Assembly (NCBI GenBank): GCA_043808285.1
Contig: JAZDFA010000012.1
Coordinates: 312 to 64,311 of the forward strand
DNA: 64,000 nt
Origin: an archaeon
Lineage (GTDB): Archaea > Nanobdellota > Nanobdellia > Pacearchaeales > DTIR01
Reading direction: 5' to 3'
Part shown: in pieces, positions 1-64,000 of the stretch
Layout: every line of letters begins with the position of its first letter
Numbering within the stretch: the stretch's first letter is position 1
Program-made: the position numbers and the translations under genes
The notes under the pieces: generated by a model
Databases searched by the model: none
Told to the model about the DNA's origin: nothing
The model's input: only the letters and a program-made list of their open reading frames with translations

Positions 1-1
1 A

Positions 2-3000
2 CCAAACATAACTGAATCTGCAGTTAGCGTAACATATTTGGCAGGAAATGAAAGCAAGGTTAACAGAAGCTCTGGTATAAGCACACTAAGCATCAGAATA
101 AGAGATACAGAGAATAACACCTACTCAAATAACGTCAACACAACATTCTGGGTGACAACTCAAAATGGAAATTGGGACTCTGGCAATATGGTGAATACAA
201 ATATTTCAGGAACTGCTATTTACAACTTCACTCCTTCATGCTCTCCATATTACGAGGCTGGAGTGCAGAACTGGACAGGAGGTGTTAGTGATGCATGCTA
301 CCAGGATGTTAACTTGTCTGATTGGGTGAACACTACTGTTTATGGGATATTATCCACTTACTTAACACCAATTGTAATCCCCTCTTATTCCCATCCCCCA
401 ACAAAGGCAGAGTATCTAAGAGGAAGCAACATAACAATCATAGCAAATTTCACAGATGAGTGCAGCAATTTGAAAGATGTGGGCGTAGTAAATATTACTG
501 CAATTCAGAATAATACTGAAACAGAATTCCAATGCAAAAACATCCTTTCCCAATCAATAGGATATTACAACTGCACATTCAACACCTCTGCAAACCCCTC
601 AATAATGCCGACTAGATGGTATCATGTGAAGATAAATGGCACAAAGCAATATTACAATATGAGCTCATCTTTCAATCAGGATGCGTTCTGGATAGAAACC
701 AAGCCGATATTGAACAATTCAAATTACACTACATCTGATAATGTTAATATGGGGGGATGGGGGGAGACATGGATTTTCATGACTAATGTAACGAATGAAG
801 ATGAAGACCTGTTGGATGTAAGTCTCTGGCTGTTAAAAGAGGGACAAGGATGGCAGAACCCCTACTCTTTATTAATAACAGATAATTTCAGCACAGTAAC
901 CGCCATAGGACCTCTCGCATTCACAGCAGATGACAGGGGGAATTGGAGCTACATGTGGAATGTCACAGAGATAAATGGAACTGATGCTTATACTGGAGAG
1001 GCAGATGTATGGAATGACACAACTTCCATTTCAAACATAACTCTGATTAATGATGATGTTTCTATAGTCTGCAAGAGAGGATGCAATGGGGTGCTAAACA
1101 GAACAAATGCCTCAGACATTGTAACTTTCAAGGCAGAAGTAGACGATTCTGACAGGAATCAAGTAATTGCCACAGTAACGGATTCGGGGAGCATTTATGT
1201 TACTTCAAACGAAGATACAGAACTTTTAAATTCCTCCCAGTATCAATGGGTTACCGATATTTCTGAATTAGGAACTGACTCTGGAGGGTTCATACAGTGG
1301 GATTTCCCAACACTGACAAGATGCACATATTTAATAGGCCCTCAAAAATGGAGGGTAGAATTCATAGCAGACGGATGGAAGCCTACAAACTCATCATTCT
1401 TTAATGTAACACTAACGACGAACCCATTGACTGTTGCAATCGCCTCCACGAAATACAATTATAGTATAAGAAGAGGAGATGACCCAATCCCTTTCAGCGG
1501 GAATGTAAGCGATGATTGTGGGCTATTGACAAATGCATCGGTGCAATTCTCTGTCCCAGAACAAAATGCAAGATTCATAAATACAAGCAATAATGCATGG
1601 TATAACTATTCTGTGTATCCTCAAAATCATTCTTCGTGGAATTACGGAGTTCATAATCTTACAATCAATGCAAGCAAGAAATATTATAATGGTTCTGCAA
1701 CTGCATGGGAATATTCTTCTTTTAGGATATTAACAAACCCAAGGGCATACAATCCAACTGCATCAAGCAGGGCAACTGGAATCGGAGCATCAGATGGGGG
1801 ATGGGGAGAGGTTTGGACATTCAATGTAACAGTTGTTGACCTTGACCAGATAGAATCAGGATTAAATGAAGTTTTAAATATAACCCTATGGCTTAACACA
1901 AGCAACGGATGGAGAATTGCAAATTCAACAACTTGCATAGGAACATGCCAGACTCCTCAAGTAATGAGATTTGTGCAAACTAACGATTTCTCATGCAACG
2001 ATGTGTCAAGCCTGCAAGGCCCTATATTCTACCAGTTCAACGTGACAGATGCATACGGCTACAATAATGAGACCAATTCAACAATAAACTTGCAAAAAGA
2101 TTCTGTGTTCGTACAATTTGTTTCAGACCCATTGTCAATAAACAGGGAGTCTGGTGTAGGATTATTTAGCATGAGGGCAATGGATACTGATATAAGTGAT
2201 TCATGGCTGGGAAGCGGGGTAAGCACAAGATTCTGGTTCACTACAAATGGAGCATCATATGACGAATTATACTCAAATACTACAAATCTCTCTGGGAGCT
2301 CTATATACTCTTTTGATCCCGGATGTAGTATAAATGCAACAACCCAGAGATGGAAGGCGGGAACTTATAATGATGTATGCTATGAAAACAGAAACTTCAC
2401 AATACCATTTACCCAATATAGTTTTGATGTCTATGGAAACATAAGAGATTATCTTGTCTCTCCTGCCGCAAATCAGACTTATGCAGTCGGGGATTCAGTA
2501 AGTGTCAGGATGAATGCGACATCTGATTGTGGTTATGGTATCTCAAATTTGAGTGTAATTTGGATACAGGATACCAATCCGAACAACCAGACAGGAAATT
2601 GCAGCGCTACAATAAATGATGAAGGAGAGGGATATTACAATTGTACATGGGATACTTCATTCCACGTTGGAGGATGGTATGACCTGAGAATGCAGGCAAA
2701 CAAGAGCTATTACTATAGCAACTTAACTGTATGGAATGACTGGGTTTACTTAAACAACACAGCTCCAACAGCTGGAAATTTTTCAGTCACTCCTACTTTC
2801 GAAGGATGGGGCAAAACATATTCTTTCTATTCAGATGTTTATGATGCCCAGAGAGAGAATGTAACCTGCAAGATTTATGTGAGCACAAACAATCAGTCAA
2901 CATGGGCAGTAAAAAATCAGACAATCTTAAACACTTTAAGTGGGAATGGCAATGCTGTTTGCAATCTTACTGTATCTAATTTTGGATGCTCGGACATAGG

Positions 3001-6000
3001 AACAGACAATTACTTCAAGTTTGAATTGTCAGATGGAACTAATATTCTCAATACCACAATAAACGGCGGGCCAAATATAACCCGAGATGATGCTTATATA
3101 GAATATATCTCGGGGAATAACACTTTGGTTAACAGGGCAGGAATAAACACAACATTACTTGTTGCAAGAATTTATGATGTTGACAGAAACAATTTAACTG
3201 TCTCAGGAATAAATGGAACATTCTGGATAACAAGAGACTTGGTAAATTTCCAGACGCAACAGATAACCCAGACAAATAGCTCCGGTTATCTAAACTATTC
3301 TTTTGACCCCGGATGCTCTCCAAAATATGAGGTTGCAAAACAATATTGGTTTGCAGGAATAAATGATGCATGCTACACTCTAATGAACCTTTCAGTCAAT
3401 TACTCATTGAATATAACAGGAGACTTGGTAAGCGAGGTAGCTTATGTATACAATGACCAGGATCCATTTTCCCCTCCAATAAATGTAACAAAGGGAGAGC
3501 AGAATGTAACAATAGATTCTATAATAAAAGATGAATGCGGGACAGAGCAGGAAGGGGCTAATGTAATAATCTATTTAATGAATGTGTCAGGATACCAATA
3601 TCCTTGCGACCCAGTTGAATACCAGGGCTCTGGGATATATAGGTGCATGGAGAATACTAGCTACATGTCTGCCAAATGGTATTCTGTTATAATCAATGCG
3701 ACAAGGCCTTTCATGAACCCTCAGTATGTAGAGGAGAACAATATATTCTACATTCAGACAAGACCATTGCTAACTGACTTGCAGTGCCTAAATTGTCCTA
3801 GAGGGTGGGGAGAGACTTTCTCGTTCAATGTCACTATAAGCGATGAGGATGAGGATAATGTTACATTGGAATTGTTCGTGCAGAAGCCAAACAGCGGGGC
3901 ATGGGTGAAGAGAGAGGAGATAAATCTCATAGCCCCGATAGTTAACAGGCAGGTAACACTTAATTCCTCTGCAGGATTTTTTGAATGCCCCACAAATTTG
4001 GGCATTGGAGGATTCAGGTTTGATGCGACTGATTCAAGATTTCTTACAAGAAGCGAAGTAAATAATTTGACGGTAGAAAGAGATGACATAGAGATAATAC
4101 ATTCTTCTGGGAACAACGGGCTATGGTGGAGAAACGGGACACACACATTGCTGCTAAGCCTTCTTGTGAGAGACACAGACAGGGATTTATCCCTAGGGGC
4201 AGGGCAAGATGGCACATTCAGGGTTACTAAGAATGGAGCAGAAACATTTGATTCTGGAAAGACAGAATTTACGAATGAAAGCGGGTATCTTAATTACGAG
4301 TTTACAGAAGATTTCCTTCCAGAGCCAATATGCAATTATTCCCTTGGAGTACAGACATGGAATGCAGGGGTGAATGGAATATGCTACAAGGAGAAATACT
4401 CCAGTAATTATTCCATGACTAGAAAATCAGTGCTTAAACCAGTAATAATCATGCCTAATGGAGAAGGATACATCAGGGGGGGGAATATACCTTTAATAGG
4501 AAGGGTAGAGGACGAATGCTCCAACAGCACTTATGGGGTAGAGAATACTACTGTAATTTACAGGCTTGATTCAGGTTCTAACGTATACATCTGCACATTA
4601 GATACAAATAATGGATGGCAGGAAAATGGCGGTTCTTACAACTGCTCATGGAACTCTGCATCAAGGTCAACAGGATATTATAATCTGATGATGAATTCAA
4701 CAAAAGGATTTTATGAAGATAATTTCACATATAGGACTAATTCATTCCATTTAGGAAACATGCCTAAGTTATTTGATCCATCAGTTGACCATTCATCAGG
4801 GGGATGGGGAGAGACATATACCTTCTCAGTACTTGCCGCTGATGCAGATTTCCAATGGATTAATGTAAGCTTGTGGGGGAGCTATGACAACTCTACATGG
4901 TATATGCTGAATATAACTTCAGTAAGAGGAATCAACAGAACAGTAAATTTCCAGAATAGATTTTGGTGCGGGAACATGAGCACGAATGCAGATACTGGAA
5001 TAAAATACTTCAAATTCACAGTATATGACCCCTATAATTATTCAGATGAAACTATCCCTAAATCAATAAATCTGACATATGATGATGTTACCGCTTCTGT
5101 AACAACAAATACAACTTACAATGTAAGGAGAGTAGGGCAGTCAGCAACTTTGGAATTTAGAATAAGAGATACAGACATGACAGGAATTCCGTCCGGGAAT
5201 CGTTATGGAGAGTATCCTTCTGGTGCTTCAGGAAACATGTGGATTACCCAGAATACTAGCGATTATTCTTTTTATTACACATGCACATCAAATGGAGGAT
5301 ATTGCAACAGAACTTATGACCCGAGCTGCAACAGCACAGTTGGAATACAGAACTGGACAGGGGGGGTAATGGATTCATGCTATCTTCCAATAAACAGTTC
5401 AAGGACAAACCTGCAGGTTTTCGGGCAGCTTTATCCAATAATAACAAATCCTTTCAGTGGCAAAATAATAAACAGGAATACAACAACTTATTTCAATGCA
5501 ACAATAGTTGATGATTGTGATGCAGTAATCAGCCCAGCAGTTTCAAGGTGGTATAATGACACATTGAATTTCATTGCATTGGGAAATAATACTGCCTGGA
5601 ATGTATCTGCATTGTATGATTTGGGGGCAGAGATAATCAGGATAAATTCAACACAGCAGTATTATGACAACGGGACAAACAGCAGCTCAATATATGTTTA
5701 TGGCTGGGCTGAAGTGAGAAATATTATTCCATTAAATGGAACAAAGTTTTATTCAGGGTCTTATGTAGAATCTATATGCACAATAAGAGATGCAAATACT
5801 GAACAGCCAATCTCGGGATATTCTGTAAGCTTTTACAAGAATGACACTCTGCAGAACATTTCAATTACAGATTCAAACGGAAATGCAACATGGACTTGGT
5901 ATACTTTATCAGACCCAGATGGATTATACAATGTATCATGCAACATCTCCTCATCAATAGGCCTTTACTACAATGTGTCTTTAGCAGTAAATAGCACCAT

Positions 6001-9000
6001 AATAGAAATAGAGAGACCACTAAGAATAACAGAAATAAGCAAGGATAATTCAAACATCTTCAGGAATGATTCATTTAATCCTCACTATTCTAATTTGACA
6101 ATAAAGGTTGTAGAGGCAAGTTTGGGGGCATCACAGAACGCTAATGTAAGCTTTTACAACCAGACAGCAGGATATCTTGGATATTGCATTACAAACTCCA
6201 GAGGGAAATGCTCTTTCATATTCAATGCAACAGATGATGTCACCCCAGACATTTACACTCTGTACTTTAATGCAACAAAGACTGGCACAAAATCATCTTC
6301 AACAAATGTAACAACTGTCAAGGTGATGAGTGTCGCATACGGGAGTATAACAGAGCCCGTAAACGGTTCAGAATTCCCAAAGAACGATATCATTTCATTA
6401 TCGGTAGATGTTTGGGACGAAAACAACAATACATTCACAGCAACGGTAAAATGGTACAATGAAACAGCACAGGTTGCATCCGGCATGAGCACGATACTTG
6501 TTCTTAACAGCCAGAATACCGGATGGAGAAATATAACTTCATTGATAACAAGAAATTGCCTGAATGATTCATCGCAATTATGCTCCTCAACAGGAACTTC
6601 AGAAGTGTTCATATTGGTAAGAAGCCTTTCAGATGTAGGATTTATTTATCCACTTGCAAACAGCAATGTAACAATACTCCAGAAATTCAACGCAACCTGC
6701 AGGGTTTATGACGATTCAACATCCCAGGCAATTCCAAATTATCCTGTAAAGATGTGGTATACCCCAACAGGGGGAGCATACAATTATCTGGGAGAATTCT
6801 TTACAAATGGAAGTGGCGATGCAACATATGAATATTATCCATTAATCAAGGGAAATCTTACTTTCAAATGCAATATAACGGACAATCAAACATTGCAATA
6901 TGCAACAAACATATACGAATCTGAAAGCACATTCAACGTAAGGGACACATTGCCTCCTTTGATAAATTACACATTGATAGAGCCATATCAAAGAATAGAG
7001 GCTAATTACAACTATACAAACATAACAGCTTCGATAATAGATGAGATAGGAATAAATGCCGCATGGGCACAGATAAAACTTCCAAATGGAACACTTGCAA
7101 ATGTGACACTTGAAAAGTATCCTAATATCATAACATACAGGATAATCGAAAATGCTTCAGTAAGCACAAGTGCAGGATTCACATATATGGAAAACATAAG
7201 TGATTACGGAATAATGCATTACTTCAATATTACAATCTATAACTCCGGAAATGAAACATTCTATTTCAACTTGACTGTCAATGATATAGCGGTGGCATAC
7301 AATCAACCAGCTGTTAACGGAACAAACACGACTCTAAATGCAATTTACAATTCCTCATCATTTGGAGCGCCCGATAATTACACAATAAAAGTGGGGGTAA
7401 TGAATGCTTCAGGCTACAACCTGAACTTAAGCTATATATCCTTCATGAATTACAGAGTCAATGTAACTAGGTATGTCGGAAAGTATATACCTCCAATAGG
7501 GGGAACATACAATGTAACTGTGTTTGCACAGGACCTTATGCCTGAAGGAAACATAAACTCAATTAACGCAGGGCAGATATATGTATGGGGGACGAGCAGT
7601 TCAGGGCTTGCCAATATCCCCTCACAGCAGATAGCATCAGGAATAACACAAACAGGAAATTACAGTTTTAATCTGACATTAAATTTCAGCAATTTAGGAC
7701 CTGCGACTGCCTATTCTGTGAACATAACTGTTTTTGACAACTCGAATTACACAGTGTACAGCAGCAATCTTACAAACTGCGGGAATGTAAGTGCAAACTC
7801 TTCTTGCACTATGAAGCTGAACATAACATTAAACCCTGCCACTCCCCCTGTTGTGATAACTGTTTATTCATTTGCTGTATGGAGCAACGCAGATAAGACG
7901 AGCCAGAACGTGCAAAATCTTACTAATATTCTAGTTTCTGAAAACCCAGTTGTTGACATTCTTGAGAGTGATATAACAAACAATGCAACTCATGATGATA
8001 CTACTCTTGTAGGCAATATAACAATATTATCTCATGGAAATGCAGAGATAACAGATGTGGCACTGCAGACCCTCGGAGGCAATCTTGCATTAGATTGCCC
8101 ATTATGCAATGTCCAATTCATTCCCAATGAAACAGGATTATTGCTTGCAGGAGAGAATATTTCTTCAAATATTTACCTAACTGTCCCTGCTGGGCAGGCG
8201 CCGGGAGTTTACTGGAGCAAAATAAGGGTAACCACTTCAAATGCAGGTTATGATGAAATATTGCTCAACATAACCATTCCATTGAACAATACATGGATAA
8301 GAAGGCATAATTCAAATTTAGGAGTAATACTTGCTCCTTTGAATACTTCTGGAGGAGTAGGAACGATGCAGATTAAGAACCTAGGGAATGTGAGATTGAC
8401 TTTTAATCTGTATAGATCAGAGGCGGCTGCTCCTTTGATATCACTGCAGACACCAACATTTGACCTTCAAAAGCTTGTTGAAAGGAATGTAAGCATTAAT
8501 TTCTCTGTTGCAGCAGGAACAACACCAGGATTATATTATGGAAGAATCCTTTCAATGGTAAGAGATGAGAATACAAATACTGCATATCCCACAGATATCT
8601 CAAGCGGGCAGATAGCAGTCATAAATTTCACTCTTAATGTTACAGATATCCCTCCAACAATATCTGATGCAAATGTTACCCCCACAAGTTTTGAGGTAAT
8701 ATATGATACTGTGAATGTATCTGCAAATATAACTGACAATTTTGCTGTTGGCATTGCATGGATAAATGTCACAATGCCCAATGGAATGACTTACTCTGAA
8801 AGGATGAACAAGAGCGGAAATACATACTCTACAAATTACAACACAAGCATACCCGGGGTACATCAGGTTAGGATATGCGCTAATGACACGCAAGAATTAG
8901 AGGTGTGCGGCTCAATAATAAATGTAACTGCATCGGAGAATACAACTGTATTAGCATCCCCCAACTCAACAGTGATTACTTTAAGAAATATAAGCTTGTC

Positions 9001-12000
9001 GGATGGCCAGAATTTCTCAATCAGCATTGATGTAAACAATACAGGATATTCGAGGGCTTTTGGGGTAAACCTTACAATAGACAATATAAGCAACTGGTAT
9101 TCAGAGCCTTACTTCTTTGGCATAGGAACGTTGCTGAAACAGCAGTCTTACACCAATATAACATCAATATTCGTACCAGCAGGATTGTACCCTGGGAATT
9201 ACAGCATAAACTTCACAACTAACTGGACTAATCTAAATGGAATTAATGATGTCAACACCACGAATCTTACTGTAAGAGTATTATCTAATCCTTTATTGGA
9301 TGTGCTTGAGAACAGCATGAACATGACTGTTTATACTGGGGGATGGAACACACAGAACTTTACTTTATCTTCAATAGGAAATGACAATGCAACAAGTATC
9401 AATTTTTCATGCTCCTCTGGCGCAGTATGCAATAACTTTACAGTTGAATTCAATCCGATGAATCTTTCTTATCTTTCTGCAGGTGCTTGGGATTCAATAC
9501 GGGTGAATGTGAGCGTCCCAGTCAATTTCCCCACAGGTTCGTATTATGGGGTGATATCTGCGATTGCTGCAAGAAATGTTTTAACCTCTGTCCCAATACA
9601 TGTTGCTATTCCCGTGAATATATCCTGGGAACAAACACCTTTGATAATAACAAGAGAAGTAGTTGCAGGAAAGACAGGACCGTTTGGAGATGTGAAGATA
9701 ATCAATACAGGAAATGTTCCATTAATCGCAGAACTATTGACATACGGGAATGCATCTGCATATCTTGGTTTGAATGTTTCTTCCCCCTTAAGCATAGGGG
9801 CAGGCGAGACAAGTTTTATAGGAATATCATTTGATGCCCCAGCACCTTCAATGAAGACAAATTATATTGGCTACCTGGCAACAATAAACAATAGTGCGGT
9901 TATCTCCCAGCAAACAACAACATTAAACCTTACAGTGCATCCTTTCTTTGCAAATATAACTTCGCCGACAGAAGCCAAGCCAAAGATTAATGTTTCAGGA
10001 GGAGATGTAATAAATGCCTCTGTTAATATAACTTACAGGGGCGTTATACTCTCCGACAGTATAGTATTTAATGTAATGTTGCAGAACTCAACTTTCAGCA
10101 CCAATGCAAGCATTATCGCGGCGTCTTACTCTCTAGCAAACCGTTTATGGCTGGTAAATTTCACTGCCCCCAATCTTGCATCAGGGCATGCATATGATTT
10201 GAATATCACTGCAAACTACACCCTCCAAAAGATTGCATATTTTGATGTTGAAAACAGTTCAATAATCTACATAGACAATACACCTCCTTTTGTTGATATA
10301 GATGTGCCAACAGATGTTCCAGGAAACACAACTGCATTTATATCAATCAATGCAACTGATTCTGGAGGAATAAAGAATGTAACGGCAAATCTTACTGACC
10401 CTCAGAATGCAACATCTTCACTCATAGTGCTGAATTTCAGTTATAGAGATGGGAATATTTATGTTTATGATTTTGGATTCACAAACACTACACTTGTCGG
10501 AATATACAAGATAACTGCTAGAGCCTGCGATATATCAGGAAACTGCAATTTCTCAACTTCTCAATTCGGGGTGTTTCCAAGATTATGGTTTGTTGGAAGG
10601 ACAGTTAATGAAGAAGACCCATTAAAACCTGCAATAGTTGTCAACTTTGTATTCTATGAAGCTGGAACAAATACAGTGATATACAATTTCAGCTCAAATG
10701 CATTAGGGTATTACAACCAGTCTCTCCAAGTAAGAACTTACGACTTGGTATTCACACTGTTTAATGACACGATAAAAATGTTTAATGTTACCCTTGATTC
10801 TGACCTTTATAATCCAATTGTGTTTGGGAAGATTCCTCTTGCATTAATAGGAGATGGCTCAATAAAAGGCATAACTTACACAACAGTGATTAATTCAAGC
10901 CTTGGAAAAATTGAATTCTCATTGTCCCAATGCCTGATTTATGGAGAATGCGGTTCATTGACCGGATTAACAATAGATAATCTTGGGATATACACATGCA
11001 ATGGATGGGTAAGATATAATGGATGCAGGAACAGCACATGGCAGAGGGGTGGAGGAGTGTTTGAGAACGGCACAAAATCAATCTATTATTATTACGGAGA
11101 TAATTCCTCAATAGCAGGAACATGGACATTCTCTGCTGCAAAATATATCTGCGGGAACGGTGTTTGCGAAGAATTAACTGGAGAATCTACTGCTACATGC
11201 CCAAGAGATTGTCCTGGTGGCGGGGGAGCCGGAGCTGGAGGCGGAGCAGGTGGTGGTGGCGCAGGCGGCGGCGGTGGCGGGGGAGCTGAAGGCGGAGGCG
11301 GAGGCGGAGGAAAGAAAGGAGAAACTGGCCCAATACAAATCAATGTTCCAGTGATAGACATAACAATTTACCCGGGAGAGACAAAGATATTTGCAGTAGA
11401 AATAACAAACACCAAGGGAACTTCAATAGATGGAACATTGAGCGTTGAAGGACCTGTATGGAAAATAATTGAATTGCAGAAGAGCGAATTCGTGGTAGCA
11501 AACAAGATGACTGAGTCAATACAAGTAAAAGTAAGCCCAGATGCAAAGACACTGCCTGGAATATATACTGGAGATCTGATCATAGATGCGGGAGGAGAAA
11601 AGAGAAGAGTTCCTATAACTGTAGCTGTTGAAATATTGCAGGAGCCATTATTAGACGTAGTGATAAAAATGCTTACAAATAAGGTTAGGCCAGGTGATGA
11701 CCTGAAATTTGAAATTTCAGTAGTTAACATGGGAGGAACAACAACAGTTGAGGATGTTGTATTAAATTATTCATTAAGAAATCTTGAGTTTGAAAATATA
11801 ACCTTGTCATCAAGCGAGGAAACAATTGCAGTATCTGATGTTTCAACATTCAAGAAGACCATAAAGATTCCAACAAGCGCAATATCTGGAAAATATCTTG
11901 TTGATGTAAAGGCAAGATACTGGTATGCGAGGAAGCATGCTTCTGCATCAGAGTCATTTGATATTTATGTTGATGTGCCGCCTATGGCAATGCTAAAGAA

Positions 12001-13174
12001 ATTATTCAGCGCATGGATTACCTGGATAATTTTCTTCCTAGTTCTTCCATTGATATACTTTGGAATAAAACTTTATGGAAAATACAGGCTTGAAAGAATG
12101 AAGAAATCAAGATACATTATGCCTTCATTCGAGACACTGCCAAAAGATGGAGAGACCGCAATGGATTTGGGAAAAATAGCAGAGACAGACAAGAAGGCAT
12201 TCTTTGACATGGATGACTTAACTACTCACTTAATTGCAGCAGGAACTACTGGTTCAGGAAAGACAGTTTCAGCCATGGTATTGGCTGAGGAGATATTGAG
12301 AAAGAACAGGTCAGTTGTAGTATTCGACCCAACCGCACAGTGGACAGGATTCCTTGCTCCAAACAAAGACAAGAAGATGTTTGAGATGTACAAAAAGTTT
12401 GGATTAAAGAAAGAGGATACAAGGGCGTTTAAGGGAATGATACTAGATATAACCGACCCCAAGCAGGAAATAGATATAAGAGATTATCTCAAGCCTGGAG
12501 AGATAACTGTGTTTACATTGAACAGGCTTACAACAGAGCAATTCGATGTTGCTGTAAGAAACATAATAGGAGCAATATTCAAGCAGCATTGGGAGGAAAG
12601 CTCTGGATTGAAAGTATTGGTAGTGTTCGATGAAGTGCACAGACTGCTTGAGAAATACGGAGGAAAGGGGGGGTATACTGCACTTGAAAAGGCATGCAGA
12701 GAATTCAGAAAGTGGGGCATTGGAATTATGATGATATCCCAGATATTAGGAGATTTCAAAGATGCAGTCAAGGGTAACATATTAACTGAAATACAGCTGC
12801 ACACTAAAGGCGAAGAAGATATAGAGAGAGTAAGAAAGAAATACGGAGACTCTTATGCAGAGAGACTTACAAAGCAGCAGATTGGAGTAGGATTAATGCA
12901 AAATCCAAAATATAACGGTGGCAAGCCATGGTTTGTAAACTTCAGGCCTCTGCTTCACTCACCTCACAAGCTGTTCGAGGAAGAATTAGAAACATACAAG
13001 AAGCTTGGAGCAGAAATAGTTTCAATGAAGAAGAAGGTCAAGGACATGCAGGAGAAGAAAATAGAAACAAGAGACTTGGAGCTGGAACTCAAATTGGCAG
13101 AGGACAAGCTCAAAGTAGGCTCATTCAAGATGGTAGAGATTTACTTAGAGGGATTAAGAAGAAGATTCCAATAA
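2..13174 (+). CDS. giant surface protein (5'-partial), fused through one TM helix to a cytoplasmic HerA/DUF87-like P-loop ATPase
   Basis: The 13.1-kb ORF is uninterrupted and its frame stays open to base 2, so the true N-terminus lies upstream of the window. I count 9 N-x-S/T sequons in the first ~105 residues, with similar density throughout. It contains ~1-kb super-repeats and many CARDB/Ig-like signatures (for example IKNLGNVRLTF, IINTGNVPLIA). A 32-residue Gly/Ala hinge is followed by two beta-sandwich-like domains and the hydrophobic helix FSAWITWIIFFLVLPLIYFGIKLY. After that come DMDDLTTHLIAAGTTGSGKT (Walker A, 12242-12265) and VLVVFDEVH (Walker B, 12614-12640), then a C-terminal coiled coil. 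Confidence 0.9.
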   Translation, partial: PNITESAVSVTYLAGNESKVNRSSGISTLSIRIRDTENNTYSNNVNTTFWVTTQNGNWDSGNMVNTNISGTAIYNFTPSCSPYYEAGVQNWTGGVSDACYQDVNLSDWVNTTVYGILSTYLTPIVIPSYSHPPTKAEYLRGSNITIIANFTDECSNLKDVGVVNITAIQNNTETEFQCKNILSQSIGYYNCTFNTSANPSIMPTRWYHVKINGTKQYYNMSSSFNQDAFWIETKPILNNSNYTTSDNVNMGGWGETWIFMTNVTNEDEDLLDVSLWLLKEGQGWQNPYSLLITDNFSTVTAIGPLAFTADDRGNWSYMWNVTEINGTDAYTGEADVWNDTTSISNITLINDDVSIVCKRGCNGVLNRTNASDIVTFKAEVDDSDRNQVIATVTDSGSIYVTSNEDTELLNSSQYQWVTDISELGTDSGGFIQWDFPTLTRCTYLIGPQKWRVEFIADGWKPTNSSFFNVTLTTNPLTVAIASTKYNYSIRRGDDPIPFSGNVSDDCGLLTNASVQFSVPEQNARFINTSNNAWYNYSVYPQNHSSWNYGVHNLTINASKKYYNGSATAWEYSSFRILTNPRAYNPTASSRATGIGASDGGWGEVWTFNVTVVDLDQIESGLNEVLNITLWLNTSNGWRIANSTTCIGTCQTPQVMRFVQTNDFSCNDVSSLQGPIFYQFNVTDAYGYNNETNSTINLQKDSVFVQFVSDPLSINRESGVGLFSMRAMDTDISDSWLGSGVSTRFWFTTNGASYDELYSNTTNLSGSSIYSFDPGCSINATTQRWKAGTYNDVCYENRNFTIPFTQYSFDVYGNIRDYLVSPAANQTYAVGDSVSVRMNATSDCGYGISNLSVIWIQDTNPNNQTGNCSATINDEGEGYYNCTWDTSFHVGGWYDLRMQANKSYYYSNLTVWNDWVYLNNTAPTAGNFSVTPTFEGWGKTYSFYSDVYDAQRENVTCKIYVSTNNQSTWAVKNQTILNTLSGNGNAVCNLTVSNFGCSDIGTDNYFKFELSDGTNILNTTINGGPNITRDDAYIEYISGNNTLVNRAGINTTLLVARIYDVDRNNLTVSGINGTFWITRDLVNFQTQQITQTNSSGYLNYSFDPGCSPKYEVAKQYWFAGINDACYTLMNLSVNYSLNITGDLVSEVAYVYNDQDPFSPPINVTKGEQNVTIDSIIKDECGTEQEGANVIIYLMNVSGYQYPCDPVEYQGSGIYRCMENTSYMSAKWYSVIINATRPFMNPQYVEENNIFYIQTRPLLTDLQCLNCPRGWGETFSFNVTISDEDEDNVTLELFVQKPNSGAWVKREEINLIAPIVNRQVTLNSSAGFFECPTNLGIGGFRFDATDSRFLTRSEVNNLTVERDDIEIIHSSGNNGLWWRNGTHTLLLSLLVRDTDRDLSLGAGQDGTFRVTKNGAETFDSGKTEFTNESGYLNYEFTEDFLPEPICNYSLGVQTWNAGVNGICYKEKYSSNYSMTRKSVLKPVIIMPNGEGYIRGGNIPLIGRVEDECSNSTYGVENTTVIYRLDSGSNVYICTLDTNNGWQENGGSYNCSWNSASRSTGYYNLMMNSTKGFYEDNFTYRTNSFHLGNMPKLFDPSVDHSSGGWGETYTFSVLAADADFQWINVSLWGSYDNSTWYMLNITSVRGINRTVNFQNRFWCGNMSTNADTGIKYFKFTVYDPYNYSDETIPKSINLTYDDVTASVTTNTTYNVRRVGQSATLEFRIRDTDMTGIPSGNRYGEYPSGASGNMWITQNTSDYSFYYTCTSNGGYCNRTYDPSCNSTVGIQNWTGGVMDSCYLPINSSRTNLQVFGQLYPIITNPFSGKIINRNTTTYFNATIVDDCDAVISPAVSRWYNDTLNFIALGNNTAWNVSALYDLGAEIIRINSTQQYYDNGTNSSSIYVYGWAEVRNIIPLNGTKFYSGSYVESICTIRDANTEQPISGYSVSFYKNDTLQNISITDSNGNATWTWYTLSDPDGLYNVSCNISSSIGLYYNVSLAVNSTIIEIERPLRITEISKDNSNIFRNDSFNPHYSNLTIKVVEASLGASQNANVSFYNQTAGYLGYCITNSRGKCSFIFNATDDVTPDIYTLYFNATKTGTKSSSTNVTTVKVMSVAYGSITEPVNGSEFPKNDIISLSVDVWDENNNTFTATVKWYNETAQVASGMSTILVLNSQNTGWRNITSLITRNCLNDSSQLCSSTGTSEVFILVRSLSDVGFIYPLANSNVTILQKFNATCRVYDDSTSQAIPNYPVKMWYTPTGGAYNYLGEFFTNGSGDATYEYYPLIKGNLTFKCNITDNQTLQYATNIYESESTFNVRDTLPPLINYTLIEPYQRIEANYNYTNITASIIDEIGINAAWAQIKLPNGTLANVTLEKYPNIITYRIIENASVSTSAGFTYMENISDYGIMHYFNITIYNSGNETFYFNLTVNDIAVAYNQPAVNGTNTTLNAIYNSSSFGAPDNYTIKVGVMNASGYNLNLSYISFMNYRVNVTRYVGKYIPPIGGTYNVTVFAQDLMPEGNINSINAGQIYVWGTSSSGLANIPSQQIASGITQTGNYSFNLTLNFSNLGPATAYSVNITVFDNSNYTVYSSNLTNCGNVSANSSCTMKLNITLNPATPPVVITVYSFAVWSNADKTSQNVQNLTNILVSENPVVDILESDITNNATHDDTTLVGNITILSHGNAEITDVALQTLGGNLALDCPLCNVQFIPNETGLLLAGENISSNIYLTVPAGQAPGVYWSKIRVTTSNAGYDEILLNITIPLNNTWIRRHNSNLGVILAPLNTSGGVGTMQIKNLGNVRLTFNLYRSEAAAPLISLQTPTFDLQKLVERNVSINFSVAAGTTPGLYYGRILSMVRDENTNTAYPTDISSGQIAVINFTLNVTDIPPTISDANVTPTSFEVIYDTVNVSANITDNFAVGIAWINVTMPNGMTYSERMNKSGNTYSTNYNTSIPGVHQVRICANDTQELEVCGSIINVTASENTTVLASPNSTVITLRNISLSDGQNFSISIDVNNTGYSRAFGVNLTIDNISNWYSEPYFFGIGTLLKQQSYTNITSIFVPAGLYPGNYSINFTTNWTNLNGINDVNTTNLTVRVLSNPLLDVLENSMNMTVYTGGWNTQNFTLSSIGNDNATSINFSCSSGAVCNNFTVEFNPMNLSYLSAGAWDSIRVNVSVPVNFPTGSYYGVISAIAARNVLTSVPIHVAIPVNISWEQTPLIITREVVAGKTGPFGDVKIINTGNVPLIAELLTYGNASAYLGLNVSSPLSIGAGETSFIGISFDAPAPSMKTNYIGYLATINNSAVISQQTTTLNLTVHPFFANITSPTEAKPKINVSGGDVINASVNITYRGVILSDSIVFNVMLQNSTFSTNASIIAASYSLANRLWLVNFTAPNLASGHAYDLNITANYTLQKIAYFDVENSSIIYIDNTPPFVDIDVPTDVPGNTTAFISINATDSGGIKNVTANLTDPQNATSSLIVLNFSYRDGNIYVYDFGFTNTTLVGIYKITARACDISGNCNFSTSQFGVFPRLWFVGRTVNEEDPLKPAIVVNFVFYEAGTNTVIYNFSSNALGYYNQSLQVRTYDLVFTLFNDTIKMFNVTLDSDLYNPIVFGKIPLALIGDGSIKGITYTTVINSSLGKIEFSLSQCLIYGECGSLTGLTIDNLGIYTCNGWVRYNGCRNSTWQRGGGVFENGTKSIYYYYGDNSSIAGTWTFSAAKYICGNGVCEELTGESTATCPRDCPGGGGAGAGGGAGGGGAGGGGGGGAEGGGGGGGKKGETGPIQINVPVIDITIYPGETKIFAVEITNTKGTSIDGTLSVEGPVWKIIELQKSEFVVANKMTESIQVKVSPDAKTLPGIYTGDLIIDAGGEKRRVPITVAVEILQEPLLDVVIKMLTNKVRPGDDLKFEISVVNMGGTTTVEDVVLNYSLRNLEFENITLSSSEETIAVSDVSTFKKTIKIPTSAISGKYLVDVKARYWYARKHASASESFDIYVDVPPMAMLKKLFSAWITWIIFFLVLPLIYFGIKLYGKYRLERMKKSRYIMPSFETLPKDGETAMDLGKIAETDKKAFFDMDDLTTHLIAAGTTGSGKTVSAMVLAEEILRKNRSVVVFDPTAQWTGFLAPNKDKKMFEMYKKFGLKKEDTRAFKGMILDITDPKQEIDIRDYLKPGEITVFTLNRLTTEQFDVAVRNIIGAIFKQHWEESSGLKVLVVFDEVHRLLEKYGGKGGYTALEKACREFRKWGIGIMMISQILGDFKDAVKGNILTEIQLHTKGEEDIERVRKKYGDSYAERLTKQQIGVGLMQNPKYNGGKPWFVNFRPLLHSPHKLFEEELETYKKLGAEIVSMKKKVKDMQEKKIETRDLELELKLAEDKLKVGSFKMVEIYLEGLRRRFQ
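60..5420 (+). repeat. in-frame ~1-kb (~335 aa) super-repeats inside the giant ORF
   Basis: (G/R/E)GWG(E/K) codons start at 752, 1796, 2801, 3800 and 4799, giving spacings of 1044, 1005, 999 and 999 nt. Each unit also carries an R.RD.D...FW.T...Y.F.P.C...Q.W.(A/G)G...CY block. The units are diverged at the DNA level. Confidence 0.8.
11216..11311 (+). other. poly-Gly/Ala hinge (32 codons, GC-rich GGN tract) in the giant protein
   Basis: The translation is GGGGAGAGGGAGGGGAGGGGGGGAEGGGGGGG. It sits immediately before the membrane-proximal beta-sandwich domains. The antisense poly-Pro ORF at 11092..11361 is its shadow. Confidence 0.9.
12130..12960 (+). other. HerA/DUF87-like ATPase domain (cytoplasmic part of the giant protein)
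   Basis: It has Walker A GTTGSGKT, Walker B hhhhDE (VLVVFDEVH), and a downstream GIGIMMISQ segment. The ...L..H..I.G.TGSGKT context is typical of HerA/DUF87-type ATPases. It follows the only C-terminal TM helix. Confidence 0.65.
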
Positions 13175-13210
13175 TCTTTTTCTCTCCCTCCTTTTTTCTT
13201 TTTTGTTTGA
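13175..13210 (+). terminator. oligo-T terminator region after the giant gene
   Basis: T5, T6 and T6 runs lie at 13177-13181, 13192-13197 and 13199-13204, directly after the TAA stop. Archaeal terminators are oligo-T tracts. Confidence 0.5.
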
Positions 13211-13282
13211 GATATATTAAAATCTTCTATCCCACCTCTCAATTAGAATTAAACTCTAATGGACCAGACGTGCTTTGTACCG

Positions 13283-13320
13283 GTGGTACAAATCACTTGG
13301 GTTTGAACTACTTCTAGATG
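13283..13320 (+). repeat. 38-bp direct repeat, left copy, flanking the TA cassette
   Basis: gtggtAcaaatcacttgggtttgaactacttctAgatg matches 13960-13997 at 36 of 38 positions. Confidence 0.9.
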
Positions 13321-13377
13321 ATTCTTAGGGCATTTTGTTTAAAAAAGATTAGCATAATTGTATATAGAAATTGAGGT

Positions 13378-13659
13378 CTATCTTTTGTAAACTTTATCAT
13401 GATGGTCAAAGTCTAGAAATTTAATTTTATTCTCTTCTTTGATAAAGCTGAAAACAAGAATAAAATGCCCTATATGAACTCTTTTTTTATCTTTCAAATC
13501 ATATCTGAGATTCTTGTAATGCTCAACATCTGAAGAGTTTATTATTTCTTCAATTTTCTTGAGTACCTGTTCATATAACTCCTTATCTTTTTTTGACAGT
13601 TTATTGAGGATTTTTTGCAAAGAAGGAATCACCTCATAAACATACATTTTAATCCTCAA
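13378..13659 (-). CDS. RelE/ParE-superfamily type II toxin (archaeal RelE-like)
   Basis: This 93-aa protein carries ...YKNLRYDLKDKKRVHIGHFILVFSF...FLDFDHHDKVY, a typical small RelE-like pattern. It overlaps the upstream antitoxin gene by 11 nt. Confidence 0.65.
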   Translation of the reverse strand: MRIKMYVYEVIPSLQKILNKLSKKDKELYEQVLKKIEEIINSSDVEHYKNLRYDLKDKKRVHIGHFILVFSFIKEENKIKFLDFDHHDKVYKR

Positions 13660-13888
13660 TTATCTTTCTTAATTGATTAATATTATTAAAATTTATTCCT
13701 TTTTCTTTCTCAAGAAGCTGTAATTTTTCAAGGTATTCTGGCCTTAATTCAGGCTCTAAAATATTTGCCCCGCATTCTATAACTATCTTTGTGATTGCCT
13801 CGCTTTTTGTCTTTAAGTTATACCTAGCTTTCACTATATTTAGTATCTGGTTTGCTTCTTTAGGAATTTCGATCATTGCTTGTACCAT
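13649..13888 (-). CDS. antitoxin partner (resembles the archaeal DUF2683-type MVQA...NIVKA.Y.LK.KSEAI family)
   Basis: This 79-aa protein lies immediately upstream of the toxin and overlaps it. The N-terminal MVQAMIEIPKEANQILNIVKARYNLKTKSEAI pattern supports the call. Confidence 0.55.
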   Translation of the reverse strand: MVQAMIEIPKEANQILNIVKARYNLKTKSEAITKIVIECGANILEPELRPEYLEKLQLLEKEKGINFNNINQLRKIIED

Positions 13889-13959
13889 TTTTCCTCATAT
13901 ATATTTAATATATATATCATATATATACTATGTATATAAACCTTTCGTTCAAAAAACTA

Positions 13960-13997
13960 GTGGTGCAAATCACTTGGGTTTGAACTACTTCTTGATG
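13960..13997 (+). repeat. 38-bp direct repeat, right copy, flanking the TA cassette
   Basis: See 13283-13320. The two copies are 677 bp apart and enclose only the TA pair. Confidence 0.9.
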
Positions 13998-14005
13998 CTT
14001 TTCTA

Positions 14006-14126
14006 ATGTCAAGAACACTTGACACAAACTACACACCCGCAAAAAACTCTGGTTTTTTTGGGCATAGGAAATCTTATTAGATTTCCTCTGTTTAGGGTGA
14101 AAGTAAAACTCAAGGAATTTTTTGAT
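14006..14126 (+). ncRNA. short copy of the hairpin element (candidate structured RNA or regulatory DNA)
   Basis: By my hand alignment it matches the first ~95 nt and the last ~25 nt (gtaaaactcaaggaattttttgat) of the 44984-45278 element at roughly 85% identity. It keeps hairpins gtcaag/cttgac, aaaaaac/gtttttt and aggaaatc/gatttcct. The ORF at 14019..14231 over it is probably spurious. Confidence 0.3.
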
Positions 14127-14274
14127 ATATCAGTTTTTCGCAAAATTGCCCCAATATCCCAATTATCACTATTTTTTTTATTTTTTATCCTGAAATATGA
14201 TATAAGGATAAATTTTAACAGTAAAATTTAAATAATTTTTATTACTTATAGGTAATACAGAATAAGAGAGTAAA

Positions 14275-15792
14275 ATGGTAAAAAAGGTGGTACTTGTCAA
14301 TTATAATTCATATCCCACAACGTTAAGCTCTTTTCTTCCAGACAATGGATTAGCAGGGCTCGCTGCATGCCTCAAGAAAGAAGGGTATGACACAGTAATA
14401 CTTGATTATAACACCCCAGACATAATAAATAAGCTCTATTCTAAAGAACAATCAGAAATAGAAAGCAGGGAAGAAAGATATTGCAAAGAGATAGCAGATT
14501 ATATTACCTGTATTGATGACCTCTGTTTTGTAGGGTTCAAACTCTGGACAGGAAATGGCTTTAAGGGTTCTGTCAAGATTGCAGAGAATATAAAGAAAAG
14601 AGACAAAGCAATAAGGATTTTTGGAGGAGGCCCGCACGTCTCAACGTTCAAGGATGAGATATACAAATATACAGATGTTTTTGATGCGCTTGTCTATGAT
14701 GAAGGAGAGGAGCCAATAGTTGAACTTGGAAAATTTAGCAACGGGAAGATAACATTAGAGAATATCCCAAACATTATTTTTAGAAAAGAAAACAGGATAA
14801 TCACGACAGAAAGAAAAAAGTTATCAGGTCTTGAATGCATGCCATTTCCGGCATATGATCGGGAGACATATCCTTCAATAAACAAAAAGATAAAAATAAT
14901 AGTGAGCGAATGGGCACGGGGCTGTGTAAATGAATGCAATTTCTGCATTCATCCAAAGAAAAGCGGCAAGGGATACAGGTTAAAGAGCATAGAAAGGATA
15001 ATCTCTGAGCTAAAAAACTGCATTAATCAGGGAATAAGAACTTTTAAGAGCGGCGATTCTAACACTCCTTTGAAGCATGCAGAGAAAGTCGCATCAGCGA
15101 TAATAGAAAATTCCCTCGATATAGAATATGCCGGAATCGGTTCTGTGGGCAATATAAGCAGCATTGATTTGAATCTCTTGAAGAAAGCGGGATGGTACAG
15201 CATATTCTTCGGGATAGAATCAGGCAGTGAATATATCTTAAGAAAAGCAATGAACAAGGGGACAGATATCAAAGAGGCGAGAGATACAATAAAAAGAGTA
15301 AAGAATGCAGGAATAAATGCAGTTGCGAGTTTTATAATGCCTTCGCCTTATGAGAGTGAGGAAACAAAAAAGGAGACACTGGAATTTATTCTTGACACAA
15401 TGCCCTCAAGTGCACCAATTAATCTGCCTATGATAATACCTGGAACGGAATGGGCAAGCAACCCCCAGAAATTCGGAATAGAACTCGCAAAAGATTACGT
15501 TTACAAATCAATGTTCTTTAGCCCTACATTATTACTCCAGCCGATAAAATGGAATTTTATGGATTACAGGATTAACGGGAAGGATTTCTTTAAGATTGCA
15601 GAGGAATCAAACAATTTTGCAAAAGAGGTTGAAAGCCGGGGAATAACAACACAGGCAATAGATGACATTATGATAATGGCAGAACACTGCAATATGCCTG
15701 TAACGGAATTCAGGAATGAGATTATAAAACATCTTTCAACAGGCAATCATGAATCTATAGAGAAAATAGTAAATAGAATAAACAGCAGCTAA
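14275..15792 (+). CDS. B12-binding-domain radical SAM enzyme
   Basis: The CxxxCxxC cluster motif is present (GCVNECNFCIHP). The N-terminal Rossmann-like region (VVLVNYN...LAGLAACLKKEGYDTVILDYN) is typical of class B radical SAM proteins. Confidence 0.8.
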   Translation: MVKKVVLVNYNSYPTTLSSFLPDNGLAGLAACLKKEGYDTVILDYNTPDIINKLYSKEQSEIESREERYCKEIADYITCIDDLCFVGFKLWTGNGFKGSVKIAENIKKRDKAIRIFGGGPHVSTFKDEIYKYTDVFDALVYDEGEEPIVELGKFSNGKITLENIPNIIFRKENRIITTERKKLSGLECMPFPAYDRETYPSINKKIKIIVSEWARGCVNECNFCIHPKKSGKGYRLKSIERIISELKNCINQGIRTFKSGDSNTPLKHAEKVASAIIENSLDIEYAGIGSVGNISSIDLNLLKKAGWYSIFFGIESGSEYILRKAMNKGTDIKEARDTIKRVKNAGINAVASFIMPSPYESEETKKETLEFILDTMPSSAPINLPMIIPGTEWASNPQKFGIELAKDYVYKSMFFSPTLLLQPIKWNFMDYRINGKDFFKIAEESNNFAKEVESRGITTQAIDDIMIMAEHCNMPVTEFRNEIIKHLSTGNHESIEKIVNRINSS

Positions 15793-15793
15793 A

Positions 15794-16456
15794 ATGGACA
15801 TCTGGGACATTTATGCCAAGGCGTATGACAGGATAATGCCTTCTCTTTCATATTATAAGGAGCTACTTGGAAAGACAAGCAATGCATTGTCAGGATGCAA
15901 AAAGATTCTAGATGCAGGAACAGGCACAGGAATATTTGCAAGCGCACTTACCTCGGAAGAAAGAGAGATTTATGGCATAGACAGCAATGAGTCAATGCTT
16001 TCCTATGCAAAAAAGAAAATTAAATTGGGAGGTAATCTCAATTTTCTAAAGAGAGATATATGCAAAACAGATTTTGTTGAGGGCTTCTTTGATGGGGTAA
16101 TCTGCATAAATGTGATTTATTCCCTTGATGAGCCAGTTACTACACTGATAGAATTAAGGAGAGTGTTAAAAAAGGAAGGCATTTTTGTTGTTTCAGGACC
16201 AAAGAAAAATGTTGACAAAGGACTTCTGAGCAGGATATTCTACGGGGAAATAAAAAATAATCTGAATTTAGAAGAGATAAGAGATGAACTAAACGCGTTT
16301 GAGGAATGCAATAAAAAACTGCTTTCCGGACTTAAAAATACATACAGCAACAGAGAACTCGAGGAATTGCTTGTTGGAGAAGCAGGTTTTTCAAGGATTA
16401 TTATTTCAGATGAGGCTTTTGCAGGCCAGAATTATTTTATTGTTGCTATGAATTAA
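15794..16456 (+). CDS. class I SAM-dependent methyltransferase
   Basis: Motif I is ILDAGTGTGIFA. The gene starts 2 nt after the stop of the radical SAM gene. Confidence 0.8.
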   Translation: MDIWDIYAKAYDRIMPSLSYYKELLGKTSNALSGCKKILDAGTGTGIFASALTSEEREIYGIDSNESMLSYAKKKIKLGGNLNFLKRDICKTDFVEGFFDGVICINVIYSLDEPVTTLIELRRVLKKEGIFVVSGPKKNVDKGLLSRIFYGEIKNNLNLEEIRDELNAFEECNKKLLSGLKNTYSNRELEELLVGEAGFSRIIISDEAFAGQNYFIVAMN

Positions 16457-16474
16457 ATAAAAAAGAGGTGATAA

Positions 16475-17071
16475 ATGGGATTGGAATTTCATATAGCGAG
16501 AGCTATGAAAGACAAAGAAGAATCATTCAAGGTAAGGTATAAAGTATTTTGCGAGGAATGCTCTCTTATAGATAAAGAGAAGTTTGAAACAGGGATAGAA
16601 ACAGACAAGTATGACTTATCGGACAATACATTCCATTTTGTTGCATTCCATGAGGGAAAGGCAGTTGGAACAGTGCGGCTAATTATCTCTCCTTCTGATA
16701 TGAACGGCAGATACGGGTTTCCTGTAGAGGAAATTGTTGATTTATCTCACTACAAGAAGAATAATGTAAATGTTGCGGAAATATCAAGGTCATGCGCATT
16801 GCCGGAGTATAGGAAGAAAGTGATAATGATGAATCTATGGAAATGCACTTATCAGTTTTCCCGGAAGAATAATATCACCCATTTTTGCACATCTGCCCAT
16901 CCAGGCAAGGCAGAGATGTACGGCAAACTCGGCTTTTTCAAGATAGGGGAAGAAAAAAAATATTCTGCAGTAAGAAACAACCCTGCGCTGCCTTTGATGA
17001 TGATACTTGATAAGATACCAGAGCCATATAAGACATTTTTTGAGGAAGAAAGCAGAAATATCTTTGTATAG
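16475..17071 (+). CDS. GNAT-fold N-acyltransferase resembling N-acyl amino acid / autoinducer-synthase-like enzymes
   Basis: The motifs are FKVRYKVFCEE...ETDKYD....HFVAF.EGKAVGTVRLI....AEISR.....YR. A GGTG Shine-Dalgarno site precedes the ATG. Confidence 0.55.
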   Translation: MGLEFHIARAMKDKEESFKVRYKVFCEECSLIDKEKFETGIETDKYDLSDNTFHFVAFHEGKAVGTVRLIISPSDMNGRYGFPVEEIVDLSHYKKNNVNVAEISRSCALPEYRKKVIMMNLWKCTYQFSRKNNITHFCTSAHPGKAEMYGKLGFFKIGEEKKYSAVRNNPALPLMMILDKIPEPYKTFFEEESRNIFV

Positions 17072-17072
17072 C

Positions 17073-17735
17073 TCAAGAAGGCAGGGATAAATATGGTTCC
17101 ATCTTCGCACCAAGGTTCTTCATATCTGGCAGTTGAGTAAATATTTGTTCTTTTACTAACCTGTCTTTTTTATCCCATTCGCCAAATTGCTTTATAACAA
17201 ATTCGCAGTATTCATGCCCCATCGCAATGCATTTTGTTTCAACACAAAGCATTTTTTTCCCTGTTAACTCTTCTATGTAACCGGCACCCTGCCCCCTCAT
17301 GAAGTGGTCAACAGGCATTTTTTGAATCCCGAAAAATCTTTTATACTCTTCTGCAAGCGTCGACTTGCCAACAACAAGGAAAAGATTTTTTTCAAAATCC
17401 ATCTTAATCCATTTGTATTTTCCAGTTCCTACAATTTCTGACTGGCCCGTGTTGAATTCCAATAATCTTCTTTTGCTTTCTATAGATTTTGCATAGCCAA
17501 AGTGTTTTGCAGTCATCCTGAATCCCTGGATGGCCTGAAACCTGCCAAGATTATAGAGAATATTAGCGGCTTCCTTGGCGTGAAGTTTTTCCATGAGACG
17601 CTGCTGGTAGACAGTAACGTATAATGCGCTTAACAGCCCTGGGATATTCCATAATGTAAGCTTGCCATCTTTATGCTTTATTGCCTTAAGCCGTATAACT
17701 CTTTGAAGCAATGGGGAGGGCTCATTAAAGAACAT
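17073..17735 (-). CDS. V4R (4-vinyl-reductase-type) domain protein
   Basis: The C-terminal GQGAGYIEELTGKKMLCVETKCIAMGHEYCEFVI has the V4R-like G...G...E..C...G...C.F pattern. Confidence 0.6.
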   Translation of the reverse strand: MFFNEPSPLLQRVIRLKAIKHKDGKLTLWNIPGLLSALYVTVYQQRLMEKLHAKEAANILYNLGRFQAIQGFRMTAKHFGYAKSIESKRRLLEFNTGQSEIVGTGKYKWIKMDFEKNLFLVVGKSTLAEEYKRFFGIQKMPVDHFMRGQGAGYIEELTGKKMLCVETKCIAMGHEYCEFVIKQFGEWDKKDRLVKEQIFTQLPDMKNLGAKMEPYLSLPS

Positions 17736-17736
17736 T

Positions 17737-18435
17737 TTACTTGCCTATGTTATGCACTATTAATCCATTTTTTCCTATCTCAAGGGGGTGAATATCTTCA
17801 TCGTTGTCTGTATTCCTCATCTTTCTTACAATCAAGCTTCGTGAGAACTCTCCACCCATTGACTCAAATATTATATGGATTATCCCATCGCATATAAACT
17901 CAGAGACGCTATCCTGTGAGAGCTGGGAGTCATTGGAGGTATGAGATATAAGGAGAGAAGTTATGCCCTTCATTTCCTTCAGAGAGGTTATGAAAGAGCA
18001 AATAAACCTTTTTACTGTAAACTCATTAAGCTCTTCTATTTTTATTGTTGGCGTGTTTACGTATAATGTTGAAAGAGAGTCAATGACAAGCCGCTTGATA
18101 CCATTCTCATTTATAATTTCAGTTATCTCGCGTATTGTGTTCTTGCTTATCTCACTTGGTGGAATGAAGATTATCTTTATCATGCTCTTTTTTTCAAGCT
18201 CTTTCAAGCCCCATCCAAATTGCGCTGCCTGGTCTTGCAGCTCTTCTATTGTCTGCTCGAAACTAATATACAGCCCTTTCTCATTGAATTTTTGGGAGCC
18301 ATTGAAAAGGTACTGCAGAGCAAATATTGTCTTTCCTGTTGCAGGAGTACCGCTAAGCAGAATAACAGAACCAGCAGGAAAACCATCTGCTATAAGTTCA
18401 TCAAATCCCTTAATCCCAGTCTTTACTCTGTCCAT
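17737..18435 (-). CDS. KaiC-like (RecA-superfamily) single-domain ATPase
   Basis: GIKGFDELIADGFPAGSVILLSGTPATGKTIFALQYL contains Walker A. LVIDSLS is the Walker B-like segment. Confidence 0.85.
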   Translation of the reverse strand: MDRVKTGIKGFDELIADGFPAGSVILLSGTPATGKTIFALQYLFNGSQKFNEKGLYISFEQTIEELQDQAAQFGWGLKELEKKSMIKIIFIPPSEISKNTIREITEIINENGIKRLVIDSLSTLYVNTPTIKIEELNEFTVKRFICSFITSLKEMKGITSLLISHTSNDSQLSQDSVSEFICDGIIHIIFESMGGEFSRSLIVRKMRNTDNDEDIHPLEIGKNGLIVHNIGK

Positions 18436-18436
18436 T

Positions 18437-18739
18437 TTATGCCTTTAGCTTATCTATTATATAAACAAAAATTACCTTTGATTTTGTCTCAATTTTCTGA
18501 CATGATGTCTTGTTCTTGTAACTCAGGTTCTTTCTTAATTCCTTGGGTATTAGAAAATATTTTGTTGCCTCATTTTTGCCACGCTGTGCAATATTTGCCT
18601 TTATATTTGAGGCATTCTCAGAGAATATATGGATATTCTCAATATTGCCTTTAAGCTGCAATGCCTCTTCATAGTCAAGGCATGATTCAACAACTATTTT
18701 TCCATCTTCCCTCACTCTTGAGCTTAATATAGAACCCAT
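18437..18739 (-). CDS. hypothetical protein, first gene of the KaiC-like/V4R operon
   Basis: This 100-aa ORF abuts the KaiC-like gene with a 1-nt gap. I recognise no motif beyond a weak AbrB-like KYFLIPKELRKNL segment. Confidence 0.45.
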   Translation of the reverse strand: MGSILSSRVREDGKIVVESCLDYEEALQLKGNIENIHIFSENASNIKANIAQRGKNEATKYFLIPKELRKNLSYKNKTSCQKIETKSKVIFVYIIDKLKA

Positions 18740-18901
18740 AATAGAATTTACCTACGGGACTATTTAAATTTTTTGGATAAATTATCGGGATTTTTTACTA
18801 AAAGGGGGTAAAATTTATCCCATCTTAAAATTAACCCTAAAATAAGGAAATAAAAAGGTTTTTAATTGGCAAAGATATCTATTTAAAAAGAGGAGAGACG
18901 T

Positions 18902-20629
18902 ATGAAGACTGCTAATTCTAAAATCATCAAAAGAATAAGAAAAGATGGCAAGACAATAAAATCTAATGCATCAGGCATTGCAGAGCATAAAAAAAATGAA
19001 GGGGGCCTTAAAGGGGAGAGTTTTTTAAAAAATGTTATTGATTCTTTCGCATATCCATTTTATGTTACAGGCAATAATTACAAGATAAATTTAGTAAACA
19101 GAGCGGCAAGAGAGAAGGGAATTAACATGGGAGATTATTGTTATAAAGTAACGCATAACAGAAAAAGTCCCTGCAAGGGAGAGCATAACTGCCCCCTAAG
19201 AGAAGTTTTTACATTAAAGAAGCCAGTTATAATGGAGCATATTCATTACGACAAGAATGGAAAAAAGAGATGTATGAATGTGCATGGCGACCCTATATTT
19301 AATGATAAAGGAGAAGTAATTCAGATGATAGAATATTCAATTGACGTGACTGAAATAAAAAATACTGGGGAAAAATTAAAAGAAAGCGAGACAAAATTCA
19401 AGGAGCTTTTTGACAATATGCACAGTGGAGTTGCTATTTACAAAGCAACAAAAAATGGAAATGATTTTATATTCTCAGATTTTAACAAAGCTGCTGAAAA
19501 GATAGACAAGATTAAAAAAGAGGAGATTATTGGCAAAAGCGTTCTTAAAGAATTTCCCGGGGTGAAAAAATTTGGGTTATTTGATGTTTTCAATAGAGTC
19601 TATAAAACTGGGAAGGCAGAGCTATTTCCTGCTTCTTTTTACAAGGACGGAAGAATTGAAGGATGGAGGGAAAATTTTGTTTATAAACTTCCTTCAGAAG
19701 AGATTGTGTCTGTTTATGATGATATTACAGGGCGCAAGAAGGTGGAAGAAAATCTTAATAGTTCTAAAGAAATGTTGCAGAGAATAATAGACATTCTTCC
19801 TATAAGAGTATTTTGGAAAGATGAAAATTTGAGATATCTTGGATGCAATGAGATTTTTGCGAAAGATGCAGGAAAAAATAGACCAGAAGACCTGATTGGC
19901 AAGGACGATTTCGAAATGGGCTGGAAGGAGCAGGCTAAAAGTTATCGGGAAGATGACTTAGAGGTCATAAAGTCAGGAAAATCTAAACTTAACTTTGAAG
20001 AACTTCAAACTACTCCTAAAGGAGATACAATCTGGTTAAAAACATCCAAATTACCTTTAAGCGATTTGCAAAGGAATTCAGTGGGCATTTTAGGAACTTA
20101 TGATGATATTACAGAGCGCAAGAAATCTGAAGAGGAATATAAGAATATCGTTCATGGCAGCATTGATGGTTTTTGGATAATTGACTTGAAAGGGCATTTT
20201 CTTGAGGTGAATGATACTTATTGCTATTTGATGGGCTATAGCCATGATGAGCTGCTGAAAATGGAGATATCAGATATAGAAGCCAAAGAAAAACCAGTAG
20301 ATATTAAAAAACGCATTCAAGAGATATTAAAGAATGGAAAAGCCAAATTTGAAACCAGACACAAATGCAAAGACGGTAAGATTCTAGATTTTGATGTAAG
20401 TGTCAGCTATATAAAAGAGAGCGAGAAATTATTTGTATTCCTTAGAGATATTACAGAGCGCAAGAAATCTGAAGAGCAGCTAAATAAGTTAAATGAATCG
20501 CTAAGGATAAAAATTGAGGACCTCGAAAAGTTCAATAAATTATCTGTGGGAAGAGAACTAAGAATGATAGAATTAAAAAACAAGATAGCAGACCTTGAAC
20601 AAAAATTAAAAGGGCAAATGGAAAAATGA
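18902..20629 (+). CDS. multi-PAS-domain sensor protein without a transmitter domain
   Basis: DIT(E/G)RKK PAS/PAC boundary motifs are repeated (3 copies). The N-terminal region is Cys-rich (CYKVTHNRKSPCKGEHNCP). The C-terminal coil is GRELRMIELKNKIADLEQKL. An AGGAGAG Shine-Dalgarno site precedes the ATG. Confidence 0.8.
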   Translation: MKTANSKIIKRIRKDGKTIKSNASGIAEHKKNEGGLKGESFLKNVIDSFAYPFYVTGNNYKINLVNRAAREKGINMGDYCYKVTHNRKSPCKGEHNCPLREVFTLKKPVIMEHIHYDKNGKKRCMNVHGDPIFNDKGEVIQMIEYSIDVTEIKNTGEKLKESETKFKELFDNMHSGVAIYKATKNGNDFIFSDFNKAAEKIDKIKKEEIIGKSVLKEFPGVKKFGLFDVFNRVYKTGKAELFPASFYKDGRIEGWRENFVYKLPSEEIVSVYDDITGRKKVEENLNSSKEMLQRIIDILPIRVFWKDENLRYLGCNEIFAKDAGKNRPEDLIGKDDFEMGWKEQAKSYREDDLEVIKSGKSKLNFEELQTTPKGDTIWLKTSKLPLSDLQRNSVGILGTYDDITERKKSEEEYKNIVHGSIDGFWIIDLKGHFLEVNDTYCYLMGYSHDELLKMEISDIEAKEKPVDIKKRIQEILKNGKAKFETRHKCKDGKILDFDVSVSYIKESEKLFVFLRDITERKKSEEQLNKLNESLRIKIEDLEKFNKLSVGRELRMIELKNKIADLEQKLKGQMEK

Positions 20630-21903
20630 AGATAAGAATCAAGATTTTTTTAGGCTTTCTAATACTCTTACTGTTAAGCATTATTTTCTTCTTTTTACTT
20701 CAAAGAATATATTCTAATGCCTTTGAATCCCAGATAAGTAACGGAGTGGAGAATAAGGCTTATTTTTTAATCAATGCTATAGATATTTTGTTGTATCAGT
20801 ATACTCTGGACCTTAAGAGCGTATCATCTGAGATAGGCGATATAAACCTCAGCAATTCTTCTGAGATAGATACATTCTTAAAAAAGAAAATAGAGAATTA
20901 TGATTATGAATCAATGTCTTACTTTGATATAAACAGGATAAGAATAGCAGATACCAAAGATATCGGAATAGGCAAGCAGCATCCTCTTGAGGGATTCTGG
21001 TTCGATGTCTTAGATGGGAACCTAAGTCTTGGGCATGATGTCAGGATTGGCCCTGAAAGAAAATTTCCAGTAATCTTTTTTGCAACGCCTATTAAAAGAA
21101 ATGGGGAAATTGTAGGGGTTTTAGTGATAAGGCAAATTCCTGAAGAGATTAATAACATTCTTTCAACAACTAAAACATCAGATTATTATATTACTTTGGT
21201 TAAGGAGGATAAGAAAATACTATTCTCCAATGAGCCTTTATATGAGGAGAACTATCTGAATAGCACTCTAAGAGGAACTTTTTCTTCCGAGAATATTAAT
21301 GGCTCAGGGGTCGTCAGAGAATACAGGGGGGAATATCATGGCTTTGTTATAATCGGATACTGCTTTGAAAGCGGATATAAGGACTTTAAAGGCAATAATT
21401 GGTTATTATTAGTCTCTTTAGAAGAGAGCAAGATTTTAGAGCCTGTTCGCAGGATTAAAGCAGCAGTTTTTATTTATTTTGTTCTCTTTTTTATTTTCTT
21501 GTCGATATTGGGCTGGTATCTGTCAAAAATATTAACAAAACCCCTGGTTAATCTTAAAAATTTCTCCGAGGAGGTGGCTAAGGGCAATTTTAATGTTAGA
21601 CTGGATATCAAGTCAGGAGATGAGATTGAAGAGCTCTCGTCTAAATTTAACGAGATGGTCGTGGAGCTTAAAGAGGCAAGATGTGAGATTAAAAAATATA
21701 ACAGTCAATTAAGAGTAGATTTGTCAAAGACTTCCAAAAAAGTTATAAAAAACTCAAATCAGGCTGAGCGCTTTAACAGACTTGCAATTGGGAGGGAATT
21801 AAAAATGATAGAGCTCAAGAAGAAGATAGCAGAGCTTGAAGAGAAGCTGAAGATTAATGGAAAAACTGAAGAAAATGGAAAAACTAAACAAGATACTAGC
21901 TAA
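20626..21903 (+). CDS. membrane sensor: TM, extracytoplasmic (Cache-like) domain, TM, HAMP, coiled coil
   Basis: The start overlaps the upstream stop in an ATGA. Two hydrophobic helices flank ~260 aa. The HAMP domain reads LTKPLVNLKNFSEEVAKGNFNVRLDIKSGDEIEELSSKFNEM. The C-terminal coil is GRELKMIELKKKIAELEEKL. Confidence 0.7.
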   Translation: MKIRIKIFLGFLILLLLSIIFFFLLQRIYSNAFESQISNGVENKAYFLINAIDILLYQYTLDLKSVSSEIGDINLSNSSEIDTFLKKKIENYDYESMSYFDINRIRIADTKDIGIGKQHPLEGFWFDVLDGNLSLGHDVRIGPERKFPVIFFATPIKRNGEIVGVLVIRQIPEEINNILSTTKTSDYYITLVKEDKKILFSNEPLYEENYLNSTLRGTFSSENINGSGVVREYRGEYHGFVIIGYCFESGYKDFKGNNWLLLVSLEESKILEPVRRIKAAVFIYFVLFFIFLSILGWYLSKILTKPLVNLKNFSEEVAKGNFNVRLDIKSGDEIEELSSKFNEMVVELKEARCEIKKYNSQLRVDLSKTSKKVIKNSNQAERFNRLAIGRELKMIELKKKIAELEEKLKINGKTEENGKTKQDTS

Positions 21904-22087
21904 AGAAGAATTCAGATTTCTATTCTTTGCAGTAGGGCTGATTGCTTTTTTATGGATCTTTTTTTCAAGTAAAATAAGAAAGAGCCTATACTTGCTTTTT
22001 AATTATCAATTTATAATCTGGGGGTTAATAATACTCATTTTATTCTTGATAAATTATAAATCTGAAGAGGAGGGGGGGGGGAGATAA
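21857..22087 (+). CDS. small 2-TM membrane protein (possible small subunit for the downstream symporter domain)
   Basis: This 76-aa ORF has two hydrophobic helices and ends 2 nt before the symporter-kinase gene. Its start is uncertain, and it overlaps the upstream gene by 47 nt. Confidence 0.35.
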   Translation: MEKLKKMEKLNKILAKEEFRFLFFAVGLIAFLWIFFSSKIRKSLYLLFNYQFIIWGLIILILFLINYKSEEEGGGR

Positions 22088-22089
22088 AA

Positions 22090-24966
22090 ATGTTTAGTCC
22101 TTTAATAATCTTGATTGTGTCTTTGGCGTATCTTTTCTTGATGTTTATTCTCGCCTTGTTTGTGCAAAGGAATTACACAAAATACAGCAGAATTTTTAGC
22201 AATCCTTTTATTTATTCATTGGGCCTTGCTGTTTACTGCACTGCATGGACTTTTTATGGAAGCATTGGATTAGCAGCAAATTCAAAGGACTTGTTTTTGA
22301 CAGTTTATACTGGGCCAACAATAGCAATAATATTATGGTGGGGCATATTAAGAAAGGCTGTGAGAGCAAAGAATGCTTACAGCATCACAAGCATAGCCGA
22401 TTTTATCTCTGCAAGATACAATAAATCACAGGCAGTTGCAGTTATAGTAACTTCAATAGCAATAATTGGGATAGTCCCCTACATAGCATTGCAGCTCAAA
22501 GCAATAATCACCTCATTTGTGGTTATTAGCTCCTTTGATATAAACCTATATCCTGCCCTAAGATATTCTGTTGGGCTCGTAATAGTCTTTGTAATGGCTT
22601 TATTTACAATATTATTCGGGGTAAGAAGAATTGACCCGACTGAAAGGCATCCAGGAATGGTTTTTGTCATAGCAGTCATGGCTATAGTAAAGATTATGGC
22701 ATTCATTGCAGCAGGAATTTTTATAACTTATTTTGTTCATCATGGATTTAACGATTTATTTAATCATGTGACAGAATCTTCTTCTCTTTCGCATTTGTCT
22801 AATCCCGATAACCCTCCTTTTTCAACGTGGATTTCATATTTCCTGCTTTCAATGTCTGCCATACTTTTCCTTCCAAGGCAGTTTCATATGGCTGTTGTGG
22901 AGAATTCTAATGAAAAACACATAAGGACTGCTATGTGGATGTTTCCTCTATACATGCTGCTAATAAATCTTTTTGTAATGCCAATAGCAGTTTCTGGATT
23001 GGTAGCAGGATATAGCATTAAAGATGCTGACAATTTTATCTTGCAACTGCCTTTGCACTACAATAATTCCTGGCTTGCATTGTTTGTCTTTATTGGGGGC
23101 TTGTCAGCTGCTGTAAGCATGATAATGATATGTGCAATGACTCTTTCAACTATGGCGACTAATCATCTTTTTATTCCCTTGGTTAACAAGGCAAAGCCAT
23201 TTGGGATGTTCAAGAGATACATACTTCAAGTCAAATGGATTATAGTGGTATTAATACTCTTAGCAGCATACCTGTTTAAGCTTATTGTCGGAGATTCACA
23301 GATGCTTGTAAGCATAGGAATGATATCTTTTGCTGCAGTTATGCAGTTCGCCCCCCCTTTTATCATCGGCATGTATTGGAAAGGGGGGAATAAAACAGGG
23401 GCAATAATGGGGCTAACAGCAGGATTAATAGTATGGATTTATACTTCATTCTTCCCAGCACTCATAAAAGGGGGGCTGATTTATTCTCATATACTGGAGA
23501 ATGGCCTTTTTGGAATATCCTGGCTTAATCCCGAGAGATTATTTGGAGTGTCTTTTCCCCATCCGATTACAAATACATTGTTCTTTTCAATGATTTTTAA
23601 TATTGGCTTTTATGTCATTGGCTCTATACTTTTCTCAGCAAATAAGGAAGAGCAATCATCAAATGAAGAATTTTTCTCTATTTTAAACGGAATTAAGGTA
23701 TTTGGAGGTGGAAGCCAGAAAGAGGATATAATCTTGAAAGCAAAAACAAAGATTATAAGAGGTATCTTCTTAAATTATTTTGATAGACAAAAAGTAGATG
23801 CTTTAACAGAAAAGATATTGAAAAATGCAGGTGTGGCGAATAACAAATTTATCTCAATTGCAGAATTGGCTGATTTGAATCATAGAGCAGAAATAGTTCT
23901 TTCAGGTTCAATTGGCATTTCTTCTGCTCATGCTTCATTGAAAGAGAGCGGGCTTTTTTCAGAAGATGAGTCAAAAGAGCTATCAAAAACATATGGAGAA
24001 ATGCTTGCAAGCCTAAAATTAACTCCTGAGCAGATTAAAAGCAAGATAGATTTTTATGCGAGCAAGGAAAAACTGCTTGAGAAAGAGAGAGTGCATCTTG
24101 AACATGAAGTTATGAAAAGAACAAAAGAATTGAATAAAAATGTTAAAGAGCTAGAGGACAGCAAGGTTGCAACTCTGAATATGATGGAAGATATAGATGA
24201 GTCAAACAAGCAGTTAATTGAAACGCAAAGCAATCTGAAGAAAAGCTATTTAGAGCTTAAAAAATTAGATGTCAAGAAAGATGAGTTCATATCAATTGCT
24301 GCACATGAGCTAAAAACCCCCCTAACTTCAATACATGGATTTTCGCAGCTAATGCAGAATGAGAGTATTATGAAAGACAAATCGAAAAGAAATGAATATC
24401 TAGGAATAATTGATAAGGAAAGCAAGAGGCTTGGCAATCTAGTAACAGAAATCTTAGAGCTGTCAAGAATTGATTTGGGGACAATAAAGCTAGTTTGGGA
24501 AAGAGTTGATCTTAGAGAATTAATAAAAAGCGTAGTAACTGAGATGAGAATTAATGTAGAAAAACAAGGGCTGTACTTAAATCTAAAAATAGGCAAAGAA
24601 ATTGACTTTGTTTATATGGACGAGGAAAGGATGCCCCAAGTTATAATCAATCTTATAAATAACTCGATTAAATTTACTCCTAAGGGGGGGATAGAATTAA
24701 ATTTGGAAAAAGAGGGAAAGAATATCCATTTTTCTGTCAAGGATACAGGAATAGGGATAGATAAAGAGCATTTTGGCAAGATATTCACAAGATTCTTTCA
24801 GGTTGACTCATCTTATACGAGAAAGGCAGGAGGAACGGGATTGGGATTATCATTGTGCAAAGAATATGTTGAATTAATGGGGGGGAAAATATGGTTTGAG
24901 AGCGAAGTTAACAAAGGAACTACTTTTCATTTTACTTTACCTATCAATAACCCCAATCAAACTTAA
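22090..24966 (+). CDS. sodium:solute-symporter-domain sensor histidine kinase
   Basis: About 520 aa form a polytopic membrane domain with an SSS-like character. A coiled coil follows. HisKA is ISIAAHELKTPLTSIHGFSQLM and HATPase_c is GGTGLGLSLCKEYVELMGGKIWFESEVNKGTTFHFTLP. Confidence 0.85.
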   Translation: MFSPLIILIVSLAYLFLMFILALFVQRNYTKYSRIFSNPFIYSLGLAVYCTAWTFYGSIGLAANSKDLFLTVYTGPTIAIILWWGILRKAVRAKNAYSITSIADFISARYNKSQAVAVIVTSIAIIGIVPYIALQLKAIITSFVVISSFDINLYPALRYSVGLVIVFVMALFTILFGVRRIDPTERHPGMVFVIAVMAIVKIMAFIAAGIFITYFVHHGFNDLFNHVTESSSLSHLSNPDNPPFSTWISYFLLSMSAILFLPRQFHMAVVENSNEKHIRTAMWMFPLYMLLINLFVMPIAVSGLVAGYSIKDADNFILQLPLHYNNSWLALFVFIGGLSAAVSMIMICAMTLSTMATNHLFIPLVNKAKPFGMFKRYILQVKWIIVVLILLAAYLFKLIVGDSQMLVSIGMISFAAVMQFAPPFIIGMYWKGGNKTGAIMGLTAGLIVWIYTSFFPALIKGGLIYSHILENGLFGISWLNPERLFGVSFPHPITNTLFFSMIFNIGFYVIGSILFSANKEEQSSNEEFFSILNGIKVFGGGSQKEDIILKAKTKIIRGIFLNYFDRQKVDALTEKILKNAGVANNKFISIAELADLNHRAEIVLSGSIGISSAHASLKESGLFSEDESKELSKTYGEMLASLKLTPEQIKSKIDFYASKEKLLEKERVHLEHEVMKRTKELNKNVKELEDSKVATLNMMEDIDESNKQLIETQSNLKKSYLELKKLDVKKDEFISIAAHELKTPLTSIHGFSQLMQNESIMKDKSKRNEYLGIIDKESKRLGNLVTEILELSRIDLGTIKLVWERVDLRELIKSVVTEMRINVEKQGLYLNLKIGKEIDFVYMDEERMPQVIINLINNSIKFTPKGGIELNLEKEGKNIHFSVKDTGIGIDKEHFGKIFTRFFQVDSSYTRKAGGTGLGLSLCKEYVELMGGKIWFESEVNKGTTFHFTLPINNPNQT

Positions 24967-25029
24967 AAATTATGGGGGTATCCTCTCTTTCTTAGAAGCA
25001 TTTTTATAGTCCAATTCATTCTCATAAAA

Positions 25030-25461
25030 ATGAGCAATATAGACTCTGAAGATCGGATATTGAAGATTTATTTTTATATCCTTTTATTCATGATGGTATA
25101 CTCTCTTTTTGTAGGGTTTAAGCTGCAGGATATGCTGAGGGCAAAAGAGGATATTTCCTCTCTTTTGAAAGCAGCGCATTCTCACATACTATGCAATTCA
25201 TTCTTGATGCTTTTTTTAGTTTATGATTCCAGGATAAGACTATCTAAAGAAAAAAGCATGCCCTTCTTTAGAACCCTCAAATCAATATTGGGAATAGGAA
25301 TAATAGGGCACATCTTGACAACAATAGGATTTTCAATTGCAGGATTCGTTCCGAGTCTTACTGGTAATGGAATGAGCATTGCAGGAATAGGCGAGCCAAT
25401 GATGTTTTTTTCTTTATTCCTGTATATTATAATCTCTATAATTGGAGAAGTTTACAAATGA
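25030..25461 (+). CDS. 4-TM membrane protein
   Basis: This 143-aa protein has four hydrophobic segments and a His-rich AAHSHILCNS motif. The downstream gene starts in an ATGA overlap. Confidence 0.6.
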   Translation: MSNIDSEDRILKIYFYILLFMMVYSLFVGFKLQDMLRAKEDISSLLKAAHSHILCNSFLMLFLVYDSRIRLSKEKSMPFFRTLKSILGIGIIGHILTTIGFSIAGFVPSLTGNGMSIAGIGEPMMFFSLFLYIIISIIGEVYK

Positions 25462-25787
25462 GCTATATCATTCCACTTGAGCTTTCTATTTCAGACATAA
25501 TAAGCGGCATATTTCTTATTGCAGGCGGTTTTTTTCTGATATCATTGTTCCTAAGGTTTAAAGACAGGAAAATAAGGGCATACCTAATAATAATCTCTGT
25601 GCTCATATCATTATATGGTTTTGTTCATGAATTTGACGAGGCAATTTATGGATTATTCAATATAGACCTGGGTTTTTTTGTAAGAGTTTCTCCTGTGATA
25701 ATCTCTTTGTCCTATCTGCTTTTTGCTGTTTTATTAGAAAGAAGAATAAAAAAATTAATCAAATTTAATTACAAGAAGCATGGTTAG
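25458..25787 (+). CDS. 3-TM membrane protein with an HEFxE motif
   Basis: This 109-aa protein is a paralog of the next gene and carries YGFVHEFDEAIYG. Confidence 0.6.
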   Translation: MSYIIPLELSISDIISGIFLIAGGFFLISLFLRFKDRKIRAYLIIISVLISLYGFVHEFDEAIYGLFNIDLGFFVRVSPVIISLSYLLFAVLLERRIKKLIKFNYKKHG

Positions 25788-26109
25788 CCCAAATTCATTT
25801 TCAAACCCTTTATTTTTCATAATTGATTTTATCTCAGCTATTGTAATATTTGTTGCGACTCTTTTTTTTATAAGATTTTTTAATGGGTCAAAACTGAAGC
25901 GTGAGATAATGCTATTGGGGGCAGGGCTGATTCTACATGCCTTGTTTCATGAGTTTGGGGAATTTGTATGCAGGGCAGGGATTCATGGGGGCTTTCCAAA
26001 AACTTTCTGGGGATCTTTTCATATACTAATTTTAGGCTCAATAGGCGCAATTATCTTTTTTATAGGAAGCATCATGCTGAAAAAGAGGTATTCTAAATTG
26101 TTAGAGTAA
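25780..26109 (+). CDS. 3-TM membrane protein with an HEFxE motif (paralog)
   Basis: This 109-aa protein carries HALFHEFGEFVCRAG and overlaps the upstream gene by 8 nt. Confidence 0.6.
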   Translation: MVSPNSFSNPLFFIIDFISAIVIFVATLFFIRFFNGSKLKREIMLLGAGLILHALFHEFGEFVCRAGIHGGFPKTFWGSFHILILGSIGAIIFFIGSIMLKKRYSKLLE

Positions 26110-26112
26110 AAA

Positions 26113-26334
26113 ATGGGATTGAAAGAAGATTCTGAGGGGATTATAAGAGAGTTGTTTGGAGAGGAGATTTCAAAAGCAGTAGAAGGATTTGATGACCCTC
26201 GGAGATATCCTGATGATTTTATAGAAGAATGCATTTATTTTTTAGGGCAATTAATAGGAGAAGGAATAGCGAAAAAGAAATTTATGCCTTTAATTGAGAG
26301 ATATTCAAAGAACAAGCGAAAGATTAATAAATAA
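26113..26334 (+). CDS. small hypothetical cytoplasmic protein
   Basis: This 73-aa ORF lies in operon context. I recognise no motif. Confidence 0.4.
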   Translation: MGLKEDSEGIIRELFGEEISKAVEGFDDPRRYPDDFIEECIYFLGQLIGEGIAKKKFMPLIERYSKNKRKINK

Positions 26335-26376
26335 TAATAACAATAATTTATGTAAAAGTAATTAAAAAAGGGCAAA

Positions 26377-26745
26377 ATGGCAAAGAAAGTAATGGTTGTT
26401 GATGACGAGCAGGACATTGTTACATTACTGACTGCAGTGCTTGAAAATGAAGGGTTTAAGACAATCAGCGCATCAAGCGGGCAGGAATGCCTTGACAAGC
26501 TCAAGACAGCAAAACCAGACCTTATTCTTTTGGACATGATGATGCCTGGAATGTCAGGAAGAGAAGTGTGCGAGAGGATAAGGAAAGACCCCAAGACAAA
26601 AAATCTCAAGATTGCTTTTGTGACAGTTGCAAGATTCTCCGAGATAGGAAAGGAAAAATTAAAGGATATGAATGTTTCTGATTATATAACCAAGCCGTTT
26701 GACAACGATGAATTGATAAAGAGAGTAAAGAAGATATTGGGGTAA
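26377..26745 (+). CDS. stand-alone CheY-like response regulator receiver
   Basis: The receiver-domain pattern VMVVDDEQDIV...PDLILLDMMMPGMSG...KPF is present, including the phospho-acceptor Asp context LLD. Confidence 0.9.
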   Translation: MAKKVMVVDDEQDIVTLLTAVLENEGFKTISASSGQECLDKLKTAKPDLILLDMMMPGMSGREVCERIRKDPKTKNLKIAFVTVARFSEIGKEKLKDMNVSDYITKPFDNDELIKRVKKILG

Positions 26746-26835
26746 ATCTTAATTATCCAGAGCAGGTTTATTTTTAGAAATTTTTATTGGCTTATGAAGA
26801 TTATTTGGGATTTGGCAGTATCATTTATTTTGGAC

Positions 26836-27190
26836 TCTTCCCCCACCTGCCCACGTTACGGTTGATAATTGACGTGAAATCAAGCAGTATAGGAGCAAGG
26901 CTCACGAGTTGTTTTTTTGGTTTGCAGACGGGGTTTTTCTTTGTTGGCAGAGGAGTATTCTTTTGACACTTGAATTGTTTCTTTACGCATAACTCAGATT
27001 TGCTTCCCCCTATCTTCAACCCCCGAAAAATATCCTCCCCCATTTCCATCCTTGCCCCCACTCAAAAGCCCTTACTCCTAACATCTTTACGACGACTAAA
27101 TTAAATAATTATTAATCCACTTGGTTGTTTAGCAGTTAATGGAGTAAGGTTACTCAATGTTTTTTTTTGGATTTAGCAGAATTAGTGTAA
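26836..27190 (+). repeat. intergenic repeat family, locus a (one full unit plus the start of a second)
   Basis: The blocks are collinear with loci b, c and d: cccccacctgcccacgttacgg, aagcagtataggagcaaggc, tttgcaga, acacttgaattgttt, cgcataactcagatttg, gcccttactcctaac, ctaaattaaataattattaa, then gtttagcagttaatggagtaagg + T9. Confidence 0.8.
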
Positions 27191-27191
27191 T

Positions 27192-27728
27192 TCAGATATC
27201 AATTGTCTTATCAGCAAACATTTCAAGGTCTGCCCTTAATATCTTGATATCTGCTTCTGGAATAGAGTTTCTCTTTAACACTATAAACACCTTTTTTGTA
27301 TCCTGCTGCTCAGAAACAAGGTTATGTGTAAATTTGATTATCTCAGAATTCTCCTGATATATCAGCAAGCTTGAGACAGTATCGAAGAATATTATCTTGC
27401 ATTTTTCTTTTGCGAGGACTTCTTTTAAGGCATAATTTACACTTGCTAGGTTCACAGGAGAAGGCAGGAAGAGGCAATTTTTTTCTTTAGCATGTTCGCC
27501 ATAATAACTGCTCAACGTATCTATAAAGAAGAATCTTTTTATATCTATACCCTCTTCTTTGAAGTTATTTGCAACATCCTTATAAGGCCTGCTTAAGCAG
27601 ACAAAGCAGATTTTGCATTTGGTTTTTTTTACAAATTTTATCATATCCCTTAATTTCTTAAGATAGCCCTCCTCATCAAGAAGCACAAGGGCAAAATTAT
27701 GCTTTGTTATATCCTGAAGTAAGTTCAT
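27192..27728 (-). CDS. KaiC-fold protein lacking a P-loop (DUF835-like)
   Basis: This 178-aa protein is a paralog of 27970..28479 and 49037..49591. The shared motifs are ICFVCLSRP, FFIDT, SPVNL, IIFFDTVSSLLIYQ and DLEMFADKTIDI. There is no GxxxxGK[ST]. Confidence 0.6.
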   Translation of the reverse strand: MNLLQDITKHNFALVLLDEEGYLKKLRDMIKFVKKTKCKICFVCLSRPYKDVANNFKEEGIDIKRFFFIDTLSSYYGEHAKEKNCLFLPSPVNLASVNYALKEVLAKEKCKIIFFDTVSSLLIYQENSEIIKFTHNLVSEQQDTKKVFIVLKRNSIPEADIKILRADLEMFADKTIDI

Positions 27729-27969
27729 TGTTTCACCTTTTTTTTTTGATAGTATGCTATCAGAGTATTATGGAGCCGATTATTTAAATATTTCTAATTA
27801 TTCCTATTTTTAGCACTTTTATTAGCTATTCTGGATAAATATGCAATATTATAGGATAATCACCCCGTATCTGCTTCATAACTATAATATGCATTGTTTA
27901 GGCGTTATCAAAAAACAAAACTACAACATTTATTTAAACATGTGTTGAAATTAAGAAGCAGCAAGACTA

Positions 27970-28479
27970 TCATAACGTAATTGTATTGTCAGCAAACATT
28001 TCCAAGTCCTTGACAAGCGTTTGGGCTATGTCTTCTTTTGGGCAGGGAAAAATGCCTTTGCATGATGAGTTTCTTATCTTCCCTATGACTGACTGGGCAA
28101 ACTGTATCACAAGGATTTCTTTGTTGTATGCAAGAAGGGTTGAAAGCGAGTCGAATATGATAGCATCAACTTTCTCTTCAGCCAATAATTTCGTTATAGA
28201 CAAGCTAATTCTGAATAAATCGCTTGGCGAGGATACTGGGATGCAGTTTTTTATTTCCCCCCGGCATTGAGATATGCAGTCAACAAATGCTATTTTGTCT
28301 TCATCTATCTTGCCTTTTAAGAGAGAAGAAAGAACTGCAGGAGACCTATTCAAGCAGACATATCCTATTTTTTTGAATTTTACCTCTTTTAGAATCTTTC
28401 CGATCTCATTGGAATATTTATTGTTAGGTATCAACAATAGTGTTATCTGATTACTTTCTATTTCCTTTTTTATCTCCAT
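27970..28479 (-). CDS. KaiC-fold protein lacking a P-loop (DUF835-like), paralog
   Basis: This 169-aa protein carries IGYVCLNRSP, AFVDC, SPSDL, IIFDSLSTLLAYN and DLEMFADNTITL. Confidence 0.6.
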   Translation of the reverse strand: MEIKKEIESNQITLLLIPNNKYSNEIGKILKEVKFKKIGYVCLNRSPAVLSSLLKGKIDEDKIAFVDCISQCRGEIKNCIPVSSPSDLFRISLSITKLLAEEKVDAIIFDSLSTLLAYNKEILVIQFAQSVIGKIRNSSCKGIFPCPKEDIAQTLVKDLEMFADNTITL

Positions 28480-29275
28480 TTTTTTCTTTCTCGCTGATTT
28501 TTCGATATTTTTCCTGCATCAATGGAAGCAGCTCTTCAATTTCTATTATCCTTTGCTGGTATCTCTCTATTGATTGGGTATACCTTTCTTTAGACATCGA
28601 ATTTGTCTCGAAATAATCCTGCTGTGCTTCTTTTATAAGAGAGATTATTGTTTCTTTCTCTTTTTTAAGATTCCTTATCTTCACTTTCAGGATTATTGAT
28701 GATGCTATCCTGCCAATGAGCGACAATATTATAATTGCCGCTATAAAAGCAGGGATTAGTATATACCAGTATTTCTTGAGAATATAAATAGCTTTCTCTC
28801 TAATCTGCGTTTTTCTTATTGATTTAATAAGGAAGGGCTGGCTTTCAATCTCGTTTATCTTTTGATATATGTTTTGGATTGTGTTTTCAGCATCTTCGTA
28901 CCTGTTTTCATCCAATGCATTTTGCCCAGCAGCAATCTCTTCAGAAAATTCATCTTTTTGCAGGTATTTCGATTCTGCTATCTTCTGTTTTGTCTTGTTT
29001 ATGAAATCAGTTATCACAATTGCCCTGTTTTTTGAATCTGCTATCTGCTGTGTTAATTCAGAGACAGATTCATAATCTCCCTCTTCGAAGTAGGAATAGG
29101 CCTCATTAAGAAGGTCATTTGCATAATGGGTGGTAAGCCCTGCATTTCTCATTTCCATTACGCTTTGATTCGCTTTTTCAAGAAGAGGGAGGGCATCTTC
29201 TTTGGAAATAGCTGAAACAAGATTAGACACAATCAGAAATGAAATAACGAAAACAGCGATTAATTTGCCATTCAT
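28451..29275 (-). CDS. membrane-anchored protein: signal peptide, helical hairpins, TM, cytoplasmic SHOCT-like coiled coil
   Basis: The signal peptide is LIAVFVISFLIVSNLVSA. The helical motifs are AYSYFEEGDYESVSELTQQ and NALDENRYEDAENTIQN. The TM helix is ILIPAFIAAIIILSLIG. The tail LIKEAQQDYFETNSMSKERYTQSIERYQQRI is homologous to the tail of the 1374-aa protein. Confidence 0.7.
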   Translation of the reverse strand: MNGKLIAVFVISFLIVSNLVSAISKEDALPLLEKANQSVMEMRNAGLTTHYANDLLNEAYSYFEEGDYESVSELTQQIADSKNRAIVITDFINKTKQKIAESKYLQKDEFSEEIAAGQNALDENRYEDAENTIQNIYQKINEIESQPFLIKSIRKTQIREKAIYILKKYWYILIPAFIAAIIILSLIGRIASSIILKVKIRNLKKEKETIISLIKEAQQDYFETNSMSKERYTQSIERYQQRIIEIEELLPLMQEKYRKISEKEKNGDKKGNRK

Positions 29276-29655
29276 TTTTTTGCCATTATTATGCCTCCGG
29301 CATTGTAAAGAGTGAGTGTTATCTCGCTGTTTTTAGGAGTGATACAAAAGTTTTCAGCAGTTTCGAGGGTAGATATATGGAAAGAAGATATTTTACCGTT
29401 TTCTATGAGATAGAGAACATCATCTTTCTGCATGAAACATACCCTTTCTATGCTTTTCTCAAGAGAAACTGTGTATTTCATTTCGAATCCCTTGCTTAAT
29501 AATCTCATCTCGTCAACTTTTCTTTGCATGAATATAACAAACTCTTCAGAAGGGATAGTCCCAGCACTGTTATTTTTTGATAATAGATAATACGCAGAGA
29601 ATCCTATTGCAATCAATGTTGCAACCAATATCACAATCTTAATCTCTTTTTTCAT
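29272..29655 (-). CDS. small N-terminally anchored protein
   Basis: This 127-aa protein has the N-terminal helix IVILVATLIAIGFSAYYLL and overlaps the downstream gene by 4 nt. Confidence 0.55.
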   Translation of the reverse strand: MKKEIKIVILVATLIAIGFSAYYLLSKNNSAGTIPSEEFVIFMQRKVDEMRLLSKGFEMKYTVSLEKSIERVCFMQKDDVLYLIENGKISSFHISTLETAENFCITPKNSEITLTLYNAGGIIMAKK

Positions 29656-29662
29656 TTCTATA

Positions 29663-32600
29663 TCATGATTTCTTCTTGTTTTCTATCATTTTTATCTGCT
29701 TTTTCAGGTCTATAATTCTTTCGTTATACCCTTCTGATATCTTTTCATAGGCAGAATAGGGAATCTCCTTCCTGTCATAATAACTTGTTTGGAGCTCTTT
29801 TAATGTTTCTTCTATCCTGCAGGACTCTTCTTTAAGCGCTTTCAAATTGCCCTTGTTCTTTATCTGCGAAATAATCTTCGTCCTTGTCTTTAGAGTCTCT
29901 ATTTCTATTGCAGCCATATCCTCCCGATACTTATTTATTGTCTTGTTATAAAGTGCCTCCCCGATTATTCTTTTTTCAAAATACGCTTCCTGTGCCTGCT
30001 TCATCAATTCCAAGATTTTTTCTTTCTTTCTTTTAAACAGCACAATTCTTCTTTTAGACAAAATGATTAATGAGGACTTAGTAATTACTGCAAGCAACAC
30101 AAATACCATGAAAAGCCCTGCTATTGAATACTGCCAATATTTAATTGCAAGATTAAACAGGTACATCATGTCGACAGGTTCACTCTTCTCTATCTCACTT
30201 ACAAGAAGGGCCTGATTTGCCATCTTTAATGCCTCATTATAATCTCCCATGCCGAAAGAATCTATTGCCAATCCTAGAATTTTTATTGTCTGGGAAACAT
30301 CAGCACCGCTAATAATAGCATTTTCTATTCTTTTTCTGCTTTCATTTATCAAATCAGCAGCTAAAACAGCTTTTTCCTTGTCTTCGATAACCTGTTCTGA
30401 AAGTTGGTAAGCTTCCTTGAATCTTCCATCATTAAAAGCTCGGTCTGCCTTGTCAATTATGCTGCTTAAGTAGAATGTGCTATATCCTCTTTCTTGCAAG
30501 GAACTAATGGATTTTTTTGCATCTTTCAATTTGGAAAGGGATTCGTTCCTGTCGAATTCATTTATTGTAAGCAGGAATGTTTTGCTTCTTGTTATTGTTG
30601 AATTGCCGCTTTGGGCATCAACAGAGAAGTTAAGCGTGTATTTCTGATACTGAGAGTATATCGGAGCTTCAATGAGAATAGTGAAATATGTGCTTTCATT
30701 ATATTCCAATCTCACTATTTTATTTGGAGAAATTTTAAAATAATCTTTTTTGTAACCTATCAACTGGGCAGTTATATTTCCTAAACTATTCGTTTTCTCA
30801 AGGGATGTTATTTTTGCCTTTATTGTGACATTCTTCCCACTTATAACCTCATTATCTGAGGAGATAGTTAATAATAATGTGTCAGAGATTATAATTGTTG
30901 TTCCTCCACCGCCCCCTCCTCCCCCTCCAGTACTCCCGCTTGTGCCACCAGAAGGGGTTGATGGGGGATTACTTACCGTAGTAGTTTTCGTGTCAGAATC
31001 AGAAGCTCCCTCACTGCAGTTTACATTAACGCTTATTGATTGGGTGCCGGTAGAAGCAGTGCTTCCTATATCTACTGAAACAGAGTGAGTTGTCAGACCC
31101 CCCACACTAAGATTGCCTATGCTTTCACTGAGATGTCTTCCTGTCCATCCAGAAGGAATTGTCCAGCTAATATTAACATTAGTGGCGGTGGCATTTCCAA
31201 GATTATAAATTGTAGCAGTCATATTGCTTAAATGGTCTCCGATGGTAACAGTTGAATCGTAAACAGTTATCAACGCATAAAGATGTGGGCCGGAAAGATA
31301 GGTTGAGAGGGTTGTATTAGAAAACCTAAATCTGGGGGAGGCAGTATCATTTGTAGAATTCACAAGAACTTTTATAGCATATTCTGAGGCAGTCAGAGGG
31401 CAGGTAGCATTTACTTCCAATACCTTAATTTGTTTTGCACTAAGCGAGAAAGAACTACTTTCATTGAACCATATTAAAGGGGTGGTGCCATAAGAGCTTA
31501 ACTGGAATTCCAAGGCATAATCTCCAGTATTATTTATTGTAAGATTAAAAAGAGTAATATTTGTTTCTATTACTCCACCGATTGCATCTGTTGTTGCGGG
31601 GGAGAGAATCCAGGAATAATCGTAGTAAACAGACACATTTATTGCATTGCTGCTATTAGCATTATTTGACCAATCTTTTGTCAGGATTTTGAAACTCCAA
31701 TTTCCTTCGCTGTTAGGGGTTATATTCTCGATAAAAATATTAAGAGAGGAATTTATCATGCTTTGATTAGTCCACGAGGATTCTGTTGAATTCTTATACT
31801 GAAGTGTTGCATTTGCAACACCTCCAAAATCAGTGATATTCACAGTAATAGACAAGAGAATATTTGGGTCTATTACATCAGCATTACTGGGAGTATAAGA
31901 AACAGACTCTATAATCGGGGAGAATGTGTCATTAACTGTAAAGTTGATCGCTGAGGTGTAATTCTGGTTATTCAATGAGTCGTTTAGATATATCCTAAAT
32001 GAGATGTTTCCTGCTCTGGAGGGGGAGAAGGTATAATTGTAAAGATTGCTTCCCTCATAATTCATAGTATGGTTAGCAGAATCATATTCCACAGATACAC
32101 TAGAAACATAACTTCCTTGGTCAGTTACAGTAACTTTAATTGTCTGATTATTCCCCACCTCTATACTTGATGAATAAGTAATATTGCTGTAGGCTGGCGC
32201 AATGTTATCCAAGCTGAAAGATATTGAAGAAACTTCAAGATGACCCAAGGAATTAGCGGCATATACTGTAATATTGTTTAAGCTGTTTATTGATATCCTA
32301 TCCCTGTATCTGTAAGAGTCATAAATCCTGAAAAGAAAATCCCTTGAACTATTAATGCTTGATTCTCCGAAAGGATATATTCCATTGTCGTTTGTTTCCC
32401 ATTCGTAATGATTTGATGCAGAACTGCTTCCATTCAGGAAAATCCAGTATTTTGTATTTGCCTGAATCCTTACAGTTGCATTCAAGGTTATATTCACCCA
32501 TGTGAAGCCCGCAGTATCTATGCTGCTATTACTGAAGTTGCCTATGCCTATTACTGAATTTAGAGGTGTAGAATTTCCAATCATTATTTGAACCGTTGCA

Positions 32601-33787
32601 TTCTGGGAACCTGTTCCGGCCATTCTCAGCCGAATAGAGATATTTGATATGTCCATTGTTTCCTGGGGAGTAAATGACTGGGAGATATTGAGGTAGTTCT
32701 CATTAGATTCGTTAAGCCCTGAATCGCTGGAATCAAGAGAGATATTCAATACATTCGAGAGAGTGGTATTCCCAAGATAATTAAGGTTGTAGGAAACAAG
32801 ATTGATTGTCGAGTTTGCATCATTGGAGATTATGGTGAGATTTAAATCAATGAGAGTAGCATTGAACAAGCTGCCATTTGAAGGGTTCACAAATGTTATT
32901 GTGATATTTGGAAGAATATTAACTGTCCTTTTTGTAGTGATATTCTGATTGCCGTAGGTGTCATTGACAATCAGATAGTAGCTGTATTGCCCGGCAGACA
33001 GCCCGTATTTTGTTATATTGGTATAATTGCCGATATAGTAATAAGTTTCATTAGCCCCGTTCCAATTCAGAGTTATAGTATCTGGATGAGATTCTACATG
33101 AGAAACATTTATCAGGAATGTCCTGGATGTCTGGTTGCTGTTATTAGCAGGAGTGGGAGAGATTATGTCAACTAATGGATTTGTAACATCCGGAGACTCT
33201 GCCTGAACAAGAAAAGTTACATCATCTGTATCAGAATAAATTTCATGACCATTATAACCGCATGTTTGGTTTGAGGCAGCAGTATATGCTATAGCCCCTC
33301 TTATTGAATGATTTCCTGCTAGGTTATCTAGAGTTATGTTTATACTTTTATTGACCCATGATGCAGTATTGCATGTAGCCCCATATATTACTTTCCAGAG
33401 ATTTGGATTTGATGAGCAGTCTTCTGTGCTGTTGCAATAAACTATATTCATCATGTCATATGCATCATTGTCACAATTATAGCTGACAATTATCTGAACT
33501 GTATCTCCCTTAACAAAAATGCTCCTGTTAAGTGAGGTGATAAATATGTCATGAACCCATTCCCAAACAACCTCACTCCCATCAGAGCAGGAATCAATGG
33601 TGTTCCATCCAGGTTCGGCAGGGGCGGTATTTCTTATGCCATCTGAAGTAACTCCCCGACAATTTGTTCCACAGGAGCACGGGGAAGAAGTGCAGAAATT
33701 TCCAGTAGTTGCATAAACAGAATTAGAAAAAAATAGGAGGAGGAGTATAGCTCCCAAGACATAACACCATTGTTTTATCTTTATCAT
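29663..33787 (-). CDS. giant sequon-rich surface protein (1374 aa) with poly-Gly hinge, Ig-like domain, helical hairpins, TM and cytoplasmic coiled coil
   Basis: The signal peptide is LGAILLLLFFSNSVYA. The protein has dense N-x-S/T sequons, Ig-like repeats (D.F.P.I....Y.P...) and a CARDB-like LTINNTGDYALEF segment. The hinge is GGTSGSTGGGGGGGGGTT (~30900-30965). Helical motifs are RAFNDGRFKEAYQLSEQ and SFGMGDYNEALKMANQA. The TM helix is IAGLFMVFVLLAVI. The tail carries two SHOCT-like motifs. Confidence 0.9.
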   Translation of the reverse strand: MIKIKQWCYVLGAILLLLFFSNSVYATTGNFCTSSPCSCGTNCRGVTSDGIRNTAPAEPGWNTIDSCSDGSEVVWEWVHDIFITSLNRSIFVKGDTVQIIVSYNCDNDAYDMMNIVYCNSTEDCSSNPNLWKVIYGATCNTASWVNKSINITLDNLAGNHSIRGAIAYTAASNQTCGYNGHEIYSDTDDVTFLVQAESPDVTNPLVDIISPTPANNSNQTSRTFLINVSHVESHPDTITLNWNGANETYYYIGNYTNITKYGLSAGQYSYYLIVNDTYGNQNITTKRTVNILPNITITFVNPSNGSLFNATLIDLNLTIISNDANSTINLVSYNLNYLGNTTLSNVLNISLDSSDSGLNESNENYLNISQSFTPQETMDISNISIRLRMAGTGSQNATVQIMIGNSTPLNSVIGIGNFSNSSIDTAGFTWVNITLNATVRIQANTKYWIFLNGSSSASNHYEWETNDNGIYPFGESSINSSRDFLFRIYDSYRYRDRISINSLNNITVYAANSLGHLEVSSISFSLDNIAPAYSNITYSSSIEVGNNQTIKVTVTDQGSYVSSVSVEYDSANHTMNYEGSNLYNYTFSPSRAGNISFRIYLNDSLNNQNYTSAINFTVNDTFSPIIESVSYTPSNADVIDPNILLSITVNITDFGGVANATLQYKNSTESSWTNQSMINSSLNIFIENITPNSEGNWSFKILTKDWSNNANSSNAINVSVYYDYSWILSPATTDAIGGVIETNITLFNLTINNTGDYALEFQLSSYGTTPLIWFNESSSFSLSAKQIKVLEVNATCPLTASEYAIKVLVNSTNDTASPRFRFSNTTLSTYLSGPHLYALITVYDSTVTIGDHLSNMTATIYNLGNATATNVNISWTIPSGWTGRHLSESIGNLSVGGLTTHSVSVDIGSTASTGTQSISVNVNCSEGASDSDTKTTTVSNPPSTPSGGTSGSTGGGGGGGGGTTIIISDTLLLTISSDNEVISGKNVTIKAKITSLEKTNSLGNITAQLIGYKKDYFKISPNKIVRLEYNESTYFTILIEAPIYSQYQKYTLNFSVDAQSGNSTITRSKTFLLTINEFDRNESLSKLKDAKKSISSLQERGYSTFYLSSIIDKADRAFNDGRFKEAYQLSEQVIEDKEKAVLAADLINESRKRIENAIISGADVSQTIKILGLAIDSFGMGDYNEALKMANQALLVSEIEKSEPVDMMYLFNLAIKYWQYSIAGLFMVFVLLAVITKSSLIILSKRRIVLFKRKKEKILELMKQAQEAYFEKRIIGEALYNKTINKYREDMAAIEIETLKTRTKIISQIKNKGNLKALKEESCRIEETLKELQTSYYDRKEIPYSAYEKISEGYNERIIDLKKQIKMIENKKKS

Positions 33788-33804
33788 TCATTTATTTTTC
33801 CTTT

Positions 33805-34671
33805 TTAGGGTTTTGCTTTTATTTCTTCCACGAAAATATCCTCTGAAGGGTATATTTCCATGCCTTTCCCCTCTATAATATCAAGAGGCACTATCTTCTT
33901 CTTATGCTGAGCGCCTCTTAGTTTCACTATCTCCATTGCACTTGTCCTATTGCCGCCCTGAACAAGGTTATAAAAAGAGATTATAGCATCTGCCAAAAAT
34001 TCTTCAACACCTGAATTGCTGTATCTTTCTGAAGTTTGCTGAACCTCACTTATAAGGAATGAAGTAACATTCAATTTTTCAAGGACTTTAAAGAGCTGTT
34101 CTATATAGACCCTGTAACCGTCTTCTTTTCCAATGAATGCGGCAGATATAGCACTAAGAGAATCAAGAACAATTATTGAGGGGGTAAATCCTGGAGGAAT
34201 AAGCTCCTTGATGTGGTCTATTTTTATCAAAAGCTCTCCTCTTGCTTCGGCAAGAAGCCCTTCTATAGAACGGGAGATTAAGAACGGATCCATTCTTTTT
34301 ATCATAAGAGTTCCTTTTTTTTCAAGTTCATCTGGTTTGAGACCATATTTTCTCATATGTTCCTTTAATCTTTCCTCGCTTTCTTCGAATGAGAGATAGA
34401 GGCACTTTTCGTTTCTTGAAGCAAGATTATTCAAGAGATGAAGGCAGAAAGTTGTTTTTCCAGTTCCGGGACCACCGCAAACCAAGATAGAAATACCTCT
34501 TGGTATTCCTCCCTCAATCATCTGATCAAATCCGGGGATACCCAAATTGAGCTTATCAGAAACCTCCTTCACTGCTTTTTTATTTTGCTTTTTATTGTTT
34601 TTCAGAGAAACCTTTTTTGCTTTCTTCAACTTATTCATGCCTTTTTTACTAATATGCCCTCTTTTCACCAT
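33805..34671 (-). CDS. KaiC-like ATPase with a basic N-terminal extension
   Basis: GIPGFDQMIEGGIPRGISILVCGGPGTGKTTFCLHLL contains Walker A. IIVLDSLS is the Walker B-like segment. It is the first gene of the minus-strand surface module. Confidence 0.85.
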   Translation of the reverse strand: MVKRGHISKKGMNKLKKAKKVSLKNNKKQNKKAVKEVSDKLNLGIPGFDQMIEGGIPRGISILVCGGPGTGKTTFCLHLLNNLASRNEKCLYLSFEESEERLKEHMRKYGLKPDELEKKGTLMIKRMDPFLISRSIEGLLAEARGELLIKIDHIKELIPPGFTPSIIVLDSLSAISAAFIGKEDGYRVYIEQLFKVLEKLNVTSFLISEVQQTSERYSNSGVEEFLADAIISFYNLVQGGNRTSAMEIVKLRGAQHKKKIVPLDIIEGKGMEIYPSEDIFVEEIKAKP

Positions 34672-34763
34672 TTTTTATGTAAAGATAAAGCGCTCTTTAT
34701 TTTAAAATCCTTTCTTTTTGCATTATTTCTCTTTAGAGGGTTTTTAAGAGAATAATAATTCTT

Positions 34764-35160
34764 TTTTACGCCCCAACTAATTCATCCACGAGTGTTCAAC
34801 GTTTTCTAATGGACGTGGTTGTTTAGCAGTGTAAGGAGTAGGGCTCACCGAATTGTTTTTTCTTGCTTTGCAGATAAAAATTTATTCTGATTCAAAACAA
34901 AAGAAGAAGCCCCATCTTTTCTGCCTTACTCCATTAAAACCTAAAAACGTCGAATAATTAGAAATTTTTAATAGTTGTATTTTTCCGCTTTTAGCAGTTT
35001 CGGAGTAATGGCTTACGAATTGTTTTTTCTTGGTTTTGAAGAGGGGAGATTTTTTTATACTTGAATTATCCAAGAAATTTTACCCTTAAGAATCCTTTTT
35101 GCCCACCTTTACTGCCCCCTAACTAACTAAACGACAGATAATTAGTAATTATAAACAGAA
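34764..35160 (+). repeat. intergenic repeat family, locus b (two shortened units)
   Basis: Its sequence runs tttacgccccaac...ccacg...cgtgg, gtttagcagtgtaaggagtagggc + T6, tttgcaga, ctgccttactcc, cgaataattag, ttttagcagtttcggagtaatggc + T6, acttgaatt, ctttactgccccctaac, acgacagataattagtaatta. It lies between divergent genes. Confidence 0.7.
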
Positions 35161-35254
35161 TAAGTATCTAATACTTTTCCTCTTGGTTAACTTTATATAT
35201 CTTTTTAACCTCTTCATACAAGGTAAAAAATGACGATTAATAAGGAGTAATTAA

Positions 35255-36130
35255 ATGGGCAAAAATTGGATTATTTTTTGCATAATTTTGATAGTTGCAA
35301 ACTCATTTGTAGGAGCAGAAATATTCATTGATTATGACCATGAGGCGATGCTGATGCCAGATTCAAGCGTAAATCTGCCTGTTTTAATAACAAATTTTGG
35401 AGGCAGCATGATGGAGGCAGAGGTAACATGCAGTTATCCTAGCAATATAACTACGAAATGCATAGATTCACTAACTCTAAATCCTTATGAGATGAAATCA
35501 ATAAATCTTGTTGCAAAATCTGGAGGAGATTTGGGAGTATTTCCGCTAGGTTTCAAAATAGGCGATTTGCTGGGAAGCATAAACATAAGGGTTAGCAACG
35601 CTCCTGTCTCTTTATTGAATATACTTAATGATTACAATTATTCCTTGTCGGAGCTAAAGAAAAGCGAGAGAACAAATGCAGAAGAAATAGAAAATGCATT
35701 ATTCTCGCTAGGTAATGCGTATTCTTTTTATTCAAATGGCAATTATTACAAGGCGAATGAATTGGCTGGGGAACTGGGATTGAAACTTGGAAATCTTTCG
35801 AAGAAAACATCTGAAGTGGAGATATCAAGAGTTAGAGGGTTAGTGGGCTTCTCAATAGCAGACACTGCAGACAATATTTATACCTCTGCAGAGCCATACT
35901 CTTATCTTATAATCCCCCTAATATTAGCAGTTTTTATTGCATTGGCAATAATTTCACATAATCTTCCTAAGGCGATAAGAAAGGAAAAATTAAGCTTTAG
36001 GCAAGGAATATCCGGAGTAAGCAAGGAGTTAATACCAGAGAGAATAGAACAGAAAACATTTAGAAATCCTTTTAGAAAATCAAAGAATAAAAAGAAATCT
36101 AACAGCATGCTAAATGAATTATTTGAATAG
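35255..36130 (+). CDS. anchored surface protein: signal peptide, Ig-like domain, helical hairpin, TM, basic tail
   Basis: An AAGGAG Shine-Dalgarno site precedes the ATG. The signal peptide is IIFCIILIVANSFVGA. The CARDB-like segment is VNLPVLITNFGGSMMEAEV. The helical motif is AYSFYSNGNYYKANELAGE and the TM helix is LIIPLILAVFIALAII. Confidence 0.75.
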   Translation: MGKNWIIFCIILIVANSFVGAEIFIDYDHEAMLMPDSSVNLPVLITNFGGSMMEAEVTCSYPSNITTKCIDSLTLNPYEMKSINLVAKSGGDLGVFPLGFKIGDLLGSINIRVSNAPVSLLNILNDYNYSLSELKKSERTNAEEIENALFSLGNAYSFYSNGNYYKANELAGELGLKLGNLSKKTSEVEISRVRGLVGFSIADTADNIYTSAEPYSYLIIPLILAVFIALAIISHNLPKAIRKEKLSFRQGISGVSKELIPERIEQKTFRNPFRKSKNKKKSNSMLNELFE

Positions 36131-36159
36131 ACTTAATAATCAAAAAAACAGAGGTGAAA

Positions 36160-37893
36160 ATGGCGAAGAAAAAACAGAGGACAATAGGCGACCAGCTTAA
36201 AGAAGAGGGGATGATCCAAGAACCTCAAAGAACAGATGACGAGGTTACTGTTGAGAAGAAAACAGAATTGAGCGAGCTTATTGTAAAAATAGACAGATTA
36301 GAAGGCAAGCTGGAGATGTTAAAAGAGGTTAGCGATGCCATTAATTCAAGGATTTCTGATATAAATGAGAGGATGGGAGACCTAAGAAGAATGGTCCTTG
36401 ACAGCGAGCAGGTTGTAGGAGAATTGAAAGCCAGTTTTGAGAAAGTAAAGGATATAGTAAAGGAGCTTGAGCCCCAGAAACTTGTAAGGGACTTGCAGAA
36501 ATTCGAAGGAGAGATGACAAACGGGAATGCAAAAATAGAGAAAGCAGGCATAGCTGTAGAGAATTTCAACCAGAGAATAAAGAGAATTGAAGAAGAATTT
36601 AACAAGATAAAAAGCTTTGACAATATGGTTGATGTCTTGAAAAGAATAACTGAAAAAGAAAAGGGGATAGAGGAAGCAAGGAGATATGCAGACCGGGTCG
36701 GTGCAAAAGTAGATTCAATATTCTCAGATATCAATGAAAAAGTTGCAGAGCTTACACAAGAGAGGCTTACTATTGTAAATCTAGATGAACTCTCAAATAA
36801 GATGGTAAAGGATTTAGCAGATTTGCAGTTCAAATTTAATGAGAAAACTCTAAAAAAAGATGATTTGGAGATGGTGAAGGAAACAATTGCAAAAGATATT
36901 GTAGGGATAAATCCCCTTTCTTTTGAATCCTTGAGAAAAAAGGTTTCATTGATTGAATTTCAGGCAAAAACAACTGATGAGCTAGAAGAAGAAAAGAAGA
37001 GGCTGCAACATCTGCTTGACACTGCAAAAGCTGATTTTGATGCAAAAAAACTGAGCCCAAAAAGCTACGAGGAGCTAAGGAATGCATGCCAGATAAAAAT
37101 TGCAGAGGTTGAAATTACACTTGCAAAGAAAAAAGCACCCAAGGATAAAAATGCAAAAGAGCTCAAAGAAGAGATTACAAAAGCGATTAAAGAAGAGATA
37201 ACACAAGGAAAAATAAATGAGAAAAAGGAAGAAGAGAAGAAGGAAAAAGAGCAAGAGAAAAACAAAAAACATGTAAAAGAAAAGAAAGCGATAATACATA
37301 AATTAAGAGAAGCAGTCCATAGCAGCAAGGGAAGAAGGATAAAGAAAAAGGAGATAAAAATTTCTGCCAAGAGGGAAACAACAACAAACAAAGAACTTGA
37401 ATCTCTTCTTTTAACAGAGGCAGTAGCCAAAGATGAATTGTTTAGCAAGCTAAAAGAAGTATACGCTCCTGCAAAAGAAAAAAAGAAATCCCCTCAAAAA
37501 ACAAAAAAAAGGAAGGAAGAAAATATTACACCCCTTGTAAAAATACCTATTCAGGAGGGTAATAACGAAAGGAACAAAGTAGAAGAGCATGTAGAAGAAA
37601 CACTTCTGGAAGAAGAAACAACTTCAGAAGAAGAGCAGCCAATCCAAGAAAACAAGCAGAAAGCAGAGAAAGAAGAAAAAGAAGAAAAAGAAGAAAATGA
37701 TAATTCAGGATCTCTAGAAGAAAAAGAGAAAATAGTTGAAGAATTAATGAGGGAAGCGGAAGACGATTCAAAAAAATTGGAAAATGCGCTGCATGAGATG
37801 GAGAAGAGAGATTCAGAGGTAACAGCAAGCAGCGAAAAGCGGGATAATTTCTTTGCAAGATTCAGAAAGGTTTTGGGAAAAAAGAATAAATAA
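36160..37893 (+). CDS. cytoplasmic K/E-rich coiled-coil protein with a SHOCT-like motif
   Basis: The ATG at 36160 is preceded by GAGGTG; the ORF track starts at a GTG at 36154. Long heptad-like stretches are present. AKADFDAKKLSPKSYEELRNA resembles the tails of the anchored proteins. The C-terminal half is low-complexity K/E. There is no TM helix. Confidence 0.75.
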   Translation: MAKKKQRTIGDQLKEEGMIQEPQRTDDEVTVEKKTELSELIVKIDRLEGKLEMLKEVSDAINSRISDINERMGDLRRMVLDSEQVVGELKASFEKVKDIVKELEPQKLVRDLQKFEGEMTNGNAKIEKAGIAVENFNQRIKRIEEEFNKIKSFDNMVDVLKRITEKEKGIEEARRYADRVGAKVDSIFSDINEKVAELTQERLTIVNLDELSNKMVKDLADLQFKFNEKTLKKDDLEMVKETIAKDIVGINPLSFESLRKKVSLIEFQAKTTDELEEEKKRLQHLLDTAKADFDAKKLSPKSYEELRNACQIKIAEVEITLAKKKAPKDKNAKELKEEITKAIKEEITQGKINEKKEEEKKEKEQEKNKKHVKEKKAIIHKLREAVHSSKGRRIKKKEIKISAKRETTTNKELESLLLTEAVAKDELFSKLKEVYAPAKEKKKSPQKTKKRKEENITPLVKIPIQEGNNERNKVEEHVEETLLEEETTSEEEQPIQENKQKAEKEEKEEKEENDNSGSLEEKEKIVEELMREAEDDSKKLENALHEMEKRDSEVTASSEKRDNFFARFRKVLGKKNK

Positions 37894-37900
37894 ACATCAA

Positions 37901-40900
37901 ATGAAGAATCTTGTCGTAGAAGAAAAAAGGAAAGCATTATTGCTAATTCTAGTTGCAACTATCTTTTTTCTTTCAATCAATCTTGCAAGCGCAACAGGTT
38001 GGTGGGATGCAAAATGGCAGTATAGGATTGGGGTAGAGATAAATTCAATGGCATACAGCAGGACTGACTGGCCGATAGAAATAGAGCTTAATTTTACTTC
38101 TCTCTTATCAAATTTTTCAGGATATTTTGACAGGAATTCAACAAGGCTGGAGGAATGCAATTCTTCCTGGGATGATCTTGCAGAAATAAGAAGCCAATTT
38201 GATGAGGGAGATAATTTCAATGAAACAACCAATGCAATTGGAACGTTTGTTTTTCTTATGAATGGCACAACAGAAGGAAATAACTCTAGATTTTATTACA
38301 TTTATTTTGGGACAACTGATTTAAGAAAAAGCAATATAACCTACTATTCTAATTTCTCCTATGCTGGAACGAACGAGGAGGAATTTAACGTGAATCTTAC
38401 AATCGGAAGCAAGGGGCTAAGATTTTATGGAGATACTAGAAGAGGAGAGAATTCTTCAGGACTTTACAAGGTCCAAGATAACATAGGAAATAACCTCTTT
38501 AATATCCCCCCATCAAATGAGAACACTATAGAATATATCCAATACACCAATGGGACATCAAACTTCACATTTGATTTAAGAAACAGCACCATATTTAGGC
38601 ATGCAGGGCCAATCAGAGTGGTTATAGAACAGATAGGAAATGAAACTCTCTGGAATGATTACGGCACAATATCTGAAGGAAGGATGACAAAGAAATATAC
38701 CTTCTATGCAGAAAATCAGTGGATAAAGATTGAGACTAATTTCACTAATAATGCAGCCTATACAATAAACAGAAGCTCAACTCCTTCTGGCGCGGTAGTG
38801 ATAAATATTTTAGCTGCAGGATTATACAGTGATTTGACATATGGAAATTCCTCAAATCCAGGTTCATGGTGGTGGTATCCAAATCCTCTCCCCGTAAGCA
38901 GGCATATAGGAGTAATACAGATTAACTCTTCATCAAATTTCTTTTCATCAAATAGAAGCGAGTTAGGCAGGGGGGGAATTGAACTGCCCCCTACTTCTAT
39001 CAACACAGGAGAATCAGTATGGATGAGGGCCGCATTTCATTTCAATAGCCCAGTAGATATAGGGGGCTCGCCAAGTGACATACAAATTGAGGACCTTAGA
39101 AATAGATTAACTATAGCTGAGAATGTAACACTCTTTCCTTTGGAGAGATGGGAAGCAAGAGCAGAAACCTCAGTAGACTACACAATATACAATAGGGGAG
39201 AGAATGCATTGATAACAATAAATGTGAGCTATGACTCCAGCGGGGTAGTCTCAAAACTCAACTCAAGTTTCATAACCTCTTTTGGAGACAACTACACAAT
39301 CGTATTATATGATGATGGAACTCATGGAGATGCCACTTCAGGGGACAAGAATTTTACAAATTACTTTAACATCTCCTCAACAGAGAATCTTGGGAGATGG
39401 AATGTGACTTCTTATGTATATGATTCTACAGGATTTTTTCTCAATAAGAGTTATTCTTTCTTGAATGTGACTGAAGTTTATGATATAACAACTGTTATAG
39501 GAAATCCAGTAGGGCTGACTGAAAGACAAGTGAATGTAAGCATTCATGTGAAGAATTATCGGAAAGATACATTTGTGATGAATGCATCCTTAAACTGCAG
39601 TTTTTTGGGCACATTGCTCAATATAAATCCCTGGAATGGAAACGGAACATATGAATTTAATTTTACCGCTCCAGACTATTTTGGCTTATTTATACTTAAC
39701 TGCAGTGTTAACAAGTCTGGCAATCAGGGCTCAGATATAGATTATTTCCTTACAGAATCTCCAAATACGAACTTGAACATAACCTTTGAATATGTTATAC
39801 CTGGATGGAGTGCAGACAATGTAACTCTAGAGGGAAATGAATCATTTGAACTGAAGGTTAATCTAAGCAATATAGGGAACAGCACGGCATACAACTCCAA
39901 TGTAACCTTTGCATTACCTCTGGGGTGGAGCGCAAATGAGACAATTTATTTTTTTGGCAACATATCTGTTTCAAACTCAACAACAAGAAAAGTTCTACTA
40001 ACTGTTGGAAACGGAACAGCCCCTTCAATATACCTAGTTAATGCAACAGTCAATTGGTCCAATCTTGCAGATGTGAGCAGAACAACCAATTCCTCGTTTA
40101 ATGTTACGGTCAATGCAAATCCTCTTCTAAACGTTTCAGAAGAACTTATACTTGCTATAACCCCCCCAGGACAAATAACTCCGGTAGGAAATTTCACAAT
40201 ATACTCAATAGGAAACGCAAATATCTCCCTTATAACCTATAATATCACTTCGGTAGGATGGAATAATGGAGTAAACATAACTTTCTCACCCCAAAGCATA
40301 TCAGATTTTGCAATAAGAAATTCATCAAAAGTCCAGATTAGCGTTGCAGTCCCACTCAACCATACTGGAGGATTTTTCAACGGGACTGTGAACATCAATT
40401 CCTCAACAGGGGGATTTGATAATTTGACATTAAGGATAATGATTCCATTGACTAACATGAGCATTATAGCATCCCCCGAAAATGTCACAATAACAAACAT
40501 GAGATGGTTTGAATATCGAAATTTTTCCATTTCTGTAAATGCGACAAACACAGAGTCAGCCACAGCATATAATGTCAATATAAGCGTTCAATTGCCAGCC
40601 TATTGGACAAGCGAATCAGCACTCAACACATCATCATGCGGAGATATGGGGATTAATGATGTCTGTAATGCAACATTCAGCATACTGGCAAAAAAGAGCT
40701 TGGCAGGAAATCACACATTCAATGTTACTGTGAGATGGACTAATCCTGGTGTGGGAGTAGCATCAAATACGACGATTGTAGGAGTGACAGCAAATGAAAA
40801 TCCTGAATTCTTAGTAAGCAACAGTTCAGTTGATTCTGCAAACAGGACTGCAGAGCATGGCACACAATCGCTTGTTGGCAATTTCACATTAAAATCTATA

Positions 40901-43714
40901 GGGAATGCCAATGTTCTGCTTGAAAATTATCTTGTGTTAGGATTCTCAAGTAATCTAAGCGTTACATTCAATCCAACAATAGCTCAATTTTCAATCCTAT
41001 CCCCCGGCCAAAACAGGACAATAAATGTTTATGCAAATATAACAGCAGGAACTCCTGCGGCAGAATACAATGGAACAATAAACATAACTACATTCAATAA
41101 CGGCTCGAATCTTATCACAATGAATGTTACCATTCCTTTAAACAGGTCATGGACTCTAAGCAAAGTTCCAGCAGAATGCAGCAAGGTTACATTCGAGGAT
41201 GAAGCAACTGTATGCAATATCACCATCAACAACAGGGGAAATACAAACATAAATTTCTCAATAAATGTAACCCAAACAAACTGGAATAATGTAGTGAATG
41301 TAACTTACGCAAATGAAACCTCATTTATCCTCCCCACGCAGCAATCAAAGACAATCTCTATATGGTGGAATGTTACAGGGATAGTAAAAGCATTCTATCT
41401 TACCAACTATAGTATCATTGGTTTTGGTGGCAATCCTGCAAACAGAACAATAAATGTTTCATTGCTTCCTTATTCTGCGCCAATAATCAATGCAACAACA
41501 AATAGATCGGTAGAAAAGCAGACTGGTTCTGTGATGATAATAGCAGATGTCACAGACACCTCTGGAGCTGGGATAATTCTTGCAAGAGCAATTGTAACTA
41601 ATCCTTTGGGGGAGGAATACACCACAGATATGACGTTGACAACAATTAATGACATGATATACACTTATCAATTGGAATATCCCCAAGCCTGGGCTGAATC
41701 TGACAATTATGGATATTATAATGTCAGCATTTCTGCTACAGATGGCGTTGGGATGACGGGAGCAACAAATACCTCTTTCTATCTGCATCCAGTAATGAGT
41801 GGCGTAACAAAGAGCGGATGGAATGATTACTTCCTGGGGGAATCAGGCTCTGTGTACTGCAATGTAAGTGATATTCTCGGGGGACAACTGCTCTCCAATG
41901 TCACAATCTCAGTTTACAACTCTAAAAATTTAATGCTATCCAACGGGTCATATGTTACAGGTGTGAATGGGACATTGACAACAATTCCAACATTTAACAT
42001 TCCCTCCGATGGCTCAACTGGGAATTATACTTTATCTTGCAAGGGAGATTATACTCCTCCAGTTTCAATGAGTTCTTTGCCTAATTTTGCCTCAAATTAC
42101 AGCTTTGAGGTGCATGAAAGATATAATGTAGAATTTGAAACTGCGATAGTGTGGTATCTTTCAGAGACGATAATGACATTCTATATAATGCTTTACACAG
42201 ACAACCAGATAGAAGAGCCAGACTGGATAAATTTCACAGTTTATGACCCTGCACAGCAGGTTTATTTCCAGGACCATGACAAGGCAAATTTCGGAGTAGT
42301 GTCAAGGACGAATACTAGCATAATCTACCGTTACCAGCATACAATATCTCCCACTACAGTTGCGGGATATTACTTGGCAGACCTCTCACTGCATCAGGGA
42401 AGCAGGCAGACAAAGAAAATAAAAACATTCAGATTTTCTGAAGGCGGCCCATACGACTTGGTTATATCCAGATTGCAGTCAGAAGTAGAGAGGGGAGGAA
42501 CACAAAATTTCACGATATTGCTTGAGAACATGGGAGATGTTCCTCAAGATGTTTATTTGGATTATTGGATATCCTCGCTAGATAATTCAACAATTTATGC
42601 CTCTGTATACAACCAGCCAGTTTTTGTTGATGCTGGGGCAAACAGGAGTTTTGACAGAAGTTTGAATATATATTCTGACCAGTCAGTAGGAGATTATTAC
42701 TTGCATGCAAGAATGAGGTATTCCACAATAAAACCAATGCTTCATACCCAGCAGAGTTTTAGAGTTAAAGAAGCAACACAATCTCAACCCCCAGTAATAA
42801 CTCCTTCTGGTGGCGGCGGTGGCGGGGGAGTTGTTTATCCAAGGGCAGCAGCTACAAACAGAACAAGAATAATGAATATTTTCCCTTCTGAACTATTGAT
42901 TGAAAGGGGGGGGATAGCGTATGTAATCATGGAAGTGAAGAATATTCATTCATCAGAGATATACAAGGTTTCAAGCATGTTTGGGGGAATTCCCTTTGAC
43001 TGGTTTGATACTATTAGAGAGATAGATATGCTAGAACCCGGAGCTTCAGGATATATAATAACCAAATTTAAAATTCCTTCGGATACCCAACAGAATGTAT
43101 ATCCTAGCAAGCTCAAAGTAAGCGCGATAGGAGCAGACGATTTGGCACAAGACTATAATATAGAAGTATTTGAGTCAAAAGAGGAATTGCTAAATGCCAA
43201 GATAAAGAAAGCTAGGGAACTCTTAATTGTTCTAGAAACAAAATCAGGAGAGGTTGCACAAGAGGGAGGAGATGTAACAAATGTTTTTAGGCTATTAGAG
43301 AGGGCAAACAGCCTAGTAGAAATAAGCGAAAAATATCTTGCTGAAAAAAGATTGATAGAGACAATGCAGAGTGTTGAAGAGGCATCTAATGTTTTAGAAC
43401 AGGCGAGGTATGAATTATCAATTGCAAAACCCATCAAGTCAAGGATTGTTTCAATAATCCCTGTATGGGTATATATTATAGTGGGAGTATTTGTAATTAC
43501 CTCTTCGGTTACTGTTGTGCTGCTGCGACACTTGTTCAAGAAGAAAATAGCTGAAGTGGCAAAGATTGCAACAGACAAGATTGTTGAAAAGAATGAAGAG
43601 AGCAAGGCACCCCCAACTTCAAAGGATTTGATAGACATGATAAGGGGGCAATATGAATCAGGCCACTTGTCAAAAGAGGCTTATAATGAATTAAGAAAGA
43701 GGTATTTGGCTTAG
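37901..43714 (+). CDS. giant sequon-rich surface protein (~1938 aa) with DUF2341-like N-terminus, CARDB/Ig arrays, poly-Gly hinge, TM and SHOCT-like tail
   Basis: I prefer the ATG at 37901, right after the upstream TAA; the track ORF opens at 37853. The signal peptide is ALLLILVATIFFLSINLASA. TGWWDAKWQYRIGVEI matches the W..W.YR DUF2341 start. CARDB-like segments include LSNIGNSTAYN, TIYSIGNANISL, INNRGNTNINF and LENMGDVPQDV. The hinge GGGGGGG is at 42809-42829. The TM helix is IIPVWVYIIVGVFVITSSVTVVLL and the tail is MIRGQYESGHLSKEAYNELRKRYLA. Confidence 0.9.
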   Translation: MKNLVVEEKRKALLLILVATIFFLSINLASATGWWDAKWQYRIGVEINSMAYSRTDWPIEIELNFTSLLSNFSGYFDRNSTRLEECNSSWDDLAEIRSQFDEGDNFNETTNAIGTFVFLMNGTTEGNNSRFYYIYFGTTDLRKSNITYYSNFSYAGTNEEEFNVNLTIGSKGLRFYGDTRRGENSSGLYKVQDNIGNNLFNIPPSNENTIEYIQYTNGTSNFTFDLRNSTIFRHAGPIRVVIEQIGNETLWNDYGTISEGRMTKKYTFYAENQWIKIETNFTNNAAYTINRSSTPSGAVVINILAAGLYSDLTYGNSSNPGSWWWYPNPLPVSRHIGVIQINSSSNFFSSNRSELGRGGIELPPTSINTGESVWMRAAFHFNSPVDIGGSPSDIQIEDLRNRLTIAENVTLFPLERWEARAETSVDYTIYNRGENALITINVSYDSSGVVSKLNSSFITSFGDNYTIVLYDDGTHGDATSGDKNFTNYFNISSTENLGRWNVTSYVYDSTGFFLNKSYSFLNVTEVYDITTVIGNPVGLTERQVNVSIHVKNYRKDTFVMNASLNCSFLGTLLNINPWNGNGTYEFNFTAPDYFGLFILNCSVNKSGNQGSDIDYFLTESPNTNLNITFEYVIPGWSADNVTLEGNESFELKVNLSNIGNSTAYNSNVTFALPLGWSANETIYFFGNISVSNSTTRKVLLTVGNGTAPSIYLVNATVNWSNLADVSRTTNSSFNVTVNANPLLNVSEELILAITPPGQITPVGNFTIYSIGNANISLITYNITSVGWNNGVNITFSPQSISDFAIRNSSKVQISVAVPLNHTGGFFNGTVNINSSTGGFDNLTLRIMIPLTNMSIIASPENVTITNMRWFEYRNFSISVNATNTESATAYNVNISVQLPAYWTSESALNTSSCGDMGINDVCNATFSILAKKSLAGNHTFNVTVRWTNPGVGVASNTTIVGVTANENPEFLVSNSSVDSANRTAEHGTQSLVGNFTLKSIGNANVLLENYLVLGFSSNLSVTFNPTIAQFSILSPGQNRTINVYANITAGTPAAEYNGTINITTFNNGSNLITMNVTIPLNRSWTLSKVPAECSKVTFEDEATVCNITINNRGNTNINFSINVTQTNWNNVVNVTYANETSFILPTQQSKTISIWWNVTGIVKAFYLTNYSIIGFGGNPANRTINVSLLPYSAPIINATTNRSVEKQTGSVMIIADVTDTSGAGIILARAIVTNPLGEEYTTDMTLTTINDMIYTYQLEYPQAWAESDNYGYYNVSISATDGVGMTGATNTSFYLHPVMSGVTKSGWNDYFLGESGSVYCNVSDILGGQLLSNVTISVYNSKNLMLSNGSYVTGVNGTLTTIPTFNIPSDGSTGNYTLSCKGDYTPPVSMSSLPNFASNYSFEVHERYNVEFETAIVWYLSETIMTFYIMLYTDNQIEEPDWINFTVYDPAQQVYFQDHDKANFGVVSRTNTSIIYRYQHTISPTTVAGYYLADLSLHQGSRQTKKIKTFRFSEGGPYDLVISRLQSEVERGGTQNFTILLENMGDVPQDVYLDYWISSLDNSTIYASVYNQPVFVDAGANRSFDRSLNIYSDQSVGDYYLHARMRYSTIKPMLHTQQSFRVKEATQSQPPVITPSGGGGGGGVVYPRAAATNRTRIMNIFPSELLIERGGIAYVIMEVKNIHSSEIYKVSSMFGGIPFDWFDTIREIDMLEPGASGYIITKFKIPSDTQQNVYPSKLKVSAIGADDLAQDYNIEVFESKEELLNAKIKKARELLIVLETKSGEVAQEGGDVTNVFRLLERANSLVEISEKYLAEKRLIETMQSVEEASNVLEQARYELSIAKPIKSRIVSIIPVWVYIIVGVFVITSSVTVVLLRHLFKKKIAEVAKIATDKIVEKNEESKAPPTSKDLIDMIRGQYESGHLSKEAYNELRKRYLA

Positions 43715-43779
43715 AATATTCTCTGTGAAAAATAGCTAAGTTAATTGCTTTTTTGGAACTAAACGCAAAAAGAAAAAGA

Positions 43780-43787
43780 TTTATAAA
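43780..43787 (+). promoter_or_regulatory. TATA-like box for a leaderless MNT/HEPN transcript
   Basis: tttataaa is centred ~27 nt upstream of the ATG at 43811. Confidence 0.45.
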
Positions 43788-43792
43788 CACTT

Positions 43793-43808
43793 GTTATAAT
43801 ATTATAAC
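43793..43808. promoter_or_regulatory. perfect 16-bp palindrome (candidate autoregulatory operator)
   Basis: gttataatattataac lies between the TATA-like box and the start codon of the wHTH-nucleotidyltransferase gene. Confidence 0.45.
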
Positions 43809-43810
43809 AT

Positions 43811-44335
43811 ATGTTAGATAAATATAACAGATATAAGTTATTGAAATTGTTTTTAGATTCACCTACTGACAGTTTTAGATTAAGAGAAATTGCAAGATTA
43901 ACAAAGATATCTCCTCCATCTGCTATGAATTATCTTAAGGAGTTTGAAAATGGAGGGTTAATCAAGAAGCAAATCAAGCGGGAGATACCATTCTATACTG
44001 CAATGAGGGATAGCTCAAATTTTGTGCTCTATCAAAAAATCAGCATTATTTTTGAATTAAATAATGGGGGTTTAATAGATTATTTATGGGATAAACTTTC
44101 TCCCCAAGCCATTGTTCTTTATGGAAGTTTTGCAAAAGGAGAATCAATAGAGAATTCAGATATTGATTTATTTATTCTAGGAAAAGAGAAAAAAGTAGAG
44201 ATTATTGAGTTTGAGAAGAAATTGAATAAAAAAGCTCACCTGTTGTTCAAAGAATCGCTAAAAGAAATTCCTAATGAATTGAAGAATAATATTTTAAACG
44301 GGATAATACTTAAGGGATACATAAAGGTGTTTTAA
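43811..44335 (+). CDS. wHTH + minimal nucleotidyltransferase (MNT-type antitoxin-like)
   Basis: The N-terminal wHTH is FRLREIARLTKISPPSAMNYLKEFENGGLI. The Pol-beta-type NTase motif is LYGSFAKGESIENSDIDLFILG. Confidence 0.8.
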   Translation: MLDKYNRYKLLKLFLDSPTDSFRLREIARLTKISPPSAMNYLKEFENGGLIKKQIKREIPFYTAMRDSSNFVLYQKISIIFELNNGGLIDYLWDKLSPQAIVLYGSFAKGESIENSDIDLFILGKEKKVEIIEFEKKLNKKAHLLFKESLKEIPNELKNNILNGIILKGYIKVF

Positions 44336-44369
44336 AATCATAATTAAAATAATTTCTGACAAAGAAAAA

Positions 44370-44735
44370 GTGAAATCAATTTTAGAATTAACAAGAGAAA
44401 GAGAAGATTTTGTTTCTACAATTGACCATGAAAAGTTCTCTACAAATGTCTCTGAAAATTATTATGAAATAATTAAAGAATTGGCCAATGCCTTATTGCT
44501 TTTAGATGGATTAAAAACAACAGGAGAATATGCACATAAAGACTTAATTGATTACCTGATAAATTATAAAGAATTTAGGGAATCAGATATTTTGTTTATT
44601 AATGATTTAAGGATAAAGAGAAATAATAGCGCATACGATGGCAAAAAGATTGATCCCAGCTATTTGACTAATAATAAAAATAGGATATTAGAACTGACAG
44701 AGAGATTGAAGAAGATAATTAGAAAGAAATTGTAA
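44370..44735 (+). CDS. HEPN-domain protein (partner of the MNT)
   Basis: It lies immediately downstream of the NTase gene. It is helical and carries LRIKRNNSAYDG, an R-x-x-R-N-containing HEPN-like motif with Y in place of the usual H. The start is uncertain: GTG at 44370, and the frame is open back to 44337. Confidence 0.6.
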   Translation: MKSILELTREREDFVSTIDHEKFSTNVSENYYEIIKELANALLLLDGLKTTGEYAHKDLIDYLINYKEFRESDILFINDLRIKRNNSAYDGKKIDPSYLTNNKNRILELTERLKKIIRKKL

Positions 44736-44805
44736 TAAGACTAGTATTCTCTAAAATTAACCAATAAGTTTTTTAATCACAGATACATGGATAATCAGAC
44801 AAAAA

Positions 44806-44964
44806 ATGGCAAAGTTTCAATGCACAGCCTGTAACTACGAATTTGAAGGCAGCGAGAGACCTCCAAAGAAATGTCCTTATTGCGGCAAGTTCGGGGCTGT
44901 AAAAAGAGAGAAAAGCGCAACAGAAATCCTCAATGAAGTTGATTACTTCATGAAAGGTGGATAA
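44806..44964 (+). CDS. small zinc-ribbon protein (52 aa; below the ORF-track cutoff)
   Basis: The translation is MAKFQCTACNYEFEGSERPPKKCPYCGKFGAVKREKSATEILNEVDYFMKGG. The CxxC...CxxC pattern is a typical archaeal rubredoxin-like zinc ribbon. Confidence 0.6.
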   Translation: MAKFQCTACNYEFEGSERPPKKCPYCGKFGAVKREKSATEILNEVDYFMKGG

Positions 44965-44983
44965 TTCTGGTTAAATTCTTCTG

Positions 44984-45278
44984 ATGTCAAGAACACTTGA
45001 CAAAAACCATATACCCGCGAAAACCTATGGTTTTCGGGGCATAGGAAATCCTTTAGGAAATTTCCTCTGTTTAGTATGTGGTCGCGTGTTCTTGAGCACA
45101 AGAAAATCCTAAAAAGGTCCATCTGAAGATGGAGGCAACCAGATTTTCTGTGCAGGAAATTCAAAAGAATTTCCTTGCATCCCAATCAAGAAAAGCTTAT
45201 GCTTTTCTGGAACCTGAAAATCAGCAAGATTTTCATGTAATTCCAAAACATGCAGTAAAACTCAAGGAATTTTTTGAT
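44984..45278 (+). ncRNA. densely hairpinned ~295-nt element (candidate structured RNA or iteron-like palindrome array)
   Basis: Stem-loops lie at 44986-45001, 45014-45039, 45043-45066, 45089-45104, 45118-45133, 45151-45179, 45189-45208 and 45215-45235. A longer-range pair joins 45101-45108 to 45142-45149. The only ORF here, at 44943..45185 on the minus strand, looks spurious. Confidence 0.4.
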
Positions 45279-45397
45279 GAATAACTAAATTTCTTAGTAG
45301 TAAAAGTCAAAAGTATCTTCTGGAAGTTAACAAAAGGTTTTTAAATTGGATTTAGCTTTGAGAATTATCAAAAGAGGTTAGTGGTTAGATATTTAGA

Positions 45398-48300
45398 ATG
45401 GACAAAAGAGGTAAATCATTATTGGCAGTTGCAGGAATTCTGGCAATTATCTTAGTAATTGGATTATATTTTGTTTTTGCTGCAAATGTTGAACTTGCAT
45501 TAGTCAGCCCTGGTGGGACGATAAATGGAAGCGCGCAAATAACATTTAATGTAACAATAAATAATACAGAATTTAATGCTACTGGCGGGCCTTCTGTAAA
45601 TATAACGCATGTAAATATAACTATTGATGGAACATTTATTCTTAATATCCTGACAAACGGCAGTGATGTTTTAGAGCCAGGGCTTGCTACAGGACCTACA
45701 TTCTCAAATACTACAAACGGCACGTTATCTGTTTTAGAATGGAAGAATGCAACCGATGGATTGATACAGAATGCAACAGTCCCTCTGCCATTTTTCCAGA
45801 CAAGATATTTCTGGATTAATATTACCCCCACTGCTGAGGGGATGTATCCATTTGTTATTGATACACTTGATTCAAATGGCATGCCTAGCCCGACAGCCGC
45901 CATTTATACTATAAGTGTTAATGACCCCAATGAAAAACCTGCAGTAAATATTGTAGCAGGGCCCCCATATGGCTTAATTTACAACACTACAAATGCAAGC
46001 TTTAATCTGGACATAAATTTCAGTTGCAATGCGACTGATGGTTTCGGGCTTAATCAAATAGCACTTTTCCTGACTCAGCAAGATGGACCTTGGATAGTAA
46101 CCCAAACAAATGTTACCGGAACTTATAATCAAACAAATTTCACAAAGAGGATGTCATTTCCTGGAAATTTCTCTTGGTATTGCCAAGCTTTGGGCAACCA
46201 AGGGCATGATAATGCAACCCTTTCAAGAGCATTGAGAATAAACATGTTTTATATTTCAGGAAGAGTAATAAAATCAGACTTGACTAACGCATCTGGGGCA
46301 AATGTAAGCATTTACGAAGAAACTATGCAGATGAATGGACCTCCCATATCAACTCTGATAAATCAGACAATTGCAGATTCAACAGGATATTTCACATTAA
46401 TAGTGCCTAATAGTTCAAGAGGAAGCATGGAACCAGGACCACCAGGAGCTAATTACAAACTAAAGTTCAGATTAGAAAATGCACAGGGATTAGTAATAGA
46501 AGTAGGACCATCATTGCCTCAGATGCCAAGAGAACCATTTGTATTCAGCATGAATGGGGGAAATATTTACCTGCAGAAGGCAGTAACATTGCAGTTATAT
46601 GCAAATAATGTAAATGCAACAGGACAAGGAGCAAGACAGCTTTTTGGTTATGAAGTAATTGATAATTCCTTAGGATATCCTATGGAGAGCAATGTCCAGT
46701 CAAATGTTTCAACTGTAAATGTTACAGTTCCAATCGGAAGGAGTTATACTGTAATGTTTGCAAGAAGCCCTGAATTTTTTAATGAGAGTGAGGAATGCTG
46801 GGATCAAGAGAATGGAAATATGGGATGGTTAATGAATGATACACATTGCCCTACTCCTCCAATAAACATAAATCTTAATTGGTCATGCATTAATGCATCT
46901 GCTAACGGAGTTTATGGGGCGGGATGCAATACAACTGAAGCAAATTTCTCCCAATATTTAGTAAAAATCAATAAGAGCCTTATTTACACGCCTCTATTTT
47001 TAGAGGGATGCATAAATATTGCAGGGAATATAACTGATGTTAATCTTACTGATATAAAGACAAAGATGATACCATGGACTGGGTTTATCCCTTCTATGAC
47101 TGGTGAAATAACAGATTTTAATCCAGACGAGTCCAAATATTATACTAAAGGCAGAGGAGAACCCGGAGGGAATTATTCTGGCTGCACCGTAGGGAATTAT
47201 AGTTTACAAGTGGTTGGCGCTTCTACAGGAATGCAGTTCATGATGGAAGCATATGCGGAGAGTTCAACAGGAGCCGCAGGAAACAGAGAATATTATGCAG
47301 CATTCAAGAATCTTACATTTACTACTTTAGACCAAGAGTATAACTTTACACTTGTTAAATTGCTCGGAACATACGCGCCTGCAGATGATATTTCCACAAA
47401 GAGAATAAGCGTGAATATAACTGATGAAAATGGGACAGCCCCAAGAGACATGTTTGTTGAAGTTACGGTAAAGAATAATGCATCTGAGTCATTCCATTAC
47501 ATGATAGGAACTATAGAAAACGGGATATTCAATATTACATTATTGAATAACACCCAAAAAGCAGAAGTAAAGGTATACAGCAGCCAATATGCCCCCAAAG
47601 AGCAGAAGATTAACTTGGGTGCAGCGATGACAAATGTAACACTCTATTCATTCAAGCCCCAAAGGATTGAGAAAGGGGGGATTAATAACAGCAAGATGTC
47701 TGGGAATGAGTTAATAATGAGATTCATGAGCAATAGTGCAGCATGCAACGTTTATACTCCTGCTGCATCATGCAAGATTGGAGATGACAAGAGCGCTAAT
47801 TTTGACCCTATGCAAGCAATGATGGCTGGGAAGGCAAACTTGTGGATGAAAACCTCTTCAAATGTAACATTATATTTTATCAATGTAGACATGATGGCTT
47901 CAGGACCTCCTGATGCGATGATAAGCGATGATGTTTCAAGAGCAAGAGGGGGAGCATCTTCTTCTACAGGATTAGAACAAGCATGGAAGTTTGGTTCTTC
48001 AGCCCCAGATGTATATGACTATGTAATGATTGGAATTCCTTATAATACCAGCATTAATGAGACAACAACTGGGGGAAGCGGCAACTGGACTTATTCAATC
48101 AAGATGTCTAATCTATATGATAATGAATGGAATGTTGTATGGAACGCGACACTTAATGGAAGCGTACAACTGCCCTCAGATTACTCCGATTTTAATTCCT
48201 CATGGTTTACTTCTGGAATGAACTGTTCAACATCATCAACTCTCGGAACTCAGCAATGCTATATGAACATGTCAGACATAGGAGGTCATGCAGGATATTT

Positions 48301-48991
48301 TTGGATTACTATTCCTCACTTTTCAAGCACTGAAAGCACGATAACTGGAGGAGTAACAAGCCTTCCATCACAAGATGCTGGCAGCACGCCAGGCTCAACC
48401 AGCGGCAGCGGGGGAATAAACACTGTAATCTATGATATGGGAGATTATGCTTTCGCAAAAACAACAACAAGAGACATGGATGTTGGAGACTATGTAAAAT
48501 TCACTTTGGCAGGAAAAACAAATCATACAATAAAACTTTCAGGAGTGACTTCAACAAGAATTTCAGTCCAGATAAAGACAATTAACATGATTGTGACAAA
48601 GACTGTTGACGTAAACAAATCAATACAGGTGGATGTGAACAATGACGGAATTGCAGACATAGAAATAATCGCAAAGAGCACGCATACCTCCGCTTCATTA
48701 TCTTCCGCAGTATTGGAGATAAGATCATTATCTCTTGCTTCTGGGTCTGATATAACAACCCCACAGAATGCAACAGAAACAACAACCCCTGCAGCACAGA
48801 CTGGCAATGAGAATGCAACGGGACAAACAGGCGGACAAGAAATAGTTGCGCAGAAAACTGCCACTAAGATGTCTGCATTGCAAATAATCTTGATAGTAAT
48901 AGTGATAATAATTGCTATTGTCGCTATAACTCTAATCTCAAAAGCAACAAAGAAAAAAGTAATACCCCAAGTAATAATAAAGAAGAAATAA
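45398..48991 (+). CDS. large sequon-rich surface protein (1197 aa) with an N-terminal signal/anchor and a C-terminal TM anchor
   Basis: The N-terminal helix is LLAVAGILAIILVIGLYFVFA. N-x-S/T sequons are dense. A Ser/Thr/Gly/Pro linker (TPGSTSGSGG, TTPQNATETTTPAAQTG) is present. The C-terminal helix is ALQIILIVIVIIIAIVAITLI, followed by KKK. Confidence 0.85.
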   Translation: MDKRGKSLLAVAGILAIILVIGLYFVFAANVELALVSPGGTINGSAQITFNVTINNTEFNATGGPSVNITHVNITIDGTFILNILTNGSDVLEPGLATGPTFSNTTNGTLSVLEWKNATDGLIQNATVPLPFFQTRYFWINITPTAEGMYPFVIDTLDSNGMPSPTAAIYTISVNDPNEKPAVNIVAGPPYGLIYNTTNASFNLDINFSCNATDGFGLNQIALFLTQQDGPWIVTQTNVTGTYNQTNFTKRMSFPGNFSWYCQALGNQGHDNATLSRALRINMFYISGRVIKSDLTNASGANVSIYEETMQMNGPPISTLINQTIADSTGYFTLIVPNSSRGSMEPGPPGANYKLKFRLENAQGLVIEVGPSLPQMPREPFVFSMNGGNIYLQKAVTLQLYANNVNATGQGARQLFGYEVIDNSLGYPMESNVQSNVSTVNVTVPIGRSYTVMFARSPEFFNESEECWDQENGNMGWLMNDTHCPTPPININLNWSCINASANGVYGAGCNTTEANFSQYLVKINKSLIYTPLFLEGCINIAGNITDVNLTDIKTKMIPWTGFIPSMTGEITDFNPDESKYYTKGRGEPGGNYSGCTVGNYSLQVVGASTGMQFMMEAYAESSTGAAGNREYYAAFKNLTFTTLDQEYNFTLVKLLGTYAPADDISTKRISVNITDENGTAPRDMFVEVTVKNNASESFHYMIGTIENGIFNITLLNNTQKAEVKVYSSQYAPKEQKINLGAAMTNVTLYSFKPQRIEKGGINNSKMSGNELIMRFMSNSAACNVYTPAASCKIGDDKSANFDPMQAMMAGKANLWMKTSSNVTLYFINVDMMASGPPDAMISDDVSRARGGASSSTGLEQAWKFGSSAPDVYDYVMIGIPYNTSINETTTGGSGNWTYSIKMSNLYDNEWNVVWNATLNGSVQLPSDYSDFNSSWFTSGMNCSTSSTLGTQQCYMNMSDIGGHAGYFWITIPHFSSTESTITGGVTSLPSQDAGSTPGSTSGSGGINTVIYDMGDYAFAKTTTRDMDVGDYVKFTLAGKTNHTIKLSGVTSTRISVQIKTINMIVTKTVDVNKSIQVDVNNDGIADIEIIAKSTHTSASLSSAVLEIRSLSLASGSDITTPQNATETTTPAAQTGNENATGQTGGQEIVAQKTATKMSALQIILIVIVIIIAIVAITLISKATKKKVIPQVIIKKK

Positions 48992-49036
48992 CAAAAGAAT
49001 TTTAAATAACATTATCTGATTCTTATATAAATAAAG

Positions 49037-49591
49037 ATGGTGAAAAAGCAAAAAAAAGATGATCTAGAAACCTTGCAGTCATTAAAAGATTATGTGGCAT
49101 TGGCTACAGTAAATGCTGAAAAATACCAGAAGATGAATATAAAGATAATAAAGAGTTTTACAGACAAGAAGATACCTGGTGTTTATGTAACTCTTAGCAA
49201 GCCGGTTGTTACAGTAAAGAAACTATTGGAGGAGGCTGGGGTTGATACGAGGATTGTAATATTCATAGACGCAATAACAAAGACAATTGATGGGACTGAG
49301 AAGAAGGATAACTGCCTTTTTATTGGAACTCCTGAAAATCTCAGTGATATAAGCATTGCAATGGACCAAGCAGTAACTGCATTGCCAGCACAGAAATTCA
49401 TATTTTTTGATTCTTTAAGCGTGTTGCTAGTTTACAACCAGCCTGCGCTGGTTGCAAAGTTCATACACCTGATTGCTGGAAAGATGCATATATGGAAAGT
49501 AAAGGGGATAATTATTTCATTACGTAGAAAGGAAGACGAAGAACTTATAAAGGAACTCTTCCAATTCTGTGATATAAAAATAGATTTATAA
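49037..49591 (+). CDS. KaiC-fold protein lacking a P-loop (DUF835-like), third paralog
   Basis: This 184-aa protein carries PGVYVTLSKP, IFIDA, TPENL, FIFFDSLSVLLVYN and a C-terminal FCDIKIDL. It has no Walker A. Confidence 0.6.
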   Translation: MVKKQKKDDLETLQSLKDYVALATVNAEKYQKMNIKIIKSFTDKKIPGVYVTLSKPVVTVKKLLEEAGVDTRIVIFIDAITKTIDGTEKKDNCLFIGTPENLSDISIAMDQAVTALPAQKFIFFDSLSVLLVYNQPALVAKFIHLIAGKMHIWKVKGIIISLRRKEDEELIKELFQFCDIKIDL

Positions 49592-49604
49592 AAAGAGGAA
49601 AAAG

Positions 49605-50045
49605 ATGAAGATTGCGGAGATTGTGTGGGTAATAACAATCGCAATTGGCATAGGCTCAATATTCGGAATTTCTTCATTATTCCCTAAATCCCAGTTCGAG
49701 ATAGGAATTAATTCAATAATAACTTCACTGGCAATACTTGCATTGGTATGGATACATATTGCAAGGATAAGCCTTAGTCCTGCTTCAAATTTGAGGCATC
49801 TTGCAGTTTACATATTCTTATGCCTTATATTCATGTTCTTGTTTTCTTCATGGAATCTTATAACGACAATATTCGATTTTAAGGATTACTGGGGATACAT
49901 ATTCATTGCATTTGCTTTTATGTTCTTGATAATGGCTTCTTACAAGCTGATGAGAATAGGAACAGAATTTGGATTTTCTGCCCAGGCAAAAGGGATAACC
50001 AAGCTAATTAAGGCAGAAAAGAAAATCAAACAAAAGAAGAAGTGA
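49605..50045 (+). CDS. 4-TM membrane protein with a basic tail
   Basis: This 146-aa protein has four hydrophobic helices and the tail KAEKKIKQKKK. Confidence 0.6.
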   Translation: MKIAEIVWVITIAIGIGSIFGISSLFPKSQFEIGINSIITSLAILALVWIHIARISLSPASNLRHLAVYIFLCLIFMFLFSSWNLITTIFDFKDYWGYIFIAFAFMFLIMASYKLMRIGTEFGFSAQAKGITKLIKAEKKIKQKKK

Positions 50046-50107
50046 AGTTTTATTCTTGGATAATTTAGTACACAAGTATTTTATTAGGATTTGGGAGAAT
50101 AAGAAGA

Positions 50108-50400
50108 TCTACGCCCCACCCCCACCCACGTTACGGCTACGAATCGGTTGTTAATGGACGTGACATTTAGCAGTTAGGAGTAAGGCAGTTTTGGATTTGC
50201 AGAAGAATTAGTTTCTATTTCCTACACACTTGAATTGTTTTAATAGCATTACTCAGATTTGTCTCTTATCCAGAACAAGCCAAGAAATTTGTCCTTTCTT
50301 ATTCCTTGACCTCCCCAATCCAACTGCTCCAAGCTATAATACCTAAAACTACCGCTAAATTAATAATTATTAATCAAAGTAGTTATTTAGGCAGTTAGAA
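50108..50400 (+). repeat. intergenic repeat family, locus c
   Basis: Its blocks are tacgccccacccccacccacgttacgg, tttagcagttaggagtaaggcag (50165-50187), atttgcagaagaattagtttc, acacttgaattgtttt, cattactcagatttg, and ctaaattaataattattaa with the perfect palindrome ttaataattattaa at 50359-50372. Confidence 0.8.
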
Positions 50401-50414
50401 GGAGGAAATTTTCT

Positions 50415-51389
50415 TCATACTATACCTGAAAATATATTATTGATTATCCATCTTACAAAGAAAAACATTCCAAGACTGAAACCAAGAAGCATTGGCATGT
50501 ATCTTATTCCCTCTTTGAGGTCCCCTTTTTTTATGAAACCTAGTGCCAATGAGCCGCAGATACAAAGAGTGGCAAGGGTTATTATTATAAATCCCAGCAC
50601 AAAATTGCTGCTTATCGGGATTGCATTTACACTTATAGGTATAGACAAACCTTTAGGCATTTCTATGCTGGATATCTGTTTCTTTATTACTTCTGCAAGG
50701 AAAGAAGACAACGCAAACAGCACAGGAGAAGCAAAAGCTACTGCAGAAAGAATGAATATAAAATAAGCCATTGCAGAAGACTGCATTCTTTTTTCAACAA
50801 GCATTTGATTTCTTAGATTTTGCGCAGTTTGACTCAATAATATTGCAAGTTCCCCACCGCTTGCAATTCCCTGCACGATAAGCATCATTGTTTTTTCCAG
50901 TTTCTTGCTTTTAACAGTCCTTGTTATGTCTATCAATGCTTCTTCTATGCTTCTTCCAGTGGCTATTTCTTTTCCGATATTGGTTAATTGGTCTGAGAAC
51001 ATGCCGAATTCCGGCCTTGCGCTTAGTAGCAATGCCCGCTCGACAGTGTAGCCTGCCTTAAGATTGGAAGCAGTCAATTGCAATGCGTCAGGCAGTATAG
51101 ACTCAATAAATTTTGCCTTGCCATCTGCCTTGAGAATTAGATTAAGATAAGACCCTATTTGCATAAGGAAGAAGATTACTACACCGATGCCCAGATTTAG
51201 GGAATAATGAAGAGCAGTATCCATAAAAATAATCAATGAAACTGGCACTAGTATCGCAAGAATCACGCTGAATATGAAAGTGAAACCAATAAACTTTTCA
51301 ACTTTTGTATTATCGCCACCGCTAGCTAGCAATTCTTTGATATCCTCTCTTAATTTTCTGGGGTACATGCGAGATATAATTTTGTACAT
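50415..51389 (-). CDS. type IV pilus/archaellum-type platform protein, TadC/PilC-like half
   Basis: A single T2SSF-like domain (LPDALQLTASNLKAGYTVERAL...IGKEIATGRSIEEAL...LLSQTAQNL) is flanked by TM helices. Confidence 0.75.
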   Translation of the reverse strand: MYKIISRMYPRKLREDIKELLASGGDNTKVEKFIGFTFIFSVILAILVPVSLIIFMDTALHYSLNLGIGVVIFFLMQIGSYLNLILKADGKAKFIESILPDALQLTASNLKAGYTVERALLLSARPEFGMFSDQLTNIGKEIATGRSIEEALIDITRTVKSKKLEKTMMLIVQGIASGGELAILLSQTAQNLRNQMLVEKRMQSSAMAYFIFILSAVAFASPVLFALSSFLAEVIKKQISSIEMPKGLSIPISVNAIPISSNFVLGFIIITLATLCICGSLALGFIKKGDLKEGIRYMPMLLGFSLGMFFFVRWIINNIFSGIV

Positions 51390-51390
51390 T

Positions 51391-52224
51391 TTAGAGCAGG
51401 TTAGGCCTCCTTGAATTTATCAAACCGACGAACATTATCTGGGAGAATAATATTCCTGCATAAAGCACATAGAATATTGCCTTTGCAGCACTTGCAGAGA
51501 GGCCGCTGAATGAAAGGAAAAGCAATATGAATGTTATGCTCAGCGCAGGAATTATCACTGCTGCAAACATGTAAAACATTGCCATTGGAGCAAGCTTGAC
51601 TCCATAATCCTGTATTTGTATTATCTGCTCTTCAGACAGCGAAGAGATTGTTTCTTTTACAACTAATGAGATATCTGAGCCAGATTTCATGCCGTTTATT
51701 ATCTGCCAGATGGATCTTCTAAAAAATAGAGAGGGATTTCTTGCTGCCAAGTCTTCTAATGCATCAATCTGAGGCTTGCCCCCGTTTATTTCCTTCACTA
51801 CTTTTATAAATTCTTTAGATATCGTGCCATGATTCGCCTTGGATATATTTACGATTATTTCAAATAAGACTACTCCAGAGTTCATTTGCACAAGGATACT
51901 TTGAAGAACAGGAAGAAGATTCCTTTCTATGTTTTTTATTCTTGAGCCAGCAATTATTATTGGATAAATTATCTTTTGCATGAATATAAAAAATGAGAAT
52001 ATCGCAGCAATAAGAAATGAGATCTTGAAATCGTTCATCTCGAAAACAAAAAGAACGACGGAAAAAATCACAAACAAGGTTACAAACCAAAAAAAAGACA
52101 TCGCAATTGCAGAAGCTACATACTCTCTTTCTTCTTTTTCTATATCTGCCTGCAGCAACTTAATTTTTAGATTTGGAACTAGCTTTCTTACTACATCTGC
52201 TATCCCGAGAAAAAATGTGCTCAT
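51391..52224 (-). CDS. type IV pilus platform protein, TadB/PilC-like half
   Basis: The T2SSF-like domain is LLPVLQSILVQMNSGVVLFEII...EINGGKPQIDALEDLA. TM helices are present, and the gene overlaps the ATPase gene by 4 nt. Confidence 0.75.
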   Translation of the reverse strand: MSTFFLGIADVVRKLVPNLKIKLLQADIEKEEREYVASAIAMSFFWFVTLFVIFSVVLFVFEMNDFKISFLIAAIFSFFIFMQKIIYPIIIAGSRIKNIERNLLPVLQSILVQMNSGVVLFEIIVNISKANHGTISKEFIKVVKEINGGKPQIDALEDLAARNPSLFFRRSIWQIINGMKSGSDISLVVKETISSLSEEQIIQIQDYGVKLAPMAMFYMFAAVIIPALSITFILLFLSFSGLSASAAKAIFYVLYAGILFSQIMFVGLINSRRPNLL

Positions 52225-53690
52225 TTTATTTGCTTTAATATCTTTGTCTTATCTATATAATAATCTTTTAAAATTGCCCCAATTTCTTCTATGCTTCTTA
52301 TGTTCTTTAATACCAGGAAATCAATTATTTTCTCTTTTTCCGCAAGGTCTGCATTTATTTCCTGCTGAGTCATTCCTGTAACTCTTTCAATGCTATCTAT
52401 AAAAGAGAGGCTTTTTGAGTGGGGGATGACTTTATCGTCAGATGCCCTATAACGGTATAATATATTTGGAGATATTTTTACTCCGCTGGGTTCTTCTGAT
52501 GAGATAAATTCACCTATTTGGTAGAGCCTTCTTACGCCCTTTCTTCTGTCCCTAAACATGACGACGCAAAGATTAACGCCTTGAAGAAGGTTAGCTGGAA
52601 TGGATATTGGAGGATTAGAAAGCCTGTTGATTGTTTCTGTTATAGTATTTGCGTGAAGTGTTGCATAAACTGAATGTCCTGTGTGCATTGCTTCAAATAA
52701 TACTTCTGCTTCCTCTTTTCTTCTAATCTCTCCCATTACGATTCTGTCAGGACGCATTCTAAGAGCGTTTATGAGCAAATCAAGCATGTTCACTTCCCCT
52801 TTCCCTTCAGGATTTGGAAGTCTCGTTACAAGCGGGCACCAATAAAGGAAAGAAGGCAATTGGAGTTCTCTTGTTTGCTCTATTGTAAGTATTCTTTGAT
52901 TTGGGGGGATGAAAGGAATAACTGCGTTGAGAATGGATGTTTTTCCTGATGCTGTTCCTCCAGAAATTATAACATTCATCTCATATTGTATTGCAAGCCA
53001 TATCAATGAAACTACCTTGGAGGTTATCGTGTCATTTTTTATCAAGTCAACAAAAGTCCATGGGTCTCTTGCAAATTTTCTTATTGTTATTGTATGCCCT
53101 TTAGTAGATATAGGATAGAGAACTGCATTAGCTCTATCCCCGCTTACCATATGTGCATCAAGCAAGGGGGTAAGAACAGTTACCTGCCTTCCAACTCTTC
53201 TTGCTATTATGTTTGCGTAATTCATTATTTTTTCATCACTCTCAATTACTATGTTTGTCTGCAGCCATCCATATTTTTTATGGAAGACTCTTATTGGTTC
53301 TTTAGGAGACAAGATTACTACCTCCTCAAGATTGGGGTCGTTAATCAAGAATTCCATGTCTCCCAAGCCTAGCATCTCTTTCATCAGGAAACATATCATA
53401 ATCTGCTTTATGTCTTTTTCAAGCTTTATCCTTTCATCAAGCATTGTGGATGCTCTTTGCCTAAACTTATCTTTTGTTTCTTCTATAAGCCTTGGGTCTA
53501 GTATCTCTGCAGTGCTTATTGATACCTCAGTCATAAGGCTTTTTCTTACTTCAGAAAGCAATGCGAGAGTTGCCGGTGCAAGTTTTGGAGTGAAGAATTT
53601 GTATTCCAATGCTTTTCCATTTTCTCCTTCTATCGCTATGTTTATCTTTATTCCTTCAAGTTCAATGTCATATTTTTCAATAATCATCAT
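52221..53690 (-). CDS. type II/IV secretion-family ATPase (archaeal PilB/ArlI-like)
   Basis: The motifs are GLGDMEFLINDPNLEEV, TIRKFARDP, Walker A SGGTASGKTS, TIEQTREL and RPDRIVMGEIRRKEEAEVLFEAMHTGHS. Confidence 0.9.
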   Translation of the reverse strand: MMIIEKYDIELEGIKINIAIEGENGKALEYKFFTPKLAPATLALLSEVRKSLMTEVSISTAEILDPRLIEETKDKFRQRASTMLDERIKLEKDIKQIMICFLMKEMLGLGDMEFLINDPNLEEVVILSPKEPIRVFHKKYGWLQTNIVIESDEKIMNYANIIARRVGRQVTVLTPLLDAHMVSGDRANAVLYPISTKGHTITIRKFARDPWTFVDLIKNDTITSKVVSLIWLAIQYEMNVIISGGTASGKTSILNAVIPFIPPNQRILTIEQTRELQLPSFLYWCPLVTRLPNPEGKGEVNMLDLLINALRMRPDRIVMGEIRRKEEAEVLFEAMHTGHSVYATLHANTITETINRLSNPPISIPANLLQGVNLCVVMFRDRRKGVRRLYQIGEFISSEEPSGVKISPNILYRYRASDDKVIPHSKSLSFIDSIERVTGMTQQEINADLAEKEKIIDFLVLKNIRSIEEIGAILKDYYIDKTKILKQIK

Positions 53691-53691
53691 T

Positions 53692-54585
53692 TTATTTTTT
53701 CCTCAGCTCTTCCTCTCCAAAAGCAGGATATTTCATTATTGCAAGATTGCTTTGTTCCATTATAGCAGCCCATTCTTCAGCTTTTTTGTGGTCTATGCCA
53801 AAAGCAGTGGATATTTCACTTATCTTTAATTTTCCAAATTGCTCCAAAAGAAGCAAAAGCTTGTCAAAATCAGTTTCAGTAGGCTTCCTTATTTTTTGAA
53901 GCTCCCTTACAGCCTTTATTATTTCATTTTTGCGTGATTTCTCTTTAATTAATGCAGGAGTAAGAGAAGAAATTGACATTGCGATTATTGCAATAATAAA
54001 GGATATGAAATTTCTCTTGAATAAGGAGCTTACTGCCAATCCGACGACAAATGGCCATGTTACAATGTAGATCATCATTTTTCTTTTAGTGCTGTCAATA
54101 GCAGCCATGTAACAAATAAGAGTGAACACCATAATCACAATTGATATAGAAAATGAGAGGATATTTTCGCTTAGCAATGACATTATTGCAAGTGCAAGAC
54201 TGACAATAATAAAACAAGAATATATCACTTTGTATTTTGAAAGCTCTTGATTCCTCACTTTAACGCCTCTTGCAACAAGGGCATGCTGTTCTTTTTCAGC
54301 AAACCATCCCCTCTTTTTTTGAGGCTTGCCAAATGCCTGAGCCCTTGTTTTCTCTACTGCCTTTTGAACTTTTTTATCAGAAATTTTAATTGGCTTGCTT
54401 TTTGGAAGAAGAAAACTAAAACTTTTTTGCTCTTTTACTTCTTCCTTAGGTTCGGGAGCATCTGTTTTCTTTTTGGCAAAAAAAAGATTTAATCCCCTGG
54501 CTTTTGGTTTTTTAGCTTCAGGATTCTTTTTATCTCTTTTATTCAATTTTGCCTTTAGCTTAACCTCTTTTTTCTTCTTCACCAT
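53692..54585 (-). CDS. Lys-rich, 4-TM membrane protein with a C-terminal wHTH-like domain
   Basis: The N-terminus is basic, four hydrophobic helices follow, and the C-terminus reads LKISEISTAFGIDHKKAEEWAAIMEQSNLAI. It lies directly upstream of the pilus ATPase. Confidence 0.55.
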   Translation of the reverse strand: MVKKKKEVKLKAKLNKRDKKNPEAKKPKARGLNLFFAKKKTDAPEPKEEVKEQKSFSFLLPKSKPIKISDKKVQKAVEKTRAQAFGKPQKKRGWFAEKEQHALVARGVKVRNQELSKYKVIYSCFIIVSLALAIMSLLSENILSFSISIVIMVFTLICYMAAIDSTKRKMMIYIVTWPFVVGLAVSSLFKRNFISFIIAIIAMSISSLTPALIKEKSRKNEIIKAVRELQKIRKPTETDFDKLLLLLEQFGKLKISEISTAFGIDHKKAEEWAAIMEQSNLAIMKYPAFGEEELRKK

Positions 54586-54625
54586 CTTCTTTAATATATA
54601 TCTCGAGATGTTTATAAATTTTTAT

Positions 54626-55501
54626 TTATTCGCCTGAAGTGATATACACAGAGTCTATCTTTTCTGCTTTCAATTCGGGGAAACTTACATTAAGCACATT
54701 CTCAAAAAGTTTTACTCTCATCCCAGAATCTGTTCTATTGAAGTTATCTATTTTTGTGCTTATAATCATGTTATCTGGATTATTCGTCCATATTTCTAGG
54801 ATATTGTTTATGAGGTCTATTTTTACCTTATTTCCTCCTTTAAAGAATATCTGAACCTGATGATTGTCCGCAGGGTCTACATTAGCTTTTTTTACTTCTC
54901 TATGTCCATAATTATCTACACCAATAACACTAAAAGTGAATGTTCCAGTATCCCTAAACTGAGAACTTAAATTATCTATCTGAACAATTGTGCTGTTTAC
55001 TTCAATATCATAAGACTTAAAGTTTATTTCTTTAGGGACTACTCTTAATGTTACGTGCCCAGTTCCCCAAGCTCTTGAGTAGGTTACATTATAGGGGTTT
55101 ATGACAATCGGGGTTTCTTTTTGCTGCATGCCAGTAAGATTAATCTTTATGTGGGGTTCCTGCGCCTCCACAAAATCCCTGTAGTTTTCAACTATTGAAT
55201 TAAATTCCTCTCCCCATTCGTCGCTTCTGCTAGAGATATTGTCTACAATTGTAACATTAAGATATCTAGAGTCCTTTTCTATAATCATCTTGCAGCTGTA
55301 ATATGCATTGAATATGTCTCTTATGCCTGATTTGGTAGATGTAGACAAGTCAGATATCCTATCTACTGCAAAGCTTTCACTCATCTTTAAATCTGATGCA
55401 GAGATAGTCCATATAGTTATTATTGCCGGAAGCAGAAATAGAATACTTATTGTAAAGAAAAGTGCTTTTTTATTTTTTAAGTAGTGAATCATTTTTTCCA
55501 T
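54626..55501 (-). CDS. pilus-locus protein with an N-terminal hydrophobic helix (possible prepilin-like)
   Basis: The N-terminus is KNKKALFFTISILFLLPAIITIWTISA. The rest is a beta-rich extracellular domain. Confidence 0.5.
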   Translation of the reverse strand: MEKMIHYLKNKKALFFTISILFLLPAIITIWTISASDLKMSESFAVDRISDLSTSTKSGIRDIFNAYYSCKMIIEKDSRYLNVTIVDNISSRSDEWGEEFNSIVENYRDFVEAQEPHIKINLTGMQQKETPIVINPYNVTYSRAWGTGHVTLRVVPKEINFKSYDIEVNSTIVQIDNLSSQFRDTGTFTFSVIGVDNYGHREVKKANVDPADNHQVQIFFKGGNKVKIDLINNILEIWTNNPDNMIISTKIDNFNRTDSGMRVKLFENVLNVSFPELKAEKIDSVYITSGE

Positions 55502-55941
55502 ATCCTATAGTTTATCACGCCAAATTTTGATATCTGATTGTTATTTTTTATCACAAAAAATCTTTTGCCAGAGCTTACAAATCCTTCAGGATAAGGAGAT
55601 GTAGTAAAATTAAGAGAGGATCTTCCACTAAGGTCAGTATTAAAGGTAGTTATGTTAATCTCCACATTTTCCATCTGGGTGATATTGCTTATTTCCTGCC
55701 TCAACAGTGTAGAATTTAATGAATTAATCAGGTTATTGTTATCCACTAGCGCTGCAATATCGCTTCCTGTTTTGGCAAGATAAATCTGATTTAATGATTC
55801 TTTGTTCTGCATTGTTGAGGATAGCACAGCTATGACAACAAATACCAAGATTATTGATACCAAGGCATCAAGGCTTAGCACAAATCCTTTATTCCCATAG
55901 CGTAACTTGCAATACTCCATCTTTTCCCTCGAAAAATACAT
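55489..55941 (-). CDS. prepilin-like protein (class III signal peptide candidate)
   Basis: The N-terminus is GNKG|FVLSLDALVSIILVFVVIAVL. The start codon is uncertain. Confidence 0.55.
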   Translation of the reverse strand: MYFSREKMEYCKLRYGNKGFVLSLDALVSIILVFVVIAVLSSTMQNKESLNQIYLAKTGSDIAALVDNNNLINSLNSTLLRQEISNITQMENVEINITTFNTDLSGRSSLNFTTSPYPEGFVSSGKRFFVIKNNNQISKFGVINYRIWKK

Positions 55942-56356
55942 TTCTTTTTATGTTCACCGCTTTGTCTCCATTCGGAGCAGAACCGCATTGAACTGTGCGG
56001 TTCCCAGTCAGTGAAAAATAAAGATGATATTGGATTCGAAACATGTCTTTGGTATCATTCTGATTAATAAGGCAGAACTGGTCAACTTTTTGAGAGGAGA
56101 TCATCCGGTCATCATATGCCAAGCCAGGCATCTTAACATTTGTAGAATCCCAAGAATATGGAATCCCCGGATTTCTTGAGAGATAATCACTTATTTGTAT
56201 TGCATTTACAATCATGTATTTGTAGTCAGTTTCTGTCAGTGCCTTTATTTCAGCTTCTGTGATTGCAGATATTGCATATGCAAGAACTATGCTAAATATG
56301 AATACTGCAGTTAGAAAATCCATTGTGCTTATCTGGGCTTTTTTTATTTTAATCAT
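55889..56356 (-). CDS. prepilin-like protein (class III signal peptide)
   Basis: The N-terminus is MIKIKKA|QISTMDFLTAVFIFSIVLAYAI. Confidence 0.65.
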   Translation of the reverse strand: MIKIKKAQISTMDFLTAVFIFSIVLAYAISAITEAEIKALTETDYKYMIVNAIQISDYLSRNPGIPYSWDSTNVKMPGLAYDDRMISSQKVDQFCLINQNDTKDMFRIQYHLYFSLTGNRTVQCGSAPNGDKAVNIKRNVFFEGKDGVLQVTLWE

Positions 56357-56358
56357 TT

Positions 56359-58050
56359 TTATTGCTGGGTTATGTATACCTCATTGTCAATGTTTTGTAT
56401 GCGCATATTGCCTGTAAATTGGCCTATCGTGTTTATATCTCCTGAATAACTGCATGATAATTGCGAGGTTCTAGGCAATATCGAGAGCTGGTAAATTCGT
56501 TCAATAAGCTCTGCTATCTTTTCAGAATAATCCTCTTGGTTTGCTGCAACCTGGAAATCCCCAAAGTAGAATACTTTTCCAAGACCATAATTCCAAAATA
56601 TCATGGCAGGATTGCCATCTGCGTTATATGCTGCAACAACAGAATCCTGCTTGAGGTTTGATGCAGTAATATTTATTGAAGCAGAGTCTATTACTAGGAA
56701 AGAATCTTTGTTATTGCCATTATAATATGCGAGATTTAACCTTATTTTGATTATTTTATTGCTGCTTAAGAAATTGCTTATATTCCCCGAAGGGGAATAA
56801 GAGTTTGATACTTCAAGCCCCACATCATCAGTTCTCAATAAGCCGATATTCTGCCAAATGCCTGAAGAGTAATTGTAAATATTAACTGCTTGGGCGCCTT
56901 CAATATTGCCTTCTGCCGCATCACCGTCACATGCAGCAGGTGCTGCATCGCTGCCGTCATGGCAATAATTAACTGAAAAATTAATGCTTTGTATGTCTTT
57001 TTGCTGTATTGTCAAATTGCTTAGGTTAAATATCAATTCAGCATATGCACTTATATTATAGCCATTGTTTGCGCTTCCAAAATACCAATAGACATTGTCA
57101 TCTGTAGAAGCATCTAAATATGACCCGCCGCTTGAAGAATACGTTCCGTTGAGAGCACCGCTGTAAGCATTTTTGTAATTGCTAGATTCTAGAATGATGT
57201 AAGAATTCTCTTCAAAGTCAAAAGTATCTCCTTTATGTATTTCTGGATAATAGTCTTCTGGGGGATCTATAATTACCGTAAGAGGATGGCCATAACTGCC
57301 GCTTCGTTGAGTTATATTAGCTCCAAAGACATTCCATTTATCTGAATTGTATCCTGGAGGGTTGCACTGATAGGAAGTGGAAGCAAAAATTCCAGAGCTT
57401 TGCTCTCTGCACATGACATGCTCTGCAAATATCAGCGTATTGCCTTTGGCTATCCATTCCTCAAATATTTGAAGATATGTCTTGCCATTATACATTGCAT
57501 TATACCCCAAGTGGGGGTCTTCAAGGTAGATGACTGTGTAATCATCTATATCTCTTACTAAATCATCAAGGGTCTTGCCTATACTGTCCCATGTAGGGAC
57601 ACTTATTCCTGGAGTCTGCCACTGCTGGCAGCCTGCACCGCTTCCAATATCGCTAAAACATGTCTTGTACCATACTGGATTGAATTTTGAATTAAGGTTG
57701 TCATAAAAACTTTGTGTAGACTCTCCTGCTTCTGAAGCTAGAACTGCGATTCTTGTCCGCTCTACTGTAAGATTTTCAATATTTTTTATCATGATGCTGT
57801 CATTGTAGAATATTGCAGCATATTCTGTTTTTGTTCCAACAGATGTGCCATCTTCTGCATTTGCAACAGAAGAAACAAGATTTGAAATCCTAAGGCATTC
57901 CCTCCTTTTTTCAACATAATCTTTTATATCCTTGCTTTCCCTTTGCCTTTCCATTCCAAATATCAAGAGGGTTACAAACATTCCCAATAGAACTATTATT
58001 ATCATTAACAGCTCAATATCAGCCTGTGACTTGGATTGTGTTATTCTCAT
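56359..58050 (-). CDS. large (563 aa) prepilin-like protein, candidate pilus-associated adhesin
   Basis: The N-terminus MRITQSKS|QADIELLMIIIVLLGMFVTLLIF has Q at +1 and E at +5. A large extracellular domain follows. Confidence 0.6.
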   Translation of the reverse strand: MRITQSKSQADIELLMIIIVLLGMFVTLLIFGMERQRESKDIKDYVEKRRECLRISNLVSSVANAEDGTSVGTKTEYAAIFYNDSIMIKNIENLTVERTRIAVLASEAGESTQSFYDNLNSKFNPVWYKTCFSDIGSGAGCQQWQTPGISVPTWDSIGKTLDDLVRDIDDYTVIYLEDPHLGYNAMYNGKTYLQIFEEWIAKGNTLIFAEHVMCREQSSGIFASTSYQCNPPGYNSDKWNVFGANITQRSGSYGHPLTVIIDPPEDYYPEIHKGDTFDFEENSYIILESSNYKNAYSGALNGTYSSSGGSYLDASTDDNVYWYFGSANNGYNISAYAELIFNLSNLTIQQKDIQSINFSVNYCHDGSDAAPAACDGDAAEGNIEGAQAVNIYNYSSGIWQNIGLLRTDDVGLEVSNSYSPSGNISNFLSSNKIIKIRLNLAYYNGNNKDSFLVIDSASINITASNLKQDSVVAAYNADGNPAMIFWNYGLGKVFYFGDFQVAANQEDYSEKIAELIERIYQLSILPRTSQLSCSYSGDINTIGQFTGNMRIQNIDNEVYITQQ

Positions 58051-58411
58051 TTTTAATTGTTACATGATAGGTGCCTTCTTTTATTGGGATGCTTCCAGTT
58101 ATATTCCCCTTAGTTTCCTGGCTTATCTGAGAATTTCCGTTGAATATTGATAATGTAAGAACGATTTCTTTGCCGCTTATTGTTATATTCCTCACCCCTC
58201 CAGGAACTTTTACCTGTATAGTATCTTGCGAGCCTATGCCAAGAGAGTAGAGAGTATCTGCAGTATTTGCAACACTCTTTACAAGGTTGTCTGCTTCATT
58301 CATCTTTATTGTCTGGACAGATGTTGAAAATGAATAGTAGAAAACCGGGCCAAGAAGCAAGATTATGAGCCCTACCATTAGGAGATATTCAAAAGATATT
58401 TGCGCTTTCAT
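58019..58411 (-). CDS. archaeal type IV pilin (class III signal peptide)
   Basis: The N-terminus MKA|QISFEYLLMVGLIILLLGPVFYY has the canonical [KR][GA]Q.S.E(Y/F) motif. Confidence 0.8.
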   Translation of the reverse strand: MKAQISFEYLLMVGLIILLLGPVFYYSFSTSVQTIKMNEADNLVKSVANTADTLYSLGIGSQDTIQVKVPGGVRNITISGKEIVLTLSIFNGNSQISQETKGNITGSIPIKEGTYHVTIKNENNTIQVTG

Positions 58412-58483
58412 CCTCTTTATTTATGAACTATTTATATATAGATTTTTATTAATCTGTTGTTATGTCAATAGAAAACAATAAGG

Positions 58484-58491
58484 TTTATATA
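58484..58491 (+). promoter_or_regulatory. TATA-like box for the divergent pilin gene
   Basis: tttatata is centred ~26 nt upstream of the ATG at 58513, consistent with a leaderless start. Confidence 0.4.
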
Positions 58492-58512
58492 TATAGATGT
58501 TGGAATATTAAA

Positions 58513-58971
58513 ATGACAATTAAAATGGAAAAAAGAGGACAAGCAGCTCTAGAGTTCTTGATGACTTACGGATGGGCTATTCTTGTTGTCTTAGTCGCAA
58601 TAGGCGCATTGGCTTATTTCGGAGTATTAAGGCCAGAAAGGTTATTACCTGAAAAATGTGTAATAGCAACAGGTTCTGGAGTATACTGCGATGATTTCAG
58701 TGCTACAACAACTGGCGTGACTTTTAGACTTAAGAATATGTTGCCAGAATCCATAACTTTATCGAGCGTTAGCATAACAGCTACTGGTGAGACATGTGCT
58801 GCAAACACAAACGCGACTGTAATTGCTTCAGATGCAACAGGCGATGTTATCGTGACTTGCTCAACACTTGCTTCAGGCGATAAGTTAAAGGGTGATGTGG
58901 CAATAGCATACACAAAGAGTGGCGGATTGTCAAAGCAGACTACCGGACAACTTGTTACAGTAGTGCCTTAA
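58513..58971 (+). CDS. archaeal type IV pilin (class III signal peptide)
   Basis: The N-terminus is MTIKMEKRG|QAALEFLMTYGWAILVVLVAIGALAYF. The track ORF opens earlier, at 58462. A T8 terminator lies at ~59011. Confidence 0.8.
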   Translation: MTIKMEKRGQAALEFLMTYGWAILVVLVAIGALAYFGVLRPERLLPEKCVIATGSGVYCDDFSATTTGVTFRLKNMLPESITLSSVSITATGETCAANTNATVIASDATGDVIVTCSTLASGDKLKGDVAIAYTKSGGLSKQTTGQLVTVVP

Positions 58972-59102
58972 AAATCCCTATTGAAAAGCTCGTCTAAAAG
59001 TTAGAACTTGTTTTTTTTATTTTTATATCTTTTTCTTTATTTTTATCTTATATTGTGTTTTTTGGATAATCTCTAGTTAGAAGGATGGACTATTCATTAT
59101 TA

Positions 59103-59400
59103 ATTTACGCCCCACCCGCCCACCCAAGGCTAAGACATTTACTTTTGTTAATTGCTGTATCCTCCTTTAGCAGTTAGGAGTGGGGCAGCTAGGAGGGGTA
59201 ATTTAAAAATTTGCAGATGAATTAGTTTTCCTTCCTTCCCTTCACACTTGAATCATCCTACGCATAACTCTATAATTTTCTTAACCCTTAATAATTTCTA
59301 GAATAATTAGCCCCCCCCAATTCTTCTTTGGTTTGTCCCATCTTTTTTGCCCCCTATCAAGAAGCCGACTGCTAAATTAATAATTATTAACAATGCCTTA
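59103..59400 (+). repeat. intergenic repeat family, locus d
   Basis: Its blocks are tttacgccccacccgcccaccc, tttagcagttaggagtggggcag (59166-59188), atttgcagatgaattagttttc, cacacttgaat, cgcataactc, a C8 run, and actgctaaattaataattattaa with the palindrome at 59377-59390. Confidence 0.8.
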
Positions 59401-59423
59401 GAACTCATCAGAACTTAGAAATA

Positions 59424-60149
59424 TCAGCCGTTCCCGTTTATGGACAATACTGATTTGATGTTAACTTCCAAACCTTTTTTGCTTATCTTGAAAGGAAAAA
59501 CTTTTTCAGGAGTAGGAGTGCCCCTCATTTTTATGATCTCTATTCCTCTTTTTCTTATGCCCTTTTGCAGAGCGTGATAAAGAAGGGTTATGCTGTCTAC
59601 TTCAAATTCAACACCTGGAGAAATAATTGTCTCATTAATCATCATTTGAGATGTGAGAATAGCCGTGCAATTCCATTTGCTAATCAGCTCAAAAAATGCC
59701 AATGCCGCCTCTTTTTTTGTAAGCTCATCCTGATAGAGGAGAGCAAAAGATGTTATGCTGTCAATCACAAGCCTTGTGGTTTTTGTTTTTTCTATTATCG
59801 TCTCTATTTCTCCTCCCCCTTCTGTTATGAGCCTTTTGATTTGCTCTGGGGTATATTCAATAAAGAACAGTTTGCCTTTCTTTTCATACTCTGCCAAATC
59901 CCATCCAAATCCCAGCATATCTCCGTAAGTCTTGTCTTTTTTTTCTTCGAATGTGATGTACAATACATTTTCCCCATTCTTGAGTCCTTCAACAAGGAAT
60001 TGCATAGCCATTATCGTCTTTCCAGAACCTGCGCTTCCTGCTATGAGATTTATGGAGTTCTTTCTAAAACCCCCAATCATTTTGTCTATGGTTTCTATTC
60101 CTGATTTTACTCTTTCATTAGTTTTCACTGGTTTTTTGGATTTTGCCAT
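59424..60149 (-). CDS. KaiC-like ATPase
   Basis: GIETIDKMIGGFRKNSINLIAGSAGSGKTIMAMQFL contains Walker A. LVIDSITS is the Walker B-like segment. Confidence 0.85.
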   Translation of the reverse strand: MAKSKKPVKTNERVKSGIETIDKMIGGFRKNSINLIAGSAGSGKTIMAMQFLVEGLKNGENVLYITFEEKKDKTYGDMLGFGWDLAEYEKKGKLFFIEYTPEQIKRLITEGGGEIETIIEKTKTTRLVIDSITSFALLYQDELTKKEAALAFFELISKWNCTAILTSQMMINETIISPGVEFEVDSITLLYHALQKGIRKRGIEIIKMRGTPTPEKVFPFKISKKGLEVNIKSVLSINGNG

Positions 60150-60150
60150 T

Positions 60151-60840
60151 TTATTTTAATGAGAAAGGAACCTGCTTTGTGTATACTTTTATTCCCCCTT
60201 TGTCTATTAGGAATGGAAAAATATTGAGAAGATGCTCCTGGCCTCTCATCTTTACCACATTAATGCATCTTTCAAAGCTTTCTCCTTTTCTTATTTTTGC
60301 AAGAAGAACCAATCCGTCAAAAAGAAAATCCTGAGCCTTGTAATTAATCAGGTCTATGCTTGGGGTATTTTCCTGAGAGACGACTAATGCTGTAACTTTT
60401 GCGTCTCTTATTATGTCCATGAATTGGAGAAGGCTTTTACGGAACTCTAATTCTGATGGTGCAGCGTATTCAAAATAAGTGAGGGAATCCAGGACAACCC
60501 TTTTGATTTTTTTTGTTTTTATTATTTCCATTGCCTTTGCAATTGAAACAGGCCTTGATACAGAGATATTTTCTTTGAGGAAATGCATTATTCCTTTTTT
60601 CTCAAAATCATCAAAGTTTAGACCAATGTTTTGGGCATAAGATTTTATCATGTCTACTGTTTCTTCACAGCTTATATAGAGGCATGGTTCTTTATTGAGG
60701 CAGCCTTGATATATGAATTGCAATGCAAGAATGCTTTTTCCTGTTCCCGGAGCGCCTGTAACAAGAATAGAAGAATTTTCATTGAAGCCGCCTTTTAGAA
60801 TCTCGTCCAGCCCTTCTATGCCTGTTTTTACTCTGCTCAT
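60151..60840 (-). CDS. KaiC-like ATPase (tandem paralog)
   Basis: GIEGLDEILKGGFNENSSILVTGAPGTGKSILALQFI contains Walker A. VVLDSLT is the Walker B-like segment. The gap to the next KaiC-like gene is 1 nt. Confidence 0.85.
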   Translation of the reverse strand: MSRVKTGIEGLDEILKGGFNENSSILVTGAPGTGKSILALQFIYQGCLNKEPCLYISCEETVDMIKSYAQNIGLNFDDFEKKGIMHFLKENISVSRPVSIAKAMEIIKTKKIKRVVLDSLTYFEYAAPSELEFRKSLLQFMDIIRDAKVTALVVSQENTPSIDLINYKAQDFLFDGLVLLAKIRKGESFERCINVVKMRGQEHLLNIFPFLIDKGGIKVYTKQVPFSLK

Positions 60841-60908
60841 AGTTATTTAATTCATGCATGAAATCTTTAAAAACCTTTTCAAAATTTTTATCAAATTAAC
60901 ATATCTTA

Positions 60909-62564
60909 TTAGTTGAAAAGATTAGCATTAAATACCAGGCTAAGAAATGCAATAAAACTGAGAATTCCACCTATAATCCCGAGTATTCTGCCTATTGCAG
61001 CAGTCCTTGTGGGTTTTCTTAGCTTTTGGAGTGTGGAAAGCCATATAGCTATCATTGAGAAAGGATAGCCGATGATAGGCCATAACGCAGTTATAATTCC
61101 AAGAATGCCTAATATGAGGGCTAATCTGCTCAAATCTTTTTTGTTCTTATCTTTTTGCTGCAACTTTGCCTTTGCTATACTTTTGGTCCCGAACACCACA
61201 AAAATAAGTGCGAATATGACTATCACTATAAGAGTTATCCAAGTGTATACTTTTATCCAGTAAGCTATTGCATCCTCCATTTTTTCAGTTTCATCCTTGT
61301 AAAAGTTACCTCCAAGAGATTCCCAATACCCTGACATAAATTTTTTATAATCCATCTCTCCGTTTGGATAAATCATGCAGTAATAACCTGCTGAAAGATT
61401 TAAGACATACTTTGCCGAATAAATTTCTAATTTTCCTTCTTTAAGGACTACTTCAGTAGTATTTGTTGTTTCATTGTAATTAACAATAAATTCAGTGCCT
61501 TTGCTGAAAATACCTGCATTTGGTGTGTCTATTTCAAATTTCTGTGTATCGAGCAATTTTATTTTTGATTTCAGTGTGCCTCTTGCAAGATAATATTGGT
61601 CTAGAAGGGCATTGCCAACTCTTAATTCTGTGTTGGGCCCAAGATTTATCCTTCCAGCATCTGAGAATATGATGTTTACTTTAGCATCTTTGCCTGTAAT
61701 GACTTTGTCTTTAACATTTAGGTAAAGCTCATGACCTGGAATAACCTTTGTGCCATCTGACCTTTCAACATATGCATCTCCTAAATATCCGCCCATGTTA
61801 GGGTTCATTCTTCCGAATTCATCTCTGCCCCTATCAGAATTTGTATTAAATTCTGGCTCTAGCTCATCAGCTAAACCTCCGTAACTAGGAGTTCCTGTTC
61901 CATCAGCTGTTTGAGTATCCTGTTGTGCTGCCTCTTTTTGCGCATCATCCAGTTCTTTTTTTGCTCTCTCAACATTTGCGGCTAATTCTGCCAAGTATTC
62001 CTTATCATAGGGTATAAGATATTCCAACCTAGTGATATCTTGATTTACTTCATCAAGCTCGTCTTCTTTTTTATTCATTGGTTGTGCAGCATCATATGCT
62101 TCTGATTCCCATTCTGCGCAGGACTTTCCTTCCCATATCCCCCCCGTATCAGCATACAGGCATTCTAGCTGTTTGCCTGCCGGGACATCATATATAGCCT
62201 TCAAAGCAGCGAATTGAGGAGATAATATCTCTCTTCTAGCCTTTAAATCATTCAATTCCTGTTCTGCCTCTTGAATCTTTTTTAATTGCTCATCATAATA
62301 TGTTTGTGTTTCTTGATACCATGTTTGTATTTCTTGAACAGGGTCATAGGATTCACTCCCAGATTCATAGCCACCAGCAGACCCTGTTTCATCAGCACCG
62401 TCAACAGGCCCTGAATCTCCAATTGGCGGTACGCATAAATTATATGGGGTGGATTCTTCTCCCGGAGCACAATCTCTTGCAAAAACATTTGGGGAATAGA
62501 CAGTGAATAATAAAAATCCTAAAAGAATCCACAGAAGAATGAATGTCAATCCTCCTCTTTTCAT
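60909..62564 (-). CDS. membrane protein: signal peptide, extracellular coiled coil, FecR-like domain, 3 C-terminal TM helices
   Basis: I prefer the ATG at 62564 (MKRGGLTFILLWILLGFLLFTVYSPNVFA); the track opens at a TTG at 62606. The FecR-like pattern is GRINLGPNTELRVGN...GTLKSKIK...FEIDTPNAGIFSKGTEFIVNY. Confidence 0.65.
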   Translation of the reverse strand: MKRGGLTFILLWILLGFLLFTVYSPNVFARDCAPGEESTPYNLCVPPIGDSGPVDGADETGSAGGYESGSESYDPVQEIQTWYQETQTYYDEQLKKIQEAEQELNDLKARREILSPQFAALKAIYDVPAGKQLECLYADTGGIWEGKSCAEWESEAYDAAQPMNKKEDELDEVNQDITRLEYLIPYDKEYLAELAANVERAKKELDDAQKEAAQQDTQTADGTGTPSYGGLADELEPEFNTNSDRGRDEFGRMNPNMGGYLGDAYVERSDGTKVIPGHELYLNVKDKVITGKDAKVNIIFSDAGRINLGPNTELRVGNALLDQYYLARGTLKSKIKLLDTQKFEIDTPNAGIFSKGTEFIVNYNETTNTTEVVLKEGKLEIYSAKYVLNLSAGYYCMIYPNGEMDYKKFMSGYWESLGGNFYKDETEKMEDAIAYWIKVYTWITLIVIVIFALIFVVFGTKSIAKAKLQQKDKNKKDLSRLALILGILGIITALWPIIGYPFSMIAIWLSTLQKLRKPTRTAAIGRILGIIGGILSFIAFLSLVFNANLFN

Positions 62565-62669
62565 GTTTTTATCAAGCAATGCATAGAATTTAAATCTTTT
62601 GAGCAAAAGAAAATATAACTCACGCTGACTCTCTGCCTATATCAAAAGTGATACACTTCTTCTTTTCTG

Positions 62670-63401
62670 TCAAAACAAATTTAGCTTGAAGCATTTTATC
62701 AAACTCACGCCATTTCTTTCTATTAGAAGATTTATCTGCCAGTTCTCCAGCCCTTTTTTTCTTGCTCTTCTAGCAGCATTAGCAATCCTTTTTTCTGAGA
62801 CTGAAGGTTTAGGAACTTCAAACGGTTTTGCATCATACATATTACAAAGCAAAAATATCGCCCTAGAGTTTTTAATTGATTTTGAAATATCTCCAAAGTG
62901 CTTTATTATCCTGTCAAAACTCATTAATGGCTTTTTATTCTCCTTGTGATTTTTATGCCCTTCTGTTGGAATCAACATCAGGGGTGTTTTAACCTCTAAA
63001 TAATCTCTGTTATTAATTAGGAAGTCAATTCTTGATTTCCCCAATTTAACCTCTCTTTTTAACTCTTTAACTTCACCAAGCATATTTTTTAGCAATCCAG
63101 ATTTAATAAAAAATTCAACATATTCATTAGCTTTTGTTTGGTTTATTCCTATCCATTTTTTATTTAAGGCAGAGGATTCATCAAGAGAAAAAGCCTCCAC
63201 GGTGCAGGGAGTTTTTCTATCTGAGTTTTTACTTTCAGATAGCAGACAGGGGATATCTTCAAATTTAATGTTCCCTATTCTTCCGGTTGAAGGGCAATGG
63301 CATTTATGCAATTTTCCATTTATCAGAACATTCATAATAAAACGATTAGGTCTAGACTTAATTATTCCTTCTTGGAGCGGCTGTTCAAATAAGTACTTCA
63401 T
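62670..63401 (-). CDS. sfsA: SfsA-family (sugar fermentation stimulation / nuclease-fold) protein
   Basis: GIIKSRPNRFIMNVLINGKLHKCHCPSTGRIG matches the SfsA N-terminal RPNRF...H.pNtGr signature, and the length is right. Confidence 0.75.
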   Translation of the reverse strand: MKYLFEQPLQEGIIKSRPNRFIMNVLINGKLHKCHCPSTGRIGNIKFEDIPCLLSESKNSDRKTPCTVEAFSLDESSALNKKWIGINQTKANEYVEFFIKSGLLKNMLGEVKELKREVKLGKSRIDFLINNRDYLEVKTPLMLIPTEGHKNHKENKKPLMSFDRIIKHFGDISKSIKNSRAIFLLCNMYDAKPFEVPKPSVSEKRIANAARRARKKGLENWQINLLIERNGVSLIKCFKLNLF

Positions 63402-63520
63402 AATAAATCCAGATATACTGACTTTTTAACAATTACTAAATTCCTAGAAATAAAGTACGTCGACGCCCGGGGTCAATAAAAAGTGTCGCACGCCGGAAGA
63501 GTCTTTATTAAACCCTTTCT

Positions 63521-63775
63521 CTAGCCTCCGTCATAAACATCTTTTCTATGCTCAAATCTCAAAAGAATTAGAGTACTATTAGCAAAAGAGTAAATAACTC
63601 TGTATGGCTTGATGTAAACTGTCCTTTCACCTTTAAGAGAGTATCTTAATGGCTTTCCTATTTCTGGTCTTTCATGAATCTTCCTTATTTGTTTGAGGAT
63701 TTTTTCTCTTGTAGCAGAATCCTTTACATGGCTAAACTCCTGCTCAAACTTCTGCGTCCATAGCAGTTTTACCAT
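63521..63775 (-). CDS. RelE/ParE-family type II toxin
   Basis: This 84-aa protein carries GKPLRYSLKGERTVYIKPYRVIYSF...LILLRFEHRKDVY. It overlaps the antitoxin gene by 7 nt. Confidence 0.7.
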   Translation of the reverse strand: MVKLLWTQKFEQEFSHVKDSATREKILKQIRKIHERPEIGKPLRYSLKGERTVYIKPYRVIYSFANSTLILLRFEHRKDVYDGG

Positions 63776-64000
63776 TTTCTGGCTTGTTCTTCAAATTCTT
63801 CTATAGTTCCAGTTTTATACCTGCCTTTCTCAATGTCTTCCCATGCCTCTTCAACGAGTTTCATTGTGTTCATATCTTCTTTAGTCAAGGGATTGTCTAT
63901 CTTTTTAAGAATAAGAGTGCTATCGCAGGAAGCAACTGCAAACATACTGCCCTCTTTCACTTTTAGTCTCTGCCTTATGCTTTGGGGTATAACTATCTGT
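63769..64000 (-). CDS. AbrB/SpoVT-type antitoxin (5'-partial; runs off the window)
   Basis: The frame is open to the window edge. The translation reads ...QIVIPQSIRQRLKVKEGSMFAVASCDSTLILKKI, the swapped-hairpin AbrB/MazE pattern. Confidence 0.6.
   Translation of the reverse strand, partial: QIVIPQSIRQRLKVKEGSMFAVASCDSTLILKKIDNPLTKEDMNTMKLVEEAWEDIEKGRYKTGTIEEFEEQARKW

Follow-up and report, generated by a model that had tools for sequence, protein, structure and literature searches.

A probable SPEARE-type giant archaeal surface protein with a predicted HerA-clade ATPase beneath a single transmembrane helix

Introduction

DPANN archaea rely on physical contact with their hosts, and the route by which they take up material from these hosts is a standing question. 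SPEARE-type giant proteins are the leading candidates for the host-contact apparatus. SPEARE was described as a giant, mostly extracytoplasmic protein with a transmembrane (TM) helix near the C-terminus and a conserved cytoplasmic domain, and relatives were found in Woesearchaeota, Aenigmarchaeota, Micrarchaeota and Altiarchaeales (Hamm 2019, PMC6642349). The same study labelled the cytoplasmic domain a restriction enzyme, listed laminin-G, protease and toxin-like parts in the ectodomain, and detected the ectodomain and the cytoplasmic part in different size fractions, which suggested processing. A later study gave the layout as a TM segment followed by a cytosolic ATPase and a coiled coil, labelled the ATPase VirB4/TraG, disputed the laminin-G/serine-protease/toxin-like definition, found no endonuclease domain, and reported a second ATPase gene of the same family directly downstream (Reva 2023, PMC10266531). 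Described members are NAR1_1133 of Ca. Nanohaloarchaeum antarcticus (5,998 aa), the protein of Ca. Nanopetramus SG9 (8,553 aa), SVXNc_0300 of Ca. Nanohalococcus occultus (9,409 aa) and BNXNv_0298 (8,880 aa) (PMC6642349, PMC10266531). Labels for the only enzymatic domain of SPEARE are inconsistent between the 2019 study (restriction enzyme) and the 2023 study (VirB4/TraG).

Here, a giant open reading frame (ORF) in a 64,000-nucleotide stretch of archaeal DNA (the window) was compared with these systems. A first-pass annotation, made from the letters of the window, had taken a giant glycosylated surface protein fused to a HerA-type ATPase for an undescribed architecture. This does not hold, since the architecture has already been published as SPEARE (Hamm 2019, PMC6642349; Reva 2023, PMC10266531), and the giant ORF adds one SPEARE-type member to it. 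What is added is that the motor is predicted to be HerA-clade and to lack the accessory domains of HerA, VirB4 and CedD; that the conserved unit is an anchor module of about 650 aa, whose ectodomain varies from absent to longer than 15,000 aa; that this module is accompanied across DPANN phyla by a specific cytoplasmic coiled-coil protein; and that two co-conserved partner genes, for the coiled-coil protein and a surface protein of about 1,950 aa, lie 22 kb downstream in the window. These points supply concrete constructs and partners for biochemistry and cryo-ET in cultivated nanohaloarchaeal systems.

Results and Discussion

The giant open reading frame and its ectodomain

The giant ORF spans positions 2..13174 of the forward strand, with 4,390 visible sense codons and the stop codon at 13172-13174. 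The frame is open at the 5′ edge and its 5′ end lies beyond the window, in agreement with the unbroken ORF of more than 4,378 codons described earlier. From the base composition of the window, the odds of 4,390 stop-free codons are about 1e-141. Rfam and tRNA scans of the window returned nothing.

At least 3,999 residues of the visible protein lie N-terminal to the TM helix. The visible protein has 243 N-x-S/T sequons, of which 242 are on the N-terminal side of the helix and one on the C-terminal side. Before the helix their density is 6.07 per 100 aa, compared with 2.06 expected from composition, which bears out the sequon-rich array that had been noted. The distal ectodomain (res. 1–1918, positions 2..5755, forward strand) is built from five to six super-repeats, each about 335 aa long, that have diverged from one another, are very rich in sequons and share a GWG[EK] motif at residues 252, 600, 935, 1268 and 1601. 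Whole-protein self-BLAST gave the identity match only, and the repeats were read from chunk-against-whole BLASTP, in which the units were 24–34% identical to each other with E down to 7e-32. The proximal array (res. 1919–3716, positions 5756..11149, forward strand) is also sequon-rich but has weaker internal repeats, and resembles the ectodomains of other giants only weakly. Pfam matches in the visible ectodomain include Big_7 and NPCBM_assoc. No laminin-G, protease or toxin-like domain was matched in Pfam at E <= 0.01 in the visible 4,390 aa, the N-terminal part of the protein being outside the window.

A conserved membrane anchor module

The giant protein is attached to the membrane by a conserved module of about 650 aa. 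Its parts are, in order, a cysteine motif, a flexible glycine hinge, two sandwiches, one TM helix, the cytoplasmic ATPase and a helical tail. The module begins at the Cys motif CGNGVCEELTGESTATCPRDC (positions 11150..11212, forward strand; A1 consensus CGxxxCxxGENxxNCPxDC), and the same motif stands immediately after the signal peptide in the short paralogs P0029, P0101, P0042 and P0080. The Gly/Ala hinge is exactly 32 residues long, as had been claimed (res. 3739–3770, positions 11216..11311, forward strand). In an AlphaFold2 model of the last 674 residues of the giant ORF (mean pLDDT 87.4), the hinge has pLDDT below 50, pointing to a flexible segment. The model also supports the two membrane-proximal beta-sandwiches proposed earlier (res. 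3777–3876 and 3884–3988, positions 11330..11965, forward strand). This pair contains almost no sequons, its second member carries a Pfam NPCBM_assoc match at residues 3896–3973, and the Foldseek matches for the pair are the tandem Ig-like proteins RbmA and WxLIP.

The TM helix (res. 4000–4027, positions 11999..12082, forward strand) is the sole strongly hydrophobic segment, consistent with the single helix of the first-pass annotation. It is directly followed by the K/R-rich sequence YRLERMKKSRY, and complete homologous giants begin with signal peptides. On account of the sequon distribution, the positive-inside rule and the signal peptides of complete homologs, the product is predicted to be a type I membrane glycoprotein with its ectodomain outside and its ATPase inside the cell; the cytoplasmic placement of the ATPase thus stands.

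The ATPase domain and its relatives

The RecA-like alpha/beta P-loop core (res. 4053–4316, positions 12158..12949, forward strand) follows the TM helix closely. The Walker A sequence GTTGSGKT and the Walker B sequence VLVVFDEVH, both picked out in the first reading, lie at positions 12242-12265 and 12614-12640. Further along the same strand are a CREFRKWG motif with a putative arginine finger (12695-12718) and the SQ sensor inside MISQI (12731-12745). The catalytic residues of all four elements are invariant across 46 homologs and, read from these motifs, the catalytic set is predicted to be intact. The protein ends in a three-helix, coiled-coil-like tail (res. 4326–4389, positions 12977..13168, forward strand), which accounts for the terminal coiled coil of the annotation. 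The tail helices correspond to residues 610–635, 641–655 and 659–673 of the module model, with pLDDT above 90, and the tail is kept across the family.

Profile and structure searches agreed with the earlier HerA/DUF87-type label. Pfam DUF87 scored 40.1 bits (cut-off 23.2) and HerA_C was also above its cut-off. The PDB profile search gave seven significant ATPase matches, every one HerA-type, with E values (phmmer/PDB profile) from 6.5e-11 to 3.8e-6, compared with 0.039 for DotL and 0.059 for FtsK. The best Foldseek match was Sulfolobus solfataricus HerA (4d2i, E 3.4e-12). CedD and HerA were the best NCBIfam matches; CedD (NF053655) had E 3.7e-14 and about 52 bits (52.3) against an equivalog cut-off of 600, and HerA_Thermprot had 41.8 bits against a cut-off of 800. 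PADLOC returned HerA and mad8 matches to the ATPase core only, without defence-system context. By sequence and model, the ATPase is therefore assigned to the HerA clade of the FtsK-HerA superfamily, and this label fits better than either published label, "restriction enzyme" or "VirB4/TraG".

The restriction-enzyme label came with the proposal that host DNA, once imported, is degraded by a type III restriction-enzyme-like helicase/nuclease (Hamm 2019, PMC6642349). The Pfam ResIII match behind it was reproduced in the giant ORF (E 5.1e-8), together with a DEAD match, but both fall on the generic P-loop core alone. Pfam and NCBIfam gave no nuclease domain in the giant ORF, as Reva 2023 (PMC10266531) also found no endonuclease domain, and the fold and motifs are HerA-like rather than SF2-like. 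This proposal is already largely refuted and now appears highly improbable.

The second published proposal is a VirB4/TraG-like secretion ATPase, with the giant protein acting as a 'straw' that injects effectors into the host (Reva 2023, PMC10266531). Pfam T4SS-DNA_transf and TrwB_AAD_bind pass their cut-offs in the giant ORF, although over about 50 residues around Walker A only; weak NCBIfam matches to TraD, TraC and VirB4 were also found, and cytoplasmic bridges have been reported for a nanohaloarchaeon-host pair. Against this, the VirB4 N-terminal domain PF03135 has no Pfam match in the giant ORF, AAA_10 reaches 20.3 bits with a cut-off of 27.5, and the PDB profile search yields no VirB4 chain at any E up to 10, with DotL at the E value given above. 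VirB4, VirD4 and FtsK are absent from the Foldseek top 50. No VirB6, VirB3, VirB8, CedA, TedA or pilin gene was found in the conserved neighbourhood of 73 loci. A type IV secretion role is accordingly quite improbable.

The closest solved structures and sequences are HerA (4d2i, HerA-NurA) and anti-phage HerA. They share with the giant ORF the RecA-like core, the H-x4-G-x-TGSGK[ST] context of Walker A, the hhhh[DE]E-x-H form of Walker B, and the RE-x-RK-x-G and SQ motifs. HerA, however, is soluble and has an N-terminal HAS barrel, whereas the giant ORF ATPase is predicted to be membrane-anchored and its model has no HAS barrel there, the stretch from the end of the TM helix (module residue 319) to the first core strand (337) being about 17 residues long. 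Neither the window nor the conserved neighbourhood contains NurA, Mre11, Rad50, Sir2 or a nuclease partner. VirD4/TrwB, FtsK/SpoIIIE and Streptomyces TraB are membrane-tethered ring ATPases of the same superfamily that pump DNA or other substrates across membranes at cell-cell junctions. As in the giant ORF, their nucleotide-binding domain comes directly after a TM segment, which is N-terminal in these proteins. Each protomer has at least two TM helices, however, together with an all-alpha or gamma domain, and there is no giant ectodomain. Their similarity to the giant ORF is significant around Walker A only, and unlike FtsK/SpoIIIE the giant ORF has one TM helix; Pfam FtsK/SpoIIIE (PF01580) reaches 20.7 bits with a cut-off of 24, matching the Walker A region alone. 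CedD and CedB are membrane-anchored HerA-clade ATPases of the crenarchaeal Ced DNA import system, which works at archaeal cell-cell contacts (PMC11868833). They resemble the giant ORF in having a TM helix and then a HerA/VirB4-like ATPase, but they lack a large ectodomain and carry a VirB4-NTD-like domain in the cytoplasm (PMC11868833). In the model the giant ORF leaves no room for a VirB4-NTD-like domain, and there are no CedA or CedB genes nearby.

Recurrence of the fusion and relation to SPEARE

The fused layout is common in related genomes. Among 80 related loci from DPANN MAGs, 71 have an ATPase frame that is still open where the locus sequence ends, and the ATPase-bearing frame is at least 3,000 aa long in 47. 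The best 150 cluster representatives include 108 proteins above 1,000 aa and 21 above 4,000 aa; giants with the same C-terminal module range from 1,000 to 7,878 aa among them, and the ATPase is towards the C-terminal end, at most 120 residues from it in 99. An earlier impression that the fusion is unusual, taken from a homolog search in which no match longer than 702 aa was listed, was dropped, since genomic context and the representatives show that giants are common.

The fusion itself is genuine, the same layout being present in dozens of independent assemblies, and because of this recurrence an assembly chimera is very unlikely. A frameshift joining two genes was weighed along with it. In Woesearchaeota and Nanohaloarchaeota loci, the giant is followed by a separate same-module gene of about 650 aa with a 4-nt overlap, and a lost stop there could mimic a fusion. 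The upstream giant at those loci, however, already carries a complete module at its end; the giants upstream of P0101, P0042, P0029 and P0080 (9,407, 8,354, 15,808 and 1,677 aa) all have it. The fused layout is also found in most of the 80 independent assemblies and most of the best 150 representatives, and tblastn found no second copy of the ATPase module in the window. The chance of an artefact, by chimera or by frameshift, is negligible.

Likewise, no second adjacent ATPase copy was found in the 80 Aenigmatarchaeota-type loci. The short adjacent paralog of Reva 2023 (PMC10266531) is a clade-specific rather than a universal feature. Versions of the module with a short extension, or with TM helix and ATPase only, also occur (P0015, P0018 and a 627-aa form in locus L090), so that ectodomains on the module range from nothing to over 15,000 aa. 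What is conserved is therefore the membrane ATPase, and the giant array is a variable addition to it.

Taken together, the giant ORF is very probably a SPEARE-type giant surface protein of DPANN archaea. The sequence link to SPEARE runs through P0117 and P0178, while NAR1_1133 and SVXNc_0300 were likened by description. The anchor module is 37% identical over 637 aa to that of P0178 (E 4e-136), an acidic giant of 7,878 aa that precedes a protein named nanohaloarchaeal by NCBI. Both sides have a giant, mostly extracellular array of adhesion-type beta-sandwiches, a single TM helix towards the C-terminus, a conserved cytoplasmic P-loop domain, a terminal coiled coil and a coiled-coil partner gene. 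There are also differences. The archaeon of the window is non-halophilic with low GC, and the MAGs most closely related to it carry the labels Aenigmatarchaeota, Undinarchaeota or Altiarchaeota. The ectodomain repeats of the giant ORF are unrelated in sequence to those of SPEARE and extremely rich in sequons, and its visible part has none of the laminin-G, protease or toxin-like Pfam matches. The window lacks the adjacent short ATPase paralog, and its partner genes are 22 kb away.

As a side observation on taxon labels, one related locus labelled Nanohalarchaeota (L030) has mainly Aenigmarchaeota matches.

Partner genes and proposed role

A K/E-rich cytoplasmic coiled-coil protein of 579 aa is encoded at positions 36154..37893 of the forward strand. 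It is 100% identical to NCBI MFH1249219.1. In related genomes it is the conserved partner of the ATPase gene: 68 of 73 loci have a homolog just 3′ of the gene that bears the ATPase, and it is also found at nanohaloarchaeal loci. Pfam and PDB profile searches revealed no relatives beyond generic coiled-coil noise, and its AlphaFold2 model has pLDDT 59. A sequon-rich surface protein of 1,953 aa follows (positions 37853..43714, forward strand; the ATG at about 37901 is the probable true start), comprising a signal peptide, poly-Gly, NPCBM_assoc sandwiches, an extracellular coiled coil, a TM helix and a short cytoplasmic tail. In 44 of 73 loci, a full-length homolog (31–45% identity) is found 1.5–3 kb beyond the giant ATPase gene on its 3′ side. 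In the window, both partner genes sit about 22 kb downstream of the giant ORF. The conserved downstream genes in the 73 loci are those for the coiled-coil protein, the surface protein of about 1,950 aa, a MinD/ParA-like ATPase and small unknown proteins. These results show that the ATPase gene is co-conserved with the coiled-coil protein across DPANN, and often with the surface protein too.

The functions suggested in the first-pass annotation, namely extrusion of the stalk, mechanical signalling or translocation of a substrate, are speculative. Overall, the giant ORF is probably best explained as a SPEARE-type stalk with a HerA-clade motor that may have a polymer role at the host contact. The sequon-rich, N-glycosylatable beta-sandwich array of at least 3,700 aa is predicted to project from the cell. 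By analogy with HerA/FtsK relatives, the ATPase would form a ring under the membrane, and such a ring would bundle several stalks at the contact site with another (host) cell. The ATPase, with its coiled-coil partner, would then spend ATP on moving a polymer across or at the contact. Because of the relatives HerA, CedD/CedB, FtsK and TraB, DNA would be the most likely substrate, and protein may be possible too. Translocation of a polymer, reasoned from these relatives, is plausible but doubtful as the mechanism: a lone TM helix per protomer is insufficient for a DNA-sized channel, and neither a VirB6/CedA-like channel protein nor a nuclease is conserved nearby in the loci examined.

The same two points, one TM helix per protomer and no conserved channel component, favour a different role, in which the ATPase moves no substrate between cells and serves the giant protein itself, for example in stalk clustering or anchoring to a coiled-coil scaffold, assembly or turnover, membrane extraction, or force generation or retraction. 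The tight co-conservation with the long cytoplasmic coiled-coil protein fits this role as well, as do the separate size fractions and the processing suggested for SPEARE (PMC6642349). The forms with a short extension or with TM helix and ATPase only, however, have no giant array to serve, and their existence argues that the ATPase has a role independent of the giant stalk. Service to the stalk alone is fairly unlikely.

Returning to the stalk with a polymer-handling motor, a wider form of this explanation is a so far undefined, DPANN-wide machine for cell contact, distinct from both type IV secretion systems and Ced, that consists of the ectodomain-TM-ATPase protein, the coiled-coil partner and the surface protein of about 1,950 aa. 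Giant stalks would be bundled above a ring of ATPase modules, this ring would pump host DNA or another polymer into the symbiont, and the coiled-coil protein would be a cytoplasmic stator or adaptor. Such a machine is somewhat unlikely.

Two further features of the window were recorded. A protein of 291 aa with a signal peptide, one beta-sandwich, a coiled coil and a TM helix is encoded just ahead of the coiled-coil gene (positions 35255..36130, forward strand), and its homolog adjoins the giant gene on the 3′ side in the closest relatives (L007 and three other loci). A T2SSE/T2SSF pilus cluster is located 37 kb from the giant ORF.

Anatomy of the giant protein

The giant ORF (window 2–13174, +) comprises 4,390 sense codons and ends in a stop; at its 5' end it runs open to the window edge. 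A stop-free run of 4,390 codons has a chance of about 1e-141 given the window base composition. The protein carries 243 N-x-S/T sequons, 242 N-terminal and one C-terminal of the membrane helix, and their density before the helix is 6.07 per 100 aa versus 2.06 expected from composition. A Cys motif shared with the long-form homologs (CGxxxCxxGE..C..DC, nt 11150–11212, +) locates immediately ahead of the 32-residue Gly/Ala hinge (nt 11216–11311, +). The sole strongly hydrophobic segment (res. 4000–4027, nt 11999–12082, +) is followed by YRLERMKKSRY, and the Walker A (GTTGSGKT) and Walker B (VLVVFDEVH) motifs lie at nt 12242–12265 (+) and nt 12614–12640 (+). The last 674 residues were modelled by AlphaFold2 with 46 homologs (mean pLDDT 87.4). 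In this model the hinge is disordered, two beta-sandwiches and a long TM helix follow it, and the chain ends in a RecA-like alpha/beta core and three helices. Translation, sequon counts, motif positions and the model thus confirm each element of the anatomy described in the first-pass annotation, including the long ORF, sequon-rich array, hinge, sandwiches, single hydrophobic helix and Walker motifs.

Sequons become scarce past the Gly hinge: the upstream part has about 6 per 100 aa, and window 11312–11998 (res. 3771–3999) has 2 in 229 residues. The two sandwiches next to the membrane may thus be shielded, or packed into a complex.

The fusion is widespread and belongs to a known family

The initial homolog search returned only proteins of 385–702 aa, from Aenigmatarchaeota, Woesearchaeota and Nanohaloarchaeota. 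They have two forms, one with TM helix and ATPase, the other with a signal peptide, the CGxxxCxxGE..C..DC motif, two sandwiches, TM helix and ATPase. Since the Cys motif directly precedes the hinge in the window protein, its last ~650 residues correspond to a complete family member, and the giant array is an add-on at the N-terminal side. In their genomic context, four long-form homologs are encoded directly downstream of giant genes (9,407, 8,354, 15,808 and 5,061+1,677 aa), and the giants of these loci end in the anchor module too (34–49% identity to the window). Homologs of the ATPase part therefore include both stand-alone forms and giant fusions.

When one genome per species was scanned, at least 569 loci were found and the best 80 were inspected. 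The ATPase-bearing frame was open to the edge of the examined DNA in 71 of these 80, and 47 of the 71 frames reach at least 3,000 aa. Cluster representatives were searched exhaustively, with 356 matches at E ≤ 1e-30. Among the best 150 of them, 108 are longer than 1,000 aa, 60 longer than 2,000 aa and 21 longer than 4,000 aa (longest 7,878 aa). In 99 the ATPase match reaches to within 120 residues of the C-terminus, and 27 have tails longer than 200 residues (at most 733). Complete giants begin with a signal peptide, and their one TM helix lies ~390 residues before the C-terminus. Because the same fusion recurs in many independent assemblies, an assembly chimera is very unlikely.

The architecture had been taken as undescribed in the first-pass annotation, which is wrong. 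Hamm et al. 2019 (PMC6642349) coined the name SPEARE for giant nanohaloarchaeal proteins that are mainly extracytoplasmic, with a TM helix close to the C-terminus and a conserved cytoplasmic region, read there as a type III restriction enzyme. They pointed to sequences of this kind in Woesearchaeota, Aenigmarchaeota, Micrarchaeota and Altiarchaeales, and their proteomics showed that the SPEARE protein is produced. In Reva et al. 2023 (PMC10266531), SPEARE was re-read as a Sec signal, an Ig-like array, a TM helix, a cytosolic 'VirB4/TraG-like' ATPase and a coiled coil. These authors also saw that a second ATPase gene lies downstream, and put forward a T4SS-like 'straw'; later papers restated this view without functional tests. 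Like SPEARE, the window giant ORF has its TM helix close to the C-terminus, and its P-loop region is cytoplasmic. Over 637 aa its anchor module shares 37% identity (E 4e-136) with P0178, an acidic giant of 7,878 aa encoded upstream of a protein named nanohaloarchaeal by NCBI, and the Pfam ResIII match is seen again in the ATPase of the window giant ORF. This similarity and the ResIII match identify the giant ORF, by sequence, as an additional member of the SPEARE family. The fusion is thus genuine, widespread in DPANN archaea and already described.

The ATPase belongs to the HerA clade

The HerA-type assignment made earlier was borne out by Pfam, NCBIfam, PDB sequence matches, Foldseek and motif conservation. 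In Pfam, DUF87 (the HerA central domain) matched with 40.1 bits (cut-off 23.2) and HerA_C with 30.4 bits (cut-off 22), and the matches to ResIII, DEAD, T4SS-DNA_transf, TrwB and FtsK were short and confined to Walker A. The top NCBIfam matches were CedD (52 bits) and crenarchaeal HerA (42 bits), both far under their equivalog cut-offs. When PDB sequences were compared with the single sequence and the family profile, the significant ATPase matches were HerA-type only (4d2i, HerA-NurA, anti-phage HerAs and YjgR; 6.5e-11 to 3.8e-6); DotL and FtsK reached 0.039 and 0.059, and VirB4 was absent. S. solfataricus HerA ranked first in Foldseek (E 3.4e-12), with no VirB4, VirD4 or FtsK among the top 50. 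All 46 homologs keep the Walker A lysine, the Walker B D-E, RE-F-RK-W-G (putative arginine finger) and the SQ sensor without change, so the ATPase looks catalytically competent. All these lines of evidence agree that it is a member of the HerA clade of the FtsK-HerA superfamily.

The window ATPase shares this clade with HerA but not the HAS barrel, because the spacing between TM helix and core is only ~17 residues, and no NurA, Mre11 or Rad50 genes were found near the giant ORF. A bona fide HerA was therefore ruled out.

Co-conserved partner genes

A K/E-rich coiled-coil protein of 390–700 aa is encoded by the next same-strand gene after the ATPase-bearing gene in 68 of the 73 loci whose downstream DNA was long enough. 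It contains a core of ~260 aa that is conserved (motifs IGELRxM, KIKSFENL and Y.D..KVE.IFSELN), is homologous to window 36154–37893 (+) (≤44% identity, best E 1.7e-84), and also occurs 3' of ATPase genes in nanohaloarchaeal loci (E 4.9e-47 and 1.9e-60). It is predicted, with low confidence, to be all-helical, and had no relative in Pfam or the PDB. The purine skew of window 36000–38000 is extreme (AT skew 0.41, GC skew 0.29) and is due to this K/E-rich gene. In 44 loci, a ~1,950-aa surface protein is encoded 1.5–3 kb downstream, a full-length homolog of window 37853–43714 (+) with 31–45% identity. The closest relatives carry, directly 3' of the giant, a small signal-peptide/sandwich/coiled-coil/TM protein homologous to window 35255–36130 (+). 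In the window the three partner genes are grouped at 35.2–43.7 kb, ~22 kb away from the giant gene, and the gap holds radical-SAM, methyltransferase, GNAT, KaiC, V4R and PAS/HAMP/histidine-kinase genes and a 1,374-aa surface protein. Further recurrent neighbours of the ATPase family are a MinD/ParA-like ATPase and small unknown proteins.

In nanohaloarchaeal loci the coiled-coil partner is also followed by a conserved protein of 108 aa that has a zinc ribbon and, at its C-terminal end, a TM helix (loci L087, 13283–13609, and L090, 14231–14557). In Woesearchaeota- and Nanohaloarchaeota-type loci (L001–L004 and L087–L089, locus positions ~10001–12100), a ~625–700-aa paralog consisting of a signal peptide and the anchor module lies 3' of the giant, overlapping it by 4 nt or separated by at most 5 nt; it is absent in the window and in the 80 Aenigmatarchaeota-type loci. 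Where it occurs, the arrangement suggests that giant and short subunits form mixed ATPase rings.

Possible role of the ATPase

The data establish the topology of the giant protein, its intact HerA-clade catalytic core, its modular anchor and its co-conserved partners. FtsK, HerA, VirB4, VirD4 and TraB are rings that move DNA or protein. By analogy with this superfamily, the ATPase would oligomerise beneath the membrane, its oligomer would bundle several glycosylated stalks, and the ATPase and the coiled-coil partner would spend ATP at the contact with another cell. Polymer translocation is tentatively the most likely role, with DNA favoured as substrate because of the HerA/CedD affinity. Its weak points are the single TM helix per protomer and the lack of a conserved channel protein near the ATPase family. 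The main rival is a self-directed role, in which the ATPase would help to anchor, assemble or turn over the giant or would generate force; this role seems rather unlikely. The published T4SS reading ranks below the self-directed role and is improbable; no T4SS channel, pilin or nuclease genes are conserved beside the ATPase family.

Other genes in the window

Six KaiC-like or DUF7504 RecA-superfamily ATPase genes are present in the 64-kb window, five on the minus strand (17740–18435, 27973–28479, 33808–34671, 59427–60149 and 60154–60840) and one on the plus strand (49037–49588). Two of them adjoin genes for large sequon-rich surface proteins of 1,374 aa (29666–33787, −) and 1,197 aa (45398–48991, +). 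The 1,374-aa protein contains no ATPase and shares its C-terminal design with the 1,953-aa surface protein (37853–43714, +): a poly-Gly stretch, an NPCBM_assoc sandwich and a coiled coil outside the cell, a TM helix, and a coiled-coil tail in the cytoplasm. Directly 3' of the giant gene, a B12-binding radical SAM enzyme, a SAM methyltransferase and a FeeM-like N-acyl amino acid synthase (GNAT) (14275–17071, +) may form a small biosynthetic cassette. The gap 3' of the giant gene contains a small ORF (13381–13659, −) with a weak ParE-toxin-like match (E 3.3e-4, under the Pfam cut-off). An archaeal type IV pilus-like cluster (50418–53690, −) comprises genes for one T2SSE ATPase and two T2SSF membrane proteins, with unannotated ORFs after them, and a similar cluster is close to a short TM and ATPase homolog in the related locus L006.

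Follow-up and report, generated by a model that had tools for sequence, protein, structure and literature searches.

Why should ATPases of the KaiC family be encoded beside giant surface proteins in a small archaeal genome? Of the KaiC-fold proteins encoded in the window analysed here, a stretch of 64 kb, four are P-loop KaiC ATPases and three are truncated forms that have no Walker A (inactivated KaiC, iKaiC). The same stretch carries a type IV pilus locus and genes for giant N-glycosylated surface proteins with a single membrane pass, of which one is fused to HerA. The archaeon is a tiny, probably partner-dependent, Woesearchaeota-like member of the DPANN. The original prediction had read positions 27192-50045 as three repeated modules, A, B and C, that pair giant surface proteins with KaiC-fold ATPases. 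All of its open reading frames are present at the stated coordinates (Table 1), and its tally for these 64 kb is correct: there are seven KaiC-fold genes, beside a single HerA-like domain and a single T2SSE (PilB-like) ATPase. The repeats of a single system do not hold up: the best explanation of the window is two distinct conserved KaiC-centred gene clusters, with non-conserved giant-protein genes in between.

Table 1. Features of the 64-kb window; position 1 is its first letter.
Feature	Coordinates	Strand	Description
giant4378	38..13174	+	5' end cut by window edge; TM helix 3985-4003, then cytoplasmic HerA/DUF87 P-loop domain
V4R220, KaiC232, h100	17073..18739	-	second KaiC module; Pfam V4R, KaiC
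PAS/HAMP/SSF-histidine-kinase cluster	18902..26745		last gene RR122
RR122	26377..26745	+	stand-alone CheY-like receiver; Response_reg 6e-29
Module A	27192..34671	-	
iKaiC178	27192..27728	-	second inactivated KaiC paralogue, ~32% identical to iKaiC169 and iKaiC184
iKaiC169	27970..28479	-	truncated KaiC-fold, without Walker A; DUF7504 6.6e-6, 27.1 bits (cut-off 27)
anchor274	28451..29275	-	signal peptide, all-helical ectodomain, one TM helix, cytoplasmic helical hairpin
h127	29272..29655	-	small protein, N-terminal anchor, TM at residues 7-25
giant1374	29663..33787	-	1374 aa, secreted, heavily N-glycosylated Ig/NEW3-domain surface protein
KaiC288	33805..34671	-	first gene of conserved operon; single-domain P-loop KaiC-like ATPase
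Module B	35255..43714	+	anchor291, cc579, giant1953; divergent from Module A
giant1197	45398..48991	+	surface protein, C-terminal TM helix, 16-aa tail
iKaiC184, TM146 (4-TM)	49037..50045	+	fixed pair of the pilus/KaiC-pair cluster
type IV pilus-like locus	50415..58971	-	two T2SSF, T2SSE ATPase, p297 (4 TM), p291, p150, p155, p563, pilin130
KaiC241, KaiC229	59424..60840	-	tandem active KaiC pair; Pfam KaiC ~1e-54

Cluster 1 is Module A: an active KaiC, a giant surface glycoprotein, a helical anchor and one to three iKaiC. Its genes are tightly spaced, from a 29-nt overlap to 17-nt gaps. KaiC288 matches Pfam KaiC (PF06745) at 8e-50, keeps all catalytic motifs (Walker A GGPGTGKT, FEE, KLRG) and has a Lys-rich N-terminal extension of ~40 aa; its NCBIfam ArlH score, 38.6 bits, stays below the cut-off of 215. 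At least 120 orthologue clusters, 50-75% identical, are listed from DPANN MAGs.

Ten contexts of KaiC288 orthologues (52-67% identity) were sampled, each from a different assembly, labelled Woesearchaeota/Nanoarchaeota, "Euryarchaeota SM23-78" MAG or Aenigmarchaeota MAG. Within 1.5 kb of the KaiC gene, all ten have a giant1374-family gene (phmmer E 1e-68 to 1e-282), whereas none of 27 pilus-type control loci has an ORF of at least 1000 aa in that range (Fisher's exact test, ~3e-9). The KaiC-giant pairing of Module A is thus far above chance, and the conserved synteny proposed as a test of the original prediction is borne out there. Where the locus reaches far enough, an anchor274-family gene is always found (8/8), followed in seven of the eight by an iKaiC gene; in L090, a complete relative, no iKaiC could be recognised downstream of the anchor. 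Gene order is kept while flanking genes differ between contexts. With the operon present in each of the ten related genomes that were looked at, the link between surface protein and KaiC is real.

The two membrane proteins of Module A are related to each other. Every giant of the window has an N-terminal signal or anchor, carries N-glycosylation sequons at a density of about five per 100 aa and crosses the membrane once, by a C-proximal TM helix; giant1374, with a Pfam NPCBM_assoc match at 1.5e-11 and 72 sequons, ends in a helical ectodomain, the TM helix (residues 1225-1243) and a 131-aa cytoplasmic tail. Its C-terminal 300 aa are homologous to anchor274 (BLASTP against residues 1070-1316, E=1.6e-18), which is itself shorter than its orthologues (403-524 aa). 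The AF2 model of anchor274 is all-alpha (pLDDT 79.6), and a structure search with it gave no significant match. This anchor cassette belongs to a large family (1379 clusters at 50% identity), occurring alone (260-520 aa) or as the C-terminus of proteins of 1250 to more than 4000 aa. The remaining small protein, h127, has no Pfam or NCBIfam match, and no phmmer match in L085-L093.

Giant and anchor have in common a cytoplasmic motif, Q-x2-[YF]-[FY]...Y, in which Q, Y and Y are invariant. The giant1374 tail contains two Q-x2-Y-[FY] motifs, with Q1266, F1270, Y1280 and Y1336 invariant across orthologues, and the hairpin of anchor274 bears the invariant Q218/Y221/Y232. When all ORFs of at least 150 aa in related loci and the annotated window proteins were scanned, the pattern Q..[YF][FY]..[KRNQ].{3,7}[YF] was present only in giant and anchor tails. 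The motif matched no known interaction domain in Pfam.

The 178-, 169- and 184-aa proteins are paralogues, about 30% identical. They keep a Walker-B-like FDS/FDT motif but have neither Walker A nor the catalytic EE, and the Arg-finger region at the C-terminus is absent as well; Walker A is likewise missing from the family members (0/120 and 0/10). Two of the three pass the Pfam DUF7504 threshold; iKaiC178, which has an orthologue in L085 (E=6e-52), has sub-threshold matches to DUF835 and FlaH. For iKaiC184, an AF2 model (pLDDT 89.8) gave PH0284, KaiC and FlaH as best PDB matches in Foldseek. Model and structure search confirm the KaiC fold of iKaiC184; all three are assigned as KaiC-fold proteins without a P-loop.

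Downstream of the Module A set there is usually a stand-alone receiver with histidine kinases, or an h100-KaiC232-V4R module. In L085, L089, L090 and L093 the iKaiC gene has an RR122 orthologue (E 2e-38 to 1e-54) next to it, and fusion proteins of the REC-iKaiC (DUF835) and iKaiC-REC types occur in Methanomicrobia and Thermoplasmata (PMC5847659). In the relatives L087 and L088 the KaiC232/V4R operon of the original prediction directly adjoins Module A, the h100-KaiC232-V4R module coming immediately after the iKaiC gene; in the window, two-component genes separate it from Module A.

Modules B and C are of another nature. By Pfam, Module B has no KaiC-fold gene. It encodes anchor291 (signal peptide, beta domain, helices, TM), cc579, a cytoplasmic SMC-like coiled coil, and giant1953, with NEW3 domains, a TM and a 74-aa tail; profile comparison of Module B with the anchor family was not significant. 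Homologues of cc579 adjoin the HerA-fused giant in L085 and L090, where orthologues of giant4378 (E ~1e-123 to 1e-125) lie near the KaiC288 operon. The cytoplasmic part of giant4378, ~375 aa including the P-loop domain, matches Pfam DUF87 (2.2e-8) and HerA_C.

In Module C, giant1197 lacks the anchor cassette and matches giant1374 only marginally (E=0.007). It has no homologue in 80 iKaiC184 loci and is not a conserved neighbour of iKaiC184; indeed neither giant nor anchor homologues were found near the iKaiC184/4-TM pair in 80 species. Here the predicted KaiC-giant synteny fails: iKaiC184 (orthologues 56-89% identical) goes with the tandem KaiC pair and the pilus locus. TM146 is directly downstream of it in 78 of 79 loci, a second pair of membrane partner and iKaiC. 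Of 27 loci with complete flanks, 23 have the tandem KaiC genes, in most relatives the divergent neighbour of iKaiC184, no more than 8 kb away. The pilus locus, whose gene order is also found in L001-L083, encodes proteins with N-terminal hydrophobic helices (domain calls from Pfam); pilin130 has a class III signal peptide, and h169 lies within the locus on the plus strand. Cluster 2 thus unites the small genes of Module C, iKaiC184 and its 4-TM partner, with the type IV pilus locus and the two tandem KaiC genes. What stands of the three-module proposal is its ORFs, its folds and the KaiC-giant pairing of Module A.

Clusters 1 and 2 have a common logic: a membrane protein, an adjoining catalytically dead KaiC-fold protein, and one or more active KaiC ATPases. 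The best reading, to which we give an even chance, is that surface structures are connected to two-component signalling by such triads, each made up of a membrane partner, an iKaiC adaptor and active KaiC. In Cluster 1, the helical ectodomain and TM cassette common to giant and anchor would hold the two together in a stalked complex at the surface. Their cytoplasmic helical hairpins, with the Q-x2-[YF]-[FY]...Y motif, may recruit iKaiC, which would serve a KaiC288 ring as adaptor or pseudo-subunit; the ATP- or phosphorylation-dependent state of this ring would couple the complex to the neighbouring two-component pathway. The receiver protein might act on iKaiC, with coupling either outside-in or inside-out. 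Taken as a whole, from surface complex through iKaiC adaptor and KaiC288 ring to two-component link, this mechanism is about evenly poised between right and wrong. Docking of the giant and anchor tails on KaiC or iKaiC, and reading or driving of the tails by KaiC, are inferred from sequence; a putative tail-KaiC coupling is suggested because the tail motif is invariant and family-specific and because receiver and kinase genes are neighbours. The motif is absent from the Module B giants and giant1197, and the idea therefore does not extend to all giants of the window.

KaiC288 could instead only regulate expression of the surface operon, together with a wHTH protein and much like GvpD in haloarchaeal gas-vesicle clusters, while the tails oligomerise or anchor and never contact KaiC or iKaiC. 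Four relatives (L085-L088) have a conserved wHTH-like gene (66-86 aa, 55-83% identity) between KaiC and giant, which fits an action of KaiC on transcription, in a purely regulatory role. KaiC288 also matches the GvpD P-loop domain at sub-family level (3.5e-8), and Makarova et al. 2016 predict KaiC ATPases as regulators of surface structures (PMC4858521). However, the operon is kept in the window and six other loci, where the wHTH gene is absent, and regulation alone leaves unexplained both the inactivated KaiC copies directly after a membrane anchor and the invariance of the cytoplasmic motif. We hold this explanation to be rather unlikely.

Less probable still is a Woesearchaeal S-layer-like coat in which giant1374 forms the canopy and the anchor protein the stalk, with KaiC and iKaiC serving as assembly or quality-control factors rather than in signalling. 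Their sizes (~1300-1700 aa and ~450 aa) and gene order resemble slaAB, the anchor has an all-helical ectodomain and a TM at its C-terminal end, and the giant is single-copy, heavily glycosylated and well conserved in its N-terminal half. Yet no sequence or structural similarity to known S-layer proteins was found, the giant's own TM and tail would be superfluous in a canopy subunit, the receiver and kinase neighbours indicate signalling, and KaiC-family proteins are not known to act as assembly chaperones. The absence of any functional link, surface-protein and KaiC genes being concentrated by coincidence in a variable DPANN island, is very improbable as a general account. It does hold for giant1197-iKaiC184, as no ORF of at least 1000 aa lies within 1.5 kb of iKaiC184 in 27 fully flanked loci, and would suit Module B, with no KaiC-fold gene of its own. 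For Module A, the adjacency in 10/10 contexts, across differently labelled lineages and with differing flanks, rules coincidence out.

Adaptor triads and signalling, the reading we prefer, can be set against known systems. A literature search (excluding Makarova, Galperin & Koonin 2017) found no text containing both KaiC and Woesearchaeota, none containing DUF7504, and no description of this operon or of such a giant/anchor partner; KaiC-hub signalling itself is already known. SlaA and SlaB are the S-layer canopy and stalk pair of Sulfolobales, and Module A likewise encodes a large glycosylated outer protein, then a ~450-aa protein with a coiled-coil stalk and C-terminal TM. In contrast, no sequence or fold similarity to them was detected, and both proteins here have a TM and conserved tail and are co-encoded with KaiC and iKaiC. 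GvpD, a KaiC-like regulator within haloarchaeal gas-vesicle gene clusters, offers another KaiC-family ATPase encoded in one operon with the structural genes of a cell-associated assembly; the window differs in having no GvpE-like activator, structural genes for transmembrane surface proteins, and extra iKaiC copies.

With ArlH (FlaH), Cluster 2 has in common a KaiC-fold protein beside a T2SSE-type ATPase, a TadC/T2SSF platform and class III signal-peptide pilins, and the structure search with iKaiC184 returned FlaH among its matches. ArlH is ATP-binding, whereas the pilus-linked iKaiC184 lacks Walker A. The KaiC-like ArlH binds the archaellum ATPase ArlI, and KaiC ATPases recurrently adjoin archaeal type IV pilus loci (PMC4858521). 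In the window, unlike the archaellum, iKaiC184 is paired with a 4-TM protein and tandem active KaiCs, and genes for archaellin, ArlF/G and ArlCDE/X are not present.

Makarova, Galperin and Koonin reportedly described in 2017 the KaiC-like ATPase signalling hubs of archaea. In such hubs, as here, V4R, PAS, histidine-kinase and receiver genes accompany those of single-domain KaiC ATPases, and catalytically dead KaiC-fold domains are the partner or output modules. Inactivated KaiC domains in archaeal signalling include DUF835, MEDS and DUF7504 (Galperin et al. 2018, PMC5847659), and the neighbouring RR122 and iKaiC genes of the window have their counterpart in REC-iKaiC fusions. The difference lies in the partner, which here is a giant single-pass glycoprotein and a helical anchor, both with a conserved cytoplasmic motif.

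KaiC288, the KaiC-like ATPase of Module A (single-domain, Pfam PF06745, 8e-50), has many orthologues at 50-75% identity. We took the ten on the longest contigs, each from a different assembly (contexts L085 to L094), and compared the surrounding ORFs with the window proteins. A gene of the family of giant1374, the 1374-aa surface protein of the module, lay at most 1.5 kb from the KaiC gene in all ten contexts (phmmer E 1e-68 to 1e-282), two of these neighbouring giants being cut at contig ends. For L094, the Aenigmarchaeota contig, the match spanned giant1374 residues 596-1340, anchor included. Of the 27 pilus-type control loci, all with at least 8 kb on both sides, none had an ORF of at least 1000 aa this close (Fisher exact p ~3e-9). 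Wherever the locus extended further (8/8), the gene after the giant encoded a 403-524-aa homologue of anchor274, the anchored protein of Module A (E 5e-6 to 1e-27), and in seven of these eight loci one to three genes of the iKaiC169/178 type then followed, iKaiC designating KaiC-fold proteins devoid of Walker A. In L090, an unrelated 141-aa gene occupied the position after the anchor; its identity as a degenerate iKaiC was unsupported. Judged by gene order, KaiC, giant, anchor and iKaiC form a conserved four-gene core.

The window anchor274 does not have the 130-250 aa of N-terminal helical repeats present in the 403-524-aa orthologues, and an unrelated N-terminally anchored ORF of 127 aa, h127, stands in position upstream of it. 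The short anchor and h127 may represent a lineage-specific rearrangement or a split gene.

Coordinates of the features discussed, in the window and in related loci
Feature	Location	Coordinates	Strand
Module A	window	27192-34671	minus
KaiC288	window	33805-34671	minus
anchor274 region	window	28451-29655	
Module B	window	35255-43714	plus
Module C	window	45398-50045	plus
HerA-fused giant4378	window	38-13174	
HerA-fused giant	L085	12839-17095	
HerA-fused giant	L090	1-3510	
Overlapping ORF pair (79 and 93 aa)	window	13378-13888	minus
Radical-SAM/B12-binding enzyme, SAM methyltransferase, FeeM-type synthase	window	14275-17071	
KaiC232/V4R/h100 module	window	17073-18739	
FeeM with radical-SAM gene	L087	19166-20760	
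FeeM with methyltransferase gene	L088	20107-20795	
Two-component genes	window	18902-26745	
Histidine kinase with SSF sensor	window	22090-24966	plus
wHTH-nucleotidyltransferase and 121-aa protein	window	43811-44735	plus
Type IV pilus cluster	window	49037-60840	
p297	window	53692-54585	minus
wHTH-like small gene	L085	9562-9822	minus
wHTH-like small gene	L086	11291-11542	
wHTH-like small gene	L087	10871-11071	
wHTH-like small gene	L088	11088-11291	

Downstream of the iKaiC genes, we found an orthologue of the stand-alone receiver protein RR122 together with histidine kinases or PAS proteins in L085, L089, L090 and L093 (L090 is included for its RR122, although it has no recognisable iKaiC itself), a dCache kinase in L092, and a Ser/Thr kinase in L091. 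In L087 and L088 came the genes of the second KaiC module, in the order h100-KaiC232-V4R, then a FeeM, methyltransferase or radical-SAM gene. As this is also the order of the window at 14-18.7 kb, the window corresponds to the L087/L088 arrangement with the two-component genes inserted. More giants, with CARDB or Big_13 domains, were present upstream in six loci, and the HerA-fused giant recurred in L085 and L090 together with a coiled-coil protein like cc579, the 579-aa protein of Module B. Given these recurring neighbours, the first 35 kb of the window are an island of surface and signalling genes conserved in DPANN archaea. The idea of a mobile-element or tRNA-linked island was dropped, as the window contains no tRNA genes and its composition is uniform (~36% GC). 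Its proteins match MAGs labelled 'archaeon', Woesearchaeota or Nanoarchaeota.

In the four relatives mentioned, the RR122 orthologues adjoin the iKaiC position, and in the window RR122 is convergent with iKaiC178; receiver and iKaiC are thus adjacent rather than fused, and their coupling is predicted from gene order. Since REC-DUF835 (iKaiC) and iKaiC-REC fusions exist (PMC5847659), RR122 plus iKaiC resembles a known response-regulator architecture divided over two genes. One window histidine kinase carries a full sodium:solute symporter (SSF) domain as sensor, fused to HisKA-HATPase; in several relatives, orthologues of its kinase domain lie beside the KaiC/giant operon with other sensors (dCache, HAMP).

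ATPase or autokinase activity depends on a Walker A P-loop, a catalytic Glu pair and an Arg finger. Walker A (GGPGTGKT), FEE and KLRG motifs are all present in KaiC288, and of the 120 family members listed, 102 have Walker A and 116 have K[LMIV]RG. iKaiC169 and iKaiC178 of Module A and iKaiC184 of Module C are approximately 30% identical to one another; all three align to the KaiC core and keep a Walker-B-like FDS/FDT, without Walker A, the catalytic glutamates or the C-terminal third. Walker A was found in 0/120 members of the iKaiC184 family and in 0/10 orthologues of the Module A type. Motif content therefore predicts that KaiC288 is catalytically competent and the iKaiC proteins are not, and all three qualify for the name iKaiC (inactivated KaiC) of Galperin et al. 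2018, as KaiC folds minus Walker A and catalytic residues. iKaiC169 and iKaiC184 passed the Pfam DUF7504 threshold, and iKaiC178 gave a sub-threshold DUF835 match only. A sequence-profile search of the iKaiC alignment against the PDB returned nothing significant (PH0284 only at E=0.29), so the fold was assigned by structure instead. The AF2 model of iKaiC184, made from a 27-sequence alignment (pLDDT 89.8), had as best PDB matches in Foldseek PH0284 (2dr3; E=8e-7, TM-score 0.72), KaiC, Sso2452 and FlaH. By PF06745 (for iKaiC184, 28.4 bits versus a cut-off of 26.6), or by a RecA-like core in profile or structure, KaiC288 and iKaiC184 belong to the KaiC/RecA superfamily.

Two known KaiC systems were rejected. 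All KaiCs here are single-domain (229-288 aa) and not of the CI-CII double-domain form of the cyanobacterial KaiABC clock; the NCBIfam circadian KaiC model gave 136 bits versus a cut-off of 408, and no window protein scanned had a Pfam match to KaiA or KaiB. For the archaellum component ArlH/FlaH, KaiC288 scored 38.6 bits (NCBIfam ArlH, cut-off 215) and iKaiC178 16.5 bits (NCBIfam FlaH, cut-off 194), and neither archaellin nor ArlF/G had matches within the window. A metagenome scan for KaiC288 with exact 8-mer patterns from one sequence found a single relative, 29% identical, and a word-based homologue search for iKaiC169 found two non-self matches only, both on contigs below 1 kb without gene context.

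Each giant begins with a signal or anchor helix, carries approximately 5 sequons per 100 aa and has a single TM helix near its C-terminus. Their cytoplasmic tails measure 131 aa in giant1374, 74 aa in giant1953 (Module B), 16 aa in giant1197 (Module C) and ~375 aa in giant4378, whose tail bears a HerA/DUF87 P-loop domain. anchor274 is homologous to residues 1070-1316 of giant1374 (E=1.6e-18), and in the anchor family alignment, repeated helical units make up the ectodomain between the signal peptide and a single TM helix, while Q218, Y221 and Y232 are invariant in the cytoplasmic segment. The giant alignment has matching invariant residues (Q1266, F1270, Y1280, Y1336), besides a conserved Cys-rich N-terminal domain and Ig/NEW3 domains. 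Among the annotated window proteins and all ORFs of at least 150 aa in L085-L093, the motif Q..[YF][FY]..[KRNQ].{3,7}[YF] occurred in giant and anchor tails only, in one or two copies each. The idea of a SHOCT domain was dropped, as neither SHOCT nor any other meaningful Pfam match appeared even with E values of up to 5 allowed. In its AF2 model (pLDDT 79.6), anchor274 is all-helical, and one long helix crosses the membrane and continues into a hairpin that lies at the motif on the cytoplasmic side; Foldseek against the PDB gave no significant neighbour for this model, generic helical proteins only (E 0.7 or worse).

Searched by HMMER for the shared cassette, 1.84 billion representatives yielded 1379 clusters (50% identity) at E<=1e-3 and 480 at E<=1e-10. 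The lengths of the cassette-bearing proteins are bimodal, 260-520 aa and 1250-1600 aa, reaching up to ~4000 aa. Judged by cluster number and lengths, the cassette is an anchor that is widespread among archaeal surface proteins and lacks annotation, and the family, with at least 1379 such clusters, is a possible handle for finding these proteins in archaeal MAGs. Module B was rejected as a carrier, profile comparison of the anchor family with its 291-aa anchored protein (anchor291) and with the giant1953 C-terminus not being significant. In giant4378 and its counterparts, the TM helix is followed by a conserved cytoplasmic HerA/FtsK-like P-loop, GTTGSGKT. In relatives this giant adjoins the cc579-like protein, an SMC-type coiled coil; the window cc579 is 23 kb off, in Module B.

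iKaiC184 has more than 120 orthologue clusters, at 56-89% identity. Scanning one genome per GTDB species yielded 80 loci, the ORFs of which were compared with all window proteins by phmmer. TM146, a 4-TM protein, was encoded directly downstream of iKaiC184 in 78 of the 79 loci extending far enough. Among the 27 fully flanked loci, the tandem KaiC241/KaiC229 pair was present in 23, pilin-like genes in 21, T2SSE or T2SSF in 17, and at least one of these in 25. The usual order is KaiC-KaiC (minus) / iKaiC-4TM (plus) / T2SSF-T2SSF-T2SSE-p297-p291-p150-p155-p563-pilin (minus), of which the window cluster is a permutation. This cluster encodes an archaeal type IV pilus, with a T2SSE ATPase (7e-34), two T2SSF genes, a pilin130 whose Class_IIIsignal match is slightly sub-threshold (22.0 versus 23.7 bits), and five other proteins with an N-terminal hydrophobic helix. 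No prepilin peptidase was identified in the locus. Directly upstream of T2SSE, p297, with a Lys-rich N-terminus and four TM helices, falls into no assigned family and is conserved in ~40 of the 80 loci; it may be an overlooked part of the pilus machinery, possibly a divergent prepilin peptidase. A second iKaiC, placed downstream of either the 4-TM gene or the tandem KaiC pair, was seen in L008, L017, L023, L024, L027, L030, L034, L060, L069 and L072, so that iKaiC copy number is variable between species; the Module A iKaiCs may have arisen from duplicates of the pilus iKaiC.

All ORFs listed in the original prediction were recovered in place, and its counts for KaiC-fold genes (seven), HerA-like domains (one) and T2SSE ATPases (one) were correct. 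Of the three repeated KaiC/giant modules it proposed, Module A stands as a conserved operon, whereas Module B is a giant-protein operon that has no KaiC-fold gene and Module C is a pilus/KaiC cluster abutting a giant by chance. The expected synteny of KaiC and giant genes thus held in the 10/10 contexts of Module A and failed for Module C: in the 80 iKaiC184 loci, phmmer detected no homologue of giant1374, giant1953, giant1197, anchor274 or anchor291, and in the 27 fully flanked ones no ORF of at least 1000 aa lay within 1.5 kb of iKaiC184. giant1197, with its short tail, is therefore regarded as an unconserved neighbour.

Several other neighbours deserve mention. Of the three enzyme genes next to KaiC232-V4R, one encodes a SAM methyltransferase, one a radical-SAM/B12-binding enzyme and one an N-acyl amino acid synthase of the FeeM type, which also gave a weak autoinducer-synthase match; FeeM recurs by KaiC232-V4R in L087 and L088, and together these genes may constitute a small-molecule or lipid signal pathway tied to the KaiC island. 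Size and arrangement suggest a putative toxin-antitoxin pair for the 79- and 93-aa ORFs that separate the radical-SAM gene from the HerA-fused giant. Modules B and C are separated by a gene for a wHTH-nucleotidyltransferase (Pfam Polbeta/NTP_transf_2) and, after it, one whose 121-aa product is of HEPN-like size and has no Pfam match; PMC6393860 names an MNT-HEPN family as oddly conserved and characteristic of DPANN.

Operon conservation, topology, the invariant tail motif and the recurring receiver and kinase neighbours make a functional link among KaiC, iKaiC, giant and anchor highly probable. Moreover, an iKaiC gene is paired with a membrane-protein gene twice independently, in Module A and in the pilus cluster. 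How the link operates is less certain, and the main rival to tail coupling is a regulatory role of KaiC, like that of GvpD. It draws on the wHTH-like gene of 66-86 aa that lies between KaiC and giant in four relatives, the products being 55-83% identical, with the signature PLSTRELA…AWHSIQ..C..LQ..GK..GFRVGNMNLW; this gene is, however, missing from the window, where tblastn found no counterpart. Giant and anchor could also be the canopy and stalk of a SlaA/SlaB-type S-layer, which is compatible with either explanation of KaiC. Homology lends this no support, as neither Pfam nor NCBIfam gave a match to S-layer families, and the anchor model had no significant PDB match.

Coupling of KaiC to the tails is a hypothesis, now sharply testable. 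Giant and anchor would co-assemble via their common helical and TM cassette, the tail hairpins of both would bind iKaiC, iKaiC would join or modulate a KaiC288 ring, and the nucleotide or phosphorylation state of this ring would connect the surface complex to the two-component pathway. The docking of a KaiC-fold protein on machinery at the membrane has a precedent in ArlH (PMC4858521). Direct docking of the tails is plausible, with the balance tilting somewhat against it. The complete scheme, which we put forward tentatively and hold to be rather unlikely as a whole, is a DPANN transmembrane coupling device: a mixed active KaiC/iKaiC ring would grip the Q-x2-[YF]-[FY] hairpins of giant glycoprotein and helical anchor, and its ATP- or phosphorylation-driven, receiver-fed state changes would alter the state of adhesion or contact at the surface, or else relay that state to the cell interior, with the type IV pilus employing the iKaiC-adaptor principle a second time.

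For DPANN archaea, in which partner recognition and attachment await an explanation and giant surface proteins have yet to be given a mechanism, the operon provides as targets a specific, mutable cytoplasmic motif and a parallel iKaiC/membrane-protein pair at the pilus. In our literature search, no paper joined KaiC with Woesearchaeota and none named DUF7504, and no mention of the fixed iKaiC/4-TM pair was found in the searchable literature; a related neighbourhood may figure in the 2017 KaiC survey (Makarova et al., mBio). KaiC hubs, iKaiC domains, V4R, two-component genes and KaiC beside pili are of already known kinds, and Makarova, Koonin and Albers 2016 (PMC4858521) had described KaiC ATPases next to archaeal type IV pilus loci before. 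Two things appear to be new: the conserved operonic union of KaiC and iKaiC with a giant TM surface glycoprotein and a dedicated anchor family with an invariant cytoplasmic motif, and, at the pilus locus of Woesearchaeota, the fixed pairing of iKaiC with a 4-TM protein. The idea of KaiC as an archaeal signalling hub would extend to direct coupling with cell-surface structures, and the coupling device, if real, would be an archaeal counterpart of integrin-type bidirectional signalling, serving partner attachment.

Follow-up and report, generated by a model that had tools for sequence, protein, structure and literature searches.

A Candidate Membrane-Anchor Cassette Shared by Two Sets of Predicted Archaeal Surface Glycoproteins

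Five otherwise different proteins encoded in a 64,000-nt stretch of DNA from an archaeon, probably of the DPANN group (the window), were originally predicted to end in a single membrane-proximal plan. The locus raises the question of whether these C termini are homologous and what they might do. On balance, our analysis favors the view that two related sets of surface glycoproteins are encoded here, anchored in the membrane by one homologous, uncatalogued cassette, with tails that would serve as cytoplasmic docking elements. Read inward from the cell exterior, the cassette starts with a Gly-rich hinge of low complexity, followed by an Ig-like β-sandwich specific to the family, one or two three-helix bundles, a single TM helix, and one to three tails. 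A conserved Trp precedes the TM helix, which runs straight on into the cytoplasm. Beyond the original prediction, we find that p1374 and p274 are the products of a split gene, that an operon links this pair to KaiC-like and DUF7504-type genes, that the stalk models as three-helix bundles, and that the genes for the HerA-fused giant, p291, p579, and p1953 recur as a second cluster.

p1374 and p274 Contain Homologous Modules

The full cassette, comprising hinge, Ig domain, two bundles, TM helix, and two tail motifs, is found at the C terminus of p1374 (29663..33787, minus strand; module HMM, E 3e-63), a surface protein rich in N-glycosylation sequons that harbors a NEW3 domain at residues 855-923 and whose orthologues contain Laminin_G_3. 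Its hinge, GGTSGSTGGGGGGGGG (30902..30949, minus strand), has nine consecutive glycines, specified by mixed Gly codons at a GC fraction of 0.71; orthologues have two to six glycines at this site. The membrane-proximal Ig-like domain (residues 967-1070; 30578..30889, minus strand) matches the family-specific Ig HMM with 61.9 bits (E 5.9e-19). Next comes a helical stalk of two tandem bundles (residues 1077-1201; 30185..30559, minus strand), which holds RAFNDGRFKEAY and SFGMGDYNEAL and scores 48.8 bits with both the hair1 and the hair2 HMM (0 of 300 shuffles). A hydropathy scan places the TM helix at residues 1222-1244 (30056..30124, minus strand), and the cytoplasmic tail contains two bi-helical motif copies (residues 1246-1297 and 1315-1366; 29690..30052, minus strand), with 40.8 and 29.1 bits against a tail HMM built from foreign sequences.

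The neighboring p274 (28451..29275, minus strand; module HMM, 193.9 bits) is a stand-alone module, with an N-terminal hydrophobic helix (residues 3-24), two helical bundles (23-153), a TM helix (169-198), and a tail motif (199-251). BLASTP aligns it with the p1374 C terminus over 243 aa (E 4e-16), and the homology spans the helical stalk, TM helix, and tail. In its AF2 model (pLDDT 92.3; all folds discussed here are predictions from AF2 monomer models), p274 is all-helical and the TM helix is continuous into the tail hairpin. In the AF2 models the predicted hairpins take the form of three-helix bundles, linked by continuous helices. Such a stalk would form a short, rigid, spectrin-like pedestal of roughly 5-10 nm, as estimated from helix lengths. 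Because a Foldseek search with the helical part gave no significant structural match, "spectrin-like" describes the model and not a detected relationship.

Together, p1374 and p274 are the split form of two-module proteins of ~1400 aa that are fused in relatives. In one of these, L1_1466, residues 322-1099 align with p1374 and residues 1103-1369 with p274. Gene fission or fusion is evident from the loci of relatives, as the pair is fused in L009 and L010 and split in L011, where the gene order is the same as in the window. In the two-module relatives the modules are separated by an additional TM helix, which aligns with the hydrophobic helix at the p274 N terminus and, by its position, keeps both ectodomains outside. 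Because p1374 and p274 correspond to halves of one polypeptide in relatives, their modules most likely pair in the membrane.

Distribution of the Cassette and Evidence for Homology

A joint p1374 and p274 profile matched 1345 protein clusters at E<=1e-3 and 432 at E<=1e-10, with module-wide coverage among the top 150 matches and a strongly patterned consensus; none of the Pfam and NCBIfam models covers the p1374/p274 module. Of 103 long relatives, 69 have a Gly-rich tract that precedes the helical module by 107-139 aa, a distance that equals one Ig domain, and a separate profile for the Ig domain after the hinge was built from 62 foreign proteins. The number of clusters, the fixed spacing, and the separate Ig profile bear out the proposed modular stalk base, which is conserved as a composite across many uncultured archaea.

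Could the five C termini nonetheless resemble one another only in composition, as K/E-rich coiled coils with a generic TM helix and Ig domain and no common origin? Pairwise BLASTP of p1953, p291, or p579 against the others is weak (E 0.01-10), p1953 alone is not significant against the family HMM (E 0.5), and Pfam scans return many weak coiled-coil matches, as such similarity would predict. However, HMMs built from foreign relatives only, with the window sequences left out, give 29-70 bits on p274 and p1374 (bundle 1, 49-70; bundle 2, 29-49; tail, 41-65), scores that 0 of 300 shuffles attained, and the segments keep a fixed collinear register and conserved hinge spacing. With the profile-profile probability of 98% for the p1953 family and the E value of 6.9e-6 for the p579 motif (both below), these results refute compositional similarity for p274, p1374, p1953, and the p579 motif, and we regard it as very improbable for the set as a whole. 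In p291 and in the Ig domains of G4378, the giant protein, the similarity may be purely compositional.

p1953 Is a Divergent Member with One Helical Bundle

p1953 (37853..43714, plus strand; predicted as 1937 aa with the ATG at 37901 as start) is a conserved surface protein of ~1950 aa, the family of which is found in Aenigmatarchaeota, Micrarchaeota, and Altiarchaeota. Most of its 66 homologues are 1,640-2,100 aa and full-length, and 29 of the 66 match the module HMM collinearly. When the orthologue family is compared with the module profile, hhalign gives 98.1% (E 1.4e-13) and 97.8% (E 9e-13). p1953 is a divergent member with a one-bundle version of the cassette, a relationship that only its orthologues reveal.

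The p1953 hinge is a G7 run (42809..42829, plus strand), where the orthologue linkers are G-, P-, or E-rich and differ in length. The AF2 model of the C terminus (pLDDT 85.2) shows an Ig domain, three helices, a TM helix, and a bi-helix. The strands of the Ig-like β-sandwich (42863..43171, plus strand) lie at model residues 19-121 with pLDDT >90; Foldseek matches the fold to GH123 N-terminal and sialidase Ig domains (E 1e-7), and hhalign matches it to the family Ig domain (98.5%, E 3.7e-15). The three-helix bundle (43178..43423, plus strand; model helices 124-151, 157-178, and 182-205) is homologous to module bundle 2 by hhalign. It is followed by the TM helix (43439..43528, plus strand; hydropathy scan and AF2) and by the C-terminal bi-helical tail DLIDMIRGQYESGHLSKEAYNELRKRY (43619..43708, plus strand; model helices 271-283 and 289-300), which aligns with the family tail and is shorter than in the orthologues.

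p291 and the HerA-Fused Giant Are Marginally Related to the Cassette

p291 (35255..36130, plus strand) has a signal peptide, a β-rich domain, one helical bundle at about residues 120-190 that contains YSFYSNGNYYKA, a TM helix (214-238), and a basic tail. It matches the module HMM with E 4e-4 and hair1 with 5.9 bits (0 of 300 shuffles), and hhalign gives 56% for the bundle and 17% for the Ig domain. An orthologue, L007_255, has the same plan and likewise lies between the giant and a p579-like gene. p291 is probably a reduced, weakly matching relative of the module.

The giant protein G4378 is encoded by an ORF (38-13174) that is open to the window edge, and its C terminus (11216..13171, plus strand) contains a 32-residue Gly/Ala (G/A/E) hinge (11216-11311), two Ig-like domains (11312-11998; NEW3, 27.3 bits), a TM helix from the hydropathy scan (11999-12073), and a cytoplasmic HerA/FtsK-type ATPase (12074-13171; DUF87, 39.4 bits; PDB HerA 4d2i, E 6e-8), all on the plus strand. 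The module HMM scan found neither the helical module nor the tail, which confirms that this protein departs from the plan, and its Ig domains reach only 56-64% against the family Ig domain by hhalign. A single C-terminal TM helix is present in each of p1374, p274, p1953, p291, and G4378, as predicted. Because p291 and the G4378 Ig domains are only marginally related, placing a single cassette in all five proteins overstates the case: the cassette is real but unequally shared, being marginal in p291 and, in G4378, limited to hinge, Ig domains, and TM helix.

The Tail Motif Recurs in Soluble p579

Within the module, conservation is sharpest in the tail, a helix-turn-helix of ~50 residues with the consensus L.kEk..I..L.k.aQ..YF.k..iS..eY.....Y..RL.eI; its Gln is invariant, its Tyr nearly so, and a protein may have up to three copies. 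Among the 229 window ORFs the tail motif occurs only in p274, p1374 (twice), p1953, and p579. The last (36154..37893, plus strand; orthologues L1_608, L007_470, and P0229-P0235) is a soluble coiled-coil protein with weak SMC-like coiled-coil matches and no TM helix in the hydropathy scan. Its motif copy, at residues 275-324 (36976..37125, plus strand) and including LLDTAKADFDAKKLSPKSYEELRNACQIKIAEVE, scores 9.1 bits with the foreign tail HMM (0 of 300 shuffles) and 19.7 bits with the p1953-type tail HMM (E 6.9e-6 over the 229 ORFs). Motifs in the orthologues score 8.5-28 bits (best 26-28), with full HMM coverage in six, and the claim that the soluble 579-aa protein carries the tail motif is upheld. 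The p579 gene lies directly upstream of p1953, a pairing that recurs in relatives. It is plausible that the cassette tails oligomerize with each other and with p579 as a soluble scaffold.

The tail had been called SHOCT-like, a term that holds as a resemblance in shape and pattern; all Pfam SHOCT matches are below threshold. We consider it rather doubtful that the tail is a genuine but very divergent SHOCT domain, which would make the cassette another SHOCT-terminated membrane protein architecture. The p1953 tail does match PF09851 over positions 7-28 of 28 (13.2 bits, E 0.075), and 9 SHOCT-clan matches occur among 37 orthologue tails (SHOCT, 5, best E 8e-4; SHOCT_2, 2; DUF1707, 2). The C-terminal location, predicted bi-helical shape, loop glycine, and second helix starting (I/L)(S/T)xxx(Y/F) fit as well. 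However, no match reaches the gathering score (27 bits), and the Pfam scan found no SHOCT match in p274, p1374, or p579. SHOCT is ~28 residues long with a conserved glycine, whereas the p274-type tail has ~50 residues and lacks it. Moreover, GvpG is matched by 12 tails, compared with 5 for SHOCT, indicating that profiles this short and amphipathic readily cross-match. For SHOCT-like bi-helical domains, later work predicts either binding to the inner leaflet of the membrane or the assembly of complexes beneath it (PMC11237479), and the founding SHOCT paper found no self-oligomerization (PMC3581485); because all matches are subthreshold, the analogy may not transfer to the cassette tails.

Gene Neighborhoods and a Proposed Docking Function

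Set A is an operon encoding, in order, a KaiC-like ATPase, p1374, p274, and two DUF7504-type proteins without Walker A. The ATPase gene (288 aa; 33805..34671, minus strand; Walker A GGPGTGKT; PF06745, E 8e-50; 50% identity to L1_258) directly precedes p1374 in the operon. Downstream of p274 lie the two tandem DUF7504-type genes (27192..28479, minus strand; 27970-28479 and 27192-27728), the first of which overlaps the p274 stop by 29 nt. The 169-aa protein matches PF24336 (E 6.6e-6). The 178-aa protein has no Pfam match at E<=0.001, and its assignment comes from BLASTP matches to L1_192 (44% identity, E 2e-55) and L1_178, for which precomputed Pfam lists weak KaiC/DUF835 and weak DUF7504 matches, respectively. 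DUF7504 is also found near the module gene in L001 and L009. A KaiC-like gene adjoins the p1374-type gene in five loci of uncultured organisms (the window, L001-3, L009, L010, and L011) with GC contents from 35% to 52%, and it is this synteny that links the cassette to KaiC.

Set B comprises the HerA-fused giant, p291, p579, and p1953. L007 clusters an orthologous 4396-aa giant with p291-, p579-, and p1953-like genes, and L001 clusters giant, 608-aa, and 1962-aa genes. Set B is not an obligate operon, since the p1953 orthologue in L008 sits alone among housekeeping genes.

Most likely, the cassette functions as an anchoring pedestal, with tails that dock partners in the cytoplasm. The rigid pedestal would keep the ectodomains at a fixed height and the Gly-rich hinge would let them swivel, while the bi-helical tails would act as docking elements. 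They would tie the anchors to p579, which has the same motif, as well as to the inner face of the membrane; in set A they would also tie them to the KaiC-family ATPase with its degenerate partners. We infer the tail-scaffold contacts, the tail-KaiC contacts, and the direction of any signal. A less probable alternative is that the cassette is purely a passive anchor, its stalk holding S-layer-like or adhesin proteins at the membrane as SlaB does in Sulfolobales. The tail would then stabilize the TM helix or lie on the inner leaflet, the p579 motif would serve membrane localization, and the KaiC neighbors would be unrelated regulators. The architecture and predicted rigid stalk suit such an anchor, as do the predicted inner-leaflet anchoring by SHOCT-like domains and the lack of SHOCT self-oligomerization in the studies cited above, the lone p1953 orthologue, and the abundance of KaiC-like genes, which are numerous in the genome, with four full-length copies in the window. 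However, the conservation of the tail and its presence in up to three copies exceed the needs of a stop-transfer segment, and KaiC adjacency persists across five loci of differing GC content. We thus prefer the docking anchor.

The hinges themselves lie exactly at the predicted positions (32 residues in G4378, the run of nine glycines in p1374, and G7 in p1953) and form the expected GC-rich islands, at 71-86% GC against a background of about 36-39%. Slippage is poorly supported as a source of length change, as Gly codons are mixed and no perfect tandem is longer than 21 bp in G4378 or 8 bp in the p1374 and p1953 tracts. The predicted variation itself is seen, with hinge length and composition differing between orthologues.

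Relationships among the Membrane-Proximal Regions

Pairwise BLASTP matches the C terminus of p1374 (1,374 residues; 29663–33787, minus strand) to p274 (274 residues; 28451–29275, minus strand) at E = 4e-16 over 243 residues, and all remaining pairs are weak (E = 0.01 or worse). Sub-HMMs for bundle 1, bundle 2, and the tail, made from foreign sequences only (those from outside the window), score 29–70 bits across both bundles and the tail of p274 and p1374, with 0 of 300 local shuffles coming close, and find a second tail copy in p1374 (29.1 bits). The family profile of the module (helical stalk, TM helix, and tail), in which membership means collinear bundle(s), a tryptophan with the TM helix, and a tail, matches p1374 at E = 3e-63 and p274 at E = 2e-59.

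Taken alone, p1953 (37853–43714, plus strand; called as 1,937 residues in the public collection) gives no significant match to the module HMM. Among the 66 p1953 homologues collected, 29 carry a C-terminal collinear match to this HMM, and the two closest, at 45–46% identity, match at E = 2e-9. Profile–profile comparison of the p1953 orthologue C termini with the module family gives 98.1% and E = 1.4e-13 (repeat run, 97.8% and E = 9e-13), in a match that spans bundle 2 together with the TM helix and tail; between the two families, the post-hinge Ig domains match at 98.5% and E = 3.7e-15. Judged by its orthologue profile, p1953 is a one-bundle member of the family. The remark in the original prediction that this protein, there counted as 1,938 residues, lacks the helical motif is correct for the window copy and is explained by its decayed G.Y..A signature and truncated tail.

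The 291-residue p291 (35255–36130, plus strand) matches weakly (module HMM, E = 4e-4; signature, 5.9 bits with 0 of 300 shuffles; hhalign, 56%), and its orthologue in L007, a locus from an Aenigmatarchaeota MAG, has the same plan and gene position; p291 is probably a reduced relative of the module. In G4378, the HerA-fused giant (38–13174, plus strand, reading frame open at the window edge), the foreign sub-HMMs detect no helical module and no tail, and its two post-hinge Ig domains match the family Ig domain at 56–64% only. Single-sequence Pfam scans confirm NEW3 domains as well as the HerA/DUF87 ATPase that G4378 carries; its C terminus is of HerA/FtsK type (DUF87, PF01935; 39.4 bits versus a 23.2-bit cutoff), has the Walker A motif GTTGSGKT, and matches HerA in PDB entry 4d2i at E = 6.4e-8. 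Thus, the proposed sharing of one module by five proteins holds for p274, p1374, and, via orthologues, p1953, holds marginally for p291, and does not extend to G4378, which, as the original prediction itself noted, lacks the helical module and tail. Purely compositional similarity is ruled out for four proteins by the foreign HMMs with shuffles, the profile–profile matches, and the tail HMM. Each of the five proteins does contain the single C-terminal TM helix assigned to it, and the soluble p579 contains none.

The Module Is a Widespread Family

A profile built from two window sequences, p274 and p1374, was scored against 1.84 billion representative proteins and matched 1,345 at E ≤ 1e-3, of which 432 reach E ≤ 1e-10 and 20 reach E ≤ 1e-30. 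Each of the best 150 matches has E ≤ 5e-17, and in most of them the alignment extends over stalk, TM helix, and tail; the module is located at or close to the C terminus of proteins of 237–4,065 residues. The consensus is strongly patterned, with two repeats of (G)(F/L)d.s.a..ll..A..af..gdY..A, a yWw with the TM helix, and a tail of the form L.kEE..I..LiKeaQ..YF..k.iSk.eY...m..YekRLaeIk. Aenigmatarchaeota and Hydrothermarchaeaceae are represented among the relatives of p274 and p1374, and the best named matches to p1953 belong to Candidatus Aenigmatarchaeota, Micrarchaeota, and Altiarchaeota. Judged by these names only, the window probably comes from a DPANN archaeon, with an aenigmatarchaeon as the likeliest source.

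Scans of ten members and of the family alignment revealed no Pfam or NCBIfam model for the module, only sub-threshold TPR, DUF4398, YfdX, and coiled-coil noise, and family members are publicly named "hypothetical protein" or "TPR repeat protein." A word-indexed homologue search with p274 returned only p274 itself, and looking up contigs by exact sequence returned none; the relatives came from the exhaustive profile search. Searching the PDB sequences with the cassettes and with the profile of the tail gave no meaningful match, the mineralocorticoid receptor matches (E = 0.02) being due to chance. In the accessible literature, a scope that leaves aside the Makarova 2017 KaiC survey, the module and cassette are not described and module proteins are not mentioned as a KaiC partner family. 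Literature searches on DUF87 in DPANN and on NEW3 in Aenigmarchaeota turned up nothing relevant, and DPANN cryo-ET papers do not mention the cassette proteins. The S-layer protein known from Micrarchaeota (101 kDa, PF05123) is not one of these proteins, and the genes of the secretion system predicted in Makarova 2015 (arCOG01314/02884) form another set. By these sequence comparisons, the helical-TM-tail module is a widespread family without a curated entry, comprising at least 1,345 clusters at 50% identity and missing from Pfam and NCBIfam. It now has a clear architecture and high-confidence fold models, and its profile could annotate thousands of "hypothetical" proteins.

Predicted Folds

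The AF2 model of p274 (17 sequences; pLDDT 92.3) contains helices 25–44, 50–64, 68–101, 107–122, and 126–168, a helix 170–222 that includes the TM segment and extends into the cytoplasm, a turn, and a final helix 229–270. On this model, we read the ectodomain as two three-helix bundles with continuous shared helices, which would form a short rigid rod. A Foldseek search with the model found no match below E = 0.5, and spectrin and EbhA repeats occur solely among its nonsignificant matches. The module resembles spectrin-like and EbhA-type rods in its consecutive three-helix bundles with a common continuous helix, and its A..F..G.Y..A signature resembles TPR helix A. However, it has no significant sequence or fold match to these or to TPR proteins, and it consists of one or two bundles fused directly to a TM helix. 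A TPR solenoid is rejected: the helical regions of the window proteins give weak TPR matches only (E = 1e-3), with the best, to TPR_12, at 19.6 bits versus a 30.1-bit cutoff, and AF2 gives three-helix bundles.

The model of the p1953 C terminus (21 sequences; pLDDT 85.2) comprises a beta-sandwich (19–121), three helices (124–205), a TM helix (219–257), a disordered linker, and a bi-helix (271–300). The strands of the sandwich, the sole Ig model obtained, have pLDDT >90 and an Ig-like fold, with Foldseek matches at E = 1e-7 to GH123 N-terminal, sialidase Ig, and PapD-like domains. Its fold class is that of NEW3/CARDB domains (PF10633, PF07705) and COG1470-type "uncharacterized membrane proteins," and NEW3 matches are present in all three large window proteins: the second post-hinge domain of G4378 scores 27.3 bits, above the 24.4-bit threshold, and NEW3 is clear farther upstream in p1374 and p1953. 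By contrast, the Pfam scan did not detect NEW3 in the membrane-proximal domains of p1374 and p1953, and the proximal domain of the p1953 orthologue L1_1962 reaches 20.2 bits versus the 24.4-bit threshold. These proximal domains form their own conserved sub-family, with the consensus ...RGe..sF.I.VtN....L.Nv.Lsv.G...Y..I.P.

The Cassette Plan and Its Hinges

Among the 103 family proteins in which 200 or more residues precede the first module, 69 contain a Gly-rich low-complexity tract upstream of it, and in 62 of the 69 the tract ends 107–139 residues before the module, the length of one Ig domain. The domain between hinge and module has its own conserved profile, which matches p1374 residues 967–1070 at E = 5.9e-19. 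Because both the spacing and the Ig profile are conserved, the cassette is a truly conserved arrangement and not a local coincidence, which bears out the predicted order of hinge, Ig domain, helical region, TM helix, and tail.

All three glycine tracts of the window lie exactly where they had been predicted, and they are indeed GC-rich islands (0.71–0.86 GC) in an AT-rich window (GC about 36–39%). The hinges keep their position while drifting in length and composition: p1374-type hinges have two to nine glycines, p1953-type hinges are G7, GGGPGGGGGAGAA, or a Pro-, Ala-, or Glu-rich linker, and the giant's hinge has 32 residues in the window and 11 in L007. At the DNA level, glycine codons are mixed, and perfect tandem repeats extend to at most 21 bp (AGGCGG × 3.5) in G4378 and 8 bp in the other two tracts; ongoing slippage, which had been suggested for the hinges generally, is therefore plausible for the giant only. 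Directly before the hinge, giant proteins and p1374-type orthologues carry a small Cys-rich motif (CG.G.C...C..DC), seen in G4378 as ...YICGNGVCEELTGESTATCPRDCP (about 11130–11215), in the L007 giant, and in the p1374-type proteins of L001, L009, L010, and L011; the p1374 of the window itself lacks it. This motif may be a disulfide-knotted cap that ends the ectodomain.

Split and Fused Forms

Two full modules are present in 43 of the best 150 family members, with an extra TM helix between them. The chain therefore returns to the outside, such that both stalks are extracellular and all tails cytoplasmic. Together, p1374 and p274 are the split counterpart of single two-module proteins of ~1,400–1,466 residues in relatives. 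In the 1,466-residue protein of L001, residues 322–1099 align with p1374 to its last residue and 1103–1369 with p274, and the internal TM helix 1101–1121 is the counterpart of the p274 N-terminal hydrophobic helix, which may therefore be an uncleaved signal anchor. The fused form occurs in L001 (7186–11586), L009 (6001–10203), and L010 (3221–7429), and the split form, in the window's gene order, in L011 (2634–6786) as in the window itself (28451–33787). By the usual fusion reasoning, p1374 and p274 would act together since relatives have them fused, and we infer that their modules most probably pair in the membrane. Fission and fusion thus predict pairing partners. The results taken together yield the candidate pairs p1374–p274, tails–p579, and tails–KaiC/DUF7504. 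Between the KaiC gene and the 1962-aa gene of L001 lies a 73–97-aa ORF (12747–13037) that matches only the bundle 2 end and TM helix of the module (E = 2e-11) and is either a gene fragment or a mini-anchor.

The Tail Motif, p579, and SHOCT

The proposal that the soluble 579-residue coiled-coil protein p579 (36154–37893, plus strand) carries the tail motif is confirmed. Residues 275–324 align over the whole length of the tail HMM (9.1 bits, 0 of 300 shuffles) and score 19.7 bits (E = 6.9e-6) with the p1953-type tail HMM; among the 229 window ORFs scored, no ORF outside the cassette proteins gives a score. The motif is clearer in p579 orthologues, reaching 28.0 bits in P0234, 26.0 and 13.6 bits in P0231, and 15.5 bits in P0229, with 12.3 and 7.5 bits in L1_608 and 8.5 bits in L007_470. 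As p579 ends at 37893 and the publicly called p1953 start, computed from the 1,937-residue length, is at 37901, co-transcription of the two genes is suggested.

The tails had also been described as SHOCT-like. Against the Pfam gathering threshold of 27 bits for SHOCT (PF09851), the p1953 tail reaches 13.2 bits (E = 0.075, profile positions 7–28), and the tails of p274, p1374, and p579 have no SHOCT match at E ≤ 10. Among 37 p1953-orthologue tails, 5 match SHOCT (best E = 8e-4), 2 SHOCT_2, 2 DUF1707, and 12 GvpG, all sub-threshold. The matches to GvpG, a gas vesicle protein (best E = 0.009), outnumber those to SHOCT and may reflect only a shared amphipathic helix pattern. SHOCT domains have a strongly conserved loop glycine and a conserved helix-2 glutamate (PMC3581485). 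The p1953-type tail, with AF2 helices 271–283 and 289–300, has the SHOCT shape of two amphipathic helices and a short connecting loop in about 30 residues close to the C terminus, and its consensus ..LEkEkeEGIIS..AY.ELKK contains the glycine and an acidic residue; the p274 tail is a longer helix-turn-helix (199–270 in AF2, about 50+ residues), and its consensus ..aQ..YF..k.iSk.eY is without the conserved glycine. Like SHOCT and SHOCT-like domains (PF09851, PF20612, DUF1707), the tails are short helix-turn-helix elements, mostly C-terminal and often after TM segments. They share an amphipathic pattern, in the p1953-type tails a loop glycine, an (I/L)(S/T)..E(F/Y) second helix, and recurrent sub-threshold HMM matches, and are also found on soluble proteins working at the membrane. 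In contrast, the p274/p1374-type motif spans about 50 residues, has an invariant glutamine and a Tyr-Phe pair and no conserved glycine, occurs in up to three copies, and goes with one specific extracellular stalk. The resemblance, which is recurrent and fits the predicted bi-helical shape, stands, and SHOCT membership, with every match sub-threshold, is not established.

Conserved Loci and KaiC-Like ATPases

The window codes for very large proteins filled with N-x-S/T sequons; it also contains an archaeal type IV pilus locus and genes for several KaiC-like ATPases. One of the ATPases, of 288 residues (33805–34671, minus strand), belongs to the KaiC-like family (PF06745, 169.8 bits) and has the Walker A motif GGPGTGKT; two DUF7504-type proteins are encoded at 27192–27728 and 27970–28479 (minus strand). 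A KaiC-like ATPase gene directly adjoins the p1374-type gene in the window and in L001–L003, L009, L010, and L011, loci with GC from 35% to 52%, and DUF7504-type genes without a Walker A motif are close by in the window, L001, and L009. A scan of genome contigs with the 288-residue ATPase gave only three distant loci (L004–L006). L007 has, in this order, a 4,396-residue HerA-fused giant, a p291 orthologue, a p579 orthologue, and two small coiled-coil genes, with a p1953 orthologue adjoining this group in divergent orientation; L001 has the order giant, 608-residue protein, 1,962-residue protein; and L008 has a p1953 orthologue alone. Giants of 11,234, 10,583, and 4,508 residues adjoin module genes in L003 (19921–20452, off the locus end), L011 (7376–12786), and L001 (21055–21586), and the C terminus of the L001 giant within the locus is the HerA-type ATPase that G4378 also has.

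Single-domain KaiC-like ATPases and degenerate relatives are reportedly found beside membrane and surface-structure genes, as surveyed by Makarova et al. in mBio in 2017, and the loci here share with such neighbourhoods the KaiC-like ATPase and degenerate DUF7504-type genes beside surface-protein genes. The repeated operon link to module genes bears on the roles of KaiC-like ATPases in archaea.

Interpretation of the Cassette

DPANN and related archaea are nearly all uncultured, and their large surface proteins are thought to mediate host attachment; the cassette bears on the anchoring of these proteins and on their connection to the inside of the cell. The best-supported interpretation of the cassette is a pedestal-type membrane anchor. 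The flexible hinge would let the ectodomain swivel, the Ig domain and rigid helical rod would fix its height, and the TM helix would run on into conserved bi-helical tails acting as cytoplasmic docking elements. Candidate tail partners are p579, whose gene is adjacent and which carries the motif too, the operon-encoded KaiC-like ATPase with the DUF7504-type proteins, and, by analogy, the inner membrane leaflet, which SHOCT-like domains are predicted to bind (PMC11237479). If docking by the tail is borne out, the SHOCT-like class, so far poorly understood, would gain a defined partner. The main rival to an anchor with docking tails is a purely passive anchor.

The pedestal-type anchor would work similarly to SlaB, the Sulfolobales S-layer membrane stalk (as cited in bioRxiv 10.1101/2021.04.28.441871), which keeps a glycosylated surface lattice above the membrane. 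Both have beta-sandwich domain(s), a helical stalk, and a C-terminal TM helix. However, there is no sequence or detected fold relationship; the cassette stalk consists of short three-helix bundles, compared with the long coiled coil of SlaB, and the cassette has a Gly hinge, a conserved cytoplasmic tail, and a large ectodomain on the same chain. Thus the cassette would work like a SlaB stalk and its tail is SHOCT-shaped, and membership in neither family can be demonstrated.

A bolder reading, which we regard as unlikely, is that the cassette is a transmembrane coupling device specific to DPANN-type and related uncultured archaea, joining the surface to a coiled-coil scaffold and a KaiC hub. 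Contact or strain would be sensed by the giant glycosylated ectodomains, possibly episymbiont host-contact proteins, and the signal would pass through the rigid pedestal and continuous TM-tail helix to the bi-helical tail arrays. These would recruit the p579 scaffold, the KaiC-family ATPase, and degenerate DUF7504-type partners, and the HerA-fused giant would be a variant with the motor fused directly to the anchor. If true, the archaeal cell surface would be connected to a KaiC signalling hub by a so far unrecognised link that runs outside-in or, driven by ATP, inside-out.

Other Genes of the Window

A 1,197-residue sequon-rich surface protein (45398–49591) has an S/T/G-rich linker, a beta domain, a TM helix, and a short basic tail only; a third DUF7504 gene (49037–49591) comes after it, making a further pair of surface protein and degenerate KaiC, without the helical module. 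The archaeal type IV pilus-like locus (50415–60840) encodes a T2SSE ATPase, two T2SSF membrane proteins, and several small proteins with class III signal-peptide-like N termini, and is flanked by two tandem full-length KaiC-like ATPases (59424–60840) and a FecR-domain membrane protein (60909–62606). Directly 3′ of p1953, a 174-residue nucleotidyltransferase with an N-terminal wHTH and a 121-residue protein (43811–44735) look like a candidate MNT/HEPN-type toxin–antitoxin pair. Between the giant gene and the cassette operon, 14275–17071 and 22090–24966 encode a B12-binding radical SAM enzyme, a SAM methyltransferase, a FeeM-like N-acyl amino acid synthase, and a sensor histidine kinase fused to a sodium:solute symporter domain, a set unusually rich for a DPANN genome, which calls for caution over the taxonomic placement.
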